Positions 1 through 64,000 of a stretch of 64,000 bases of DNA are shown one piece after another. The notes beneath the pieces are model-generated. The model ran no database searches and was not told the origin of the DNA. It saw only the letters and a program-made list of their open reading frames with translations. The stretch spans positions 2,108,001 through 2,172,000 of the forward strand of contig JBLDXI010000013.1 of assembly GCA_047495785.1 (NCBI GenBank), given 5' to 3'. Positions within the stretch are counted from its first letter, which is position 1, and the number at the start of each line of letters is the position of its first letter. This DNA comes from Lepidodermella squamata (lineage: Eukaryota; Animalia; Gastrotricha). Position numbers and translations under genes: made by a program.

Positions 1-20
1 TATCATATCAGTAGAAAATC

Positions 21-767
21 ATGTACGCCAAGTTGGCAATCCTTGCTGTAGCTCTTGCCGCTGTCTACGCTGATAAAGGTGGCAGCAAGCCGGCTGTTTT
101 GACGGCTGCTGTTTTGCCGGCGCTCCCAGAAGGAGCTGCGCGGCCCCCCAAGCCAGAGGTGATCCCGCTCTCGAACGGAGGACGATGCTTCTGTGCCCCT
201 GAACCGCCGAAGCCCGATCAAGACGCAAAGCCCGTGGAAGCTCCGAAATCCAAGTCAGACGCTGCCAAGCCGGCCGAAGCTGCCAAGCCAAGCGACAAGG
301 GTGATACCAAGGCAAAGCCAACTCCTAAGCCCACCGATGGCACCAAGAAGGAGGAAGGCGAGAACAAGAAAAAGCCCACTGAGACTGACAAGAAGAAGCC
401 AGCAGCCGACACCGATAAGAAGTCGACTGATGAGAAGCCGAAGGCAGCTGAGACTGACAAGAAAAAGCCAGCTGCTGACACCGAGAAGAAACCTGCTGCC
501 TCTGGTGATAAGAAGTCTGCAGTAAAAGCCAATACTGAAACAACTGCTGACACCTTTGGTAAGGCTATTGCTATCGGAGAACCCCATCCGGGACCGCGCC
601 CTTGTGGACCGGGACCGCTGCCACATCCGCCAATTCCTGACGAGATTCTCAACGCTCCGGAATTGAAGGAGACCGACAAGTACGAATTCCGCCCGCTTTG
701 CTCCTGCTTCTTCCCCGCCGCCCAGAAGGCCTCAGCTGCTACTGCTGTTGCTGCTGCTTCTTCGTAA
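21..767 (+). CDS. Secreted cysteine-clasp family protein (class I, CxC...CxC) with K/D/E/P/A/T-rich loop
   Basis: 248-aa ORF; signal peptide MYAKLAILAVALAAVYA; N strand GGRCFC; charged repeat loop (KKPAADTDKK); C strand PELKETDKYEFRPLCSCFFP; AATAAA at ~838; paralog at 6496. Confidence 0.85.
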   Translation: MYAKLAILAVALAAVYADKGGSKPAVLTAAVLPALPEGAARPPKPEVIPLSNGGRCFCAPEPPKPDQDAKPVEAPKSKSDAAKPAEAAKPSDKGDTKAKPTPKPTDGTKKEEGENKKKPTETDKKKPAADTDKKSTDEKPKAAETDKKKPAADTEKKPAASGDKKSAVKANTETTADTFGKAIAIGEPHPGPRPCGPGPLPHPPIPDEILNAPELKETDKYEFRPLCSCFFPAAQKASAATAVAAASS

Positions 768-1148
768 TCATCTCAACGTGAGATATTCGCCGATGACTTT
801 ATATGCAATGATTTTGACTCCAAAAATGTTTCAGCCTAATAAACTCTGTGCTTCTGGATTTTTCGAAACCGAAAAAACATTGTCTTTTGTCTCCAAGAGT
901 TCGCTAAGACTAAGTAAACACCGTCATTATTGACTTGATTATTCTTGATGCGCCATCAAGTTGACAATGCAAGACGGTTCAAGCCCACCTTATCCGTCCT
1001 AATTCCTATTCTGAGCTAGCTATCCTATTCTAAGCAGGAGTCAGTTTAGTATAAAGCTTTTCCGAAATAACGAAAGGATTTCAGTGATTGAAATAAAAAC
1101 CCGTTGTGCCACTAGAATTATTCAATATTTTCCTACTTCATTTAGACA

Positions 1149-1613
1149 ATGATTCAATTAACTGTTTATATACTTGTTGCCGCTTTTGCTAACGAGTCAT
1201 TCGCCCAGCAAAGCAGCGACAGCGGAACTCGTCCAGCAATTGGGATCTCAGCTAACAACGGGCAACGATACCCACCAGTCGGCGCTCCGCCACCTCGTCC
1301 GCCGCCTAGCGAGGAGATTCAGCTGAAATGCGGCGCTAAATGTTTCTGCGACCAGTTATCAACGGGCAGCAACAACAACAACAACGCCGAGCGGTTTTCA
1401 TCAAGCAGCCGTACAGTGAAATCGGGGCCGCAGGGCAGTGACAACAGTCAAAGCGGATCGTCTCGGCCACAAGCTCCTCTGTCCCTGCCGCCTCCTCCGC
1501 CTCCACCTGCCCGTCCTCCGCGAGAAGTCACAGAGGCTGCCGAGTATAATAACAATTCATTCGACCTTCGAACTCGATGCTGGTGCTTCTTCCCGAAAGG
1601 AGACGCTTGCTAG
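1149..1613 (+). CDS. Secreted cysteine-clasp family protein (class I) with S/N/P-rich loop
   Basis: Signal peptide; EEIQLKCGAKCFC ... AEYNNNSFDLRTRCWCFFP; TATAAA at ~1050; near-identical copy at 45201. Confidence 0.85.
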   Translation: MIQLTVYILVAAFANESFAQQSSDSGTRPAIGISANNGQRYPPVGAPPPRPPPSEEIQLKCGAKCFCDQLSTGSNNNNNAERFSSSSRTVKSGPQGSDNSQSGSSRPQAPLSLPPPPPPPARPPREVTEAAEYNNNSFDLRTRCWCFFPKGDAC

Positions 1614-1829
1614 GAGAGGGGGAGAAAACTCATAATTTCCTTTTTAAGCCCGACTATTGTCCATAACTAGGCTTAGTAGAAGAGGCGTTATTAGTGCAAT
1701 TTGCTTTTTGTGATCAAGTGTTCTTTATTGAGATGCCTATTGTCTTCCGGTAACGCTCTAATGGTAAGAGTTTGACGAGTAAATAAATACGAAATTAGCG
1801 ATTTATTGACAGAAATAATATAATATCAA

Positions 1830-2518
1830 ACATGGAATCTAACAGTCGCACAAGAAAATAGCCTGAATGTAATTGAGATGCGATGGCTTCGAACAATTTT
1901 GGGCATAAAATTATTGGACTTCATACCTAACTACGACCTCAGATTGGTTTGCGGTGGAGTCATAGAGGTCGGAAGGTTGATAGAAAAACAAAGAATGAGA
2001 TACTTAGGCCACATTATTCGAGAAGATGAATATAACGCTAGCAGCTTGACAAACGCAATGCTAAATTGGAATAACCCCGAAAAATGGAAAAAACCCAAAG
2101 GCGCACCTAAAACTACCTGGCGTCACGCAATGAATAGAAGCCTCAAAAAAATAGGATTGGTCAAATTACAATACAAAAATATTTATGAAGGACCCCCGAA
2201 AGTTGGGAGACCGGCGAAAACAGCGGTCGTGATAAGGGTTGAAACTAAGGAAGTAGCTGATTGGGAACTGACGCAAATAGCAGCGCGAGATCGCGACGAA
2301 TGGCGAATGCTAACTTTAACAATAGCTAATTTCGAATTTCATGCGAAAAGCAGGCTCTTCATGAATGTGACCGATGGCGGCACCTCGTGATCGCTGATCG
2401 TCACCCTCCCCTAAACCTTTGCGGTAAAACGGTTCCTCTTGTTGTGCGAATATTACCATCACAAGCCAACAATGAACCAGCGGAGGAGGAAAAATAAAAC
2501 TTTTCATTGTTTTCATTG
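1830..2518 (+). mobile_element. 5'-truncated non-LTR retrotransposon (RTE-like C-terminal region)
   Basis: ORF 1878-2390 has post-RT motifs MRWLRTILG..., RMRYLGHIIR, G-x-PKTTW; (TTTTCATTG)2 tail; 11-bp direct repeat TATAATATCAA at 1819-1829 and 2519-2529. Confidence 0.75.
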
Positions 2519-2531
2519 TATAATATCAATT

Positions 2532-3909
2532 CGGTAAAATAAAATATGCCGCCCCAAAAGGTAAAAGTCCGCCCTCGTTTAATTTCAGCCCTCATTTAAT
2601 AATAGCGCGCCCTCGTTTTGAAGAGGTGCGCCCTAAAGTAAACAAAGTCGCCCTGACTGGTTAAACCACCGCCCAATTTCATTTATCCAACTTGGGCAGC
2701 TAATTTTTTATTTAAATCAGTGCTCCGCAAACTCGGATTTTTTTCCGGCCACGTGCGGCCGGCTGGGCAGATCATGCGGCGGCCCATTGGCGGCCGGTAG
2801 GATTTTCTCAAAGGATTGCTTGAATGCGACCGGATGCCTCGTTTCGCACGATCATAACCCGAAAATCAGCCTGTTTTGCACTATTTTCAGCCAAAATTGT
2901 GGCTGGAGCTTAGGCTTTCCGGCCGCCAAAAATGCCGATGGTGAAAAACGTTTGCGGAGCACTGATGAGGATAGCAGCCCGATGGGCGATACATAGCACG
3001 GTCTACCTAATAAAACTACACGTTATAGGTTAGCGCTACCGTTGAGCGATCTAATAGCGATCGCTGTTCGCAATAGGTCTTCGCTCTTACATAGCCATAT
3101 CGCAAACTTTTTGACAACAAAACTGAACAGCAAAGTTAGTTCCTATTTAAGTTCCTAGTTAGTTCCTAACTGCATGGTGCGCGTTGTGGTCACAGCGGCC
3201 CATTTTAGTGACATCGAGTCGGCGTGTAAACACTCGAACGCAGATAATCCCTTGATCCCCGGCAAGTCGCTTTAACGTGGCGAGTTTGCAACACCTTCGG
3301 CAGGCATGCGAGGGGCGCAGCGGGTGTGTGAACTTTCAGTGGTAATAAAATGCTTGAAGAGAGACGCAACCAACGCTTTCACGTCGTAATTTGTTCGGCC
3401 TGTAATAAGCATGCCTTGAACATAAATCCGTCCCAAAACCTACTGGCCGATTGGTAATTGTCTTATGTCCTAATATGTTCCTGCTCAAGCATTAGTGGCT
3501 ATTGCTTTTGCGGCTTCTGCGGCTATTGCTTTACTGCTCAAATTGCCAAATTGTCCCAAAAAATCGTCCGCGCGATATTCCTATCGCTATCGTCCGCGGT
3601 AATCATATCCTATGTGGTAGTTATTTTGGTTCATATACCGGTTCAGCCGATGTAATATTGATACCAAATAAAGGAATAGAGATGCGGCTAATAGGCATCA
3701 TCATCACATTTGCGATTTTCTTATTCTAACGGGGCGACGTTTTGTATTTCAAGGCGACTGATTATCAGTCAGGTGCGGCCTTTCGCCTTAAGGGGCGGAT
3801 TAAGGTGGATTAGTGCGGCGATCACGCAATGAGGGCGACTTTATTTATTTTTGGGCGACACAAATGGGGCGAACTTTTACCTTTTTGGGCGACAGATTTT
3901 ACCTTACCC
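2532..3909. mobile_element. Non-autonomous TIR DNA transposon (Mutator-like by TSD length)
   Basis: Imperfect TIRs (GGTAA...GCCCCAAAAGGTAAAAGTCCGCCC versus reverse complement at ~3866-3909), many subterminal CGCCC/GGGCG repeats, 9-bp TSD ATATCAATT at 2523-2531 and 3910-3918. Confidence 0.75.
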
Positions 3910-3944
3910 ATATCAATTTTCCCAACTGAACAAAACTACGCTAA

Positions 3945-4921
3945 TATACGGATAAAAATAATTGCTGCTTGCTTATTTTACGTGACTGTTGCGGTTTTCG
4001 TCTATCCAAACGTTCGAGCGTGTGGACACGGAACTGTCGAAGAAAATCCTGAGGGGCCGTCAATTTGGCAAGTAAATGATAGATTTTACCTCCTCCCGTC
4101 ATTCCATACATTCCTCGCCATAACGATTAAAATTGACCAGGAAAAGCATTCAGCGCAAAAGTGAGAATACGAATCGTTAAAGTGTCTTTCTGAGACCCAA
4201 GCCAAGAAAAATCAGAACACAAAAAGTCAATTTTGCCTTGTCATAAAGAAACGATTTCTCGTTCGTGTCTCTCCGAAACATCGAACTCCAATGTGACTGG
4301 CGCGATGCTGGTTATGTCGGTCTTTTTGACTGGCACTGTTCCCGATGCCGAAGAATGCGCGATTTCGAGAATCCTCGTCTTCAGAAGAACTGCGTGAAAT
4401 TTATCTTAGGATCTTCAGATGTTTCATGGTATGGTTGTAGTGCAGTTGGGGTATACGGCAAATTTTCGGAGAAACAATTTTCCCCTTCAATCGATGGAGT
4501 CAAATATGGCTGCGAACGAGTCGGCGTTATCGAGGTCACTCAAGTGTCTATTCAAGGCGTTGATTTTTTATGTGACTGGCGCGATGCCGGTTATGCTGGT
4601 TCTACTAGCACCTTATCTAACACCGAGAATTCACGCAACGAGCTCGTACCTTGATTTCAATGACGAACTTCCTGGTCGTTGCTGATTTCGACTTTTGAAA
4701 ATTTCCATCTTAAAATGGTCACTTATCTTTTCTGAAAAAACTCTGTTTACTTTCAAACTCAATTCACCTGATGATGAAATCTGTATTGATTTCGAAACGT
4801 CGTGCAATGAAAACTATCTTAGTCTTTTGTAAAACTTGTAACATAGTTCAAAGTTCAATTTGGAAAACAGGAAGGCACCTCAAAAATAATAAAATACCTT
4901 GAAAACACAAACTTTATTTTG
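3945..4921 (+). pseudogene. Relic of the spliced clasp gene (exon 1 plus intron remnants, exon 2 missing)
   Basis: ...VYPNVRACGHGTVEENPEGPSIWQ|GTAAAT matches exon 1 at 45924/50433 but with ATA in place of the ATGs; intron segments match 46120-46480; acceptor TTTTGCAG is replaced by TTTTGAAC and no exon 2 follows. Confidence 0.7.
4762..4808 (+). ncRNA. Minimal type I hammerhead ribozyme motif (Penelope-like element end)
   Basis: CAC-CTGATGA-T-GAAATC-tgtatt-GATTTC-GAAA-CGTC-GTG: complete catalytic core, stem II, and very short palindromic stem III. Confidence 0.65.
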
Positions 4922-5246
4922 AACTTTTTCGGAGTTTCGCGAAGATCAATAAAATAAAATAATGCCGGCTAAATCGCCAGCTGAACCCAGCCGAAGCAAT
5001 TTGACATTCGACATAGTTCGGCCAGGATTTGAAAATATCGACAACGAATCCTAAAAAATGCCGACTCTCGCAGGTTCCAATATTCGGAATTAGTCGATGA
5101 AGCACGACTATGTCAAAAACTGTCGACCACAGCTCAAGACATTAGGCCAGGTTCGACCAGGCAAAACGTGCTTCGACCAGGTTCGACTAACTGGTGCCGA
5201 TGAGGCAGGGAAGATAAACCGATTTTCTTTTCTTAAATCTGCTTAA

Positions 5247-5967
5247 CCCTTTCATGGCGGAATTATTTATCTGCGGTAGAAAAAGCAGTTCTAGGGATCA
5301 CGATTTTGAAATCCGTTTGTCTTCATCTATCACCGTTAAGGCTGTACGAAAACTGGCCGAAATCGTCCTATCCGCCCAGCTTATTTCAGCTGATTTCTGA
5401 GTCAGATGCCTTCAGCTTTGACTTTTTAGATTCTAAATTACTCCCATGAATGTCTCTAAGATTCTTCCTCATTTATATCACCGAAAAAATTTAGTTTAAA
5501 GAATTTTTTGAGGCTCAGCATTCAGATCTGAATTCAGCTATTCCAGGTTTTCCTCGCAGCACAAAAATCCCGCACTCCGCCTGTATAAGTCTGGGCGGAT
5601 AGGACGAATTCGGCCGTTTTGATTAAATCTCAATAGCGTCGTCATTTTTAATTTCCAACTCGAAAAAATTTACACAGAGGTCAATGAGACTATGGCGGAC
5701 ACGGTGGTATTTTTTGTTGGATCGAAAAATGATCAGAAACCTATGGAATTTCAAGTTGAAAAATCGAAATTTCATTGTCAGGTTGACTATTTTCAAATGG
5801 CTATTATGTCCTGACCATGCAAGATAACCGTGTCCTGGTCTCAAAACATTGTAGCCAACATCGAAAAGCAATATTCCTTAAAAGGGCGATCAAGAATGCA
5901 TCAAATTCGATTTCCTGCGAATTTTCGAAGTCGAAATTCCGAAATCGTCCTTCCCGCCGTGAAAGGG
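5247..5967. mobile_element. piggyBac-type MITE
   Basis: TTAA TSD at 5243-5246 and 5968-5971; TIR CCCTTTCAYGGCGG; internal inverted repeat ~5350-5380 / ~5591-5620. Confidence 0.8.
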
Positions 5968-6495
5968 TTAAACCGTATCTTAAGTCAAAGCGGAAATTTA
6001 GACTTCGGTTTCCTAAGGTTTTTGGACCGGATTTGCACTATATCCCGGAAGGCTTTACCTGGCGCGCTGATTGTCTGGTTTACACGAATTTTACTGTAAA
6101 TAGCAATACTATTTGTCTCCGAAAATGTTTCAGCCTAACTCTAAATAAACTCTACGCTTCCGGATTTTCTGGATTTCAAGCGAGGTGATTCCGCAAAAAT
6201 GTGGGGGTAAATGTGTTTGCATAAATTTTTTGCGGTTTTGGGTTAGTCGATCCGTTGCATAAATATTACCTTGTCTTAAACAATAGGTTCTATTGTTTTT
6301 AACGTTCAAGGGTTCTTTTGAGAAATAGTTTTTTTGTGACCAGATTACACGAGTCATTTGGTTTCTAAGCTGCTGTTTGCGCAATGATTGTTGCCAAATC
6401 CAACTAAGCGCGACCATTGGGTTTATAAATAGGCGCGGGAAACACACTCGGTGGAAATATATTCCTATAATATAATATCATATCAGTAGAAAAAC

Positions 6496-7659
6496 ATGTA
6501 CGCCATGTTGGCAATCCTTGCTGTAGCTCTTGCCGCTGTCAACGCCGAACAGGTCGGCAGCAAGTCGACCGCGCCAGCAGCACCCCGGCCCTCCAAGTCA
6601 GAGGTTATCCGCCTCGCCAAAGGGGGCCGATGCATCTGCGAAGAAGAATCATCGGGGCCCGAGCAATTGCCAGAGGCAACGCCCGTGGAAGCTCCGAAAT
6701 CCAAGTCAGACGCTGCCAAGCCGGCCGAAACCGCCAAGCCTAGCGAGAAGGGCGATACCAAGTCAAAGCCAGCTGCTAAGCCCGCCGAAGGCGAGACCAA
6801 GAAGAAGCCAGAAGACAAGGCCGCTGAGACGAAAAAGCCAGCAGCCGGCACCGATAAGAAGTCGACTGATGAGAAGCCGAAGGCAGCTGAGCCTGACAAG
6901 AAAAAGCCAGCTGCTAAGCCCGCCGAAGTCGTCAAGAAGGATGAAGGCGAGACCAAGGAGAAGCCCACTAAGACTGACAACAAGAAGCCATACACATTGA
7001 AGGTCGCTAAGACTGACGGGAAAAAGACAGCTCCGAAATCCAAGTCAGACGCTGCCACGTCCGCCGAAACCAACAAGCCGGCCAACAGGTCTGGCGAGAG
7101 GGCCAAGGCAGACCACCATTCCAAGAAGGAACAAGCCGAATCGGAGGTCGCTATGACTGAAGGGAAAAAGACAGCAGCCAGTTTCCATCAGGGACCGTCT
7201 CCTTGTGACCCGCTGCCCCATCTGCCGCCGCTTCCCGAGGAGATCGCCAACGCTCCGGAATGCGAACAGGCCGGCAATTACCACCTCCGCCGCCACTGCT
7301 TCTGTTTCGTCCCCACAGATGATGTTGCTTCTGTTGCTTCTTCCTCACATCAGCCGTTCAACCTCGGCAAGTCAATGCAGAAAATCGCGCTCGCTAACCC
7401 TCCTTCCACGTTGACAAGAAAGCCTTCTTCTGCTACTACTACTCCTACTCCTACTAGAGGGAAAGTAGAAGAGATAGAAGAGAGGGAAAGGGAGAAGCCA
7501 GAGAGAAAGGAAGAAGCTCCTACTAGAGGGAAAGTAGAAGAGATAGAAGAGAGGGAAAGGGAGAAGCCAGAGAGAAAGGAAGAAGCTCCTACTAGAGGGA
7601 AAGTAGAAGAGATGGAAGAGAGGGAAAGGGAGAAGCCAGAGAGAAAGGAAGAAGCATAA
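6496..7659 (+). CDS. Secreted cysteine-clasp family protein (class I), paralog of 21-767, with insertion-derived charged C-terminal tail
   Basis: Signal peptide; GGRCIC ... NAPECEQAGNYHLRRHCFCFVP; TATAAAT at 6424; 5' UTR and 3' flank homologous to the gene at 21. Confidence 0.8.
   Translation: MYAMLAILAVALAAVNAEQVGSKSTAPAAPRPSKSEVIRLAKGGRCICEEESSGPEQLPEATPVEAPKSKSDAAKPAETAKPSEKGDTKSKPAAKPAEGETKKKPEDKAAETKKPAAGTDKKSTDEKPKAAEPDKKKPAAKPAEVVKKDEGETKEKPTKTDNKKPYTLKVAKTDGKKTAPKSKSDAATSAETNKPANRSGERAKADHHSKKEQAESEVAMTEGKKTAASFHQGPSPCDPLPHLPPLPEEIANAPECEQAGNYHLRRHCFCFVPTDDVASVASSSHQPFNLGKSMQKIALANPPSTLTRKPSSATTTPTPTRGKVEEIEEREREKPERKEEAPTRGKVEEIEEREREKPERKEEAPTRGKVEEMEEREREKPERKEEA
7448..7655 (+). 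repeat. 3 x 69-bp tandem repeat encoding PTRGKVEEIEEREREKPERKEEA
   Basis: Units start at 7448, 7517 and 7586; nearly identical. Confidence 0.9.
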
Positions 7660-9980
7660 GGGTCCCCCCTGTGGTTAGGACGATCCCTCCGTCCCTTCCC
7701 CCCCCCCCCCCTCTCCCTCTCTCTCGCTATCTTCGACACTGGCTTCTTCGTAATCATCTCAACGTGAGATAATCGCCGATAACTTTATACAAACGATGTT
7801 GACTCCACAATTATTTCATTATTTCAGCCTAATAAACTCCATGATCCTGGATTTTTAGCATGTGTTAGTTTTATTTATAGTAGGCCCTCAGCCGGGCGGC
7901 GCTATAGGATTAAAGACGACAAGTACACTATTGCCCTCCATGCTACTGTACAAGACTATACTAGCCCACACAATATGCGTACACATGAATGTACAGCACA
8001 CATAATAGCACTGCCGTAGCTATTTTCTGGCGAAAACCTTCGAGCCTTGATAAATTTCAGCTAAGTTTCTTAAAGTAACTTTTTTTCGAGGATGATGTCA
8101 TGTTTTTCTGAAAAATGCTGATTGATTTGGCTTTGAAGCTGAAGGTTTCGAAACAATTTCTCAATTTATGTGGCTGGGAGGGCTGTGATCGTACATGAAT
8201 AAAATTTATGACAACATTATAACGACGTTATAGTGCGACACAGAAAAAAAATCTATCGTATACTTTTTATTGAGGATGCTATATCGGTATTGCGGCATAA
8301 TAACTGCTTTTGATTGACCATACATTCCATTGTATTATATTGCGCGCACTAACATTTATGCTATTATGTGCGCCAATGCGCCAATGCGCGCGTTCGGTTT
8401 ATATAAAACAGTAGTGTTTACTGTATACGCACCAGCAAACAGCAACGCTTATTAGCTAATTGCCAGAAATACCATGCTTTTTAAATGCTTTTTTATTTTT
8501 ATTGCAGCGGATTTAGAGGAAAAATGTAAAATCGGTGGAACCTTAAATAAACTTAAATAAATTATTAGTATACAGTTTTAATTGAGTTCACTTGCAGTGT
8601 TCCCTTTATAACTGCGCAGGGTCGGGGTGACCCGTGAAATTATCGAGCGAAACAGTTATTCAGGGATTTGCCTCTTTTTGCGTGAAGCACATATGGTGCC
8701 GCGCGATTGCTATGAGTCCAAAAAATGTTGCAATAGAAAATAGAAGAGGGTGTGTTGATAACGGGGATGCAGTTATCGAGGGGGCACTGTGCTAATAATC
8801 ACCACCAAAGAAAATGGCAAAACCACGGCAAAAAGCGGCTAATAATGTAGACAACCCGTCGATAAACTGAAAATTCAGCCAATTAAAGTTGTAAGGCAGT
8901 TGCTTTCAATAAAATCTCGAGAAATCTATTGAGATGGAGCTTAAAAATTGAAAAATATAATGAGATACAAGTCACTCCTCATTGGCTTGTATCAGATAGA
9001 TCTCTTCAGCTCGTGAGCCATTTATTGAGCGCCATGTCCAATGTCCAACTCGCAACACATAACAATTCCCTTTCTACATGCGAGCCTCCTCGATGTCAGA
9101 ATCGCGCGACTTCCTCGCGGCACATAGATTGTTGCCGAACTTCCAAACATAGAGAAGTTTGCTTTTTTGTCTCGTATAGTGAGAGGGCACTCGGGGCAGA
9201 GCGCCTATAAACTGGCAAACTTCTTAGTACCGTTCTTGAGTTATGCCGTCCCTGTGACCATTTTTTCATCGGGTGGCACATTTGCCCTGTCAATCTGGTT
9301 ATTCAGGGTGCATTTGACGAAACCGTCGGAAAAATCCATCAAAGCTAAGAAGAAAGCTTGCATACTTTCAGGGCTGCAAAAATGCATAATTTCCCCCACG
9401 CCGGTTTAATTTTCCCGCTAAACCCGCTAAACTCGCGGTGTAGATTTTCCGTTATCTATTTTAAATCAACTTCTTATTTAGCTTTAGTGCTCATTATATT
9501 CGTCTTATGTGACAGAGCATGCGAACAGCAAATTCACTACAAATTCGTGTTTCATGTTTCGTGTTTCGTGTTTCGAGTGATTTTACAGGTGACTATTGGC
9601 GATATTTTACTAAAAGTTGCACGTGCTCGCGTTAATATGAATCATAAATTCATTACTACAAGATTTAGGACTCAGTTGTAGTAGGCGAACCGAAGCGCTT
9701 AGGATAAATGATTCACTGATCGCACGAACTCGGCTTGAAAAGACAAAAATGAATCGTTGATCGTTGAACATGGAAATATATTCTGTATTTTCTGATGTAT
9801 TATTCTGATTCAGCATTAAAATCTAGGATAATGGGCATATTTTCGCACGTTCATCTACCAAAATGAAGAATATATCTGCGCTCTGCAAGTCGAAAGGCGT
9901 AGTATATGCGCAAGAGGTTGTGCGCGCGCAGGAACACACGAGCGCGCGCTGACGAAATTAAGATTTTTCCCCCCAAGTTA

Positions 9981-11162
9981 CTGTAAACGTATTAATTTTC
10001 GCGGTATTTTTGAATTCGCGGACGGCCCATTTTTGGTCATTTTTCATTTTCGCGGATTCTTGAATTCGCGGACTCAACTTAGGAAAAATTACCATTTTCG
10101 CGTTCAATGATTTTCGCGGGCGTGTAATTTTCGCGGTGATATGAATTCGCGCAAGTGCCGCCTCGGTGATTCGCAGAGCCGTAGCGCACGCAAATGAACA
10201 GGTGCGCTCATCGACCAAACAATAAAGCCTATTACGCACATTTGCGAGCGAGCGTCCAGGGCGGCGGTGACTTGATCGCAGTGTTCCTACCTACCTAAGC
10301 GCGAGCTTTGATAGGCGAGAGCATGCCGTTTGAATTTCATTGGCCCACCCCATGTCCAATTGGAAGCGGCGCGCAGGTGGCTACGGCGCATGCGAATTTG
10401 TCTGATATGTTTTAAAAACTCCTGTGATACTCGCGCGCAAAATTTGATTGAATTTGGAAACTCAAAAATCCGTAGAAATTCCTAACTTTTCCTAACCTTT
10501 TAACTTGCGCTGCAAATCATATGAAAAAAAATCAAGTTTTCGACGGTGAGGAATTCCTAGTAACAAATTAGATATTTGGATTCAGCGTGAAAAGTTGAGC
10601 TACTCGGCAAATATACGCGCGCCTATGGTCAAAATTAGAGAAGAAATAGGGGGAATTAAATCATACGTTTGTGCTCGCGCGCGTGTGTGTGTCTGTTGAT
10701 GACGCGCGCGCAAGACCTTCAACAGGCAGAGCGCGGCACATGCGCAGTTTTTAAGCGCGCGCTCATACAGTTAAACGTTTCTTCCGCATTTCTTCATCAT
10801 TTTGAAAGATTAAAGTGCAAAAATTGGCGACGTTTCAACCCAACATTTCACACTGAATCAAAATATCTAATTTGTTTATTGAAATTCATCGCTGTCGAAA
10901 ACTTCATATTCGTAAACAAGCCTAAATCCGAGTATTTCAACGTCGCTGAAGACATTTTTCGCGGTTTTTCACTTGTGGGTCAAATGTGACTAAGTAATTA
11001 TGGCGCGCCCTAATTTTCGCGAAAACATTTTTTCACGCGCCTTAATTTCCGCGAAAATAATTTTTCACGCGGACTAATTTTCGCGGTTTTTAAATTCGCG
11101 GCCGGAGAAAATCCGCGAAATCCGCGAAAATTAATACTATGCGAAAAATAATACGTTTACAG
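9981..11162. mobile_element. MITE with TA target duplication
   Basis: TA|CTGTAAACGTATTA...TAATACGTTTACAG|TA; subterminal TTTTCGCG repeats. Confidence 0.75.
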
Positions 11163-12135
11163 TATTCCCCATTTTAATCCTAGTAGCGCGCAAACACAGC
11201 TCAACATTCCACGCTGAATCCGAATATCTAGTTTATTTTTATATGAAATTCATCACCGTCAAAATCTTGATTATTTTCATAAGTTTTAGGATGAAGTTCA
11301 AACGGTTTAGATTATCCCCCAATTTCAAATGTTCTATGGCCTTGAAACGTATAAGTATATTCGTGTCTAGTGCCAGTTCTAGAGGTAGGGGAGACAACGG
11401 CCAATAAATAATATTCGTTTGTCGTTTGGCGTTTGCGGAGACATGTTTTTTCAACAGCGCTGAAAGTATTGCCAGGGACGCAAGGGACGTGGAGGGTAGT
11501 ACCGTGTGGTCCACGGGCTGACTCCGGAGTCATTTGGACTCTTTTGAGCATTTTTTTGACTCATGGCTGACTCCGATACTAAATAAAACCTGGCAGGTTT
11601 GGGAGTTCTTGATGCGAGCATCTCTTTTTAGCGGTTTCAGTTATCTAAAATCTTCACTTGGACGGATGAATTTTCAAAAATGTCTCGCTTCGCTCGCATA
11701 CAACCGTAATTCTTCGATTCGATTCGATTCGATTCGATCGCAGCGTGGTCTCTGGTTCGATTCCCGCCCGCGACTGATTTTGTTCATAACTCAATTGTGT
11801 CATTAGCGACCGGTGGTGCTTAATTTGGTGCTTAAGATCTGCTCAACGGGTGCGCGAAGAATGCTTCAAGTCGCGCTAAGTGCTTAACAACGTTGTCTAA
11901 TGGCTTGAAGTAATCGCCAGTAACATCCTCGTCGATACATGAGTTCGCTAGCAAATCCACCTCGTCATTGGATATTTCCGCGTAATTTCGCGATGTTCTC
12001 GCCATTAGATACCGACATTGTAAGCACTTCTGTTTGACTGAGGAGAGCCATTTGTAGTAGTCAATTGTTAATAGAAAACGCGAATGTTGACTTCACAGTT
12101 TATTACTGGCAAATATAGAATTGTCGCCAAAAATA

Positions 12136-13177
12136 TACCGTAAATTGGGGCAAAATGGCCGCGGGAAAAAAATGACCCCCTGATTTTTTCGCATTTTTAC
12201 ACGTTTCAGAGGGTCCTGATTCCGATTTTATAGGAAGCTCATTTTGCCCCAGGTTTGGGGCAAATTGGACAGGTGTTTTGGGGCTAATTGGCCACCCTTA
12301 TCCTTATAATGGGTTTTTAATATTTGATGATTGTGAGGGTTGAATGGTCGAGTGGTTGTGATGCGTCCATCAGAACTTAAGTGATCTGATGAGCGACGGT
12401 TCGAATCCTCATTAAGTAGCATTTTTTTGCTCCGCATTTAATTTTTTTAATTTTGTTGTTAATTTTCCATTATAATTATTCCACTAACACCACGTATGCC
12501 GGACATTTTTTTGTTCGGGAGACGTTTAAAAGTCGCTCAGCAATAAAACTCTCAGAAAAAACGGAGAAACTAATTAAAAATTATTAAAATGGAAAATTAA
12601 CAACAAAATTAAAAAAATTAAATGCGGAGCAAAAAAATGCTACTTAATGAGGATTCGAACCGTCGCTCATCAGATCACTTAAGTTCTGATGGACGCATCA
12701 CAACCACTCGACCATTCAACCCTCACAATCATCAAATATTAAAAACCCATTATAAGGATAAGGGTGGCCAATTAGCCCCCATCATTGGGTTTTCCATGGG
12801 GTAATTTGGCCACAATCACCTAGCCATACCTGTGCATCGCCTGGGGTCGCGGTTTTTTTTGCCGCCATCTACGACGAAAATGGTCGAAGGAAAAAATTTC
12901 ATCTGATCATCAAACCTCGTGATTGGCTCCAGGTAATTCAATTTAGAGGGGTCATTTTTACCTCCCTAAACTCACCTATGTGCAACGACATGCTGTGACC
13001 GCATTTCGGGACATACGAGGCTCAAAATTTGCAGGCTTGTAGGAGGCTTGTTGGTAATCGCCCCCGTAAATTTTTGTAAAGTTTTACCTTGTAGTTTTTG
13101 AGCTATCAATAAAATGGTGAAAACCTCAATTTTTGGCCAATTAGCCCCAAAGGTTCATTTTGCCCCAAATGACGGTA
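12136..13177. mobile_element. MITE with internal ~200-bp near-perfect inverted repeat containing tRNA-like A/B boxes
   Basis: TIR TACCGT(A/C)A(A/T)TTGGGGCAAAATG; internal arms ~12280-12475 and ~12585-12779 (identical spurious ORFs on opposite strands); TGGTCGAGTGG and GGTTCGAATCC in each arm. Confidence 0.75.
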
Positions 13178-14014
13178 GGTCGAGTCGCTATGACAATTCG
13201 ATATTTTACGGTATAACATTCGTAAATCATTCATATCTGAACTCGCCGCACTCGATTTACTCATCGCAACTCGCCTCCGGCTCGTTCCGACTCGTAAATC
13301 TCGGGCGGCTCCGTACAGATATAAACGTTTTACTCATGTCATACCATACAACTATATTACGGAACTGAATGAGGCGCTAATCCAATTCGCGAATGGGTTT
13401 GGATTTGAATACTTATGCGCTTCTAAACTCGCATCGCAAGCTCAAGATGCTCAATATAATTTAAAAAAATCGAATCAAGTAATTCTCATTAATCATTTAA
13501 CGGCGAAAAGGGCAAATTCGGAATTTCGACTTAGTTAATTGACAGTTCCATCGATTTAACAATTTTTCCATTCCCCCCAGCAAAATACTACTTTCGGATG
13601 TTGCCTAAAGGAAATTGTAATTTCATTGAGAAATAGGGGGATACAAAATTTTAGTGAAATCATAAATTGGTGGGGAAATTGCGCACCTGTCCCTAAAATA
13701 GCATAAGGTCTAAGACTACTTCCTTTATTTACTCGAAAATTCGAAAATTGGATTTTTGCTTAGCTGGAAACAAAATTTGCCGTGAAAGGGTTCATGGTTT
13801 TTCAAAAAATGTGACGTGAAACGCGATAAAAACCCTAACGCCGCCATATAATATGTATGTATACAGCAGCAATCAGCGAAAACTGCGTGGTTTTCTTTTA
13901 TTATGTCCGACGTCGGGCGCGTATTATAAAGCGCATTGTTGCGCACATATAAGTTCTACCATATCTCTTTTATCGTGAAATTCTGTAGCCTCGGCCAATT
14001 TGGCGCGTTTTTCT

Positions 14015-14340
14015 TTCAATATCTTTTTTAATTCGTGGATAATATAATCATCTTTTTCAGAATTCTGAACGATTAGGGTCTGATTCAACTGGTTTATGAG
14101 AAATTGCTAAATTTCACAGGCTGGTTTTTTCTTAGAACGAGAATTTGTATGCAAATTTCGACTTCTAGCCAGATTTGCGGGGTTTTCAATTAATATCTTT
14201 TTAATTTCGAGGATGATATAATTATTTTCTTTAGAATTCTGAAAGGTTAGGGTCTGGTTTAACTGGTTTATGAAGAATTGCTCGATTTTACAGGCTGGAT
14301 TTTTCTTAAATCGAGATTTTATAGGAAAATTTTGACTTAA
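14015..14340. repeat. Two diverged tandem copies of a ~175-bp unit
   Basis: AATATCTTTTT...AGAATTCTGAA...TTAGGGTCTG...AACTGGTTTATGA...ACAGGCTGG repeated at ~14019 and ~14192. Confidence 0.7.
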
Positions 14341-17137
14341 TATGAAGTTCGGATTCGTCTTTCAGCCGCTAGTTAATTACTATTTCAACTTTGAATGAAA
14401 ATACACTTAATTGAAAAGATGACAGGCAGTGATGAGAACAATCGACGAGATAATGATATGGCTTTAACCTATGGTTCATGTTATTCTATGATTAAAGAAC
14501 GAACGGCAAGATTTTCCGTGTTCAAGTTGGAATCGGTGTGGCTTAGTGATTTCGTGGATGACTGCTATATTTTTCCACTGATTATCAGTGCCAAGGACCT
14601 GCCAAATGGTTCTATGAGTTGAACATTAACAATTGCTGGCTAAATTTTTCCTAATGAACAGAAAATGCCGTCTAAAGTGTAAAAATGTTTCCTGTTTTAT
14701 AGAATTATGTGACAGTTGTAAATAATCTAGCCACAAAACTGTCTTTTTTGCCCAACATAATCAATCGTTTTGCCCTCGACTTCGATTCTTAGCGGAAAAA
14801 TTTCATCATCATCCACGAAATTAACAAATTACACCGATTCATTACTTATTACTGACAAACTTGACTTTCAATCATTTTTTGAGGAGAAGAATAGGACATC
14901 GATTGGAACTATTTCATAATGGCGTTAATTGGTCCATTCAGTGCCTCTCATCGTTTCAACATGAGTGAATTTTCATCTTATGATGAAATACAAATTAATC
15001 AGCTGATTAACGACGGACGCGAGCATAAAGCCGAGTCAGATTTTCCCGAAAAAACTCTTTTTCCGAAAAAACCAGCCAACAAAAAATAGGGAAACTCAGA
15101 CCGACTATTAATGAAGGGCTATGGCATACGATGGTCTGACAAAATACCAGCATCATCCACGAAAATCATAAAATTTTTCAATAAAACCACATAAAATTTG
15201 TTAAGGCTCGAAGTAAAAAAGCGGTACGGTAGTACTCTTATGTGTGCGTAGTATATTCATAAGCAGAACGCGCGCTTGGGCGCAGCGTATAATAGCATAA
15301 ATGTTAGCGCGCGCAATATAATACAATGGAATGTATGGTCAATCAAAAGCAGTTATTATGCCGCAATGCCGATATTATTTCTTATTCTGCTGCTCAATTG
15401 CATCCTTTACTACAGTCATTATCACTAGCTTCAGCATATCTTTTTCGATTAACGGGTCAATCGAATCACGAGTTTCAAGATGAATGATAGATAGCGTGTT
15501 ATTATCTAATTTTATCGCACACCTGCTACCTTTTAACTGGTATCAAACAGCTTTTTCAGTACAATAAGAAGCTGGCATAACCGCTGAGAAATATTGTTGT
15601 CCTTTGAAAAATTCCACAATCATTCGATGACTTGAAATGACTTGAAATCTAGCTATTGCATCTTTGGAAATGGCAGCTTTTACGAGGCATTTCAATATTA
15701 TGCCAAATAAGGGGCAAGACGGTAAATTTGTCAACTTGGGGAAGACTAGTTTGTGATCAAAATCACAGAAGAAAGGCATCAGAGAATACAGGTAGTTTGT
15801 GGCACTAAAAATGCGGCTATTGGCGGATTGAAAATTGAGTTAGCTTTTGGTAGTTTTTGTATCACGATTATTTTTTTGAGAAAAATGGTAGAAACTAGCT
15901 TTCCAGTTTCAACAAAGGAGTTGGAACATCGTCTTGTGGCAATTGGCTATGCAGACCGCGAGGGCAGTGTTTCACCTGTGCGCGCAATGTCAAAATGTAT
16001 GAATGAAGGAAATGACCTAAATGACGTGAATAACGTGAATAACGTAAGAGAATATTAGAACTACGCAAACAGCAGCAAAAAATCACAGTATTTTTTTGCT
16101 GCAAATAAAACTTAGCGCGAGCGATTTATATTAGCGTTATAAGCAAAAAATAAATTTATAAAAAATGTATTACTCTTTCGATCACAGCCCTCTGGATATT
16201 TCAGAAGCTGATGATTTCTGAGAAAATTCTGATTTGACTTGATGTTGAATTTGTCGATTGATCGTTGATTTAGTAGTTACCTGCATTTGCATTGAAATTT
16301 CTCTCACGTTTCATGAATACAAGGCTCCGACTGCACACGTTGAGAAAAAATGCCGCAGTTTAAACCACTGGCGAATGTTCTACATCGATTAACCCTCCAG
16401 CGCCTACGGAAGCGCGTGTCTATGTGCGCGTATACACGGAAAGGCGTTTTTCGGTGATTTTGCGTGTTTATACACGTCGACTTGGACGCGTATACCCGCT
16501 TTTTCAAAAACTCGACGTCTATACCCGCAAGTTGTGAAAAAAAAATTACTAAGACGTCTCGACACGCTAATGAGGTGTCTTCACACGCAAAAATTGAGGC
16601 GTCTTAACACGCCCATATGCTAATTTTATTCATGATTTTGACCATTTTTATTCGTAAATCGCAGGAATGTCAACGATCTTCGCTAAAATCAACAATAATC
16701 AATCCTTCAGCTTGCAAATTAAAAAAAATAAAAAAAGATAAAAATAATTAGTTCAGGTTTTCATTGATTAGTGATTGAATTGGCAAGGTAGCGCGCGATG
16801 TCGAAATCAGGATGCTTGCGCAATCAATTTGATTGTTTTCGGTATTGATAGCCAGCGCGGTATTCAGCAGGTTCAAAGTTGATCCTACAGCGTCACTTGT
16901 GATGGAAGATCACAGACGGACCTGGCAGCGGATTCATCATGTAGCCAAAGTGGGACCAACTTAACCACCCGCCGTCGCCACTTAGACCCAGAACCCGCCC
17001 CTTGGGACTAAAACTATCCCGTCCTTAAATTTTTTCCCAAATTTGGAGTGGATGAGCAACTAGGATTTCGTTAGAAATCCCAGTTACCCCCCGACCCGTC
17101 TTGAAATTGCATTGCAATTTCCCATGAAACTTTTGTT

Positions 17138-17428
17138 TCAGCCAGCCGAAGGCCGGCGCAGAGGGCAATCCCTCGAGTTCGCGGTGTGCTCGCCACCACA
17201 ATTGCAGCAACGAACACCCCGCAAGCAAGTCTTCACGTCGTGTTTGCGACCACATCGTAAGCATCGCGTCTCATCAGAGCAGTTTCGAGCCAGGTGGCCA
17301 TATCGCTGGCAGCTGAAACATTGAACAACATCATATTGCTTGACAATCTCATAAACTAAGTATCGATGAAACTCTGATTTTTTCTGATTTGCGTAACACA
17401 GGTGAGCGCGCAAATTACGGGCACGCAT
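17138..17428 (-). mobile_element. Fragment of LINE ORF1 (gag-like, three zinc knuckles)
   Basis: CFSCQRYGHLARNC, CLRCGRKHDVKTC, CCNCGGEHTANSRDC. Confidence 0.75.
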
Positions 17429-18289
17429 GCCTTTTGTGTAAACTCAGGCAAATTTTGACACGGGGGTCGCGCGGGCGGCCTGTTTTGTGTGCATTGATTC
17501 CTCAACTCCGTGTTAACTCAGCTGGTCACTCGAGTTTACTCATGCACCTAAGGTTATTTCGGTTTTTTTTTCATGGTCGATAATTAATAATCAAAGAGAT
17601 GATGCGCACCCAGGGCGTGGCAGATGTTGCGCAACACAACATTGCGTAACATACTGATGACTCTGCCATTGTTACCTAATAATAAATGCTCATTCACAAT
17701 GCATACGTTTGGACATATAAACCGCGCAGGAGAGCGTATAGAATAACACATCTTTAGTTTATAGTGTAAGTTTTATTTCGAATTTGGCAATTAATTCAAC
17801 CTATTTTTACCACCGTCGATGCGTCTGACAATGTCAGGTAGGATTGACTGGGGCAGGTTGAACTTTTTGATGAATTCAGTTCACTTATTTGTCATTTTTG
17901 TTATACTCATTACAGATTTGTTCATAATAATAATGGTTTTATTTAGTCCTCCTCTCGATTAAGCATCTATACCGTAAAAACGGTTTTGAGGAGGGCGAAG
18001 GCAGGCGAAAGATGGAAATCACCCACCCCCACAGTTGAAGATTCTACTTTTTCCAAAAAACTCATAATCATTCATTGAGTCAACAATGTTGCGCCTTTCA
18101 ATTTTATCAAAAGATAGTAATTCAGTCAATTGCAGATCAGGAATAATTTTAATTTCAAATTTATTTTCTTTTTCGCCGGATTTTTTATTTTTAGCTGGCT
18201 TTTTGCCTTTCTGATTTTTGGGTTGTCTTTTCTTCAGCCTTCAAGCGCCTGCATCTCCGAAAAACCGAGGATGTTAATTGCATTTTTTC

Positions 18290-18730
18290 ATATCATTAAA
18301 CAGCCCAAGGGCTGCTCTACACGGCTGGTCAGAAGCGCCGAAAGTCTAACCACGGGAATCGCAAGGGGACGCAAGTCAAATTTCACAAAAAGGGTCGTAA
18401 AGAGGCCGTTTTTGGTGAAAACGGGTTAACTTTGCGACCCTCCCTCTAGGCATCCCGTGGATGGATTTTTGATTTCTTGATATCGTTAGAAAGCCCAAGA
18501 TGTGCTCTAGAAGGCTGGTCCGAAGCTCCGAAAGTCTAACCACGGGAATCACACAGGGGCGCAAGTCAAATTTCGCAATTCGGCTGTTTTCGGCTGAAAT
18601 CGGGTCAACTTTACGGCCCTCTTTCTTGAAAATTCGTGGCTGGAGATTTTATTGCTCGGCATCGTTAGATAGCGTAAAACATAATCTACAAGGCTGGTTG
18701 AAAGCGCCCAAAGTCTAACAGGGGATTGCT
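18290..18730. repeat. Three diverged ~180-190-bp tandem units
   Basis: GGCTGGT..AAGC.CC.AAAGTCTAAC..GGGA at ~18323, ~18513 and ~18692. Confidence 0.7.
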
Positions 18731-18872
18731 TTCATTAGTGTGCATACAAATGAATTCAAATTTTTGAAGTCAAATCAGCTGGATACAACCCACAAGGCGC
18801 TCTTCGAACTGCTGTTTACGAAAGAGGAGTTGGCCTCGAAAACAATCAGCGGGCGTCAGCCCGGGGAAGCAC

Positions 18873-21800
18873 GTGCGGGTCGGCGCGTGTCGCCCGAATT
18901 CCAGCTCGATCCAATCAAAGTCGGAATTCCTTCTCAAGAGCGAATCTTGGCCGGTAGGCGCTATGGGCGGTAACCTCAAGGTCCACCGATCTCGAAGGTA
19001 CTACGAGCTCTTCAAAGAAAAAGCAGCAGAACAGGCTGAAGATAAATCGCGACGCCAGTTATCCGCCCAAGAAATCGCAGAGCGAGAAGGTAGAGCTGGC
19101 CTCTGCACTAATTACCCGCGCTGGTTTCCGATCGCCGACCTGAAGCGTGATTGGAGCTCTACGCTTGAAGACGCCATCCCAACGAGGAAAGACCTCAAAC
19201 ACCCACATTGCAATGTCATTTTGATTTTTAAGGACGCAAATGTTGCGAAAGATTTCGCGGAAGGCAAAGTCGAGCTGCAATCGCGCTTCCTCAGAGGCCG
19301 TCTGATGAAACCTGACCCCCACATCCCGCGCTGCGGCAGGTGCCAGTCTTACAAACATCTCGACCGCGACTGCAAAGCTGTGTCGCTTGCCTGCGCTCAC
19401 TGTGCCGAAGACCACGATTACGAACAATGCCCATCAAAGGACAAAGAAGACACTCGATTTTGTGCAAACTGCCAGGAGGCCGGCCACTCGGCTGCCTACC
19501 GCGGCTGCTCGGCCTATATCAAGGCCAGAGATGCTGTTCGCGAGAAAATACGCGAAAACATTGCCCAGATAACACACAGGTTCCACCAACCGCAACCGTT
19601 CCTCCAGCAGACGAACCAATGGTCTCGAGGTAAGCCAACAATCAAGCAGGTATGTCCAATCGTTATTAATAAGGTGCAGGAAAACTTCAACCAAATTCTC
19701 CAAGCAAACAACAGACAATTAGTTGAACAACTCAAAGTACAATGGTCGTCGTAATTCAATGGAACTCGAGAGGGTTAAAAACTCGAAAACAAGAATTGAT
19801 AAAACTAGCCCTTGATCTAGGTGCTGATATAATTATTATAAACGAATCACATTTTTCCACTGAAACTGACTTCAAACTACCAGGCTATCAATTATTTAGG
19901 AAGGACCGTGGAAGACAGATATCGAATGTCCCTTCGACTTACGGCGGCGTGGCCATTTTTGTTAAAAATAATATATTTCTAGCCCAGGAATTTCATGAGT
20001 ACAGTATACCCCACAGCGAATGGCTCGCGGTCACGCTGATTAATAAATCAGGGCAGAAACTAATTGTAGGAACTGGTTACGTGTCCCAAGGCAAAAAAAG
20101 ATCTGGACGTCTCTTTTCTCGATAGCATTTTGTGCTCTGATGTACCGTGCATTTTCGCTGGGGATCTAAACGGCTGGCACGATGACTTGTTGACAGGCCC
20201 TCCCCCATCAAATAGATATGGAAGGATTTTAGCGGAATTCAACAGGGCCTCGGGGATTTCGCTGCTTAGCGATGGTACCCCCACACATTTTTCACCGAAG
20301 GGCGTGGGTCGCCAAATAGATATATGGCTCGCCAATGACGCCGCGCGGCACACTGTTCTTAACAGCCCACCCGTCGAGGACTTCTATGGTAGTGATCACT
20401 TAGCAACTCGGCTAGACGTAAAATTCTCGTCAACTGATGTCCCGCTGAAATCACAACAGGATTCCGTCAGAATTAATTTCAAGGCAATGAACTGGACTCG
20501 GCTAAGAAACGAGCTCGATCAAGCAATGGAGACCCAGGTCGAGCCGGTTAAACCAAGGGCCGGCGATCTGATTCAATCGATTGGGAGATATGTGGCGACA
20601 ATAGCCGAAACAGTCTCCCGAGTGACGGACGCAATAGCGCCGAAGTGCAAAGCTACCTACGTTCAATATGAACGCGGAAATTGGATCGCTCTTGGATCAA
20701 CGTAATCAACTGCAGCGCTTATATGCGCTTATATGCTATCTCGGCTGAAGTGAAAACCGAGGTGAATCGAATCAATCGGGAACTTAAGCAACTGATCGGC
20801 AAAGAGCAAGCAAAAGACTGCGAGAAAAATCTTCGTTTGATGGCGCAGCGATTCCGAGAAGGTCAGCAGCAAAGCCAGACGGCCTGGCGAATGCTAGCGG
20901 CAAGGTTCGATCGTTTAAAACGGTGCAAAAGGCTAGCAGCGCTGATCGATCAGAAAACAGACCTCGCGGTGACCGACGATCAATCGAAAGCGCAGTTGAT
21001 TGCGGCCATATTTGCGAAGGTTGTTAGCGGAGCGCCGAACACATAAAAGCGGCCGGAAGATATTGCCTTTTGGGAGCAGGTGGAAAAGACAATCGCAGAT
21101 GACCCTCTCTCGAAACCGCTGGAAAAGATACCCGAAGTATTGCCGATAAAAATTCCGCGTATTACGATGAGAGCACTTCTCCGACGTCTCAAGAACAAGG
21201 CGCCTGGACATGACAACATATTAAATGTAATCCTCAAAAACGGCGGTCCAGGACTGCGCCGTCACCTCAAATACGCCTTCGAACTTTGTTTAGCCACTGG
21301 CTACATCCCGGCGGAGTGGAAAATGGCTATCGTTGTCCCGATCCTAAAGGAGGGCAAAGATGGCCGGCTCCCAGAGTCCTACCGACCTGTCTCGCTTCTA
21401 CCAGCGTTTGCCAAACTTCTCGAGTCTTTGGTCGCCATGATGCTCTATGGCTTTCTTGAGAAAAACAAGTTCTTACCAGACCATCAATTCGGGTTTAGGC
21501 GACGCAGGGGAGCAGTGGACCCGCTGTTTAGATTGATCAGTGATGCAGCCCTTGCAATGGCTCTCCACGGAAACCTGGTTGCGGTATTTCTGGATTTCAA
21601 GGCTGCCTTTGACGCCGTATGGCACGCCGGCCTTATACAGAAGCTCAAGGAGTCTGGAGCTCCTGATCCCCTTGTCCGCTGGGTGGCCAACGTTCTCAAC
21701 GACAGATCCTTTCGAGTACGAGTCGGCAACGAGCTAAGTGAGCCACAACAGGTTAAGTGCGGAGTTCCCCAGGGCAGTCCACTCAGTCTGCTGCTGTTCA

Positions 21801-23242
21801 TTTTCTACACAGCCGAAATGCAGCCGCTTACCGTTCAACCGGACGACGGCAGAAGGAGCGTTGGTGCTGGTACTTACGCTGATGATGCTGCGAATTGGGC
21901 TTGGGGGCCACACTATGAGCAGAGCGTTGCGAGGCTACAAACGCGCCTCCGATCAACAGAGGCCTGGTGCACGAGATGGCGACTGGAGCTCAACCCATCA
22001 AAATGCGAATGCTTAATCATAGGCCATCATGGGGCTTCGTCGCCAACTGTCCTGCTAACGATTGGTGGCCAGCGCCCCACAGGTTAGTGAGGTGAAATAC
22101 CTCGGTGTGACGATTACGACGAAACTGTCCTGGGAACGTCACCTGGATCGACTATCGGCGAAAACGAAACCAAGAGCTGCTAGTTTGTACGGAATTGCCA
22201 AAAGAAAGGTGTTACCCTCCGAGCTGTGTGTCAAGTTCAGCCGCGTTCTGATCGACAGCGTATTAAGCTACGGAGCACCAGCCTGGTTCTGCATGTCGAA
22301 ATCGACTGAGCTTCGCCTGTTCAACTTCCAGGTATGCGGGCTGAGAGCCGCGCTCAATTTGCCACTCGAATGTGACCCGTTCGGGGTGGTGGTCGAAGCT
22401 GGTGTCAAGGCGATCAGCGATGTTTTCGAAAGCGCAATGTCCCGATACGCTGTCCGATGTGTTGAAGCTGACAACAGCATGCAACAATACCTTGAATACG
22501 TTGCGAGCCAGCAACCCGATGTTTTCGCGATGAAACGAATGCTAGAACAGCACTGTCCAGCCTGGTATCTGCGACAATATGTTAAACCTGCGAAATCAGA
22601 CTGCCACAAAATAACCGCTTTCTTCAAGCCTAAGAAATAACTGCCTTGTTGCTCTTTTTGTGCCTATAGGACCTTGATGCGCTGCCTTGGACCCGAGCCC
22701 TGCCTTGAGATTGAAAGGGTAACTAAGCCTTCGATAAAATTAATGCCTCCTCTAGTCGTTTCAGACCCTGTGACTCCTGTGACGCCGAGCCTTGAGCCTT
22801 CAGATCTACATGAGCCTAGCCCTGAGCCTTCAGTCCTACATGAGTCATTCGCCTTCTGCCCATTCCGTAAGTACTGAGCTAAATTAGCTAATATTTTGCT
22901 GCTCTTCAAGACATTGAGCCTTGAATCTGGGGCCCTGCTGAGCCTTGATCTGCCCTGAAACCCGGTGCACCCCGACGACGTCAACGATCGACTCGACGAC
23001 CGACTCACCGAACTCACCGGCAATTTTCTACTTTTATATGATCCAGTAAAGAAACAAAAAAAAACATATAAAAAGAAAAAAACATATAATACAAAAACAA
23101 AAACATTAAATGTTATATGTGCTCATTTAATTAACCGGTTATGTTTAGAGCCCTCAGTAGCATGGAGGGCAACACTGTACTCGCTGACTTTAATCCACTG
23201 TGCCTATAGCGCCACCCGGCGGAGGGCCTATTATAAATAAAA
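18873..23242 (+). mobile_element. Near full-length but decayed I/Jockey-group LINE (ORF1 with zinc knuckles; ORF2 APE + RT, frameshifted)
   Basis: ORF1 18873-19754 with 3 Cys/His knuckles; APE motifs QWNSRGL, NESH, GGVAIFVK, AGDLNG, SDH split over 19742/20130; RT motifs YRPVSLL, QFGFR, LDFKAAFD, GVPQGS, YADD, KYLGV split over 21080/22062; AATAAAA at ~23236. Confidence 0.9.
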
Positions 23243-23339
23243 CTAACACATGCTAAGAGACGACTTACACGAAAGTCACCCAGTGTTCGTTGATGTAAGC
23301 TGACTGAACTTGAACAGTAACAATATTAGAGGTAATTCA

Positions 23340-24805
23340 ATTCACCGCTGTTGATAAATTGGTCACATAACCAATAACCACTGCGTTTTTGGGCGAACAG
23401 CGCTGAGAGACAAAGATTTGCGAGAAGAAACGAAGAGTCGAATGCGAGCCCTTCTTACTAGCTCAGCGTCGGTGACTCAGGCGGCAATGAAATTCCAGAA
23501 CAAGCTGGAACAGCGCTTCCCCGACGTTCAACCCACCATCCTCGCCGCTGATCGTTCTCTACGTCCGACCACTCGAGACTGGTATTACCTCAAAGATCTT
23601 GAAACGATTTGCCTCTGTGGTGAGCGTACAGAAGATGCCATGCTGGATCGATTAGAGAAATTTGCTAAGGAGCATGCAGATGTTTGCAAATTCCAGGTTA
23701 TTTGGATACAGCATCGTTTATGTGATTAATTATGTTTTTTGTATGCTCAGGTGTGGCATGAAGATGAGCGGCGTCAGTGGGGTCTTGTCATCAGAACTCC
23801 GTTAATGGAAAGGGTCGATGGTGGCTCAGGCAAAGATGCTGCTATTCTGCGACTCAACAGCAAGTGTCGACCTCACGAACTGCAGTTTGACGTTGCTTAT
23901 ATCAGCCTCGTCAGCAGGCGCCCTTCCTTGCGTTGTGGCGATTCGTAGTAATCAAGATACCGAACAACAAGGTCCCCTAGCCGCCTTTCCCGGAAGCAGC
24001 CTGTTTTATTGTGTCTTCCAAGTATTACAGGCTGTTTGGCGGTGGCTATGATAAATCGGGATCATAGCATTCCCCACGACTGCTAGTCACGCATTTATGA
24101 TCGTAAGTTACCTGAATTACCGGAATGGCGTTTCCCTATTTTTTACATTTATATATGTAGTGTTCCACCGAGTTGCGTATTCTTCCAATTCCGAGGAATT
24201 TAAGCGTAGCAAGGACGAGCTACTAGCCGATCCGCTTGTTGCTTGCAATTCAAAGCTGCGAGAATACCTCTTATCACATCTGAAGAATGCTGAAAAATGG
24301 GTAGTTGCTTTCCGGTCTGTGCATTCAGAGGGTCAGATGACAAATAACATCGTGGAACGGTGTGTTGGCATTATCAAAGAAATCATCCTCTCCAGAGTTC
24401 GTGCCTACGATCCTGTTTGTCTGGCCGAATTCATTATTGCTGATTTTAACGATTTTTTTAAGAAAAAATTGCTGGATTACTCAACCGGACGTCGGAAGCT
24501 GAAAACAGAATGGCTTCGTCTTCGCCATGCAGATATCGAGCATGCCTCTCAGTTTGAAACATAAAAGTTTGAAATTACTACCGGAAATGGTGATGTATCC
24601 ATGGTTGATTTGAATTCCTGGCTCTGTTCTTGTCCATACGGTCTGAGTGGTCGCATCTGCAAGCATCAAATTACCTTAGCGAAAGATCATGAAATCCCAT
24701 TGCCTCTGAACTATATGATAGTTGGAGAACCTCAAGTCCTTCGCAGTTGTTGTCTATCATCGTGACTGCCAGTGCTCCGGAAATCTCATTCTTCGCTGAC
24801 GAATG
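23340..24805 (+). mobile_element. Decayed Mutator-like (MULE) transposase with SWIM finger, interrupted by the Polinton
   Basis: Fragments: ...HN..HC, LVIRTPLMERV, FYCVFQVLQAVWRWL (C-x-x-H motif degenerate), TNNIVE (catalytic E), SWIM CSCPYGLSGRICKH at 24625-24666; many stops and frameshifts. Confidence 0.75.
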
Positions 24806-25100
24806 AGCAGATAGGAATTGCCGTAGCTGGGCCACTCGACGGCTTACACCCTTTTTGGCAATTCGAGCCTGACCATGGAAATTGGCAAAACATTTCAAGG
24901 ACGTTTTGAATAAATATTTAGTGTGTTTGAAATTGCTGGGATGGTAAGTTATGACAATTCCGCGTCCGCGAATGAGGACAAAATTTCGGCGTAAGGGGGG
25001 AGTATTAGATGCGCAAAACATACATGAGCGAGTTATGACTCATCACACACAACACTTCCTTAAAATAACACTATAAAATGAGACGGACACACATATAAAT

Positions 25101-25222
25101 GGGCCTCGCCCACTGGCATAGTGGTTAACACACTGTGCAGTGTTGTTTTGGGGTGCGGGTTCAATCCCCACCGCCCGCAGAAGAAATTCGGTTTTTTCTT
25201 TCTTTTCTTCTCTTTCTTCTTT

Positions 25223-25266
<44 letters not shown>

Positions 25267-25700
25267 TTCTTCTTTCTCTTCTTTTCTTTCTTTAGGTTAA
25301 ATTTTTTATTTAAATGTCTACAGCACATGATTCATAGGGGAAATACCGCCGAGTGAAATGACACGATTTTAACGCCTTGGTATTATACGCTGTACACAGT
25401 GGCACAGTAGTATTAGCACTACACTGGGTAGCTCAAGGATGTGAGGTCGATTCCCACCTGCTGCAATATAAACTTTATTTTTTTATTTTTTATTTTTTAA
25501 TCAATTTTACATTTCAATCTGTGCATAAGCAAATGAGCCGAATGGAAGAAATAGAAGAGGCATGATTCCCTTCTTAAATGGTTTAGAATGGTGCTATAAT
25601 GGGCTGTACACAGTGGCACAGTGGTATTAGCACTGCGTTAGATACCTGAAGGATGAGGGTTCGATCCCCAACCTCTGCAAATTAAATTTAGTTTTCTATT
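25101..25700 (+). ncRNA. Three tandem tRNA-like Pol III units inside the Polinton left end
   Basis: A boxes TGGCATAGTGG (25114), TGGCACAGTAG (25400), TGGCACAGTGG (25614); B boxes GGTTCAATCCC (25158), AGGTCGATTCC (~25444), GGTTCGATCCC (25658); each followed by T-runs; no convincing acceptor stem. Confidence 0.55.
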
Positions 25701-36445: not shown

Positions 36446-37192
36446 ATGAGTCTGAGCCCGATTTTCTTACCACTAGAGTATCTTTCAAATAATCGAAGTT
36501 CTCGAAATAACACCATCGACCGATACCTCAATGATAAAATAGACTTCACTGGAAGACGAATTGCAGTTAGTTATATTCATTTCAGCGATACGTTTCACAA
36601 CGTTTCTGCTCGTTATGGTAATAATATATTGGAATACTCGCTAAATGACGACATTTATGAAGTAGTTTTCCCCGATGGGACTTACACCTTTCAAGATTTT
36701 AACAATTACCTGCATTTTCAGATGAAGTTGAACGGCCATTTCACTGTTGACAACGCAAGAGGAGTAGACATTTTTGGCATAAATATAAGTGTCAACACCG
36801 TTTTCAGTTGCGTAAGTGTGAGGATTTTAGAAAATTATTCTTTGATAGTAGAAACTGAAGCTATGGCCCGGTTTCTCGGGGTCAACATAGGCTCATATGA
36901 GCGCGATTTCAATTCCCAAAACGTCCCTGATGTGACTATGGGGCTGGATACAATGTTTGTTCATTGCTCCGTGGTTAATAATAGCGTCATCCCCGAATAC
37001 AACACGGTGATTTTTACTTGCCCTATAAACAAAAAATTTGGGGAACACGTCAACTACATCCCGAACGAGAAAAGGTTCCTAATGTGCACAAACGCGAACA
37101 CGCAGAATATTCGGGTCTGGCTCACCAATCAAGAAGGAAACGAGATTTACTTTGTGGAAAATAGGTGGGGGATAGGTATAGATATAATCTAG
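36446..37192 (+). CDS. Minor capsid protein (penton, single jelly-roll)
   Basis: 248 aa, beta-rich; FPDGTYTFQDFNNYL, FVHCSVV, IRVWLTNQEG motifs typical of Polinton penton. Confidence 0.8.
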   Translation: MSLSPIFLPLEYLSNNRSSRNNTIDRYLNDKIDFTGRRIAVSYIHFSDTFHNVSARYGNNILEYSLNDDIYEVVFPDGTYTFQDFNNYLHFQMKLNGHFTVDNARGVDIFGINISVNTVFSCVSVRILENYSLIVETEAMARFLGVNIGSYERDFNSQNVPDVTMGLDTMFVHCSVVNNSVIPEYNTVIFTCPINKKFGEHVNYIPNEKRFLMCTNANTQNIRVWLTNQEGNEIYFVENRWGIGIDII

Positions 37193-37216
37193 TGCTTATC
37201 TAGTTATTGCTGAATT

Positions 37217-37519
37217 ATGAATAATCGAAAAAGAAAGCGCGTTTACATTTCTGGTCGAGGATTCGTCGATGTTGGTAGAAACATTTTATCCAAAATAATA
37301 GCAGTATCAACTGAACCAGCCCAAAATTTTGTCAAAGCAGCGCTGAAATCTGGTTCAGAAGCTGCAGGAGATAAAGTTGGAAGTTTCGTAGCAACAAAAT
37401 TGACTGAAAAAGCGCTGCCTAGTCATGAAACAACTAATCTTAAAGCCATAGAGGAGCTCGAACGCAAAATTAAAAATAATATAAATTCATACTCAGGCTC
37501 TGGATTCAAAAAAATCTAA
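37217..37519 (+). CDS. Small basic virion core-like protein
   Basis: RKRKR N-terminus; GxG sites ISGRG/F and YSGSG/F; directly upstream of the capsid gene. Confidence 0.6.
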   Translation: MNNRKRKRVYISGRGFVDVGRNILSKIIAVSTEPAQNFVKAALKSGSEAAGDKVGSFVATKLTEKALPSHETTNLKAIEELERKIKNNINSYSGSGFKKI

Positions 37520-37533
37520 TCCTTTGGTAAATT

Positions 37534-38913
37534 ATGCTTCAACAAGAGATTGTCAATAACCTCTTTGAGACTACTGAAATTCAAGATCGGGTCTTTGAGA
37601 AAAAGACATGGACGGAAACGCCAGCACAGAATTTCACTCAAGATCAAAATTCACAACCCTCGAAATTAATATTTTCCAGCTACAACCTAAAAGACAATTA
37701 TTTACTAGTCAGAGAGGGGTACTTGGAGTTTAATTTGCAAATTAAAAGGAAGAATGGAGCCGCGTTCGTGAATACTGACAAGTATGCCATTCGGAATCAC
37801 GTGTTGAGCCTGTTTGACAATATTGAAGTTCAAATATCGGATTCAGATCACAAAATCGAGGAGCTGCGGTTCCTCGAACATTGGGCGAACATCAATTTTC
37901 TTTTGAAATGGAGTCCTGATTACGCCAATAGTTTAGGGGAAGAAGTGTTGTTTTCGAAAGACTGTCCGTTGGCTTTAGGAAGCACAACGCTAATTGCTGA
38001 TGTGTCGGCTGACACTTTCGATGCATCGAAAGCTGCAGCTAACAAGGGTTTGATAACGCGAAGCAGCTATGTTAAATCTACTGAGGCCACCGTCACTTTA
38101 TATCTGAAAGACTTGCCATTTTTCGATTCGTATCATGGAATTGTTACGAAGTCTCGATTTAGGATCATTCTCACTCCGAACTATAATCGGCCTTTGGTTT
38201 ATGTGATTACCGCGGCTGATACAGGTACGCCTGAAGGATTAACCTATCATTTCAATCGAGCTAATATGTACATCCCAGAGGTAACACTAATGAACCAACA
38301 GAAACTTTCAATAATGAAAAAGTTCAACGAGGGATTCACCAAAATTCATAAATGGATATCAATCGATCCATATCAGTCCAGCCAATTTGCTGCAAATACC
38401 ACGAATATTCAGTACACAATCAGCACTGAAATAAGGAAACCAAATTGGGTGTATATTGTGCTTTGTCCCGATTACTCAGACGAGGAATATCCGAAGAAAC
38501 TCACGCAGATATATAACACGTGGAACGTTACTTCATATTCCCTTTTGATTAATAACAAAGAAGCCTTTAATGAATCCAATGTTTCTTTTGCCAAGCTGAA
38601 AGCTCACCGGTTATACAATTACATAAAACAGAATATGCATCAGAACAGCGATAGGGAAAGTCTGAATACAGGATGTCAGATTTCGTACATGGAATTTTGC
38701 AACTTGTACAGAATTCTTTGCTTTTGCTTGGACGACGTAGATGCGACTTCCATTTACAATTCTCGAGCAGATAACACTGTTTCTGTAGTATTCAAAGCGA
38801 CAGTCGGTGCGGTGAATAAGCCTTTTGTGATTTATTCGTTCATTGAGAGGGAAAAAGAGATATGCTTCAACTACAAGCAGGACTCTGTTGACATCAGTCT
38901 TACCAGCGTCTAA
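37534..38913 (+). CDS. Major capsid protein (double jelly-roll)
   Basis: 459 aa, beta-rich; LSLFDNIEVQI, KPNWVYIV, F..LYRILCFCL motifs; size and position typical of Polinton MCP. Confidence 0.8.
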   Translation: MLQQEIVNNLFETTEIQDRVFEKKTWTETPAQNFTQDQNSQPSKLIFSSYNLKDNYLLVREGYLEFNLQIKRKNGAAFVNTDKYAIRNHVLSLFDNIEVQISDSDHKIEELRFLEHWANINFLLKWSPDYANSLGEEVLFSKDCPLALGSTTLIADVSADTFDASKAAANKGLITRSSYVKSTEATVTLYLKDLPFFDSYHGIVTKSRFRIILTPNYNRPLVYVITAADTGTPEGLTYHFNRANMYIPEVTLMNQQKLSIMKKFNEGFTKIHKWISIDPYQSSQFAANTTNIQYTISTEIRKPNWVYIVLCPDYSDEEYPKKLTQIYNTWNVTSYSLLINNKEAFNESNVSFAKLKAHRLYNYIKQNMHQNSDRESLNTGCQISYMEFCNLYRILCFCLDDVDATSIYNSRADNTVSVVFKATVGAVNKPFVIYSFIEREKEICFNYKQDSVDISLTSV

Positions 38914-38938
38914 TGCAAAATTTCTAATCTAGCGATAA

Positions 38939-39568
38939 ATGAGCCACAAGTATTTCGAATATGAATTGCCTCTGACAGATGGTCAGCTGGAGAAACTCCA
39001 GGGTGCGGTAAAGAACAAAAAGTCAATAACACTGAAATTCAGCAAACAGGTCATTAGTCAGAAGGACAATTTACGAAAGTTGATGCTTACTCAAACTCAA
39101 ATAAACAAAGTAGAGAAGCACAAAGCCAACGACACCGGTATTCAATTGAAGCTTAGTTTATCGCAACTGAAGAAAAATCAATCAGGCGGCCTACTTCCCA
39201 TCCTGCCCATACTTGCGAAAGCCGCAACGATTGCTGCACCTTTAGCCCTAAGCGCTGTATCAGGGCTGATAAATGGTGCAACCAACGCGATCGGTAACAA
39301 ATTAGCGGGGAGAGGCGTAAACGAGACCACCGTACAACTATCAGTTCCCAAACAGGATTTGAATGAACTAGTCAGAATGGTCGATATGTTAGAGAATAAG
39401 AATTTATTGCCACTGGGCAGTAAACTTTCGATTGATCGCGATATTGAGCAAAAGGGAGGCTCATTCGTGGTCCCACTAGTTGCTAGCCTTCTAGGGACAT
39501 TTTTACCTACATTGTTCAAGGCGAATCAGGGAAGTGGGGTTTATTTACCATGGGAGTCAAAAAACTAG
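38939..39568 (+). CDS. Putative protease-processed membrane-active virion protein
   Basis: GG sites followed by amphipathic/hydrophobic helices: QSGG/LLPILPILAK, QKGG/SFVVPLVASLLG; GxG sites LAGRG/V and NQGSG/V. Confidence 0.65.
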   Translation: MSHKYFEYELPLTDGQLEKLQGAVKNKKSITLKFSKQVISQKDNLRKLMLTQTQINKVEKHKANDTGIQLKLSLSQLKKNQSGGLLPILPILAKAATIAAPLALSAVSGLINGATNAIGNKLAGRGVNETTVQLSVPKQDLNELVRMVDMLENKNLLPLGSKLSIDRDIEQKGGSFVVPLVASLLGTFLPTLFKANQGSGVYLPWESKN

Positions 39569-39999
39569 GGCGTTTCTTCCCACTTTCGAATTCGGACATT
39601 GACAAAATGATGTACTCGAGAGTTTGGAAGAAGTACAACGGATGTTACCCAAGGCATCTCTTGCCCCTAAATTTGAAGAATGGATACTATGTAATCAACT
39701 TGGATGACTTTGGAGGGGGAACGCATTGGGTAGGAATGCAGGTAACTGATAAGGAAATAATTTATTTCGACAGCTTTGGCTTCGTTTGCCCTAATGAAGT
39801 CATGGAGAGGCGAAGTAATCGCGACATTTGGTATTCCACTCATGAAATTCAGCACTCAAAAAGTGTGGCGTGCGGTTTCTATGTAGTTTACTTCCTGTCT
39901 GAGCTGGCGAAAAAACGCAATAAGCTGGAAATTCTCCTTGATTTCACGAATGACGGGTCCATTATGAATGATAACAGGCTGAAAGATCTAATGTTTTAG
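39550..39999 (+). CDS. Adenain-like cysteine maturation protease
   Basis: GTHWV, YFDSFG, Q...SVACG (His/Asp/Gln/Cys catalytic set). Confidence 0.9.
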   Translation: MGVKKLGRFFPLSNSDIDKMMYSRVWKKYNGCYPRHLLPLNLKNGYYVINLDDFGGGTHWVGMQVTDKEIIYFDSFGFVCPNEVMERRSNRDIWYSTHEIQHSKSVACGFYVVYFLSELAKKRNKLEILLDFTNDGSIMNDNRLKDLMF

Positions 40000-40005
40000 C
40001 AAAAT

Positions 40006-40149
40006 ATGTACTGTTTGAAGTGCAAGACGCATACTGAAAATTTGAACGAACAAAGAAAAGTTACGGAAAACAAGCGAGTAATTATAGTAAGCAATTGTCA
40101 AATTTGCGGCTCTAAGAAGAGCCAATTTATGAAAGCACTTAGAGCCTAA
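40006..40149 (+). CDS. 47-aa zinc-ribbon protein (DUF5679-like), below the ORF-track cutoff
   Basis: MYCLKCKTHTENLNEQRKVTENKRVIIVSNCQICGSKKSQFMKALRA*; two CxxC pairs; fills the gap between protease and the next ORF. Confidence 0.7.
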   Translation: MYCLKCKTHTENLNEQRKVTENKRVIIVSNCQICGSKKSQFMKALRA

Positions 40150-40171
40150 AGTAATAAGTGCTTTCCTGATT

Positions 40172-40654
40172 ATGGATGAAGAATTCGAATATTGCCTCTC
40201 TCTTCTAGCCGAAATCGAAAACAAGAGTGTGAAATGCCATTCGAAAACAGAATGTGAGCTCTGCTCATCACTTTTGCTAATTGATCACCATCTTTACATC
40301 AATTTTTGTCCTAAATGTGCTATCGTTTATCCTTTTACAGATTATTATCAAAGGGTTAGGCGCTCTCCACCTTACAGGCGAAAATGGCACCTAATGGCCA
40401 AAATCAGAAAATTGGGACTAGTTCTGAAATGGTATGAGCTCGATAACATCATGACCCACTTTAAGAAAATAGATAAGCTCTATTCCATGAAATTTCCTGG
40501 TAAAAACATGGTCAACGTAGAATTTGTGCTTAAGTACGTTTCGCTGAAGCTCGGTTACGAAAACGTTGCGAATAAAATCACTCTGAACCGTTCTAAGGAT
40601 GCGATTTTACGTTGGCATGAAAAATTAAATCTAATCAGTACTCAGTTGAAATGA
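40172..40654 (+). CDS. VLTF3-like (poxvirus A2-type) late transcription factor
   Basis: Zn ribbon CELC...CPKC followed by PYRRKWHL and KNMVNVEFVL segments resembling the VLTF3 Y.R..H and KNF.NY..VL motifs. Confidence 0.65.
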   Translation: MDEEFEYCLSLLAEIENKSVKCHSKTECELCSSLLLIDHHLYINFCPKCAIVYPFTDYYQRVRRSPPYRRKWHLMAKIRKLGLVLKWYELDNIMTHFKKIDKLYSMKFPGKNMVNVEFVLKYVSLKLGYENVANKITLNRSKDAILRWHEKLNLISTQLK

Positions 40655-41364
40655 AATCTAGTTCAATTTTTATTCCCAGCGAATGGTCGGGAGGCCTGAA
40701 TGGATCCGATTTATATCTTCGCGCTGACGGGAAAAAAGGGCTCATGGGAAATTTAAATGCAAATAATTACAAACTTGAAAATCTCGGTCGTCCGATTTTC
40801 GAAAATGACGCAGCATCGAAATCTTGGGTGGAAGAGAATACTCTCAATGAAAATGAATCCAGGCAGCTGATCGAATCATACAAGCCTTTGAAGTATGCTG
40901 ATGACAGAACCATCGACATGAATGGCGGTCGAATAACAAACGTGGCATACCCTGTAGGTCTTTTTGACGTAGTCAACAAGCAATACGTTGACGGGCAGGT
41001 ATTTACAGGCTTCGGCGAAAGTCATGTAGATGGCCGTACGCAAATGGCGGTAACCAGGGTTATAAACCACACTTTGATGGTTCAAATTAATGACGAATTG
41101 TCTTTTCTCGAAAATATCCTGGCTAATATGCAATTTTGGTTTAGAATTTGGGGAAGCGTTTCATCAGGTTGCACTTGTGATTTCATGAAAAATGGCAGTG
41201 TCCTAATTTCGAAATCTTTTTCATTCGATTACGACGCGATCCGGAATATAGCCGAATACTGTACTTTCGTAGAACAGTTTGAAAAAGGTGACACTTTCAA
41301 CATTTTGATGTCTTCCAGCAAACCTATGACTGTTGAATTTTACTTGAAAATATCTAATTTTTGA
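40651..41364 (+). CDS. Putative fibre / receptor-binding protein
   Basis: Two repeats of (L/I)(N/D)xNxx(K/R)(L/I)xN(L/V)xxP....D(A/V)xxKx(W/Y)V(E/D), as in phage-fibre and trimeric-adhesin stalks, then a beta-rich head. Confidence 0.65.
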   Translation: MKSSSIFIPSEWSGGLNGSDLYLRADGKKGLMGNLNANNYKLENLGRPIFENDAASKSWVEENTLNENESRQLIESYKPLKYADDRTIDMNGGRITNVAYPVGLFDVVNKQYVDGQVFTGFGESHVDGRTQMAVTRVINHTLMVQINDELSFLENILANMQFWFRIWGSVSSGCTCDFMKNGSVLISKSFSFDYDAIRNIAEYCTFVEQFEKGDTFNILMSSSKPMTVEFYLKISNF

Positions 41365-41370
41365 TAAACG

Positions 41371-41988
41371 ATGAATAGCAGTGATACACAAGTTAACGTG
41401 CGAGCTGATAATAGTCATATTTATCCGAGCGCACCACGCTTATCATTTCCGAGTTCGCCGGTGCAAGAATTCAGGCTTTCAGAACTGCGGCGCCTGAAAG
41501 AATTATTGGACAAAGAGATGGAAATGAGGTACAAACTATACAGAAAATATAAAAAATGGGCTAAAATCTGTTCAAAATTAAACACAGGTTTAACTGGCGT
41601 ATCAATCTTGACAGGAATCGGCGGAATTGGTGTCCTTACAACTGTTGCCGGAATTCCTATCGCAGTTATCCTAGAAGGAGTTGCCCTCGGCGGAGGGGTT
41701 CTTAGCGTAGTTGTGAATGCTACTGCGAGTGCCTTGGAAGATAAAGCACAAAAGCACGAACGATTATGCACTCTGGCGTCTTCTAAGCTGAACTCAATGG
41801 GTGATATGATCGCAAAAGCTTTAGAGGACGGAAACATCACTGAAACTGAATATAATATGATAATAAAAGAGCATGAGAAGTATATTGACATGAAATTCAA
41901 CCTCAAAACGTCGCTTCAGTCAACTTTCCCTAACAATTTCCGCAGCGAACTCTTGGAGAAAATAAATAGGTTAGAGCGGAAAAAATAA
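41371..41988 (+). CDS. Coiled-coil two-TM membrane protein with PSAP motif
   Basis: IYPSAP near the N-terminus; Gly-rich hydrophobic hairpin LTGVSILTGIGGIGVL...GVALGGGVLSVVV; flanking helices. Confidence 0.7.
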   Translation: MNSSDTQVNVRADNSHIYPSAPRLSFPSSPVQEFRLSELRRLKELLDKEMEMRYKLYRKYKKWAKICSKLNTGLTGVSILTGIGGIGVLTTVAGIPIAVILEGVALGGGVLSVVVNATASALEDKAQKHERLCTLASSKLNSMGDMIAKALEDGNITETEYNMIIKEHEKYIDMKFNLKTSLQSTFPNNFRSELLEKINRLERKK

Positions 41989-42287
41989 ACTGCAGGCGAG
42001 CTCAATAGGTCTAAATGTATTGATGATATGTTTTTTCATATTTTGTTAATGAGAGGCGAAGCGTTTCTGATCTATCATTCACTCGCTTGCTTTCCCAAGA
42101 ACTTTCACTCCAGTGTACCCCACTCGTACTTATCAATTCTTTTCACCCGTTAAATAGGTTGAATAGGGTAGCTAATGGTGTTGCTATTGGCTACAGGATT
42201 CTCAGTACAGAAGTTGCTTTCTCATTCCGTGCTCATTTTGCTATTTGAACAATATTTCGCTGTGAGATAAAATATATTACTGAAATT

Positions 42288-42906
42288 ATGTACTGCATAA
42301 TCTTACTGGTAGTTCTTGTACAGTTAGTAAGTACAAGCTCTGGTTTCAGTTGCCTGAACGGTTCGACTACAGATGCTACGACAGTTGGAGGATGTGGTCA
42401 ATGCGCTGTAAGAATAGGATATTCATTAAAGAGCTTTCTTCTAAATGTCATGCTTGCAGGTTTCTGTAACCATCTCACGACCTTCGAAAGGCTCCGAAAT
42501 AAAATTTGCCTACAATTGCATCCTAGCCACCTATGTACCAACATGTATAGAAAGTCGGACTAAATATCCTGTGGTTACAGAAGAGATAAATTATGATGAC
42601 CCTGGATGGGCTTTATTCTGTGTCTGTTGTTCCGCAGGGTGTTCAAATAGCAACGACTTTTGCAACCCTACAGCAACGCTGTTAGATACCAGAATTACGG
42701 CTTCGAACTCCTACACACCTTCTTGGCTCGCTTGGAGCGATGCAAAATTGCAGAGTCAATGGACTGCATGGGCGTCTTCCGCGTGGTCCCGCTCCGGTTG
42801 GTCGACAAGTTGGTCGACCAGCTGGTCGTCGTCTACCCCAAAGTCCACGGGTATAAAAACTAAGGCCACAGTGATCACTGTGATTATGACACTATTTTCA
42901 TTCTAA
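42288..42906 (+). CDS. Spliced Ly6/uPAR three-finger-like GPI-anchored protein (exons 42288-42407 and 42460-42906, 188 aa)
   Basis: 52-bp phase-0 GTAAGA...TTGCAG intron joins two ORFs in frame; signal peptide, 10 mature Cys ending CVCC...C......CN, W/S/T-rich stalk, hydrophobic C-terminal tail. Confidence 0.65.
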
Positions 42907-44809
42907 ACCATTTATGAAGCGAATCATGCCTCTGTATTTCTTCTATTCAGCTCATTTGCATATGCACAGACTTGGAAGAAAATTGATTAAAATAAAAGGA
43001 AACCTTAATTTCTTTTGTAAGGTGTGCTCACGTCTTCCCATTTTTTAGCATCGAATACCCCCCATTACACTGAAATTGTTCCCTCATTCGCGAACGTGCA
43101 ACTGTCATAACTTATCTTCCCAGCAATTTATAACTCACTAATTATTTATTCAAAACGTCCTTGAAATATTTTGCCAATTTCCATGGTCAGGCTCGAATTG
43201 CCAAAAAGGACGTAAGCCGTCAAGTGGCCTAGCTCCGGCAATTCCTATCTGCTCGAATGTACAACTTACAAGATTGCCGTCACTTCAATCGACAGCAATA
43301 CTGGTCCCATCTCCGAAGACTGCTGCCTCGAATTGGCTCCTGGTGAAGATAAAACCGCTGTAGAGTGCGAATCTACATGATCAGCTTTCAATGTTGCATG
43401 TGGGAAGGTAGCTGATTTAATAAAAGCGTCTTCTAGCAGTACGTTAAATCACCAGGTGGAGCGGTTTGCTCTGAGGCTAATACGAAACCCATATGTAGCT
43501 TCGGAGATGGGCATACAGCGAACCTTCGAAGATCGAGTAAATCCTTAGGTAGAAAAAAGTAAGAAAATGAATAAAATGAATACGCTGATAATCATGAAAA
43601 ATAAACGCGTTTTTCTTTAATAAAAATAATGAAATTGCAAAGTAAAAAAGGCGTAGTAGTAATCCGCGTCACGACGGAAAAGAGAATTTGTTTTTCCTTC
43701 GGGCACATGGACAAGACACATGGACTTCGTAAACAATAGTGAAGATCCGGGCTTCATTTTGCCGAATTTTGATTCGAAAGCTACTAGCATGTTTTAAGCT
43801 GAGTTTTGGAAGTTTGAATAGATTCTTTTTAACCGAAGGTGGCAAGCACGGCTCAATTTCAGATATTTTCAGTAATTATTGAGGTTTCAGGTGATGTGGA
43901 TTGTCAGACCTAGCTCTATATTATCTACTGTAAATACAATTCCGTTTTTTGATTAAATACAGTTTTTAGGCGATAAATTTCAGTTGCCATCTAACTGCTC
44001 CTAAAATGTATAGAGGGATCTAACCCTATTACTCTTTCCGGCCAGCAATTCGATAATTCATGGCATCGCTATTGATTTCAAATTAAAGCAACAGCTGATC
44101 GAAAATTGGCATGTCCAAAAATTTTGATCACTGACAACAACGTTGAACAAATTATTCTAAAATGAATAAGAACGGTATCTTTTCCTCAAACCTGTTCTAA
44201 TCTCTTGAATTCTGGAATTATTCTGAATCTCTGCGTAGAAAACGGGGTGAATTGTATAGGTCAAATTAGAACGAATTTTTGTCTCGATTCAATATTGAGC
44301 TTTATTCCATTAGCCAAGCTATTTTAGTTGCTATTTTTTTGCTATTTTCAACGTGGCCTTTTACCTAAGCCAGGAATTTTTTGGAGCAGCAAGCACATTT
44401 GATATATTATTTCTGTCAATAAATCGCTAATTTCGTATTTAAAGAATCATCATGTCAATAATGATGGTGTTTACTTAGTCTTAGCGAACTCTTGGAGACA
44501 AAAGACAGTGTTTTTCGGTTTCGAAAAATCCAGAAGCAAAGAGTTTATTAGGCTGAAACATTTTTGGAGTCAAATGCTCTATTTTCGCAAATGCTCTATT
44601 TTCGCCATTTTCTCGTTAACCTGTTTTTTTGCCCTGTCTCTTTTTGGGTTGTCTTAATTTGTGCTCTGCCATCTTTTTGCTAGTTCGAGTTAAGACAAAT
44701 CAGACCGGCGGCTCGCTCATAAAATCCGCCGGTATGATTTTAATCCGAACAATGGTCAACACAGTGGCCCACTGATTTTAGGACCAAAGCATAAATAATT
44801 TCAGAGGGG

Positions 44810-44947
44810 TGATGATAGGCCTACATGGGGCTTCGCCCCCAACTGTCCTGTTAACGATTGGTGGCCAGCGCATTCCACAGGTAAATGAGGTGAAATATCT
44901 CGGTATCACGATTACGACGAAACTGTCCTGGGACCGTCATCTGGATT
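44810..44947 (+). mobile_element. Short RT fragment of the same LINE family as 18873-23242
   Basis: Matches ~22017-22148 (HGAS.PTVLLTIGGQR.PQV.EVKYLG.TITTKLSW). Confidence 0.85.
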
Positions 44948-45200
44948 TTTCCAAACCGTCTTTTGTGTCCACGAGTGGTGATGTTACTAAGCTAGACCTA
45001 AGTAAACACCATCATTATTGACATGATGATTCTTTAATGCGTCGTCAAGTTGACAATGCAAGACAAACCCCACGAGTCCTCATTATCCATTCTACTCTGG
45101 GCGTTTAGTATGAGGCTTCTCCGAAATACCGAAAGGATTGCATTAATTGAAAAACCTGTTGTTCCGTGATTATTCAATGTCTTCCTAGATCATTTAGACA

Positions 45201-45671
45201 ATGATTCAATTAACTCTTTATATACTCGTTGCCGCTTTTGCTACCGAGTCATTCGCCCAGCAGAGCAGCGACAGCGGAACTCGTCCAGCAACTGGGAATT
45301 GGAATTCAGCTAATAACGGGCAACGATACCCACCAGTCGGCGCTCCGCCACCTCGTCCGCCGCCTAGCGAGGAGATTCAGCTGAAATGCGGCGCTAAATG
45401 TTTCTGCGACCAGTTATCAACGGGCAGCAACAACAACAACAACGCCGAGCGGTTTTCATCAAGCAGCCGTACAGTGAAATCGGGGCCGCAGGGCAGTGAC
45501 AACAGTCAAAGCGGATCGTCTCGGCCACAAGCTCCTCTGTCCCTGCCGCCTCCTCCGCCTCCACCTGCCCGTCCTCCGCGAGAAGTCACAGAGGCTGCCG
45601 AGTACAATAACAATTCATTCGACCTTCGAACTCGATGCTGGTGCTTTTTCCCGAAAGGAGACGCTTGCTAG
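45201..45671 (+). CDS. Secreted cysteine-clasp family protein (class I), recent duplicate of 1149-1613
   Basis: Protein identical to the 1149 copy from SANNGQRYPP to the stop; differences only near the N-terminus. Confidence 0.85.
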   Translation: MIQLTLYILVAAFATESFAQQSSDSGTRPATGNWNSANNGQRYPPVGAPPPRPPPSEEIQLKCGAKCFCDQLSTGSNNNNNAERFSSSSRTVKSGPQGSDNSQSGSSRPQAPLSLPPPPPPPARPPREVTEAAEYNNNSFDLRTRCWCFFPKGDAC

Positions 45672-45923
45672 GAAAGGTGGAGAAAACATCAGCTAGGCTC
45701 TTTTCATTTCCTTAAGCAAGACAATTGTCCATAACTAGGTATACTAGATGAGGCGTTATTTAGGGCAGTTCATTTTTTGTGATCAAGTGTGATTGTCCTT
45801 TATTGACGTGTCTATTGTCTTCCGCGTTAACGCTCGAATGGTAAGAGTGTGACGAGTAATTTATTGACAGAATAAATAAGGAATAAATCATTTTTCCCAA
45901 CTGGTCAAAATTACGCTATAAGT

Positions 45924-46952
45924 ATGAGGACAAAAATGATTGTTGTTAGCTTATTTTACGTAATTTTCGTCGTTCCAAATGTTCGAGCGTGTGGACAAGC
46001 AGCAATCGAAGAAAATCCTGAAGGGCCGTCAATTTGGCAAGTAAATGACTTGATTTTTCCACCTTAAATTACCTTAGCGAATAAAATTACCTGCATGCAG
46101 TGCAAAAGTTGATGAAACTTTAAGGTGTCTTTTCTGAGGCACAATACCAGAAAAATCAGCACCTGTTTGGAACATTCATATTTTGCCTTGTCGTAAGAAG
46201 CTGAAAGATGACTGATGGCCCATTGTGAGATTTCAAGTTTAAGAACAATTATTGATGCATTTGCTAACAGCTCCTGTGATATATGCAAGGCTATACTGTG
46301 TTGATTTTTCATGGATTTAGATTCAAGTACCATGAGTAAACCAAAAATACCGAAAACGCTGACTTATCCAGAATTAGTAGTAGTTCAATCTGGTACCTTT
46401 TCTTGGGCTGTGCCTCTTGGCAGTAAAACAGGCAGGCACCGCAAAAATGATAAAATATCTTGAAAATACTCAAAGTCTATTTTGCAGGGCATGCCATCTG
46501 CGCATATGCACGGAGGGCAAACGGAAACGACGGATTCCCATGTGCCCCGCCCCTCGAAACCACAGAAGTTACAAGCTGGAGAGGTGGTTTCATGCTATTG
46601 CCCGCCTAAGACACGAAATCCTAACAGCAGTGAACATGAAGCTTGGCCGCAACCGGTCGATCCCGCTATGATCCCATTTCTGGCCGTTCCAGGGACTAGT
46701 ATGGCTTCGCGCCAAGCTAAAAGCAGTGCCCCAGCAGCTTCACCTATTGCTTTTCATGCTAGACCGTCTCTAAAGTCTTTGTGGAGCATGTTAACTATGC
46801 TTATGACTTTCGACGAGCAGAATGATATCAATGCCGCCGAAGAGTCGACGAATCCTGAACTGGAACTTCGTGAGCCCTGCGTCTGCTACGCCTGGAAAAA
46901 CATGCATAACTCCCCAGATCAAGGCATTCCAGGCGTTCCAGCCTGGGGCTAA
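45924..46952 (+). CDS. Spliced secreted cysteine-clasp protein (exons 45924-46040 and 46488-46952)
   Basis: Exon 1 MRTKMIVVSLFYVIFVVPNVRACGQAAIEENPEGPSIWQ supplies the signal peptide; phase-0 GTAAAT...TTTTGCAG intron; VSCYCP ... EESTNPELELREPCVCY; ends PAWG*. Confidence 0.8.
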
Positions 46953-48286
46953 CCCGCCCAGATATGCCTTTTTGCACGCACTTTTCTATATCTCTGAAAT
47001 GAATTTTTCGGTGCGTTTTCCGTTTCCCTTCAGGCCTACTGTGCGGATAGTTGCCTAAGGAAAAGAGATGTGAAAAATTGAAAATTCTCTTGCTGAAATC
47101 GTCCAATTTGAACAATCTTATTTCCAATATCGATAAAACCCATGAATCGATTCATCCCAGAAATCACCCGACATTTTGCTAGCCAAAAGTTAGATTCAAA
47201 TTGTGCCTTCAAATTCGCAATCGGCAAAGGCACATCAACATGGAAAAATCCGTTCTCCGACCTGATATATTTGTCGATAATCGAGCAATCGATATCAGCC
47301 AACCACTATCAGCATTAATCGGTTGACCAATCGTTGACCAGCCTGCGCCCATCCCTTGCTCGAATTATGAAGTTCTTTGGATGAGAATACTCCTTAAAAA
47401 GGTGCTGATTAATTATTCATCGATTAATTTTGAAGGCGATTAGAAAGATGAATCCACTAAATTCCGCAAAAACTAGCGTGACCGGATCTTTTTGTAGAAA
47501 TACATTGTTAACCCTGAGATTTTAATAAAACCGTCAAACGTGTGGTCACCCAGAGTTTGATCCATGAAGATAAGAGTTACAATGATGAAGTCCAACAGTC
47601 CGGCAGGAGGCAAACTGAAAATGAAATATTCAGATCATGTGACACTGTCTGCTAAAACTGGCGTGCAATCCACAATCATTCACCAGTGGCATGACACCAT
47701 CGGTCAAAGAATCAAGCCGGCAATCAATTCACTTTCAACTTTCAACACTGCTGGTCAAATTTAAACCGAATATTCAAGGCCATAATCAAAGTCAATCAAA
47801 TCCCAAACACGTTGTGAATGTCGTTCGGCAGGAGTACATGTGAGCGGATGAAGAAATATAAACTGATTCCTCGGTGGCTTGTCTGGTTAATATCCCATAT
47901 AATATCGGTTCCCAATCTCAGATAATGACTGAGGTGTTCGAGTTCGCTGAAATATATTCTGCTGTTAATTTTGTCCCGAACGAGGACTTCACTTGAAAGA
48001 TTCTGGAAGATTCTTCAAATCACCGAGTTCCTTCAGCTTTTTCTCAATATTGTCCACGGTCGAGTGAATATGTGCTTGATGACATCGCCTCACTTAGTCA
48101 AGTGCAGTTCGTTTTTTCAACGGATACAATTGTCTTCATTGACTCATTGCCCATTGTCTCACGTCACGATCTAATGATAAGAGTTTGATGAGGTGTTGAG
48201 CAAATAAACAGGAAATCCGCGATTTATTGAGCATACGGAGGCTATTTCCTCTAGTTAATTATTTTTTATCCTGCAATTAGAAAGAA

Positions 48287-49165
48287 ATGACTGTTTTATT
48301 GCTGGCAACTCTCGCGATTCTCGGCGCTTCTGGCGTTCATGGCAACCATGCTGCTGTAAGCCAAGAGGGTGTTGCTGCAAGTCATCAACCTGCCCATGTT
48401 GACGCCATGCCTGCTCACATGACGATGAAGATGAACCCACAGGCTGCATCGAACTACAGATGGCATCCCGACGGCAAGAACTATACGGAAAAGTTCAGAT
48501 CTGATGAGATTTATTCATGCTACTGTCAGCCGAAACAGGCAGGTGACCCGCAATCATTCAACAGCATGAGACCAACTTTCCAACAACAACATCAAGGCCG
48601 TCCGGGCAGCAGTCCCGGCAGCAGTCCCGGCAGCAGTCCAGGCAGCAGTGCTGGTAGCAGTCCCGGCAGTAAGCCGACTAACCTAGGCTCTCGACCGATT
48701 AGCCAAGCTAGCCGACCGGGTGTGCCTGCTGTGCAAAATATGATTGGCCAAGCGTCGGCAGGAGGGAGGGCCAGGCGCCAAGCTGCAAGAAATTCCCGAT
48801 CGGCTTCATCTGTTCCTGGCCCAGCGAATGCTGCGGGTGCTGCGGGCCACGGTGCTGGAAATTGGGGTCCTCAAGTTGCAATCAATTCCGTGCCTTCACC
48901 CGATGGTATTCCTTCTGCGGGTGTTGCGGATCCTCCTGGAGCTGCAGGCAATTGGGGTCCTGCTTATCCTGGTGCTGCAGGACAAAGTGCTGGCCCTGCT
49001 TACCCCTATACTCCCTTGTATACTTTGGACGACTTTAAGGCTGCCGCGAAGGAGTTCAACAACGTCGAAGAGGCGAAGAACCCTGAACTGGAGCAACGCG
49101 TATGCGCTTGCTACCTCAAGAAATCGGCTATTGCAAAACACGACGCTGCATCAAAAAACCAGTAA
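48287..49165 (+). CDS. Secreted cysteine-clasp protein (class I) with PGSS / A-G-P-rich loop
   Basis: Signal peptide; SDEIYSCYCQP ... EEAKNPELEQRVCACY; RARR site in the loop. Confidence 0.85.
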   Translation: MTVLLLATLAILGASGVHGNHAAVSQEGVAASHQPAHVDAMPAHMTMKMNPQAASNYRWHPDGKNYTEKFRSDEIYSCYCQPKQAGDPQSFNSMRPTFQQQHQGRPGSSPGSSPGSSPGSSAGSSPGSKPTNLGSRPISQASRPGVPAVQNMIGQASAGGRARRQAARNSRSASSVPGPANAAGAAGHGAGNWGPQVAINSVPSPDGIPSAGVADPPGAAGNWGPAYPGAAGQSAGPAYPYTPLYTLDDFKAAAKEFNNVEEAKNPELEQRVCACYLKKSAIAKHDAASKNQ

Positions 49166-49898
49166 AACGAGCTTATTTCTAGCTTTTTTGGTGAAAGATT
49201 TAATATGAACACTATTAATTATAACCGCATATGAAATAATGCAGAAAGTTGCGGACCTCAATAGTTTTATTACCTGAATATGCCTTCGAAGAATGTTTTC
49301 TGTCCTTTTCCACTTCCATATAGGTAGCAACGCTATTGTGGACATCTTTCGATAATGACGAAGCATCATTGAGACAACTTTTGACTCAAAAGTGTGTATC
49401 ATGATCGAAATAAACAGGAAACTTTCCTCAACATTTGAATATTTGACAAACAAAACCTGGGTTGAAACTCGGAGTATTCCATCTTAGAAATTCGCCAACA
49501 AGATTTCGGCAATTAAATTTAGTTCATGCACTGGAAACGAATTAAACTCAGCAGTCTCGATTCAGGCATCTGAAAGATAGATCCAGGTTCAGCCTCAAAG
49601 ATCCCCTTTATTAGCCGTTTTTTTAACCATTCAAAGCACCATTATTAACCTGATTTCTATGTGCTGAGCATCTTGTTGAGAGGCTTTATCGGACCATTTT
49701 ATTAGGTCGATAGCGTGCCGTCAACCGAGAAGTTCAAATTTGAACCCGGAAACCACAGAGAATTTTCACAGACCCCTAACTCGATTCAAAATTAAGGCTT
49801 TTCGGATTTGTTGAGCTATCTGTTCAGCCTTGTTGAAGTCTTAAGTTTCGGGTTGTCGGATAATTTCAGTTTAAATGGTTGACTTTGATCCAATGCAT

Positions 49899-50165
49899 AG
49901 GTGATTCCGCTCTCGAACGGAGGACGATACCCTGAACCACTGAAGCCCGGTCAAGACACAAAGCCTGTAGAAGCTCCCAAATCCAAGTCAGAAGCTGCCA
50001 AGCCGTCCAAAGGCACCAAGCTGAGGCAAGCTGAGGTACCAAGCCAGCTAGTATGCCCGATTGCATCCTCTGAGAGAAGTCGCAGCGGCTATCAAGTAAT
50101 AAAGACAATTCATTCGACCTTCGCACCCAATTATGGTACCTCTTCCCGAAAGGGGGCGCTTGATA
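49899..50165 (+). pseudogene. Chimeric clasp pseudogene (5' part from the 21-type gene, 3' part from the 1149-type gene)
   Basis: VIPLSNGGR-[CFC deleted]-PEP.KP.QD.KPVEAPKSKS joined to a degraded copy of ...AATTCATTCGACCTTCG...TTCCCGAAAGG; no signal peptide. Confidence 0.75.
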
Positions 50166-50432
50166 GAAGAGGTGGAGAAAACACCGGCTTAGCCCTTATT
50201 ATTTCCCTTAGCAAGACAATTGTCGATAACTAGGTATTTCTAGACGATAGACGAGGCGTTATTAGGGCAATTCATTTTTTTTGTGATCAAGTGTGATTGT
50301 CCTCAACTGAGATGTCTATTGTCTTCCGGTAACGCTCGAATGGTAAGAGTTTGACGAGTAATTTATTGACAGAATAAATAAGGAATATATCAATTTTCCC
50401 AACTGATCCAATTTACGCTAAATAATTTAAAA

Positions 50433-53400
50433 ATGATTGTTAGCTTATTTTATTCTGTGTCTGTCGCGATATTCATCGTTCCAAACGTTCGAGCGTGTGG
50501 AGATGGAGCAATCGAAGAATATCCTGACGGGCCGTCAATCTGGCAAGTAAATGATATGATTTTGGGTCATATTTGGGTCTCCTTTTACCGGAACCAAATA
50601 CTTTGCTGTAGCGGAACCAAATTTTACAATTTTCGGTGACCTGAACTCATTTTTCGGATATTTCTTGGGTATCAAACATAGTATCAAGATTGGCCGCAAC
50701 TATTCTAATCTAAGAGCCACTAAATTCAGCGAAATATTCTCTATAATTGTTCAATTACCGTAACGGGTCCTAACTTTGGACAAAACACCTTTTTTAATTT
50801 AAAAAAATTCGGTTTTCGTCTAAAAAAATGGAAAAAAATATCCAAACCTCCGCCCAAGGAAGCTGCGTGGACAGGTGAAGTTTGGAAAATTTACTCACCT
50901 TGATTTTAAAAAAATTGGTAAAGAAACCTCCAAAATTTGGACACTCGTTCCCAAATTTGGACACCTCATTCGCATATGCTAATTCGACCTTACACACATT
51001 TTATTTCTTGTTGCGCAATTTTCCTCGTGTTTTTAAAGGCGACTTTTGTAGCCGCGCGCTTGAGACTAAAATAATGCTACCGATAGGATTCACTCATCGT
51101 CAGATTTAATGCAGATGTACGCAATACCAATTATACACCAGGATCTTAATACCGTTAATGAACCATGAATCTTCTCGAAACTATGATAAACCAGGTGAAA
51201 ATGTCTCTGAAGCACCGAGTCTCATTTAGAAAGTAGACGGAGGGATATCAGTTTGAGGTTAAACCATGGGTTGAGGTTTGAATGAGTCGTGGAGTTTCTT
51301 TATCGCTGAACTATTGACATTTTTTACCGATAGTGAACTGTCATTTGTCCCATGGTACGTGCTGTTCACCTGTTTAATTAAAGCTGGCGCCGTCGGATTT
51401 GTATTCGGATACATTATTATTCCCTATGCTCTCTAGCCAAAATCATGAAAGCATAGCCTAGGCCGGGAGTCATTAAGCTAATTCCAAGGTTCTATAGGCC
51501 TTCCCACAAACTCGTTTCTTTTTTTTTCTCATGCATATGCGAGTAAACACATACACATACAGCAAAAAGCATACAGCCCCCGTTCACAAACTGATTTCTT
51601 TTCTCCTTGTATGTGATTTTTTTCTGACCGAAGAGGCCACTGAAAAAAGGGATGGCGGCACGTCGAATCGAACCCTTGACAACTTCGCACACATCGATAA
51701 TTATATCGACTTGGCTAATCCGTCAAGCTTAAAGTGTGACCTATAAATTAGGCTTTAAGGCAAAAAATTCATTGATAAATGCGTCAACAAGTCGAAGATT
51801 AATGATTCATGCCCGCACTTGACCCAGAAAACGCGGATAGCTTTTATAGATATTAGCAACCAATAATTAGGCTTTTTATAGCGACAGATAAATACGATGG
51901 CAACATAGTGCAGTTGCTATTGACCGGCCTGTTCAACGGGCGGACGGGGTTCGAGCCCCATCGAAGTTGGTCATTTTTTCAGCGGCCTCTTCGGCAAGAA
52001 AAAAAATCACATACAGGGAGAAAAGAAATCAGTTTGTGAACGGGTCTGTATGCGATTTTTTTCGCCAACACATACGACCCCGGCAATAAACTTATTACAA
52101 ATCACATACACATTTTTTCATACGAGTATGTGCGCAGACCTTATCAATGCGATGCCATTCTTTTCAAAAACTGACAAAAAGCATACATTTCGTTTGCATA
52201 TGCATAGAGATAAAAATATCATTAAAAGTGTCCAAATTTAGAGGCTAAATTCAAAGTCACCTGTATCAAAATTGGCTTGTCCTTCTGCCGAGATTTTTTT
52301 ACAGAATTTAGTTTAGGTAAATCCCCATTTGCAAAACAAATTTCAGCCCCAACCGTTCACAGGTGAGCATTTGGCAAGGGGGGTCCCAAAACACCTTTCT
52401 GAGTGATCGAGCTTCGGCGATTTTTCGCAAATCGATAGTACATGAAAGTATTGGCAAATTTGGTACCGTTGGAAAGCCCACGAAGGGAGCTATTTTTCAG
52501 TGAAATTTCTAAACTTTTATCAGTTATGCACAAATTGATATTTGGGGCTAAAGCTCAAAGTGTCCAAATTTGGGGTGTCCAAATTTAGGGCGCGTTACGG
52601 TATTGTTCAATTTAGAACAATAATTTGAAGTTTCAGATTGTTCAATTAAGAATGCTTCGCCCAAAATTCGTGGTTCGTATTTAAAAAATGACTCATGGAG
52701 TTTTTCGACTTAGGCTCATAAAAATGCGCAATTGGTTCCGCTTAAAGCTATTCTGTTTGATTTTAGCACCATAAATAGGGAGTAAAATTTACCAGAAAAA
52801 GCATGCCTTGCATAAGTGGATGACAATTTAAGGTGTCTTGCTGAGACTATGTAAAAATCAGCACGCACCCGGTTGGAAAATCCGATTTTGCTTGCCGTAA
52901 AGAACCTGAAAGATGGCTGATCGCTCAATTTGTCCTCGTCGGGACGAGATTTTAAACTTCGGATCATTGAGATATTTCTTAGGTTGACCCTTTTTAGGCT
53001 AATTTAGGATATTCTGCATCTCATGGCAGAAGAAATCAGGCGCCGCAAAAATAATAAATAAACAAGTTTAGGAGTCTGTTTACATTTAATTAAACACAAA
53101 CTCTATTTTGCAGGGCATGCCATCGGCGCATATGCACGGAGGACACACGGGAATGACTGATTACCATGTGCCCGGCCCGTCGACAATACAAAAGTTACAA
53201 GCTGGAGAAATGGTTTCGTGTTACTGCCAGGCGAAATCATCAAATTCTGGCAGCGGTGGAAACGGTCTAGCTGGTGGGCCAAATGAGAACGAAGCCGCTA
53301 TTTGGCAAAATTGGATGGTTCCAGGGACTCATATGGCTCGGCGCCAAGCTAAAAGCAGTCCCCAGGCGGCTTCAGCTGCTGCTGTTCCTGCTGGACATTC

Positions 53401-53605
53401 AACGGGTAGATCTCCGATGATTTCGTGGAGCATGGTAAACAAGCTCATGGCTGCTGACGCGCAGAGCGAGATCAAGTCCGTCGAAGAGTCGACAAATCCT
53501 GAACTGGAACTTCACGAGCCTTGCGTCTGCTACGCCTGGAAAAACATGCGTAACGCCCCAGATCCAGGCGTTCCAGGCATTCCAGGCGTTCCAGCCTGGG
53601 GCTAA
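50433..53605 (+). CDS. Spliced secreted cysteine-clasp protein (exons 50433-50546 and 53114-53605), paralog of 45924
   Basis: Exon 1 MIVSLFYSVSVAIFIVPNVRACGDGAIEEYPDGPSIWQ|GTAAAT; acceptor TTTTGCAG ending at 53113; VSCYCQ ... EESTNPELELHEPCVCY; ends PAWG*. Confidence 0.8.
50756..52602. mobile_element. Non-autonomous TIR element inside the intron
   Basis: TIR TACCGTAACG.G.CCTAA.TTTGGACA; flanking direct repeat TTGTTCAAT at 50747-50755 and 52603-52611; internal inverted repeat ~51570-51625 / ~52000-52052. Confidence 0.8.
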
Positions 53606-55228
53606 GTCGCCTAGATGAACCTTTTTACGCGCATATTTGTAATTCTTAAAAAAATGAATTTTTTCGATGGAATTTTCTAAAATCGATAGGCCTATAGTTT
53701 ACTTTTAGAAACGAATGTGGGCGAAAAAATGGGAAATTATATCACGTTTCATTTGCAAAAAAAGCATTTCTGCATCGAATTTCGGCGAGAAAATGGACCT
53801 TTTCGACCATTTTTTATAATTTAAAAAAAAATTTCAACCAAGTCCGCAAGGAAGGTGGATCTTGCTTCAAATTTTTCCCAGGGGACTATGGGTTTATTGA
53901 CCAGATAAAAGAGCATCGATAAATTCTTTTCATTTTTAGTTTTGGAATAAGAAAACGCGCGTAAAACTTGTTTTGAGCATACCTCGCAAAAATGGACATA
54001 TCAACGTGTAAATTTGACGTGAATTTTAGCCGTTGAACGAAAACTTTAAAGCTTTAATAATGCTAACACTAACACATTATTAGCCCCAAGATTCCTTCGA
54101 ATCCTTCGAATGGTCGGTCATCCGGATTTTGCTTCTGCTTCCCAACAGGGTTTTCCAAATAATGATAGTAAAGTATTTTCTGATCAAATATGATTGTCAT
54201 TTTTTGAGTCGATCGTCTTCCGGTCACGATCTATAAAGAAAATAGTTTGATGAGAAAATAAACTCGATATCTGCGATTTATTGCCTGAGTAAAAATTAAT
54301 ATTGCAATTAACAATTTTGATTATCATAATTAAGATAATAAGAATGAAAATGACTGCCGGGCTTTCTCGTGATTGTCACAATTTTCGGCGCTTCCAGCGG
54401 TTTTGATATTATGTTGTCACCTAGGAAGCCGCTAACCGGCTGCTGTCAAACCTATTCCAGAGCTATCCTCTTGTGGAATCCGTCACCCAATAACGGCACG
54501 AAGCAAAGTGAAAAATGAAATATATTCGGATTTGATGAGAATTTTGCATGCTTTTGCCTGCCGAAACTGGACACCGCGCGCTCGCTCTGACTCGTAAATT
54601 GATTTTTATTGACATTGATAATTTTGATTTGATGGATTGGCGGCGATTTGATTTTCATTAATTGAATTTGACTTGAAATTTTTCACTTAATTTCTGATGA
54701 AAAGAGTTGATGCAGCTTTTTTCGAAGATTATACCGAAGATTTTGAGGTCCGGCCTACATTTAGCTTGCAAAAATGTCTTCCCGCCTAGCCATAGAAATG
54801 TCGATCATTCGATCATCTTTTTCATAATGCCAAGTGTTTGACTACCGGATCCCAATCTCAGGGATAATAACTGAGGTTTTTGAGGCCGAATTCACTAAAA
54901 CAATATGACCCGTTGTTGCTATTGTACCGAATGAGGATAGACGATTCTTCGAATCATCGAGTTCTCTCATTTTTTTCTCAATATAGTCCATGGTCGACTG
55001 AATATGCTCTTGATGACATCGCTTCGGTTAGTCAAGAGTTCGTTTTTTCAACAAATACAATTGTCGAGTAGTTCTTTATTGACTTATTGCCCATTGTCTT
55101 GTAGTCACGATCTGATGATAAGGGGGTTTGATGTTAAGCAAATAAACACGAAATCCGCAATTTATTGCGCATGCGGATGCTATTTTGTCTAGTTGAATAT
55201 TTTTTATCCCGATAGTAATTAGAAAGAA

Positions 55229-55963
55229 ATGACAGTTTTATTGCTGGCAACGCTCGCGATTTTCAGCGCTTCAGGCGTTTGTGGCAATAGCGTTTATGGC
55301 AATGCTGCTGTTAGCCAAGAGGGTGTTGTTGCAAGTCAACCAGCCCGTGTTGACGACATGCCTGCTTTCATGACGATAAAGAACCCGCAGGCTTCATCCA
55401 ACAACAGAGACAGCAATAAGAAGCCAGTCACGGACACGTACAAATCTGATGAAATTTTTGTATGCAAATGTATGACGAAACAGCAGCAATCATTGAACAG
55501 TGGCATGAAACCAACAATCCAACAACAGCAACAAGGCCGTCCGGTCAGCAATGGTAACAAGCCGACTATTAACCTAAGCGGTCGACCGAATAATAATAAT
55601 AATCAAGCTAGCCGACCGGGTCAGGACAAACCTAATACTATGCAAAGTGTGCAAAATATGGCCAGTCAAGCAGGTAGGTCCAGGCGCGAAGCAGCAAGCA
55701 ATTCCGGGGTTTCATCTTTTCCTTTTCCTCCTGCGGGTTTTTCTGGCGGTAGCAATTCGGGTGCTACAGCGGGTTCTTACCCTTCCATTGGGCGTATGCC
55801 TCCAATGAGCGAAAATATGGGCGACATGATGGCTGCCATGCAGGAGGTTAACAACGCTGAGGAGGCGAAGAATCCTGATCTGGAAAAGCTTTTCTGCGCT
55901 TGCTTCATCAAGAGATCGATTGTTGCAAACCACGCCGCTGCATCAAACAACAACCGGCAGTAA
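55229..55963 (+). CDS. Secreted cysteine-clasp protein (class I) with Q/N/S/M-rich loop, paralog of 48287
   Basis: Signal peptide; SDEIFVCKCM ... EEAKNPDLEKLFCACF; RSRR site; flanks homologous to those of 48287. Confidence 0.85.
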   Translation: MTVLLLATLAIFSASGVCGNSVYGNAAVSQEGVVASQPARVDDMPAFMTIKNPQASSNNRDSNKKPVTDTYKSDEIFVCKCMTKQQQSLNSGMKPTIQQQQQGRPVSNGNKPTINLSGRPNNNNNQASRPGQDKPNTMQSVQNMASQAGRSRREAASNSGVSSFPFPPAGFSGGSNSGATAGSYPSIGRMPPMSENMGDMMAAMQEVNNAEEAKNPDLEKLFCACFIKRSIVANHAAASNNNRQ

Positions 55964-57405
55964 AAAAAGCCTATTTTCAAGCTTTCTGATGACAAATTTA
56001 CTGTGAACTCAACTAGTTGTACTAGCACGATCAATTGATGCATGACAATACAGAAAGTTTAACATTAAAAAAATAATTACATTGAGGTCCCCGGTAACTT
56101 TACCTGAAAGTATGTCTTGCTTCGAAGATGAATTGTTTTCCATAGCTGGAAATGGACATCTTTCGATCACGTCGAAGCATCATTGAGACAAATATATTGA
56201 ACCATTATTGAACTCGAAGTGAGTATCGCGATCAAAATAAACAGGAAGCCTTCCTTAAAATTTGAATATTTGAGAAGCAAAGCTTATGATTACGCCATTA
56301 GTTGGAATTTCGGAGAACCCCAACTAAAAAGTTTGCAAAAGAGATATCGGTAATAACGTTCCGTTATTGCGTTCTTATTGCAAGAGTGCAAACGTGGTCT
56401 TGAATTTACGAATTTGCGCTGGAAACGAATTCTAACGATAAAGCAATCATGCATAATTTGTCGAATAACTTTAGCTTTGTTCCAATTTGTTTCAATTCAG
56501 ACTATCAGACTATCACTGTAGCATTTAATAAAAATGATTTTTCCTTTTTATTTGTGCGATTTTTGTCGAAAATTTTTGGCAAAAATGGCATTTATCAGGT
56601 CTGGGGGTCGGATGGCATCATACAGTGCGAAGGCTTTATGGAATGATTGTATTTGCCAAAATTAGGTCAACAACGCACCAGTTATCGAAAATTACAATGT
56701 GGAACCCACTAGAAAGTTCCATAGCCACCAAACGCGATCAAACATGTTTTTTTCACCATTTTCTGAGGGACCTATGCCACCTTGTGCAGTCGCAAGTTTC
56801 GGGTGATCGGAAGATTTCTGGTTAGAAATGGGTGCTTTTGATTTGCCAAGAACCCTCTCAAAGCAAACTAAATCCTCTATAGCAACAGCTATGCTATATT
56901 GGATGAAAAACTCGAATTTTTCGAAAATTCACGAAAATTCACGCTTTAGGTATTCACGAAATTTCGCATTACAAACAATTTTCAGTCAACCTCTTCACTC
57001 ATACAAAGAATTCGGGTAACGGATTGCGGATAGTGCATTATATCGATCTTTCGTGCTTTGCAAACCGCTTGAAAAATTCGTCGTGGTTGCAGACGTTGCA
57101 GAGTTGTTAGACAAATGCGAAGCTATAGTAGGTAAAATACTTTGTAGAAGAGTTCTTTTCGTTGCTTCTGAGAAATAATAGTTTTTAAGGATTTAGCGTT
57201 GATCCGGATTATCCTAACCATTTTCGACCAGTTATTTGCATCACGAATTTCAACTTTCAGAGGTTGCCAATGCTTTTTAACACCTGCGGGAGGTCGAGCA
57301 TCGTTGATTTATTACGGCGCCATCGGATTACACGACACTCAGATGAGAATAAAATCCGAAAAAGTTAGACATTATACCTGAGCTTATTTCTTGAAAACCT
57401 AAAAC

Positions 57406-57837
57406 ATGATCAAGCCCATCGTAGTTTTGTCAATTTTACCCCTAATAATTTGCTATGTCACTTTCATATTGGCCGAAGAAAGGGACATTCGGCCTCGCCC
57501 GAGGATGGACCAGAATGACAACAACATGACGGTTAATTGGAAGTTCAAGAAACAATGCTCATGTTTCTGCCCCGAAATGCCAGCGGCGATGGGGAGGATG
57601 ATGAACCGAACAATGACTAACCAAACTAACCAAACCTCACGAATGGAAGGTATCAGGGCGGCACTTGGGCAGCGTCGAGGCGGCCGTGGCCTTTGCCCGG
57701 TTGGTATCATGGCCGTGGCCAATTTCATCCGGCGAAATCAACCCCCAATCAACTCAACGGCTGATTTTCAAACGGATCCAGCTAAAAACGACATGGGTAT
57801 GGCCTGTGTTTGTTCCTGTGCCAAATCTGCCAACTAA
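57406..57837 (+). CDS. Secreted cysteine-clasp protein (class II, CxCxC...CxCxC)
   Basis: Signal peptide; NMTVNWKFKKQCSCFCP ... ADF...MACVCSC; AATAAA at ~57872. Confidence 0.85.
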   Translation: MIKPIVVLSILPLIICYVTFILAEERDIRPRPRMDQNDNNMTVNWKFKKQCSCFCPEMPAAMGRMMNRTMTNQTNQTSRMEGIRAALGQRRGGRGLCPVGIMAVANFIRRNQPPINSTADFQTDPAKNDMGMACVCSCAKSAN

Positions 57838-58118
57838 GATGAATAACCAATTGAAGCTACTTTCGCGATGAATAAACAAAGAACCGCAGCAGTCGTGTTC
57901 ATTTTTTGGCCAAACTACTTAGGGCAAATCGAACAAAAGCAATGTAAAAAATACAAGGGAATCCTTTGTACTGTCTATATAATGAGATTACCGGTGGTGA
58001 AGTGTTTACTCAGCGCTGAGGAACTTCCCCTTTCATAACAAGGCACCACACCTATTTCAAAGTAGCGGTATAAATAGGCCGGGTTTTCCAGAATTTATCA
58101 TCTTAAAGTTTATCAGAC

Positions 58119-58433
58119 ATGGCATACAAATTGGCTCTTTTAGTGGCTCTGGCTGCCACGATGCTGTTCGTTGGCTTCGAAGCTGCTCCCCGTGGTGGCG
58201 GTGGCGGCGGTGGGCCCGGCGGACCCGGCGGACCTTGCGGACCCCACGGTGGCCAGCCGCCCAACATCACTTGGACAAAGTATCCGAAGACATGCAATTG
58301 TTATTGCGGCACAAACATGCCGACGCCTCCCCAGGGTGAACCGCCACTCCCGACTGTTATCAGCAGTGATTCCGATTTCAGCACGACAGGCAGCAACAAG
58401 ATCCTGAAGCCTTGCATTTGTTCCTGCCCGTAA
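58119..58433 (+). CDS. Secreted cysteine-clasp protein (class II), compact Pro-rich loop
   Basis: TATAAAT at 58069; signal peptide; NITWTKYPKTCNCYC ... SDFS...KPCICSCP*. Confidence 0.85.
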   Translation: MAYKLALLVALAATMLFVGFEAAPRGGGGGGGPGGPGGPCGPHGGQPPNITWTKYPKTCNCYCGTNMPTPPQGEPPLPTVISSDSDFSTTGSNKILKPCICSCP

Positions 58434-59178
58434 AAAACCATCATGACTGATTGCTGACTACATTATATATAGTTTCATATGATAGTTTTATATGATGGTT
58501 TCAGTGAAATACAGAAGTCTCGCTCGAGGTTGAACTAATTTTAGCTCTAAGTTCGAATAAAACAGCAATAGAAATAAATTTAACATATTTAAAAAAATAA
58601 ATGAATATTCATGAGGTTTTAATTAAAATCAAGAATATAGTTAACTGCTCATTTTTCTCTGATGTTTTGGCGCTAATGTAAAATGTCCCCGTTTCAAGAC
58701 ACCTCATGAATATATTCATATTCCTCAAGCTAACTTTCATCCGAGATTTCAAGGGCCCATCAATCTGGTCAGTTTTTGAACGAAAATAAGGCATCATTTC
58801 GCACGCGAGCGTATAACTAAAGTCCAACATGCGGTTCATTTGATTTCCACTGCAACTAATTTTTTTGTAATAATAAACTCTGCCCCAATTTAATGCTTTT
58901 TTGTCCGGCCGAATTAGCTGAAAAACGTTAATTTTCTGGAAAAAACCTTGTTCATGTTTGCAGAGGCCTTTTTGTTTAGGTTGAATGAGTTTCTCACCTT
59001 TTTCAACTGGATTTCTTTGTTTGAAACGAAAAAAAGCCACGCAAAAAAGTTGAGCGTGCTTGCGTTGGCTGGTTAGGTGTCAAAGACCCAATTTACTCCC
59101 AGGGTTTACGCTAGCCTATAAAATGGGCGGTAGGGTTATTCGCCGACATCGCTCTCAGCTTTCATCTAGAACTGTAAA

Positions 59179-59799
59179 ATGTTCAAGGCAATCTTGTTTT
59201 CAGCTTTGACAGCGGCTATCTGCCTCGCTGCCGATGATGACTCGGCACAACCTCCCCGGCCTCCTATGGGCATGCCTGGCAACATGACTGTCAAGTGGAA
59301 TCTGAAGAAGGAATGCACGTGCTTCTGCCCTGACAATCCGATGATGCAGATGATGATGAACCATTCGGCTAATAACAGTGGCAATCCTCAAGGCCCTCCT
59401 CAAGGTCCTCCTCCAGAAGTCCTTGCCTTTATAAATAGTTCGGGAGGCCCTGCGGCTCTTCTTGCACGTCTCAATGCTTCGGGCCCAGGAGCAATGGATC
59501 CTGCGGCTCTTCTTGCTATTCTCAATAGAGCTGGAGGTCCGGGAGGCCCTGGAGGTCCTGGTGGTGCTGGAGGTCCTGGTGCTCGTGCAGGCCCAGCAGG
59601 GGGACCTGGTCGTGGAATGGGTCCAGGGGGCCCTCCAATGGGTTGCCCGAACGGAATGATGGCCGTTATGGATTTTCTGCGCCGTAACCACCCGCCAGTC
59701 GACGAAACCGACGACTTCCCGAAAGACAACACCAAGTATGATAGGAACGTACCCTGCGTCTGCGCTTGCCCGAAAACTGATGCTGACGCCACCAACTAA
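59179..59799 (+). CDS. Secreted cysteine-clasp protein (class II) with GPG/Ala-rich loop
   Basis: TATAAAA at 59117; signal peptide; NMTVKWNLKKECTCFCP ... DDF...VPCVCACP; AATAAA at ~59835. Confidence 0.88.
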   Translation: MFKAILFSALTAAICLAADDDSAQPPRPPMGMPGNMTVKWNLKKECTCFCPDNPMMQMMMNHSANNSGNPQGPPQGPPPEVLAFINSSGGPAALLARLNASGPGAMDPAALLAILNRAGGPGGPGGPGGAGGPGARAGPAGGPGRGMGPGGPPMGCPNGMMAVMDFLRRNHPPVDETDDFPKDNTKYDRNVPCVCACPKTDADATN

Positions 59800-60079
59800 A
59801 TACTGAACCTTCCAAAAGAGGATTTTTGGCTATCAATAAAACTCTTGATCAGTAAATTCAGGTTAATGGCGTTTTGATATAACAATAGGGTTGTCGTGCC
59901 GTGCCAATGACTTTATTGGCCCATCTTTCTAGTCGTGAGCAAAAACTACGCTTTTTTGTGTTTGCTCAAGTCATTAGCCGTGTTTACAAGGTAATCGACC
60001 CGAAATAAGCTGGTATATAAATACCGGGTTTCCCATCCAGAAATTATTCCCCTATAGCAGCGATTTCCTAATTATTATC

Positions 60080-60655
60080 ATGTCTCAGGCCGTTATGACG
60101 GTTTTTGCCGTGGTCGCGTTATTCGCGATCGCTGAAGCTCAGTGGGGCGGTAACCAGAACAGCAACCAGAACAGGCAAGGCCCGCCTCAGAATTTAAAAT
60201 GGTTGAAGTTCAAGAACACCTGCACGTGCTTCTGCACCGATCCTCCCATAACTGAACAACAAGGCGGCCCACCAAGCTTTGGCGGTAACAACCAATTCAA
60301 GCAAGCCGGAGGTCGTCAGAACCAGGGCGGCCAGGGTGGTCAAAGCGGCTTCGGCGGCCCAGGTGGCCAAGGTGGCTTCGGTGGCCAAGGTGGCCCAGGC
60401 GGCTTTGGTGGACCAGGTGGCCAAGGTGGCCAAGGTGGCTTCGGCGGCCAAGGTGGCTTCGGCGGCCAAGGTGACCAAGGTGGCCAAGGTGGCTTCGGCG
60501 GACCAGGTGGCCAAGGTGGCTTCGGCCGCGGACCACCACCCCATCCCCCACCTCTGAACCCTCCGAACCTTAGCGAGGAGTTCAGCAGCCAGAGCAACAC
60601 TGTCTACAAGCCGTGCGTCTGCGCTTGTCCAACTGGAAGTGGAGTCTCAGCCTAA
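60080..60655 (+). CDS. Secreted cysteine-clasp protein (class II) with GGQ/GGF/GGP repeat loop
   Basis: TATATAAATA at 60014; signal peptide; LKWLKFKNTCTCFC ... EEFS...KPCVCACP; AATAAA at ~60727. Confidence 0.88.
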   Translation: MSQAVMTVFAVVALFAIAEAQWGGNQNSNQNRQGPPQNLKWLKFKNTCTCFCTDPPITEQQGGPPSFGGNNQFKQAGGRQNQGGQGGQSGFGGPGGQGGFGGQGGPGGFGGPGGQGGQGGFGGQGGFGGQGDQGGQGGFGGPGGQGGFGRGPPPHPPPLNPPNLSEEFSSQSNTVYKPCVCACPTGSGVSA

Positions 60656-62047
60656 GAGAAATCGATTTAATGTCAAAACTGTCTTTATCTCCGCCCTACA
60701 ACCCATTGTCGGAAAATTGGCTTGGAAATAAATGACTAACCTTGGCATCGTGCGATTTTCGATTTCAATTTATTTCATTTACCTTTAACATTATGTACCT
60801 TTTTCATCAATTTTTTTCCGAACTCAAAAAATAGTGAAAAATCGAGCAATTATTCGAGGGAGGCAAATAGAACGTCACATCATCACTTTGGTCAAGCCCA
60901 TAATTTGATATGAGCAGCTTCCGAAAGGCTTGCCAGGTTGAACTTCCTGAACCTTTTATGCAGAAGTGATTCCGTAGTCGGAAAAGCCATACCTATTAAT
61001 TTGAGGCCATATTATTTTCCAGGCTTCAATAACCTGCTTTTCAACCGCCTGGCTATTATTCGAGACTCGAGACGGGCTATTCAAAACCTTTGGACCCAGT
61101 ATTATGGTTTTTTGGGCTATTATTCGAGGGGTATCTTCTTTGAAGTACGATACTATTCGATAATACGGTAATTTAAAGATGAGAAGAAATAAGGGGCCAC
61201 TTTGTCTAAAAAAATTTGAAAATTTATCTGAAACTATATCAGTAGCTGAGAATACGATTCAGGTTTTCAGATCACCGTCTTTTTTGCGGTAGAATTTTTC
61301 TAGTACTTTCCGGAAATTCTATGTAATTACTGTATTGCCGAAGTCTCCAGGTATCGCATTATCTTTTTTGTTATTTTCGGGTAAGATTTTTTTTAGAGAA
61401 TTTAGGTAGAATTAGACTTAGTAAAGTTAGAATTAGTAAAGGTAATTTATGCGTCTTGTCAGTTGGCACAAAGGCTACAATAGGAATGAATCAAATTCCT
61501 CGAAAGTCTCTTCCCTATTAAAACATCCAAGAGGAACCACTGAAATAAGCTGGATCTTACGCTGAAATTAAATTGTCGTTTCAGTTTAAAGGGCAGGGAG
61601 TGAATTAATCCTTTTTGAGCTTGGCGTCTCATTACAATTCTTATTATTCAATCTGAAATTTTTTAGATATATTAACAGCCATCAAAAATTTACAGAATAT
61701 AATTTTTTAGCACCAAGTTTTTTAAGTTTCGTCGAGAATCCTTCATTTCTTAATTTCAAACAACACATCGTCTTAATTGTTTTGAAATCTTCAGGCCTAC
61801 CTATGTGTTGGCTACTGCCGCAACTCCAATTTTGCTGTGGTCAGATAATGCTTTCAAGAACGAGAGAGAGAGAGAGAGCCGCAATTGTTCTCTCCACGTT
61901 GAAGCGCGAGCATGATTTTTCAAGCAAAAAAAAGATAAGCAACGGGGGCGTCGCTTGAGGGACTAAACAAGATGAAAACGGCAACTAATTAAAAGCGGCA
62001 AACAGCTACTACAACATCGCTCTTCATTCTACTTGGAGTAGTAAAAA

Positions 62048-63181
62048 ATGAAAATAATCGCATTGTTAGCCTTTCTCGGCGCCGTTGGTGCCATCCCCGA
62101 GTACCAGAAACGCATCCCTCATGGCGATCAAGTCATTCACCCTTGTGACCCAACGAAACTATGGGGCCCTGTCGGCCACTGGGGACCGAATAGTTACGGA
62201 AAAACGTCCCTGAACCCGTTTGGCAATGATTTCAAAAATGCTGGCCTTAATTGGCGAGCTGTCTGTAACCTCGACAGTGACGGCGATGGTTACACTAATG
62301 GCGAGGAGCTGGGTGACCCAGACTGCCGCTTCGATGGCACCCCAGCCTCACTTGACCTCTATTACACCGAGTACACGAACCCGGGTGTCTGCGAGCCGGT
62401 CAACTACCCTGGATGTAAGGACATCAACTCAGCCTTCCTGCTAGCTAACAACCCGGAATGTGCTGCTGCGATCAATGAAAAATGGCCTGGCCAGGGGTTC
62501 AGCTGGAAATTAGGCGCTGCGGTGTGGAAGAGTAACCGGACGGCCACGCGCCCGCCGGCTCGTGACATCGCGAAAAATCTCGCAGATGCTAACAAACCAG
62601 CCCCTGCTCCAGCGCCAGCAAACCGGAACCAACCAGCGCCCGCGCCCAACAATCGAAACCAGCCGGCTCCGGCACCTAACGGAAACCGGCCTGCCCCGGC
62701 TAGCAACAGAACGGCGCCCGCCCCTGCACCAGCAAACCGGAATCAATCAGCCCCGGCTCCTGGAAACCGTAACCAGCCAGCTCCAGCCCCAGCGCCACCG
62801 GCCGGCACAGCGCAAGGCATCCGAAATAACAACCAACCAGTCCCGGGACCAACTAATCGTAACCAGCCAGCTCCAGCTCCAGCTTCGACGAGCAACAGGA
62901 CTGGCCCTGCGCCAAGGCCTGCTACTAACCGGAACCAAACAGCTCCGGCTTCCGGCCCAGCACCCAGCGGTAGTGTTGGAACCTGGAAGCTTCGCAAAGA
63001 TTGCTCTTGCTTCTGCCCGCGTGGCCCTGTTGATCCCGTTAATAATTCTATATTGAAGCTGGCAGGCGAAGGAATTAGGATTGGAACGCCAAGCTCGGAT
63101 TTTTCTCCTCGAACCGATAGAGACTCGCCCATCTATCCTTGTGTCTGCGCCTGTACGAAGGCTGGACTATGGACCCAGTGA
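62048..63181 (+). CDS. Temptin-like domain + PAPAP-NRNQ linker + compact cysteine-clasp domain
   Basis: Signal peptide; YQKRIPHG...PC...W..VGH...NPFGNDF..AGL.W...CNLDSDGDGYTNGEELGDPDC (temptin signature); C-terminal TWKLRKDCSCFCP ... SDFS...YPCVCAC. Confidence 0.85.
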   Translation: MKIIALLAFLGAVGAIPEYQKRIPHGDQVIHPCDPTKLWGPVGHWGPNSYGKTSLNPFGNDFKNAGLNWRAVCNLDSDGDGYTNGEELGDPDCRFDGTPASLDLYYTEYTNPGVCEPVNYPGCKDINSAFLLANNPECAAAINEKWPGQGFSWKLGAAVWKSNRTATRPPARDIAKNLADANKPAPAPAPANRNQPAPAPNNRNQPAPAPNGNRPAPASNRTAPAPAPANRNQSAPAPGNRNQPAPAPAPPAGTAQGIRNNNQPVPGPTNRNQPAPAPASTSNRTGPAPRPATNRNQTAPASGPAPSGSVGTWKLRKDCSCFCPRGPVDPVNNSILKLAGEGIRIGTPSSDFSPRTDRDSPIYPCVCACTKAGLWTQ

Positions 63182-64000
63182 TGCTCTCACGAGATGGCAA
63201 CATCGACAATCTCTCTCCACAGATTGTCCTGAACCCTTGACTCTTATTACTTCAATTTTTAAGGAAACACCGTTTTTTCATGTACGAATGAATGAATAGA
63301 ATAAGATACAGCTGCATTAAGAAATAAAAGGATGAAAAGCGAACATTATTTCATTGTTTATATCGGGCGTTGTTCTCTCAATTTTAAGGTACAAGAATTT
63401 GAACTGGTTTCCTATTTCAGCCGCAAGAATAATATTATTCTGGAGAAATCACCTGAATCGTTAGGATTGATGCGGATATCAAATTACGTGACCGACACGC
63501 TAAATCGTAATTATTAGCAGCAATCAATTATTTGATTTATTTATTTCGAATTAAAGGATTAAATCAGTCGAAGTTATCAATTATTCGAAATTACTCGTCA
63601 ATTTTATTCGAGTTTTATTTGCCAACCGAGAGAGTTCTCAATTCAGGACGCCTCTTCGTGCGTTCCGGAAAATTCGTTATTTTTTTCTAATTACTTCATC
63701 ACGGCTATTTTGTTTCGAAAACAAAAAAAATCTGACGGTTTAAAAAAGTTGGGGGTGTACCAAGAGATGAAAATAGCCGAGTGCTCGTAATTAATTGCTC
63801 GGTTTTCTGGCCTGTGTAGCACAAGTATATGAATCATAATTTCTGATAAAGAAAAACCCAACATTTATTTTATAACAATTAAGCCTTCAGCGGAAATCGG
63901 TTTCCAACTTGATTTGAAGCGAAAGAGGAAAGAGGAAGTGATGACAAGATGGATAATTTCAGCAGATTTTCAGCAGAGCGAATTCGCTATAAAACACCTT

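Follow-up and report, generated by a model that had tools for sequence, protein, structure and literature searches.

A stretch of DNA of 64,000 nt (hereafter, the window), probably from an aquatic invertebrate, carries on its + strand 13 clustered genes for secreted proteins, each with a low-complexity segment held between two short cysteine modules. We propose, at a probability of about one half, that this cluster is lineage-restricted, arose by tandem duplication and encodes two-part cysteine 'staple' proteins, whose strands would be locked by disulfides into ladders and whose loops would build an extracellular material.

Thirteen genes with two cysteine modules

The 13 open reading frames (ORFs) described in an earlier note on this DNA were all found where it had placed them and on the + strand, and two short Cys strands flanking a variable segment, also reported there, are seen in 13 out of 13 genes. 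From N to C, the order is signal peptide, N Cys module, low-complexity segment and C Cys module. The N-proximal module is short, relatively basic and of β-type, ending in C-x-C (class I) or C-x-C-x-C (class II), and the C-proximal module is short and acidic and carries the same terminal Cys motif. Eight genes (g21, g1149, g6496, g45201, g46482, g48287, g53108 and g55229) have one C-x-C per strand and make up class I, and five (g57406, g58119, g59179, g60080 and g62048) have one C-x-C-x-C per strand and make up class II. The N-proximal and C-proximal C-x-C of class I each lie within a module that aligns nearly gap-free, with only four conserved Cys. Every class II gene contains exactly two C-x-C-x-C motifs, and this class holds 10 of the 14 such motifs found in the six-frame translation of the whole window. 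HMMs of the modules, run against the six-frame translation, matched the 13 ORFs and decayed relics, and nothing else; both results show that the arrangement is not random. The proteins are 104–387 aa long, with a total of 4–12 Cys each.

Several features indicate functional genes. The signal peptides comply with the -3/-1 rule and look cleavable, a TATA box lies 50–99 nt 5' of the ATG in five genes, and AATAAA or ATTAAA occurs within 300 nt 3' of the stop in 11. Paralog pairs show dN/dS values of 0.20–0.66. In recent pairs, g46482/g53108 excepted, the value is about 0.5 for modules and loops alike, so that stronger constraint on the modules is not clear, a point against the staple proposal. 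Both TGC and TGT are used in seven of ten Cys columns, the residue itself being invariant. The claim that this architecture covers every host gene is unprovable as a universal statement; no further ORF of the window has a Pfam-recognisable host domain.

Class I genes and decayed copies

Class Ia comprises g21 and g6496. The first (21..767, 248 aa) has a signal peptide, C-F-C at aa 56, C-S-C at aa 227 and a 168-aa K/P/A/E/D loop with one extra Cys, and its AATAAA lies 71 nt 3' of the stop. The second (6496..7659, 387 aa) combines a 219-aa K/A/E/P loop with a 117-aa tail beyond the C strand, which includes a 69-nt repeat in three copies, and shows TATAAATA at -72. The class Ib genes g1149 (1149..1613, 154 aa) and g45201 (45201..45671, 156 aa) are 97% identical, with dN/dS of 0.20; g1149 has a 76-aa S/P/N loop, two extra Cys, one located 4 residues ahead of the N strand and the other C-terminal, and a TATA-like box at -99.

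Class Ic includes two genes with long loops: g48287 (48287..49165, 292 aa), whose 192-aa A/G/P/S loop contains a 12-nt repeat in 5.8 copies, and g55229 (55229..55963, 244 aa), with a 141-aa S/N/Q/G loop. The two others, g46482 and g53108, are spliced paralogs showing 67% amino acid identity and a dN/dS of 0.51. Exon 1 of g46482 (45936..46040) encodes the signal peptide plus 17 residues, and exon 2 (46488..46952) contains C-Y-C, C-V-C and a 92-aa P/A/S loop; in g53108, exon 1 (50433..50546), with the signal peptide, and exon 2 (53114..53605) are separated by an intron of about 2.57 kb. The upstream signal-peptide exon is conserved in both genes and joins in frame via donor CAA/GTAAAT and acceptor TTTTGCAG/, and its indels are multiples of three. 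A signal peptide in all genes, as the earlier note had it, thus holds overall, although the contiguous ORFs 46482 and 53108 lack one and the upstream exon provides it.

The window also contains at least three decayed copies, all on the + strand. A chimeric pseudogene (49890..50240) joins an Ia-type N part to an Ib-type C part; it is without a start codon, its frame is broken and all four ladder cysteines are gone. A class I N-module relic (6149..6259), containing C-G-G-K-C-V-C, has no gene around it and matches the Ia+Ib N-module HMM at E=5e-6. At about 3958–4071 (3958..4071) lies a third, decayed copy of the signal-peptide exon of g46482 type, with ATA in place of ATG and the donor GTAAAT retained.

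Class II genes and a Temptin fusion

The most compact member, g58119 (58119..58433, 104 aa), has a P/T/S loop of 35 aa, a 7th Cys upstream of the module and TATAAATA at -50. Its neighbour g57406 (57406..57837, 143 aa) reads C-S-C-F-C and C-V-C-S-C in its two strands, and its 78-aa M/A/R loop includes a 7th Cys and a conserved helix-like motif. A 7th Cys also occurs in g59179 (59179..59799, 206 aa), with a 142-aa G/P/A/N/M loop and TATAAAA at -62. The 126-aa GGQ/GGF loop of g60080 (60080..60655, 191 aa) is 40% Gly and composed of 9/27/54-nt repeats, and TATATAAATA lies at -66.

The last gene, g62048 (62048..63181, 377 aa), encodes a signal peptide, a Temptin_C domain, a P/A/N-rich linker and a compact class II module. 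The Temptin_C domain (aa 15–113, nt 62090–62386) matches Pfam PF24784 at E=1.8e-26, with 92.9 bits against a gathering cut-off of 27, over positions 3–97 of the 98 of the profile. It contains the calcium-site block D-S-D-G-D-G-x-T-N-G-E-E-L-G-D-P and the conserved cysteines, common to 14 relatives, the nearest of which among those retrieved shows 43% identity. None of these 14 has a paired C-x-C-x-C module, two carrying one isolated C-x-C, and none has the linker plus paired class II module of g62048. This module (aa 303–377, nt 62954–63178) spans 75 aa, with strands 41 aa apart. A compact class II unit of 60–75 aa makes up the module of g58119 and closes the C terminus of the fusion protein g62048; its position behind Temptin suggests that it is an autonomous anchoring unit. 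The Temptin domain is known from a water-borne pheromone complex of molluscs.

Loops differ between paralogs

The segment from strand to strand is of low complexity and measures 35–219 aa, and its dominant residues switch between paralogs (K/P/A/E/D; S/P/N; A/G/P/S; S/N/Q/G; M/A/R; G/P/A; G/Q/P/F; P/T/S), in agreement with the previously described range of about 35–220 aa and changing chemistry. Mini- or microsatellite arrays make up parts of the loops, which evolve through slippage and indels. The loops are mostly non-cationic, with polyampholyte, mucin-like and acidic types among them, and Met accounts for 12% and 8% of the residues in two Met-rich loops of the 13, where stretches like M-M-x-M-M-M occur. 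Alignments and loop composition support the architecture that had been proposed, of two conserved Cys modules and an interchangeable low-complexity loop.

Possible pairing of the two strands

In θ-defensins, two antiparallel C-x-C-x-C strands are joined by three parallel disulfides, and in protegrins two C-x-C strands are joined likewise by two; the Cys spacing of class II and class I, respectively, is identical to that of these ladders. AlphaFold2 gave the class II core (g58119) no strands other than the two with C-x-C-x-C, and the class I core (g1149) a three-stranded sheet that includes both C-x-C strands, with pLDDT around 70 in those segments. These are low-confidence monomer models (mean pLDDT 53.5 and 56.6, pTM <0.3) that bear on secondary structure alone. 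The expectation that the strands of compact members would pair in predicted structures thus has weak support: the Cys strands are the sole β-strands in the g58119 model, but pLDDT is low.

Beyond the cysteines, class I shows significant likeness to class II in one register only. In the N strand, its C-x-C then falls on the second and third Cys of class II (z=2.9, p=0.004), and in the C strand on the first and second (z=3.3, p=0.001); no other register reached significance. Class I thus fits only the inner two rungs, as an antiparallel ladder with an extra outer rung predicts. Additionally, every one of the 13 genes has a higher net charge in its N than in its C module, and the N modules of class II are basic. 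We consider pairing of the N and C strands as a disulfide ladder to be weakly supported by these data, by the compact 75-aa unit joined to Temptin and by published cases in which C-x-C-x-C(-x-C) strands serve as disulfide staples between chains.

A possible route to an extracellular material

On passage through the oxidising secretory pathway, the Cys strands would come to lie antiparallel and form a disulfide ladder, with two rungs for class I and three for class II. The cysteines of a strand would all face one side, so that bonding within the strand would be precluded and a partner strand required. This partner could be the opposite terminus of the chain itself, closing the low-complexity segment as a covalent loop, or the complementary end of another chain, producing head-to-tail chains or networks, and the odd, unpaired Cys present in six or seven members could create branches. 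The loops would set the physical chemistry of a co-secreted matrix, glue, mucus or coat, contributing polyampholyte, mucin-like S/P/N, Gly-rich elastomer-like and Met/Gln-rich types, and the class II module of g62048 would tether a globular, Ca-binding Temptin domain into this material.

More tentatively, the two modules may be halves of a new, insertion-tolerant 'split cystine-ladder' mini-domain, which would close intramolecularly or swap between chains and serve as a universal covalent handle. If so, one cross-linked secreted composite could take up low-complexity sequences of nearly every kind, as well as a globular domain such as Temptin, and the system would be a natural counterpart of engineered staple/tag systems and define a new class of domains for extracellular assembly.

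Alternative explanations

The proteins could instead be fast-evolving secreted defence or signalling molecules, antimicrobial or pheromone-like, in which the Cys strands do no more than stabilise a small cationic, β-hairpin-like head of the protegrin and θ-defensin kind, with the loops serving as spacers or active peptides and not as building blocks of a material. Tandem duplication, pseudogenes and dN/dS of 0.5–0.66 are typical of immune and reproductive effectors, class II has basic N modules, the Gly-rich loops resemble glycine-rich antimicrobial peptides and one member is joined to Temptin, a pheromone-complex domain. However, the loops reach 219 aa and are mostly non-cationic, the C modules are of acidic type, no peptides regularly bracketed by dibasic processing sites were seen in any of the 13 sequences, and structural secreted proteins are a better match to the whole architecture; we thus regard a defence or signalling role as credible but unlikely.

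Slightly less likely is that the 13 genes represent three or four families (Ia/Ib, Ic and II), unrelated or akin only locally, with a convergent or superficial clasp. A significant alignment between class I and class II, on which the earlier note had counted, was not obtained, since profile–profile comparison with hhalign gave a probability of 1.3%, and the likeness appears in the position-specific register test. HMMs trained without a subfamily miss that subfamily, with Ia/Ib and Ic not cross-detected, and because the class I subfamily HMMs miss each other one common scaffold is not proven; the bare C-x-C is, moreover, a common motif. Conversely, position-specific likeness outside the Cys extends to both modules and every pair of groups (for N and C modules, respectively, z=5.5 and 3.5 between Ia and Ib, and z=2.8 and 2.7 between Iab and Ic), and all groups share part order and strand and are adjacent in one cluster. 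Even a convergent two-strand design, if evolved repeatedly, would point to one mechanism. The single family of 13 that had been claimed is accordingly moderately supported: module similarity argues for it, and hhalign and the cross-subfamily HMMs against it.

Very improbable, in our opinion, are secreted metal binders, with Cys thiolates and Met/His-rich loops holding Cu(I), Zn or Cd and forming no disulfides. CxC and CxCxC are classic motifs of metallothioneins and copper sites, and two loops are Met-rich, but these are only 2 of 13; the count of 4–8 Cys per protein is well under that of metallothioneins, CC and CxxC are absent, and signal peptides route the proteins to an oxidising compartment. 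Finally, that chance ORFs within repetitive low-complexity DNA were mistaken for functional genes is hardly credible, because, although several loops are tandem repeats, ORFs overlap in other frames and on the opposite strand and 0 of the 13 proteins occur in public protein collections, the genes have signal peptides, TATA boxes, poly(A) signals, dN/dS below 1, a conserved spliced signal-peptide exon with indels in threes and invariant Cys with synonymous codon change, unlike the one clear pseudogene.

Comparison with known systems

The Temptin_C domain of g62048 apart, neither the Cys modules nor the whole proteins matched any Pfam-A family at E≤1 except for low-complexity noise, and no true match to the family was found in PDB sequences, Foldseek/PDB, 1.84 billion protein representatives or JGI metagenome contigs; its single database match was dismissed as a tandem-repeat artefact. 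This agrees with the earlier statement that the modules are not a named domain.

Cystine-knot/CTCK folds have a C-x-G-x-C ring motif plus C-x-C and two more Cys; no member contains C-x-G-x-C, and class I has four conserved Cys only. Metallothioneins are cytosolic, with Cys typically above 15% and CC, CxC and CxxC clusters, and are likewise rejected as a match for proteins of 104–387 aa that have 4–12 Cys, signal peptides and no CC or CxxC. The θ-defensins and protegrins are cationic antimicrobial peptides of 16–18 residues, with a tight turn or cyclised backbone, whereas in the cluster the strands stand 35–219 residues apart in larger conserved modules, of which the C module is acidic. Membership of these peptides is ruled out for proteins of this size with distant strands, and there is no homology.

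In Anopheles CTL4/CTLMA2, an N-terminal CXCXC acts as an intermolecular disulfide clasp, assisted by complementary charges, through a single promiscuous disulfide, and steric hindrance is said to restrict multiple close-spaced disulfides between adjacent strands (PMC6811590), which weighs against a ladder of several rungs. Unlike the cluster, its context is a C-type lectin with one CXCXC motif per chain. The lepidopteran and trichopteran silk adhesives and mucins SP150, Muc-12 and Muc1 have a C-terminal CXCXC (PMC11385562, PMC9432349). They resemble the cluster in being secreted, fast-diverging and repetitive, with conservation solely in the short C-proximal CXCXC, but they are very large and multi-exon, and the motif described for them is the C-terminal one; an all-protein profile search found no homology between them and the cluster.

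Minicollagens, CPP-1 and cnidoin have terminal Cys domains flanking a variable core and polymerise by disulfide exchange to build a secreted structure (PMC4863159, PMC6910907). Like the cluster proteins, they combine a signal peptide, end Cys domains and an interchangeable core, which in their case is collagen, polyproline or elastomer, although minicollagen CRDs fold singly and the two ends of the cluster proteins are proposed to pair together. The minicollagen-type CRD (C-x3-C-x3-C-x3-C-x3-C-C) occurs 0 times in the 13 proteins, which have no CC pair.

The nematode cuticle mucin DPY-6 has a C-x-C-x-C-x-C 'disulfide staple' that forms an antiparallel intermolecular ladder and builds extracellular matrix; since the thiols of its single β-strand are one-sided, a second, antiparallel strand is needed (bioRxiv 10.64898/2026.02.24.707637). 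Membership of this staple domain was rejected, as C-x-C-x-C-x-C occurs 0 times in the 13 proteins. Compared by description and motif, DPY-6 and the cluster share an alternating Cys strand on a secreted, largely low-complexity protein. DPY-6, however, is a single-copy, nematode-restricted giant that has four Cys on one N-terminal strand and homodimerises, whereas the cluster is a multigene set of small proteins whose two strands, N and C, each bear two or three Cys.

Architecture of the gene cluster

All 13 ORFs listed in the earlier note are present and lie on the + strand. Each encodes, as described there, two Cys strands: C-x-C-x-C twice in class II, and an N-proximal and a C-proximal C-x-C in class I. 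The five class II genes (57406, 58119, 59179, 60080 and 62048) are adjacent and contain exactly two C-x-C-x-C motifs each; a six-frame translation of the window contains 14 motifs of this form, and these genes supply 10 of them. In the eight class I genes (21, 1149, 6496, 45201, 46482, 48287, 53108 and 55229), the conserved segments around the strands (the N and C modules) span approximately 25–30 residues and align nearly without gaps. HMMs of the four module types matched nothing in the window beyond the 13 ORFs and some decayed relics.

The loops, which separate the two strands, do switch chemistry wholly between paralogs, being rich in K/P/A/E/D, S/P/N, A/G/P/S, S/N/Q/G or M/A/R, and reaching up to 40% Gly, with strand-to-strand spacings of 35–219 aa across the 13 genes. 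Portions of the loops are tandem arrays with units of 9–69 nt, and the loops therefore grow by slippage. Six or seven members contain an additional, unpaired Cys. The loops of g57406 (57406–57837) and g59179 (59179–59799; genes are named by their start coordinate), otherwise dissimilar, have a conserved element in common: first a seventh Cys (...C-P-x-G...), then the helix-like stretch M-A-V-x-x-F-(I/L)-R-R-N-x-P-P, directly preceding the C module. This element may provide a further site for interaction or for branching. Unlike its paralog g21, g6496 extends 117 aa past the second Cys strand; this E/R/K-rich tail includes, at 7448–7655, three copies (×3.0) of a 69-nt unit with 99% identity, a very recent expansion.

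The module of g58119 is compact, with a 35-aa loop. In g62048, the class II module is a self-contained C-terminal unit with a 41-aa loop. It is preceded by a Temptin_C domain (PF24784, E = 1.8e-26), from which a P/A/N-rich linker of ca. 190 aa separates it. That the module was transferred whole is an argument for the two Cys strands forming a single folding or assembly unit.

Proposed strand pairing and assembly

In permutation tests comparing the two classes, the class I C-x-C fitted class II only when set against the final two Cys of the class II N strand and the first two of its C strand, with no significant alternative register. These positions are the two loop-nearest rungs (disulfides) of an antiparallel ladder, so class II would correspond to class I with an outer rung added; a first-with-first register would be expected from a parallel arrangement. 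In every one of the 13 genes, the N module carries a higher net charge than the C module, with values in class II of +2 to +3 versus 0 to −3. AlphaFold2 modelling of the class II core (62 aa, alignment of five sequences) yielded only two strands, corresponding to both C-x-C-x-C stretches, at low confidence (pLDDT 53.5). The class I core (112 aa) gave a three-stranded sheet including both C-x-C strands, also in a low-confidence model (pLDDT around 70 in the Cys-strand blocks and below 50 in the loop). The proposal that the Cys strands pair is weakly supported by predicted β-strands, charge asymmetry and the antiparallel register, although the models are of low confidence and inform on secondary structure only.

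We infer from these features that the most likely mechanism, to which we assign a probability of about 0.5, is an antiparallel ladder of N and C strands that closes the loop or links chains, with the loops determining the material. After removal of the signal peptide, the basic N strand would associate in antiparallel fashion with the acidic C strand, the pair being locked by two or three disulfides. Pairing within one chain would produce a closed loop, and pairing between chains would produce head-to-tail chains, a network that the extra unpaired Cys could branch. The properties of the material would come from the loops, and g62048, the Temptin fusion, would be tethered via the same Cys handle. 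Gene structure, secretion signals, motif architecture and conservation were observed directly, whereas the pairing of the strands, the topology of the ladder, polymerisation and the biological role are inferred. A secreted defence or signalling cocktail is an unlikely alternative explanation of the same genes.

One family or several

The modules of class II are evident, and an HMM built without g62048 recovered its N module (E = 2.6e-4). Within class I, the K-rich subfamily Ia and the S/N/P subfamily Ib are clearly related in sequence (permutation z = 5.5 in the N module, 3.5 in the C module). Comparisons of Ia/Ib with Ic, and of class I with class II, revealed similarity outside the Cys columns (z = 2.7–3.3 in each of the two modules), pointing to a moderately supported relatedness in both cases. 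The earlier note had made its scaffold depend on a significant alignment of the two classes, and the answer is divided: position-specific similarity was found by permutation, but hhalign was not significant for class I versus class II (probability 1.3%). HMMs trained without a subfamily gave no cross-detection between Ia/Ib and Ic. The relations of Ia/Ib to Ic and of class I to class II both come from the permutation test, which is weaker than an hhalign or HMM comparison.

These negative comparisons speak for unrelated families with a convergent Cys pattern; the similarity outside the Cys columns speaks against them, and this reading is improbable, slightly more so than a defence or signalling role. 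Common descent of the 13 genes through tandem duplication is the simplest reading, though not proven, because the order of parts, the strand and the physical adjacency are shared. Metal binding by the cysteines is very unlikely. Patterns of metallothionein-type clusters, as well as those of the minicollagen CRD, the cystine knot and the DPY-6 staple, are all absent from the 13 proteins.

Gene models and decayed copies

A signal peptide had been claimed for every gene, and 11 genes do encode one within the contiguous ORF, but ORFs 46482 and 53108 lack their own and acquire it only via an upstream exon. This exon belongs to a conserved segment in three copies, differing by 3- and 12-nt indels, that codes for a typical signal peptide and ends in the canonical donor CAA/GTAAAT (slash, splice point), allowing an in-frame join to the TTTTGCAG/ acceptor that opens both ORFs. 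Exon 1 of g46482 occupies 45936–46040, with an intron of 447 nt, and that of g53108 occupies 50433–50546, with an intron of ca. 2.57 kb; secretion is therefore predicted for 13 of 13 proteins. The third copy of the exon (ca. 3958–4071) has lost its ATG. Other decayed copies are a relic N module (6149–6259) and a chimeric pseudogene (49890–50240), with an N part from a gene of the K-rich class Ia and a C end from one of the S/N/P class Ib. The pseudogene has lost its start codon and has all four ladder cysteines replaced or deleted, providing an internal contrast to the intact genes. The cluster has expanded via duplication of multi-gene units.

Canonical TATA boxes occur 50–99 nt upstream of the ATG in five genes, and a poly(A) signal lies within 300 nt past the stop in 11. 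The core promoters of g58119 (ca. 58050–58118), g60080 (60010–60079) and g6496 (6420–6495) have in common TATAAATA, followed by a CGGG-type block and GAA(A/T)TTAT, and a leader ACATCGCTCT(C/T)CA, approximately 30–40 nt upstream of the ATG, is common to g59179 (59140–59178) and g62048 (62010–62047). These similarities at the 5' ends hint at common regulation or ancestry across classes.

For paralog pairs, dN/dS ranged from 0.20 to 0.66. Synonymous sites are saturated between class II paralogs, whose modules are nonetheless kept, and both TGC and TGT are used in seven of the 10 Cys columns, the residue being invariant across intact genes. In recent pairs, constraint on the modules is not clearly stronger than on the loops (dN/dS around 0.5 each), with the exception of g46482/g53108 (0.29 in modules versus 0.64 in loops), and the family proteins are fast-evolving overall. 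The 13-gene cluster is genuine and cannot be put down to routine annotation noise; an origin as spurious ORFs is highly unlikely.

Mobile elements in the window

Across the 64-kb window, ORFs are sparse and the G+C content is 35–52%. An endonuclease-type LINE, a Maverick/Polinton-like element and the Temptin domain mark it as eukaryotic DNA, most likely that of an aquatic invertebrate. A degraded non-LTR retrotransposon (LINE) on the + strand (18873–23729) retains an APE endonuclease and RVT_1, with several frame breaks. A 170-aa ORF (1878–2390), between g1149 and the relic signal-peptide exon, has no Pfam match and resembles, by eye only, the C-terminal tail of a LINE ORF2.

A Maverick/Polinton-like element of ca. 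18.4 kb (24805–43254) is bounded by inverted repeats of 196 nt (24805–25000 and 43059–43254), which are 89% complementary and flanked on both sides by GAAT. Its ORFs, of 100–1413 aa, are uninterrupted and include an A32-like packaging ATPase and, on the − strand, a 516-aa integrase with a parvovirus-type PLA2-like domain, an rve core and a chromodomain. The closest relatives of the integrase, from metagenome or read-assembly proteins, are 58–69% identical, and an entry from the coral Oculina patagonica is 50% identical. For a 237-aa ORF, the matches were to phage tail-fibre repeat families. A polymerase identity was considered for the 1413-aa ORF and left unconfirmed, its sole match being an endonuclease VII-like stretch. 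The left arm of the element contains a 214-nt unit ×1.9 (25389–25791), a perfect 26-nt unit ×5.9 (26111–26264) and an imperfect duplicated block of ca. 600–700 nt (26728–28251).

Dispersed short repeats with 88–96% identity (813–946 versus 44442–44574, inverted; 22016–22148 versus 44812–44946) connect intergenic sequence in the first group of genes with the LINE region and with the sequence immediately upstream of g45201; the repeats are probably pieces of another mobile element that took part in the segmental duplications. No tRNA or Rfam family was found in the window.

Database searches

The family had not been recognised as a named domain, and indeed no Pfam family matched. PDB sequence searches produced no match for the family, Foldseek with both AlphaFold2 models returned nothing meaningful, and a word-index search with g58119 found no match. 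Exact look-up in a collection of 15 billion proteins retrieved 0 of 20 queries (10 family and 10 mobile-element proteins), and literature searches with the motif strings of the family gave irrelevant matches only.

Among 1.84 billion representatives, the sole match of the class II profile was an 808-aa protein (P0015, L003:10001–12427; E = 5e-15) from a 131-kb ENA metagenome contig, which we rejected as a tandem-repeat artefact. It contains ten copies of a repeat of ca. 80 aa, each with a W...C-Y-C unit, and the E-value is misleading because partial matches were summed over the repeats. Pattern matches of class II and of the class I C module on metagenome contigs were likewise discarded, as none was confirmed by tblastn. 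We estimate that significance in the 1.84-billion search needs around 45 bits; each module, scored with the family's own HMM, reaches approximately 36–43 bits, so only fairly close relatives are detectable. The Temptin domain of g62048 has its closest relatives, at most 43% identical, among metagenome or read-assembly proteins and one diatom entry. The family is an orphan, clustered and without known relatives.

Significance

Low-complexity secreted proteins, such as glues, mucins, silks and shell or cuticle matrices, are in most cases orphans that are difficult to annotate. Whole-protein profile searches miss such families because their conserved parts are two modules of 20–25 residues split by unalignable sequence. 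If the ladder model is right, the cluster would reveal a sequence-readable rule for assembling these proteins via short alternating-Cys strands, and would carry the recently proposed disulfide staple beyond a single nematode protein, into a multi-paralog system with two ends. The paralogs would then constitute a comparative series for staple folding and polymerisation, differing in rung number (2 versus 3), loop length (35–219 aa) and loop chemistry, and the compact modules (ca. 60–75 aa) could serve in protein engineering as small covalent clasps tolerating large inserts.

Comparison with known systems

In zebra mussel, Temptin-like genes are among the most mantle-specific and highly expressed genes, and in Aplysia temptin belongs to a secreted protein complex. 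By analogy, these data would fit, and do not prove, a secretory-epithelium context for g62048. The closest functional precedents for the family include the disulfide staple of nematode DPY-6 (bioRxiv 10.64898/2026.02.24.707637), the CXCXC clasp of CTL4/CTLMA2 (PMC6811590), and silk SP150, Muc-12 and Muc1 with their C-terminal CXCXC (PMC11385562, PMC9432349). They also include minicollagen, CPP-1 and cnidoin, in which terminal Cys domains surround interchangeable cores and polymerisation proceeds by disulfide exchange (PMC4863159, PMC6910907). By Cys spacing, θ-defensins and protegrins are a further precedent. The family is of a known general kind, that of secreted proteins of low complexity whose short ends cross-link via Cys, within which its two-ended alternating-Cys design is unusual.
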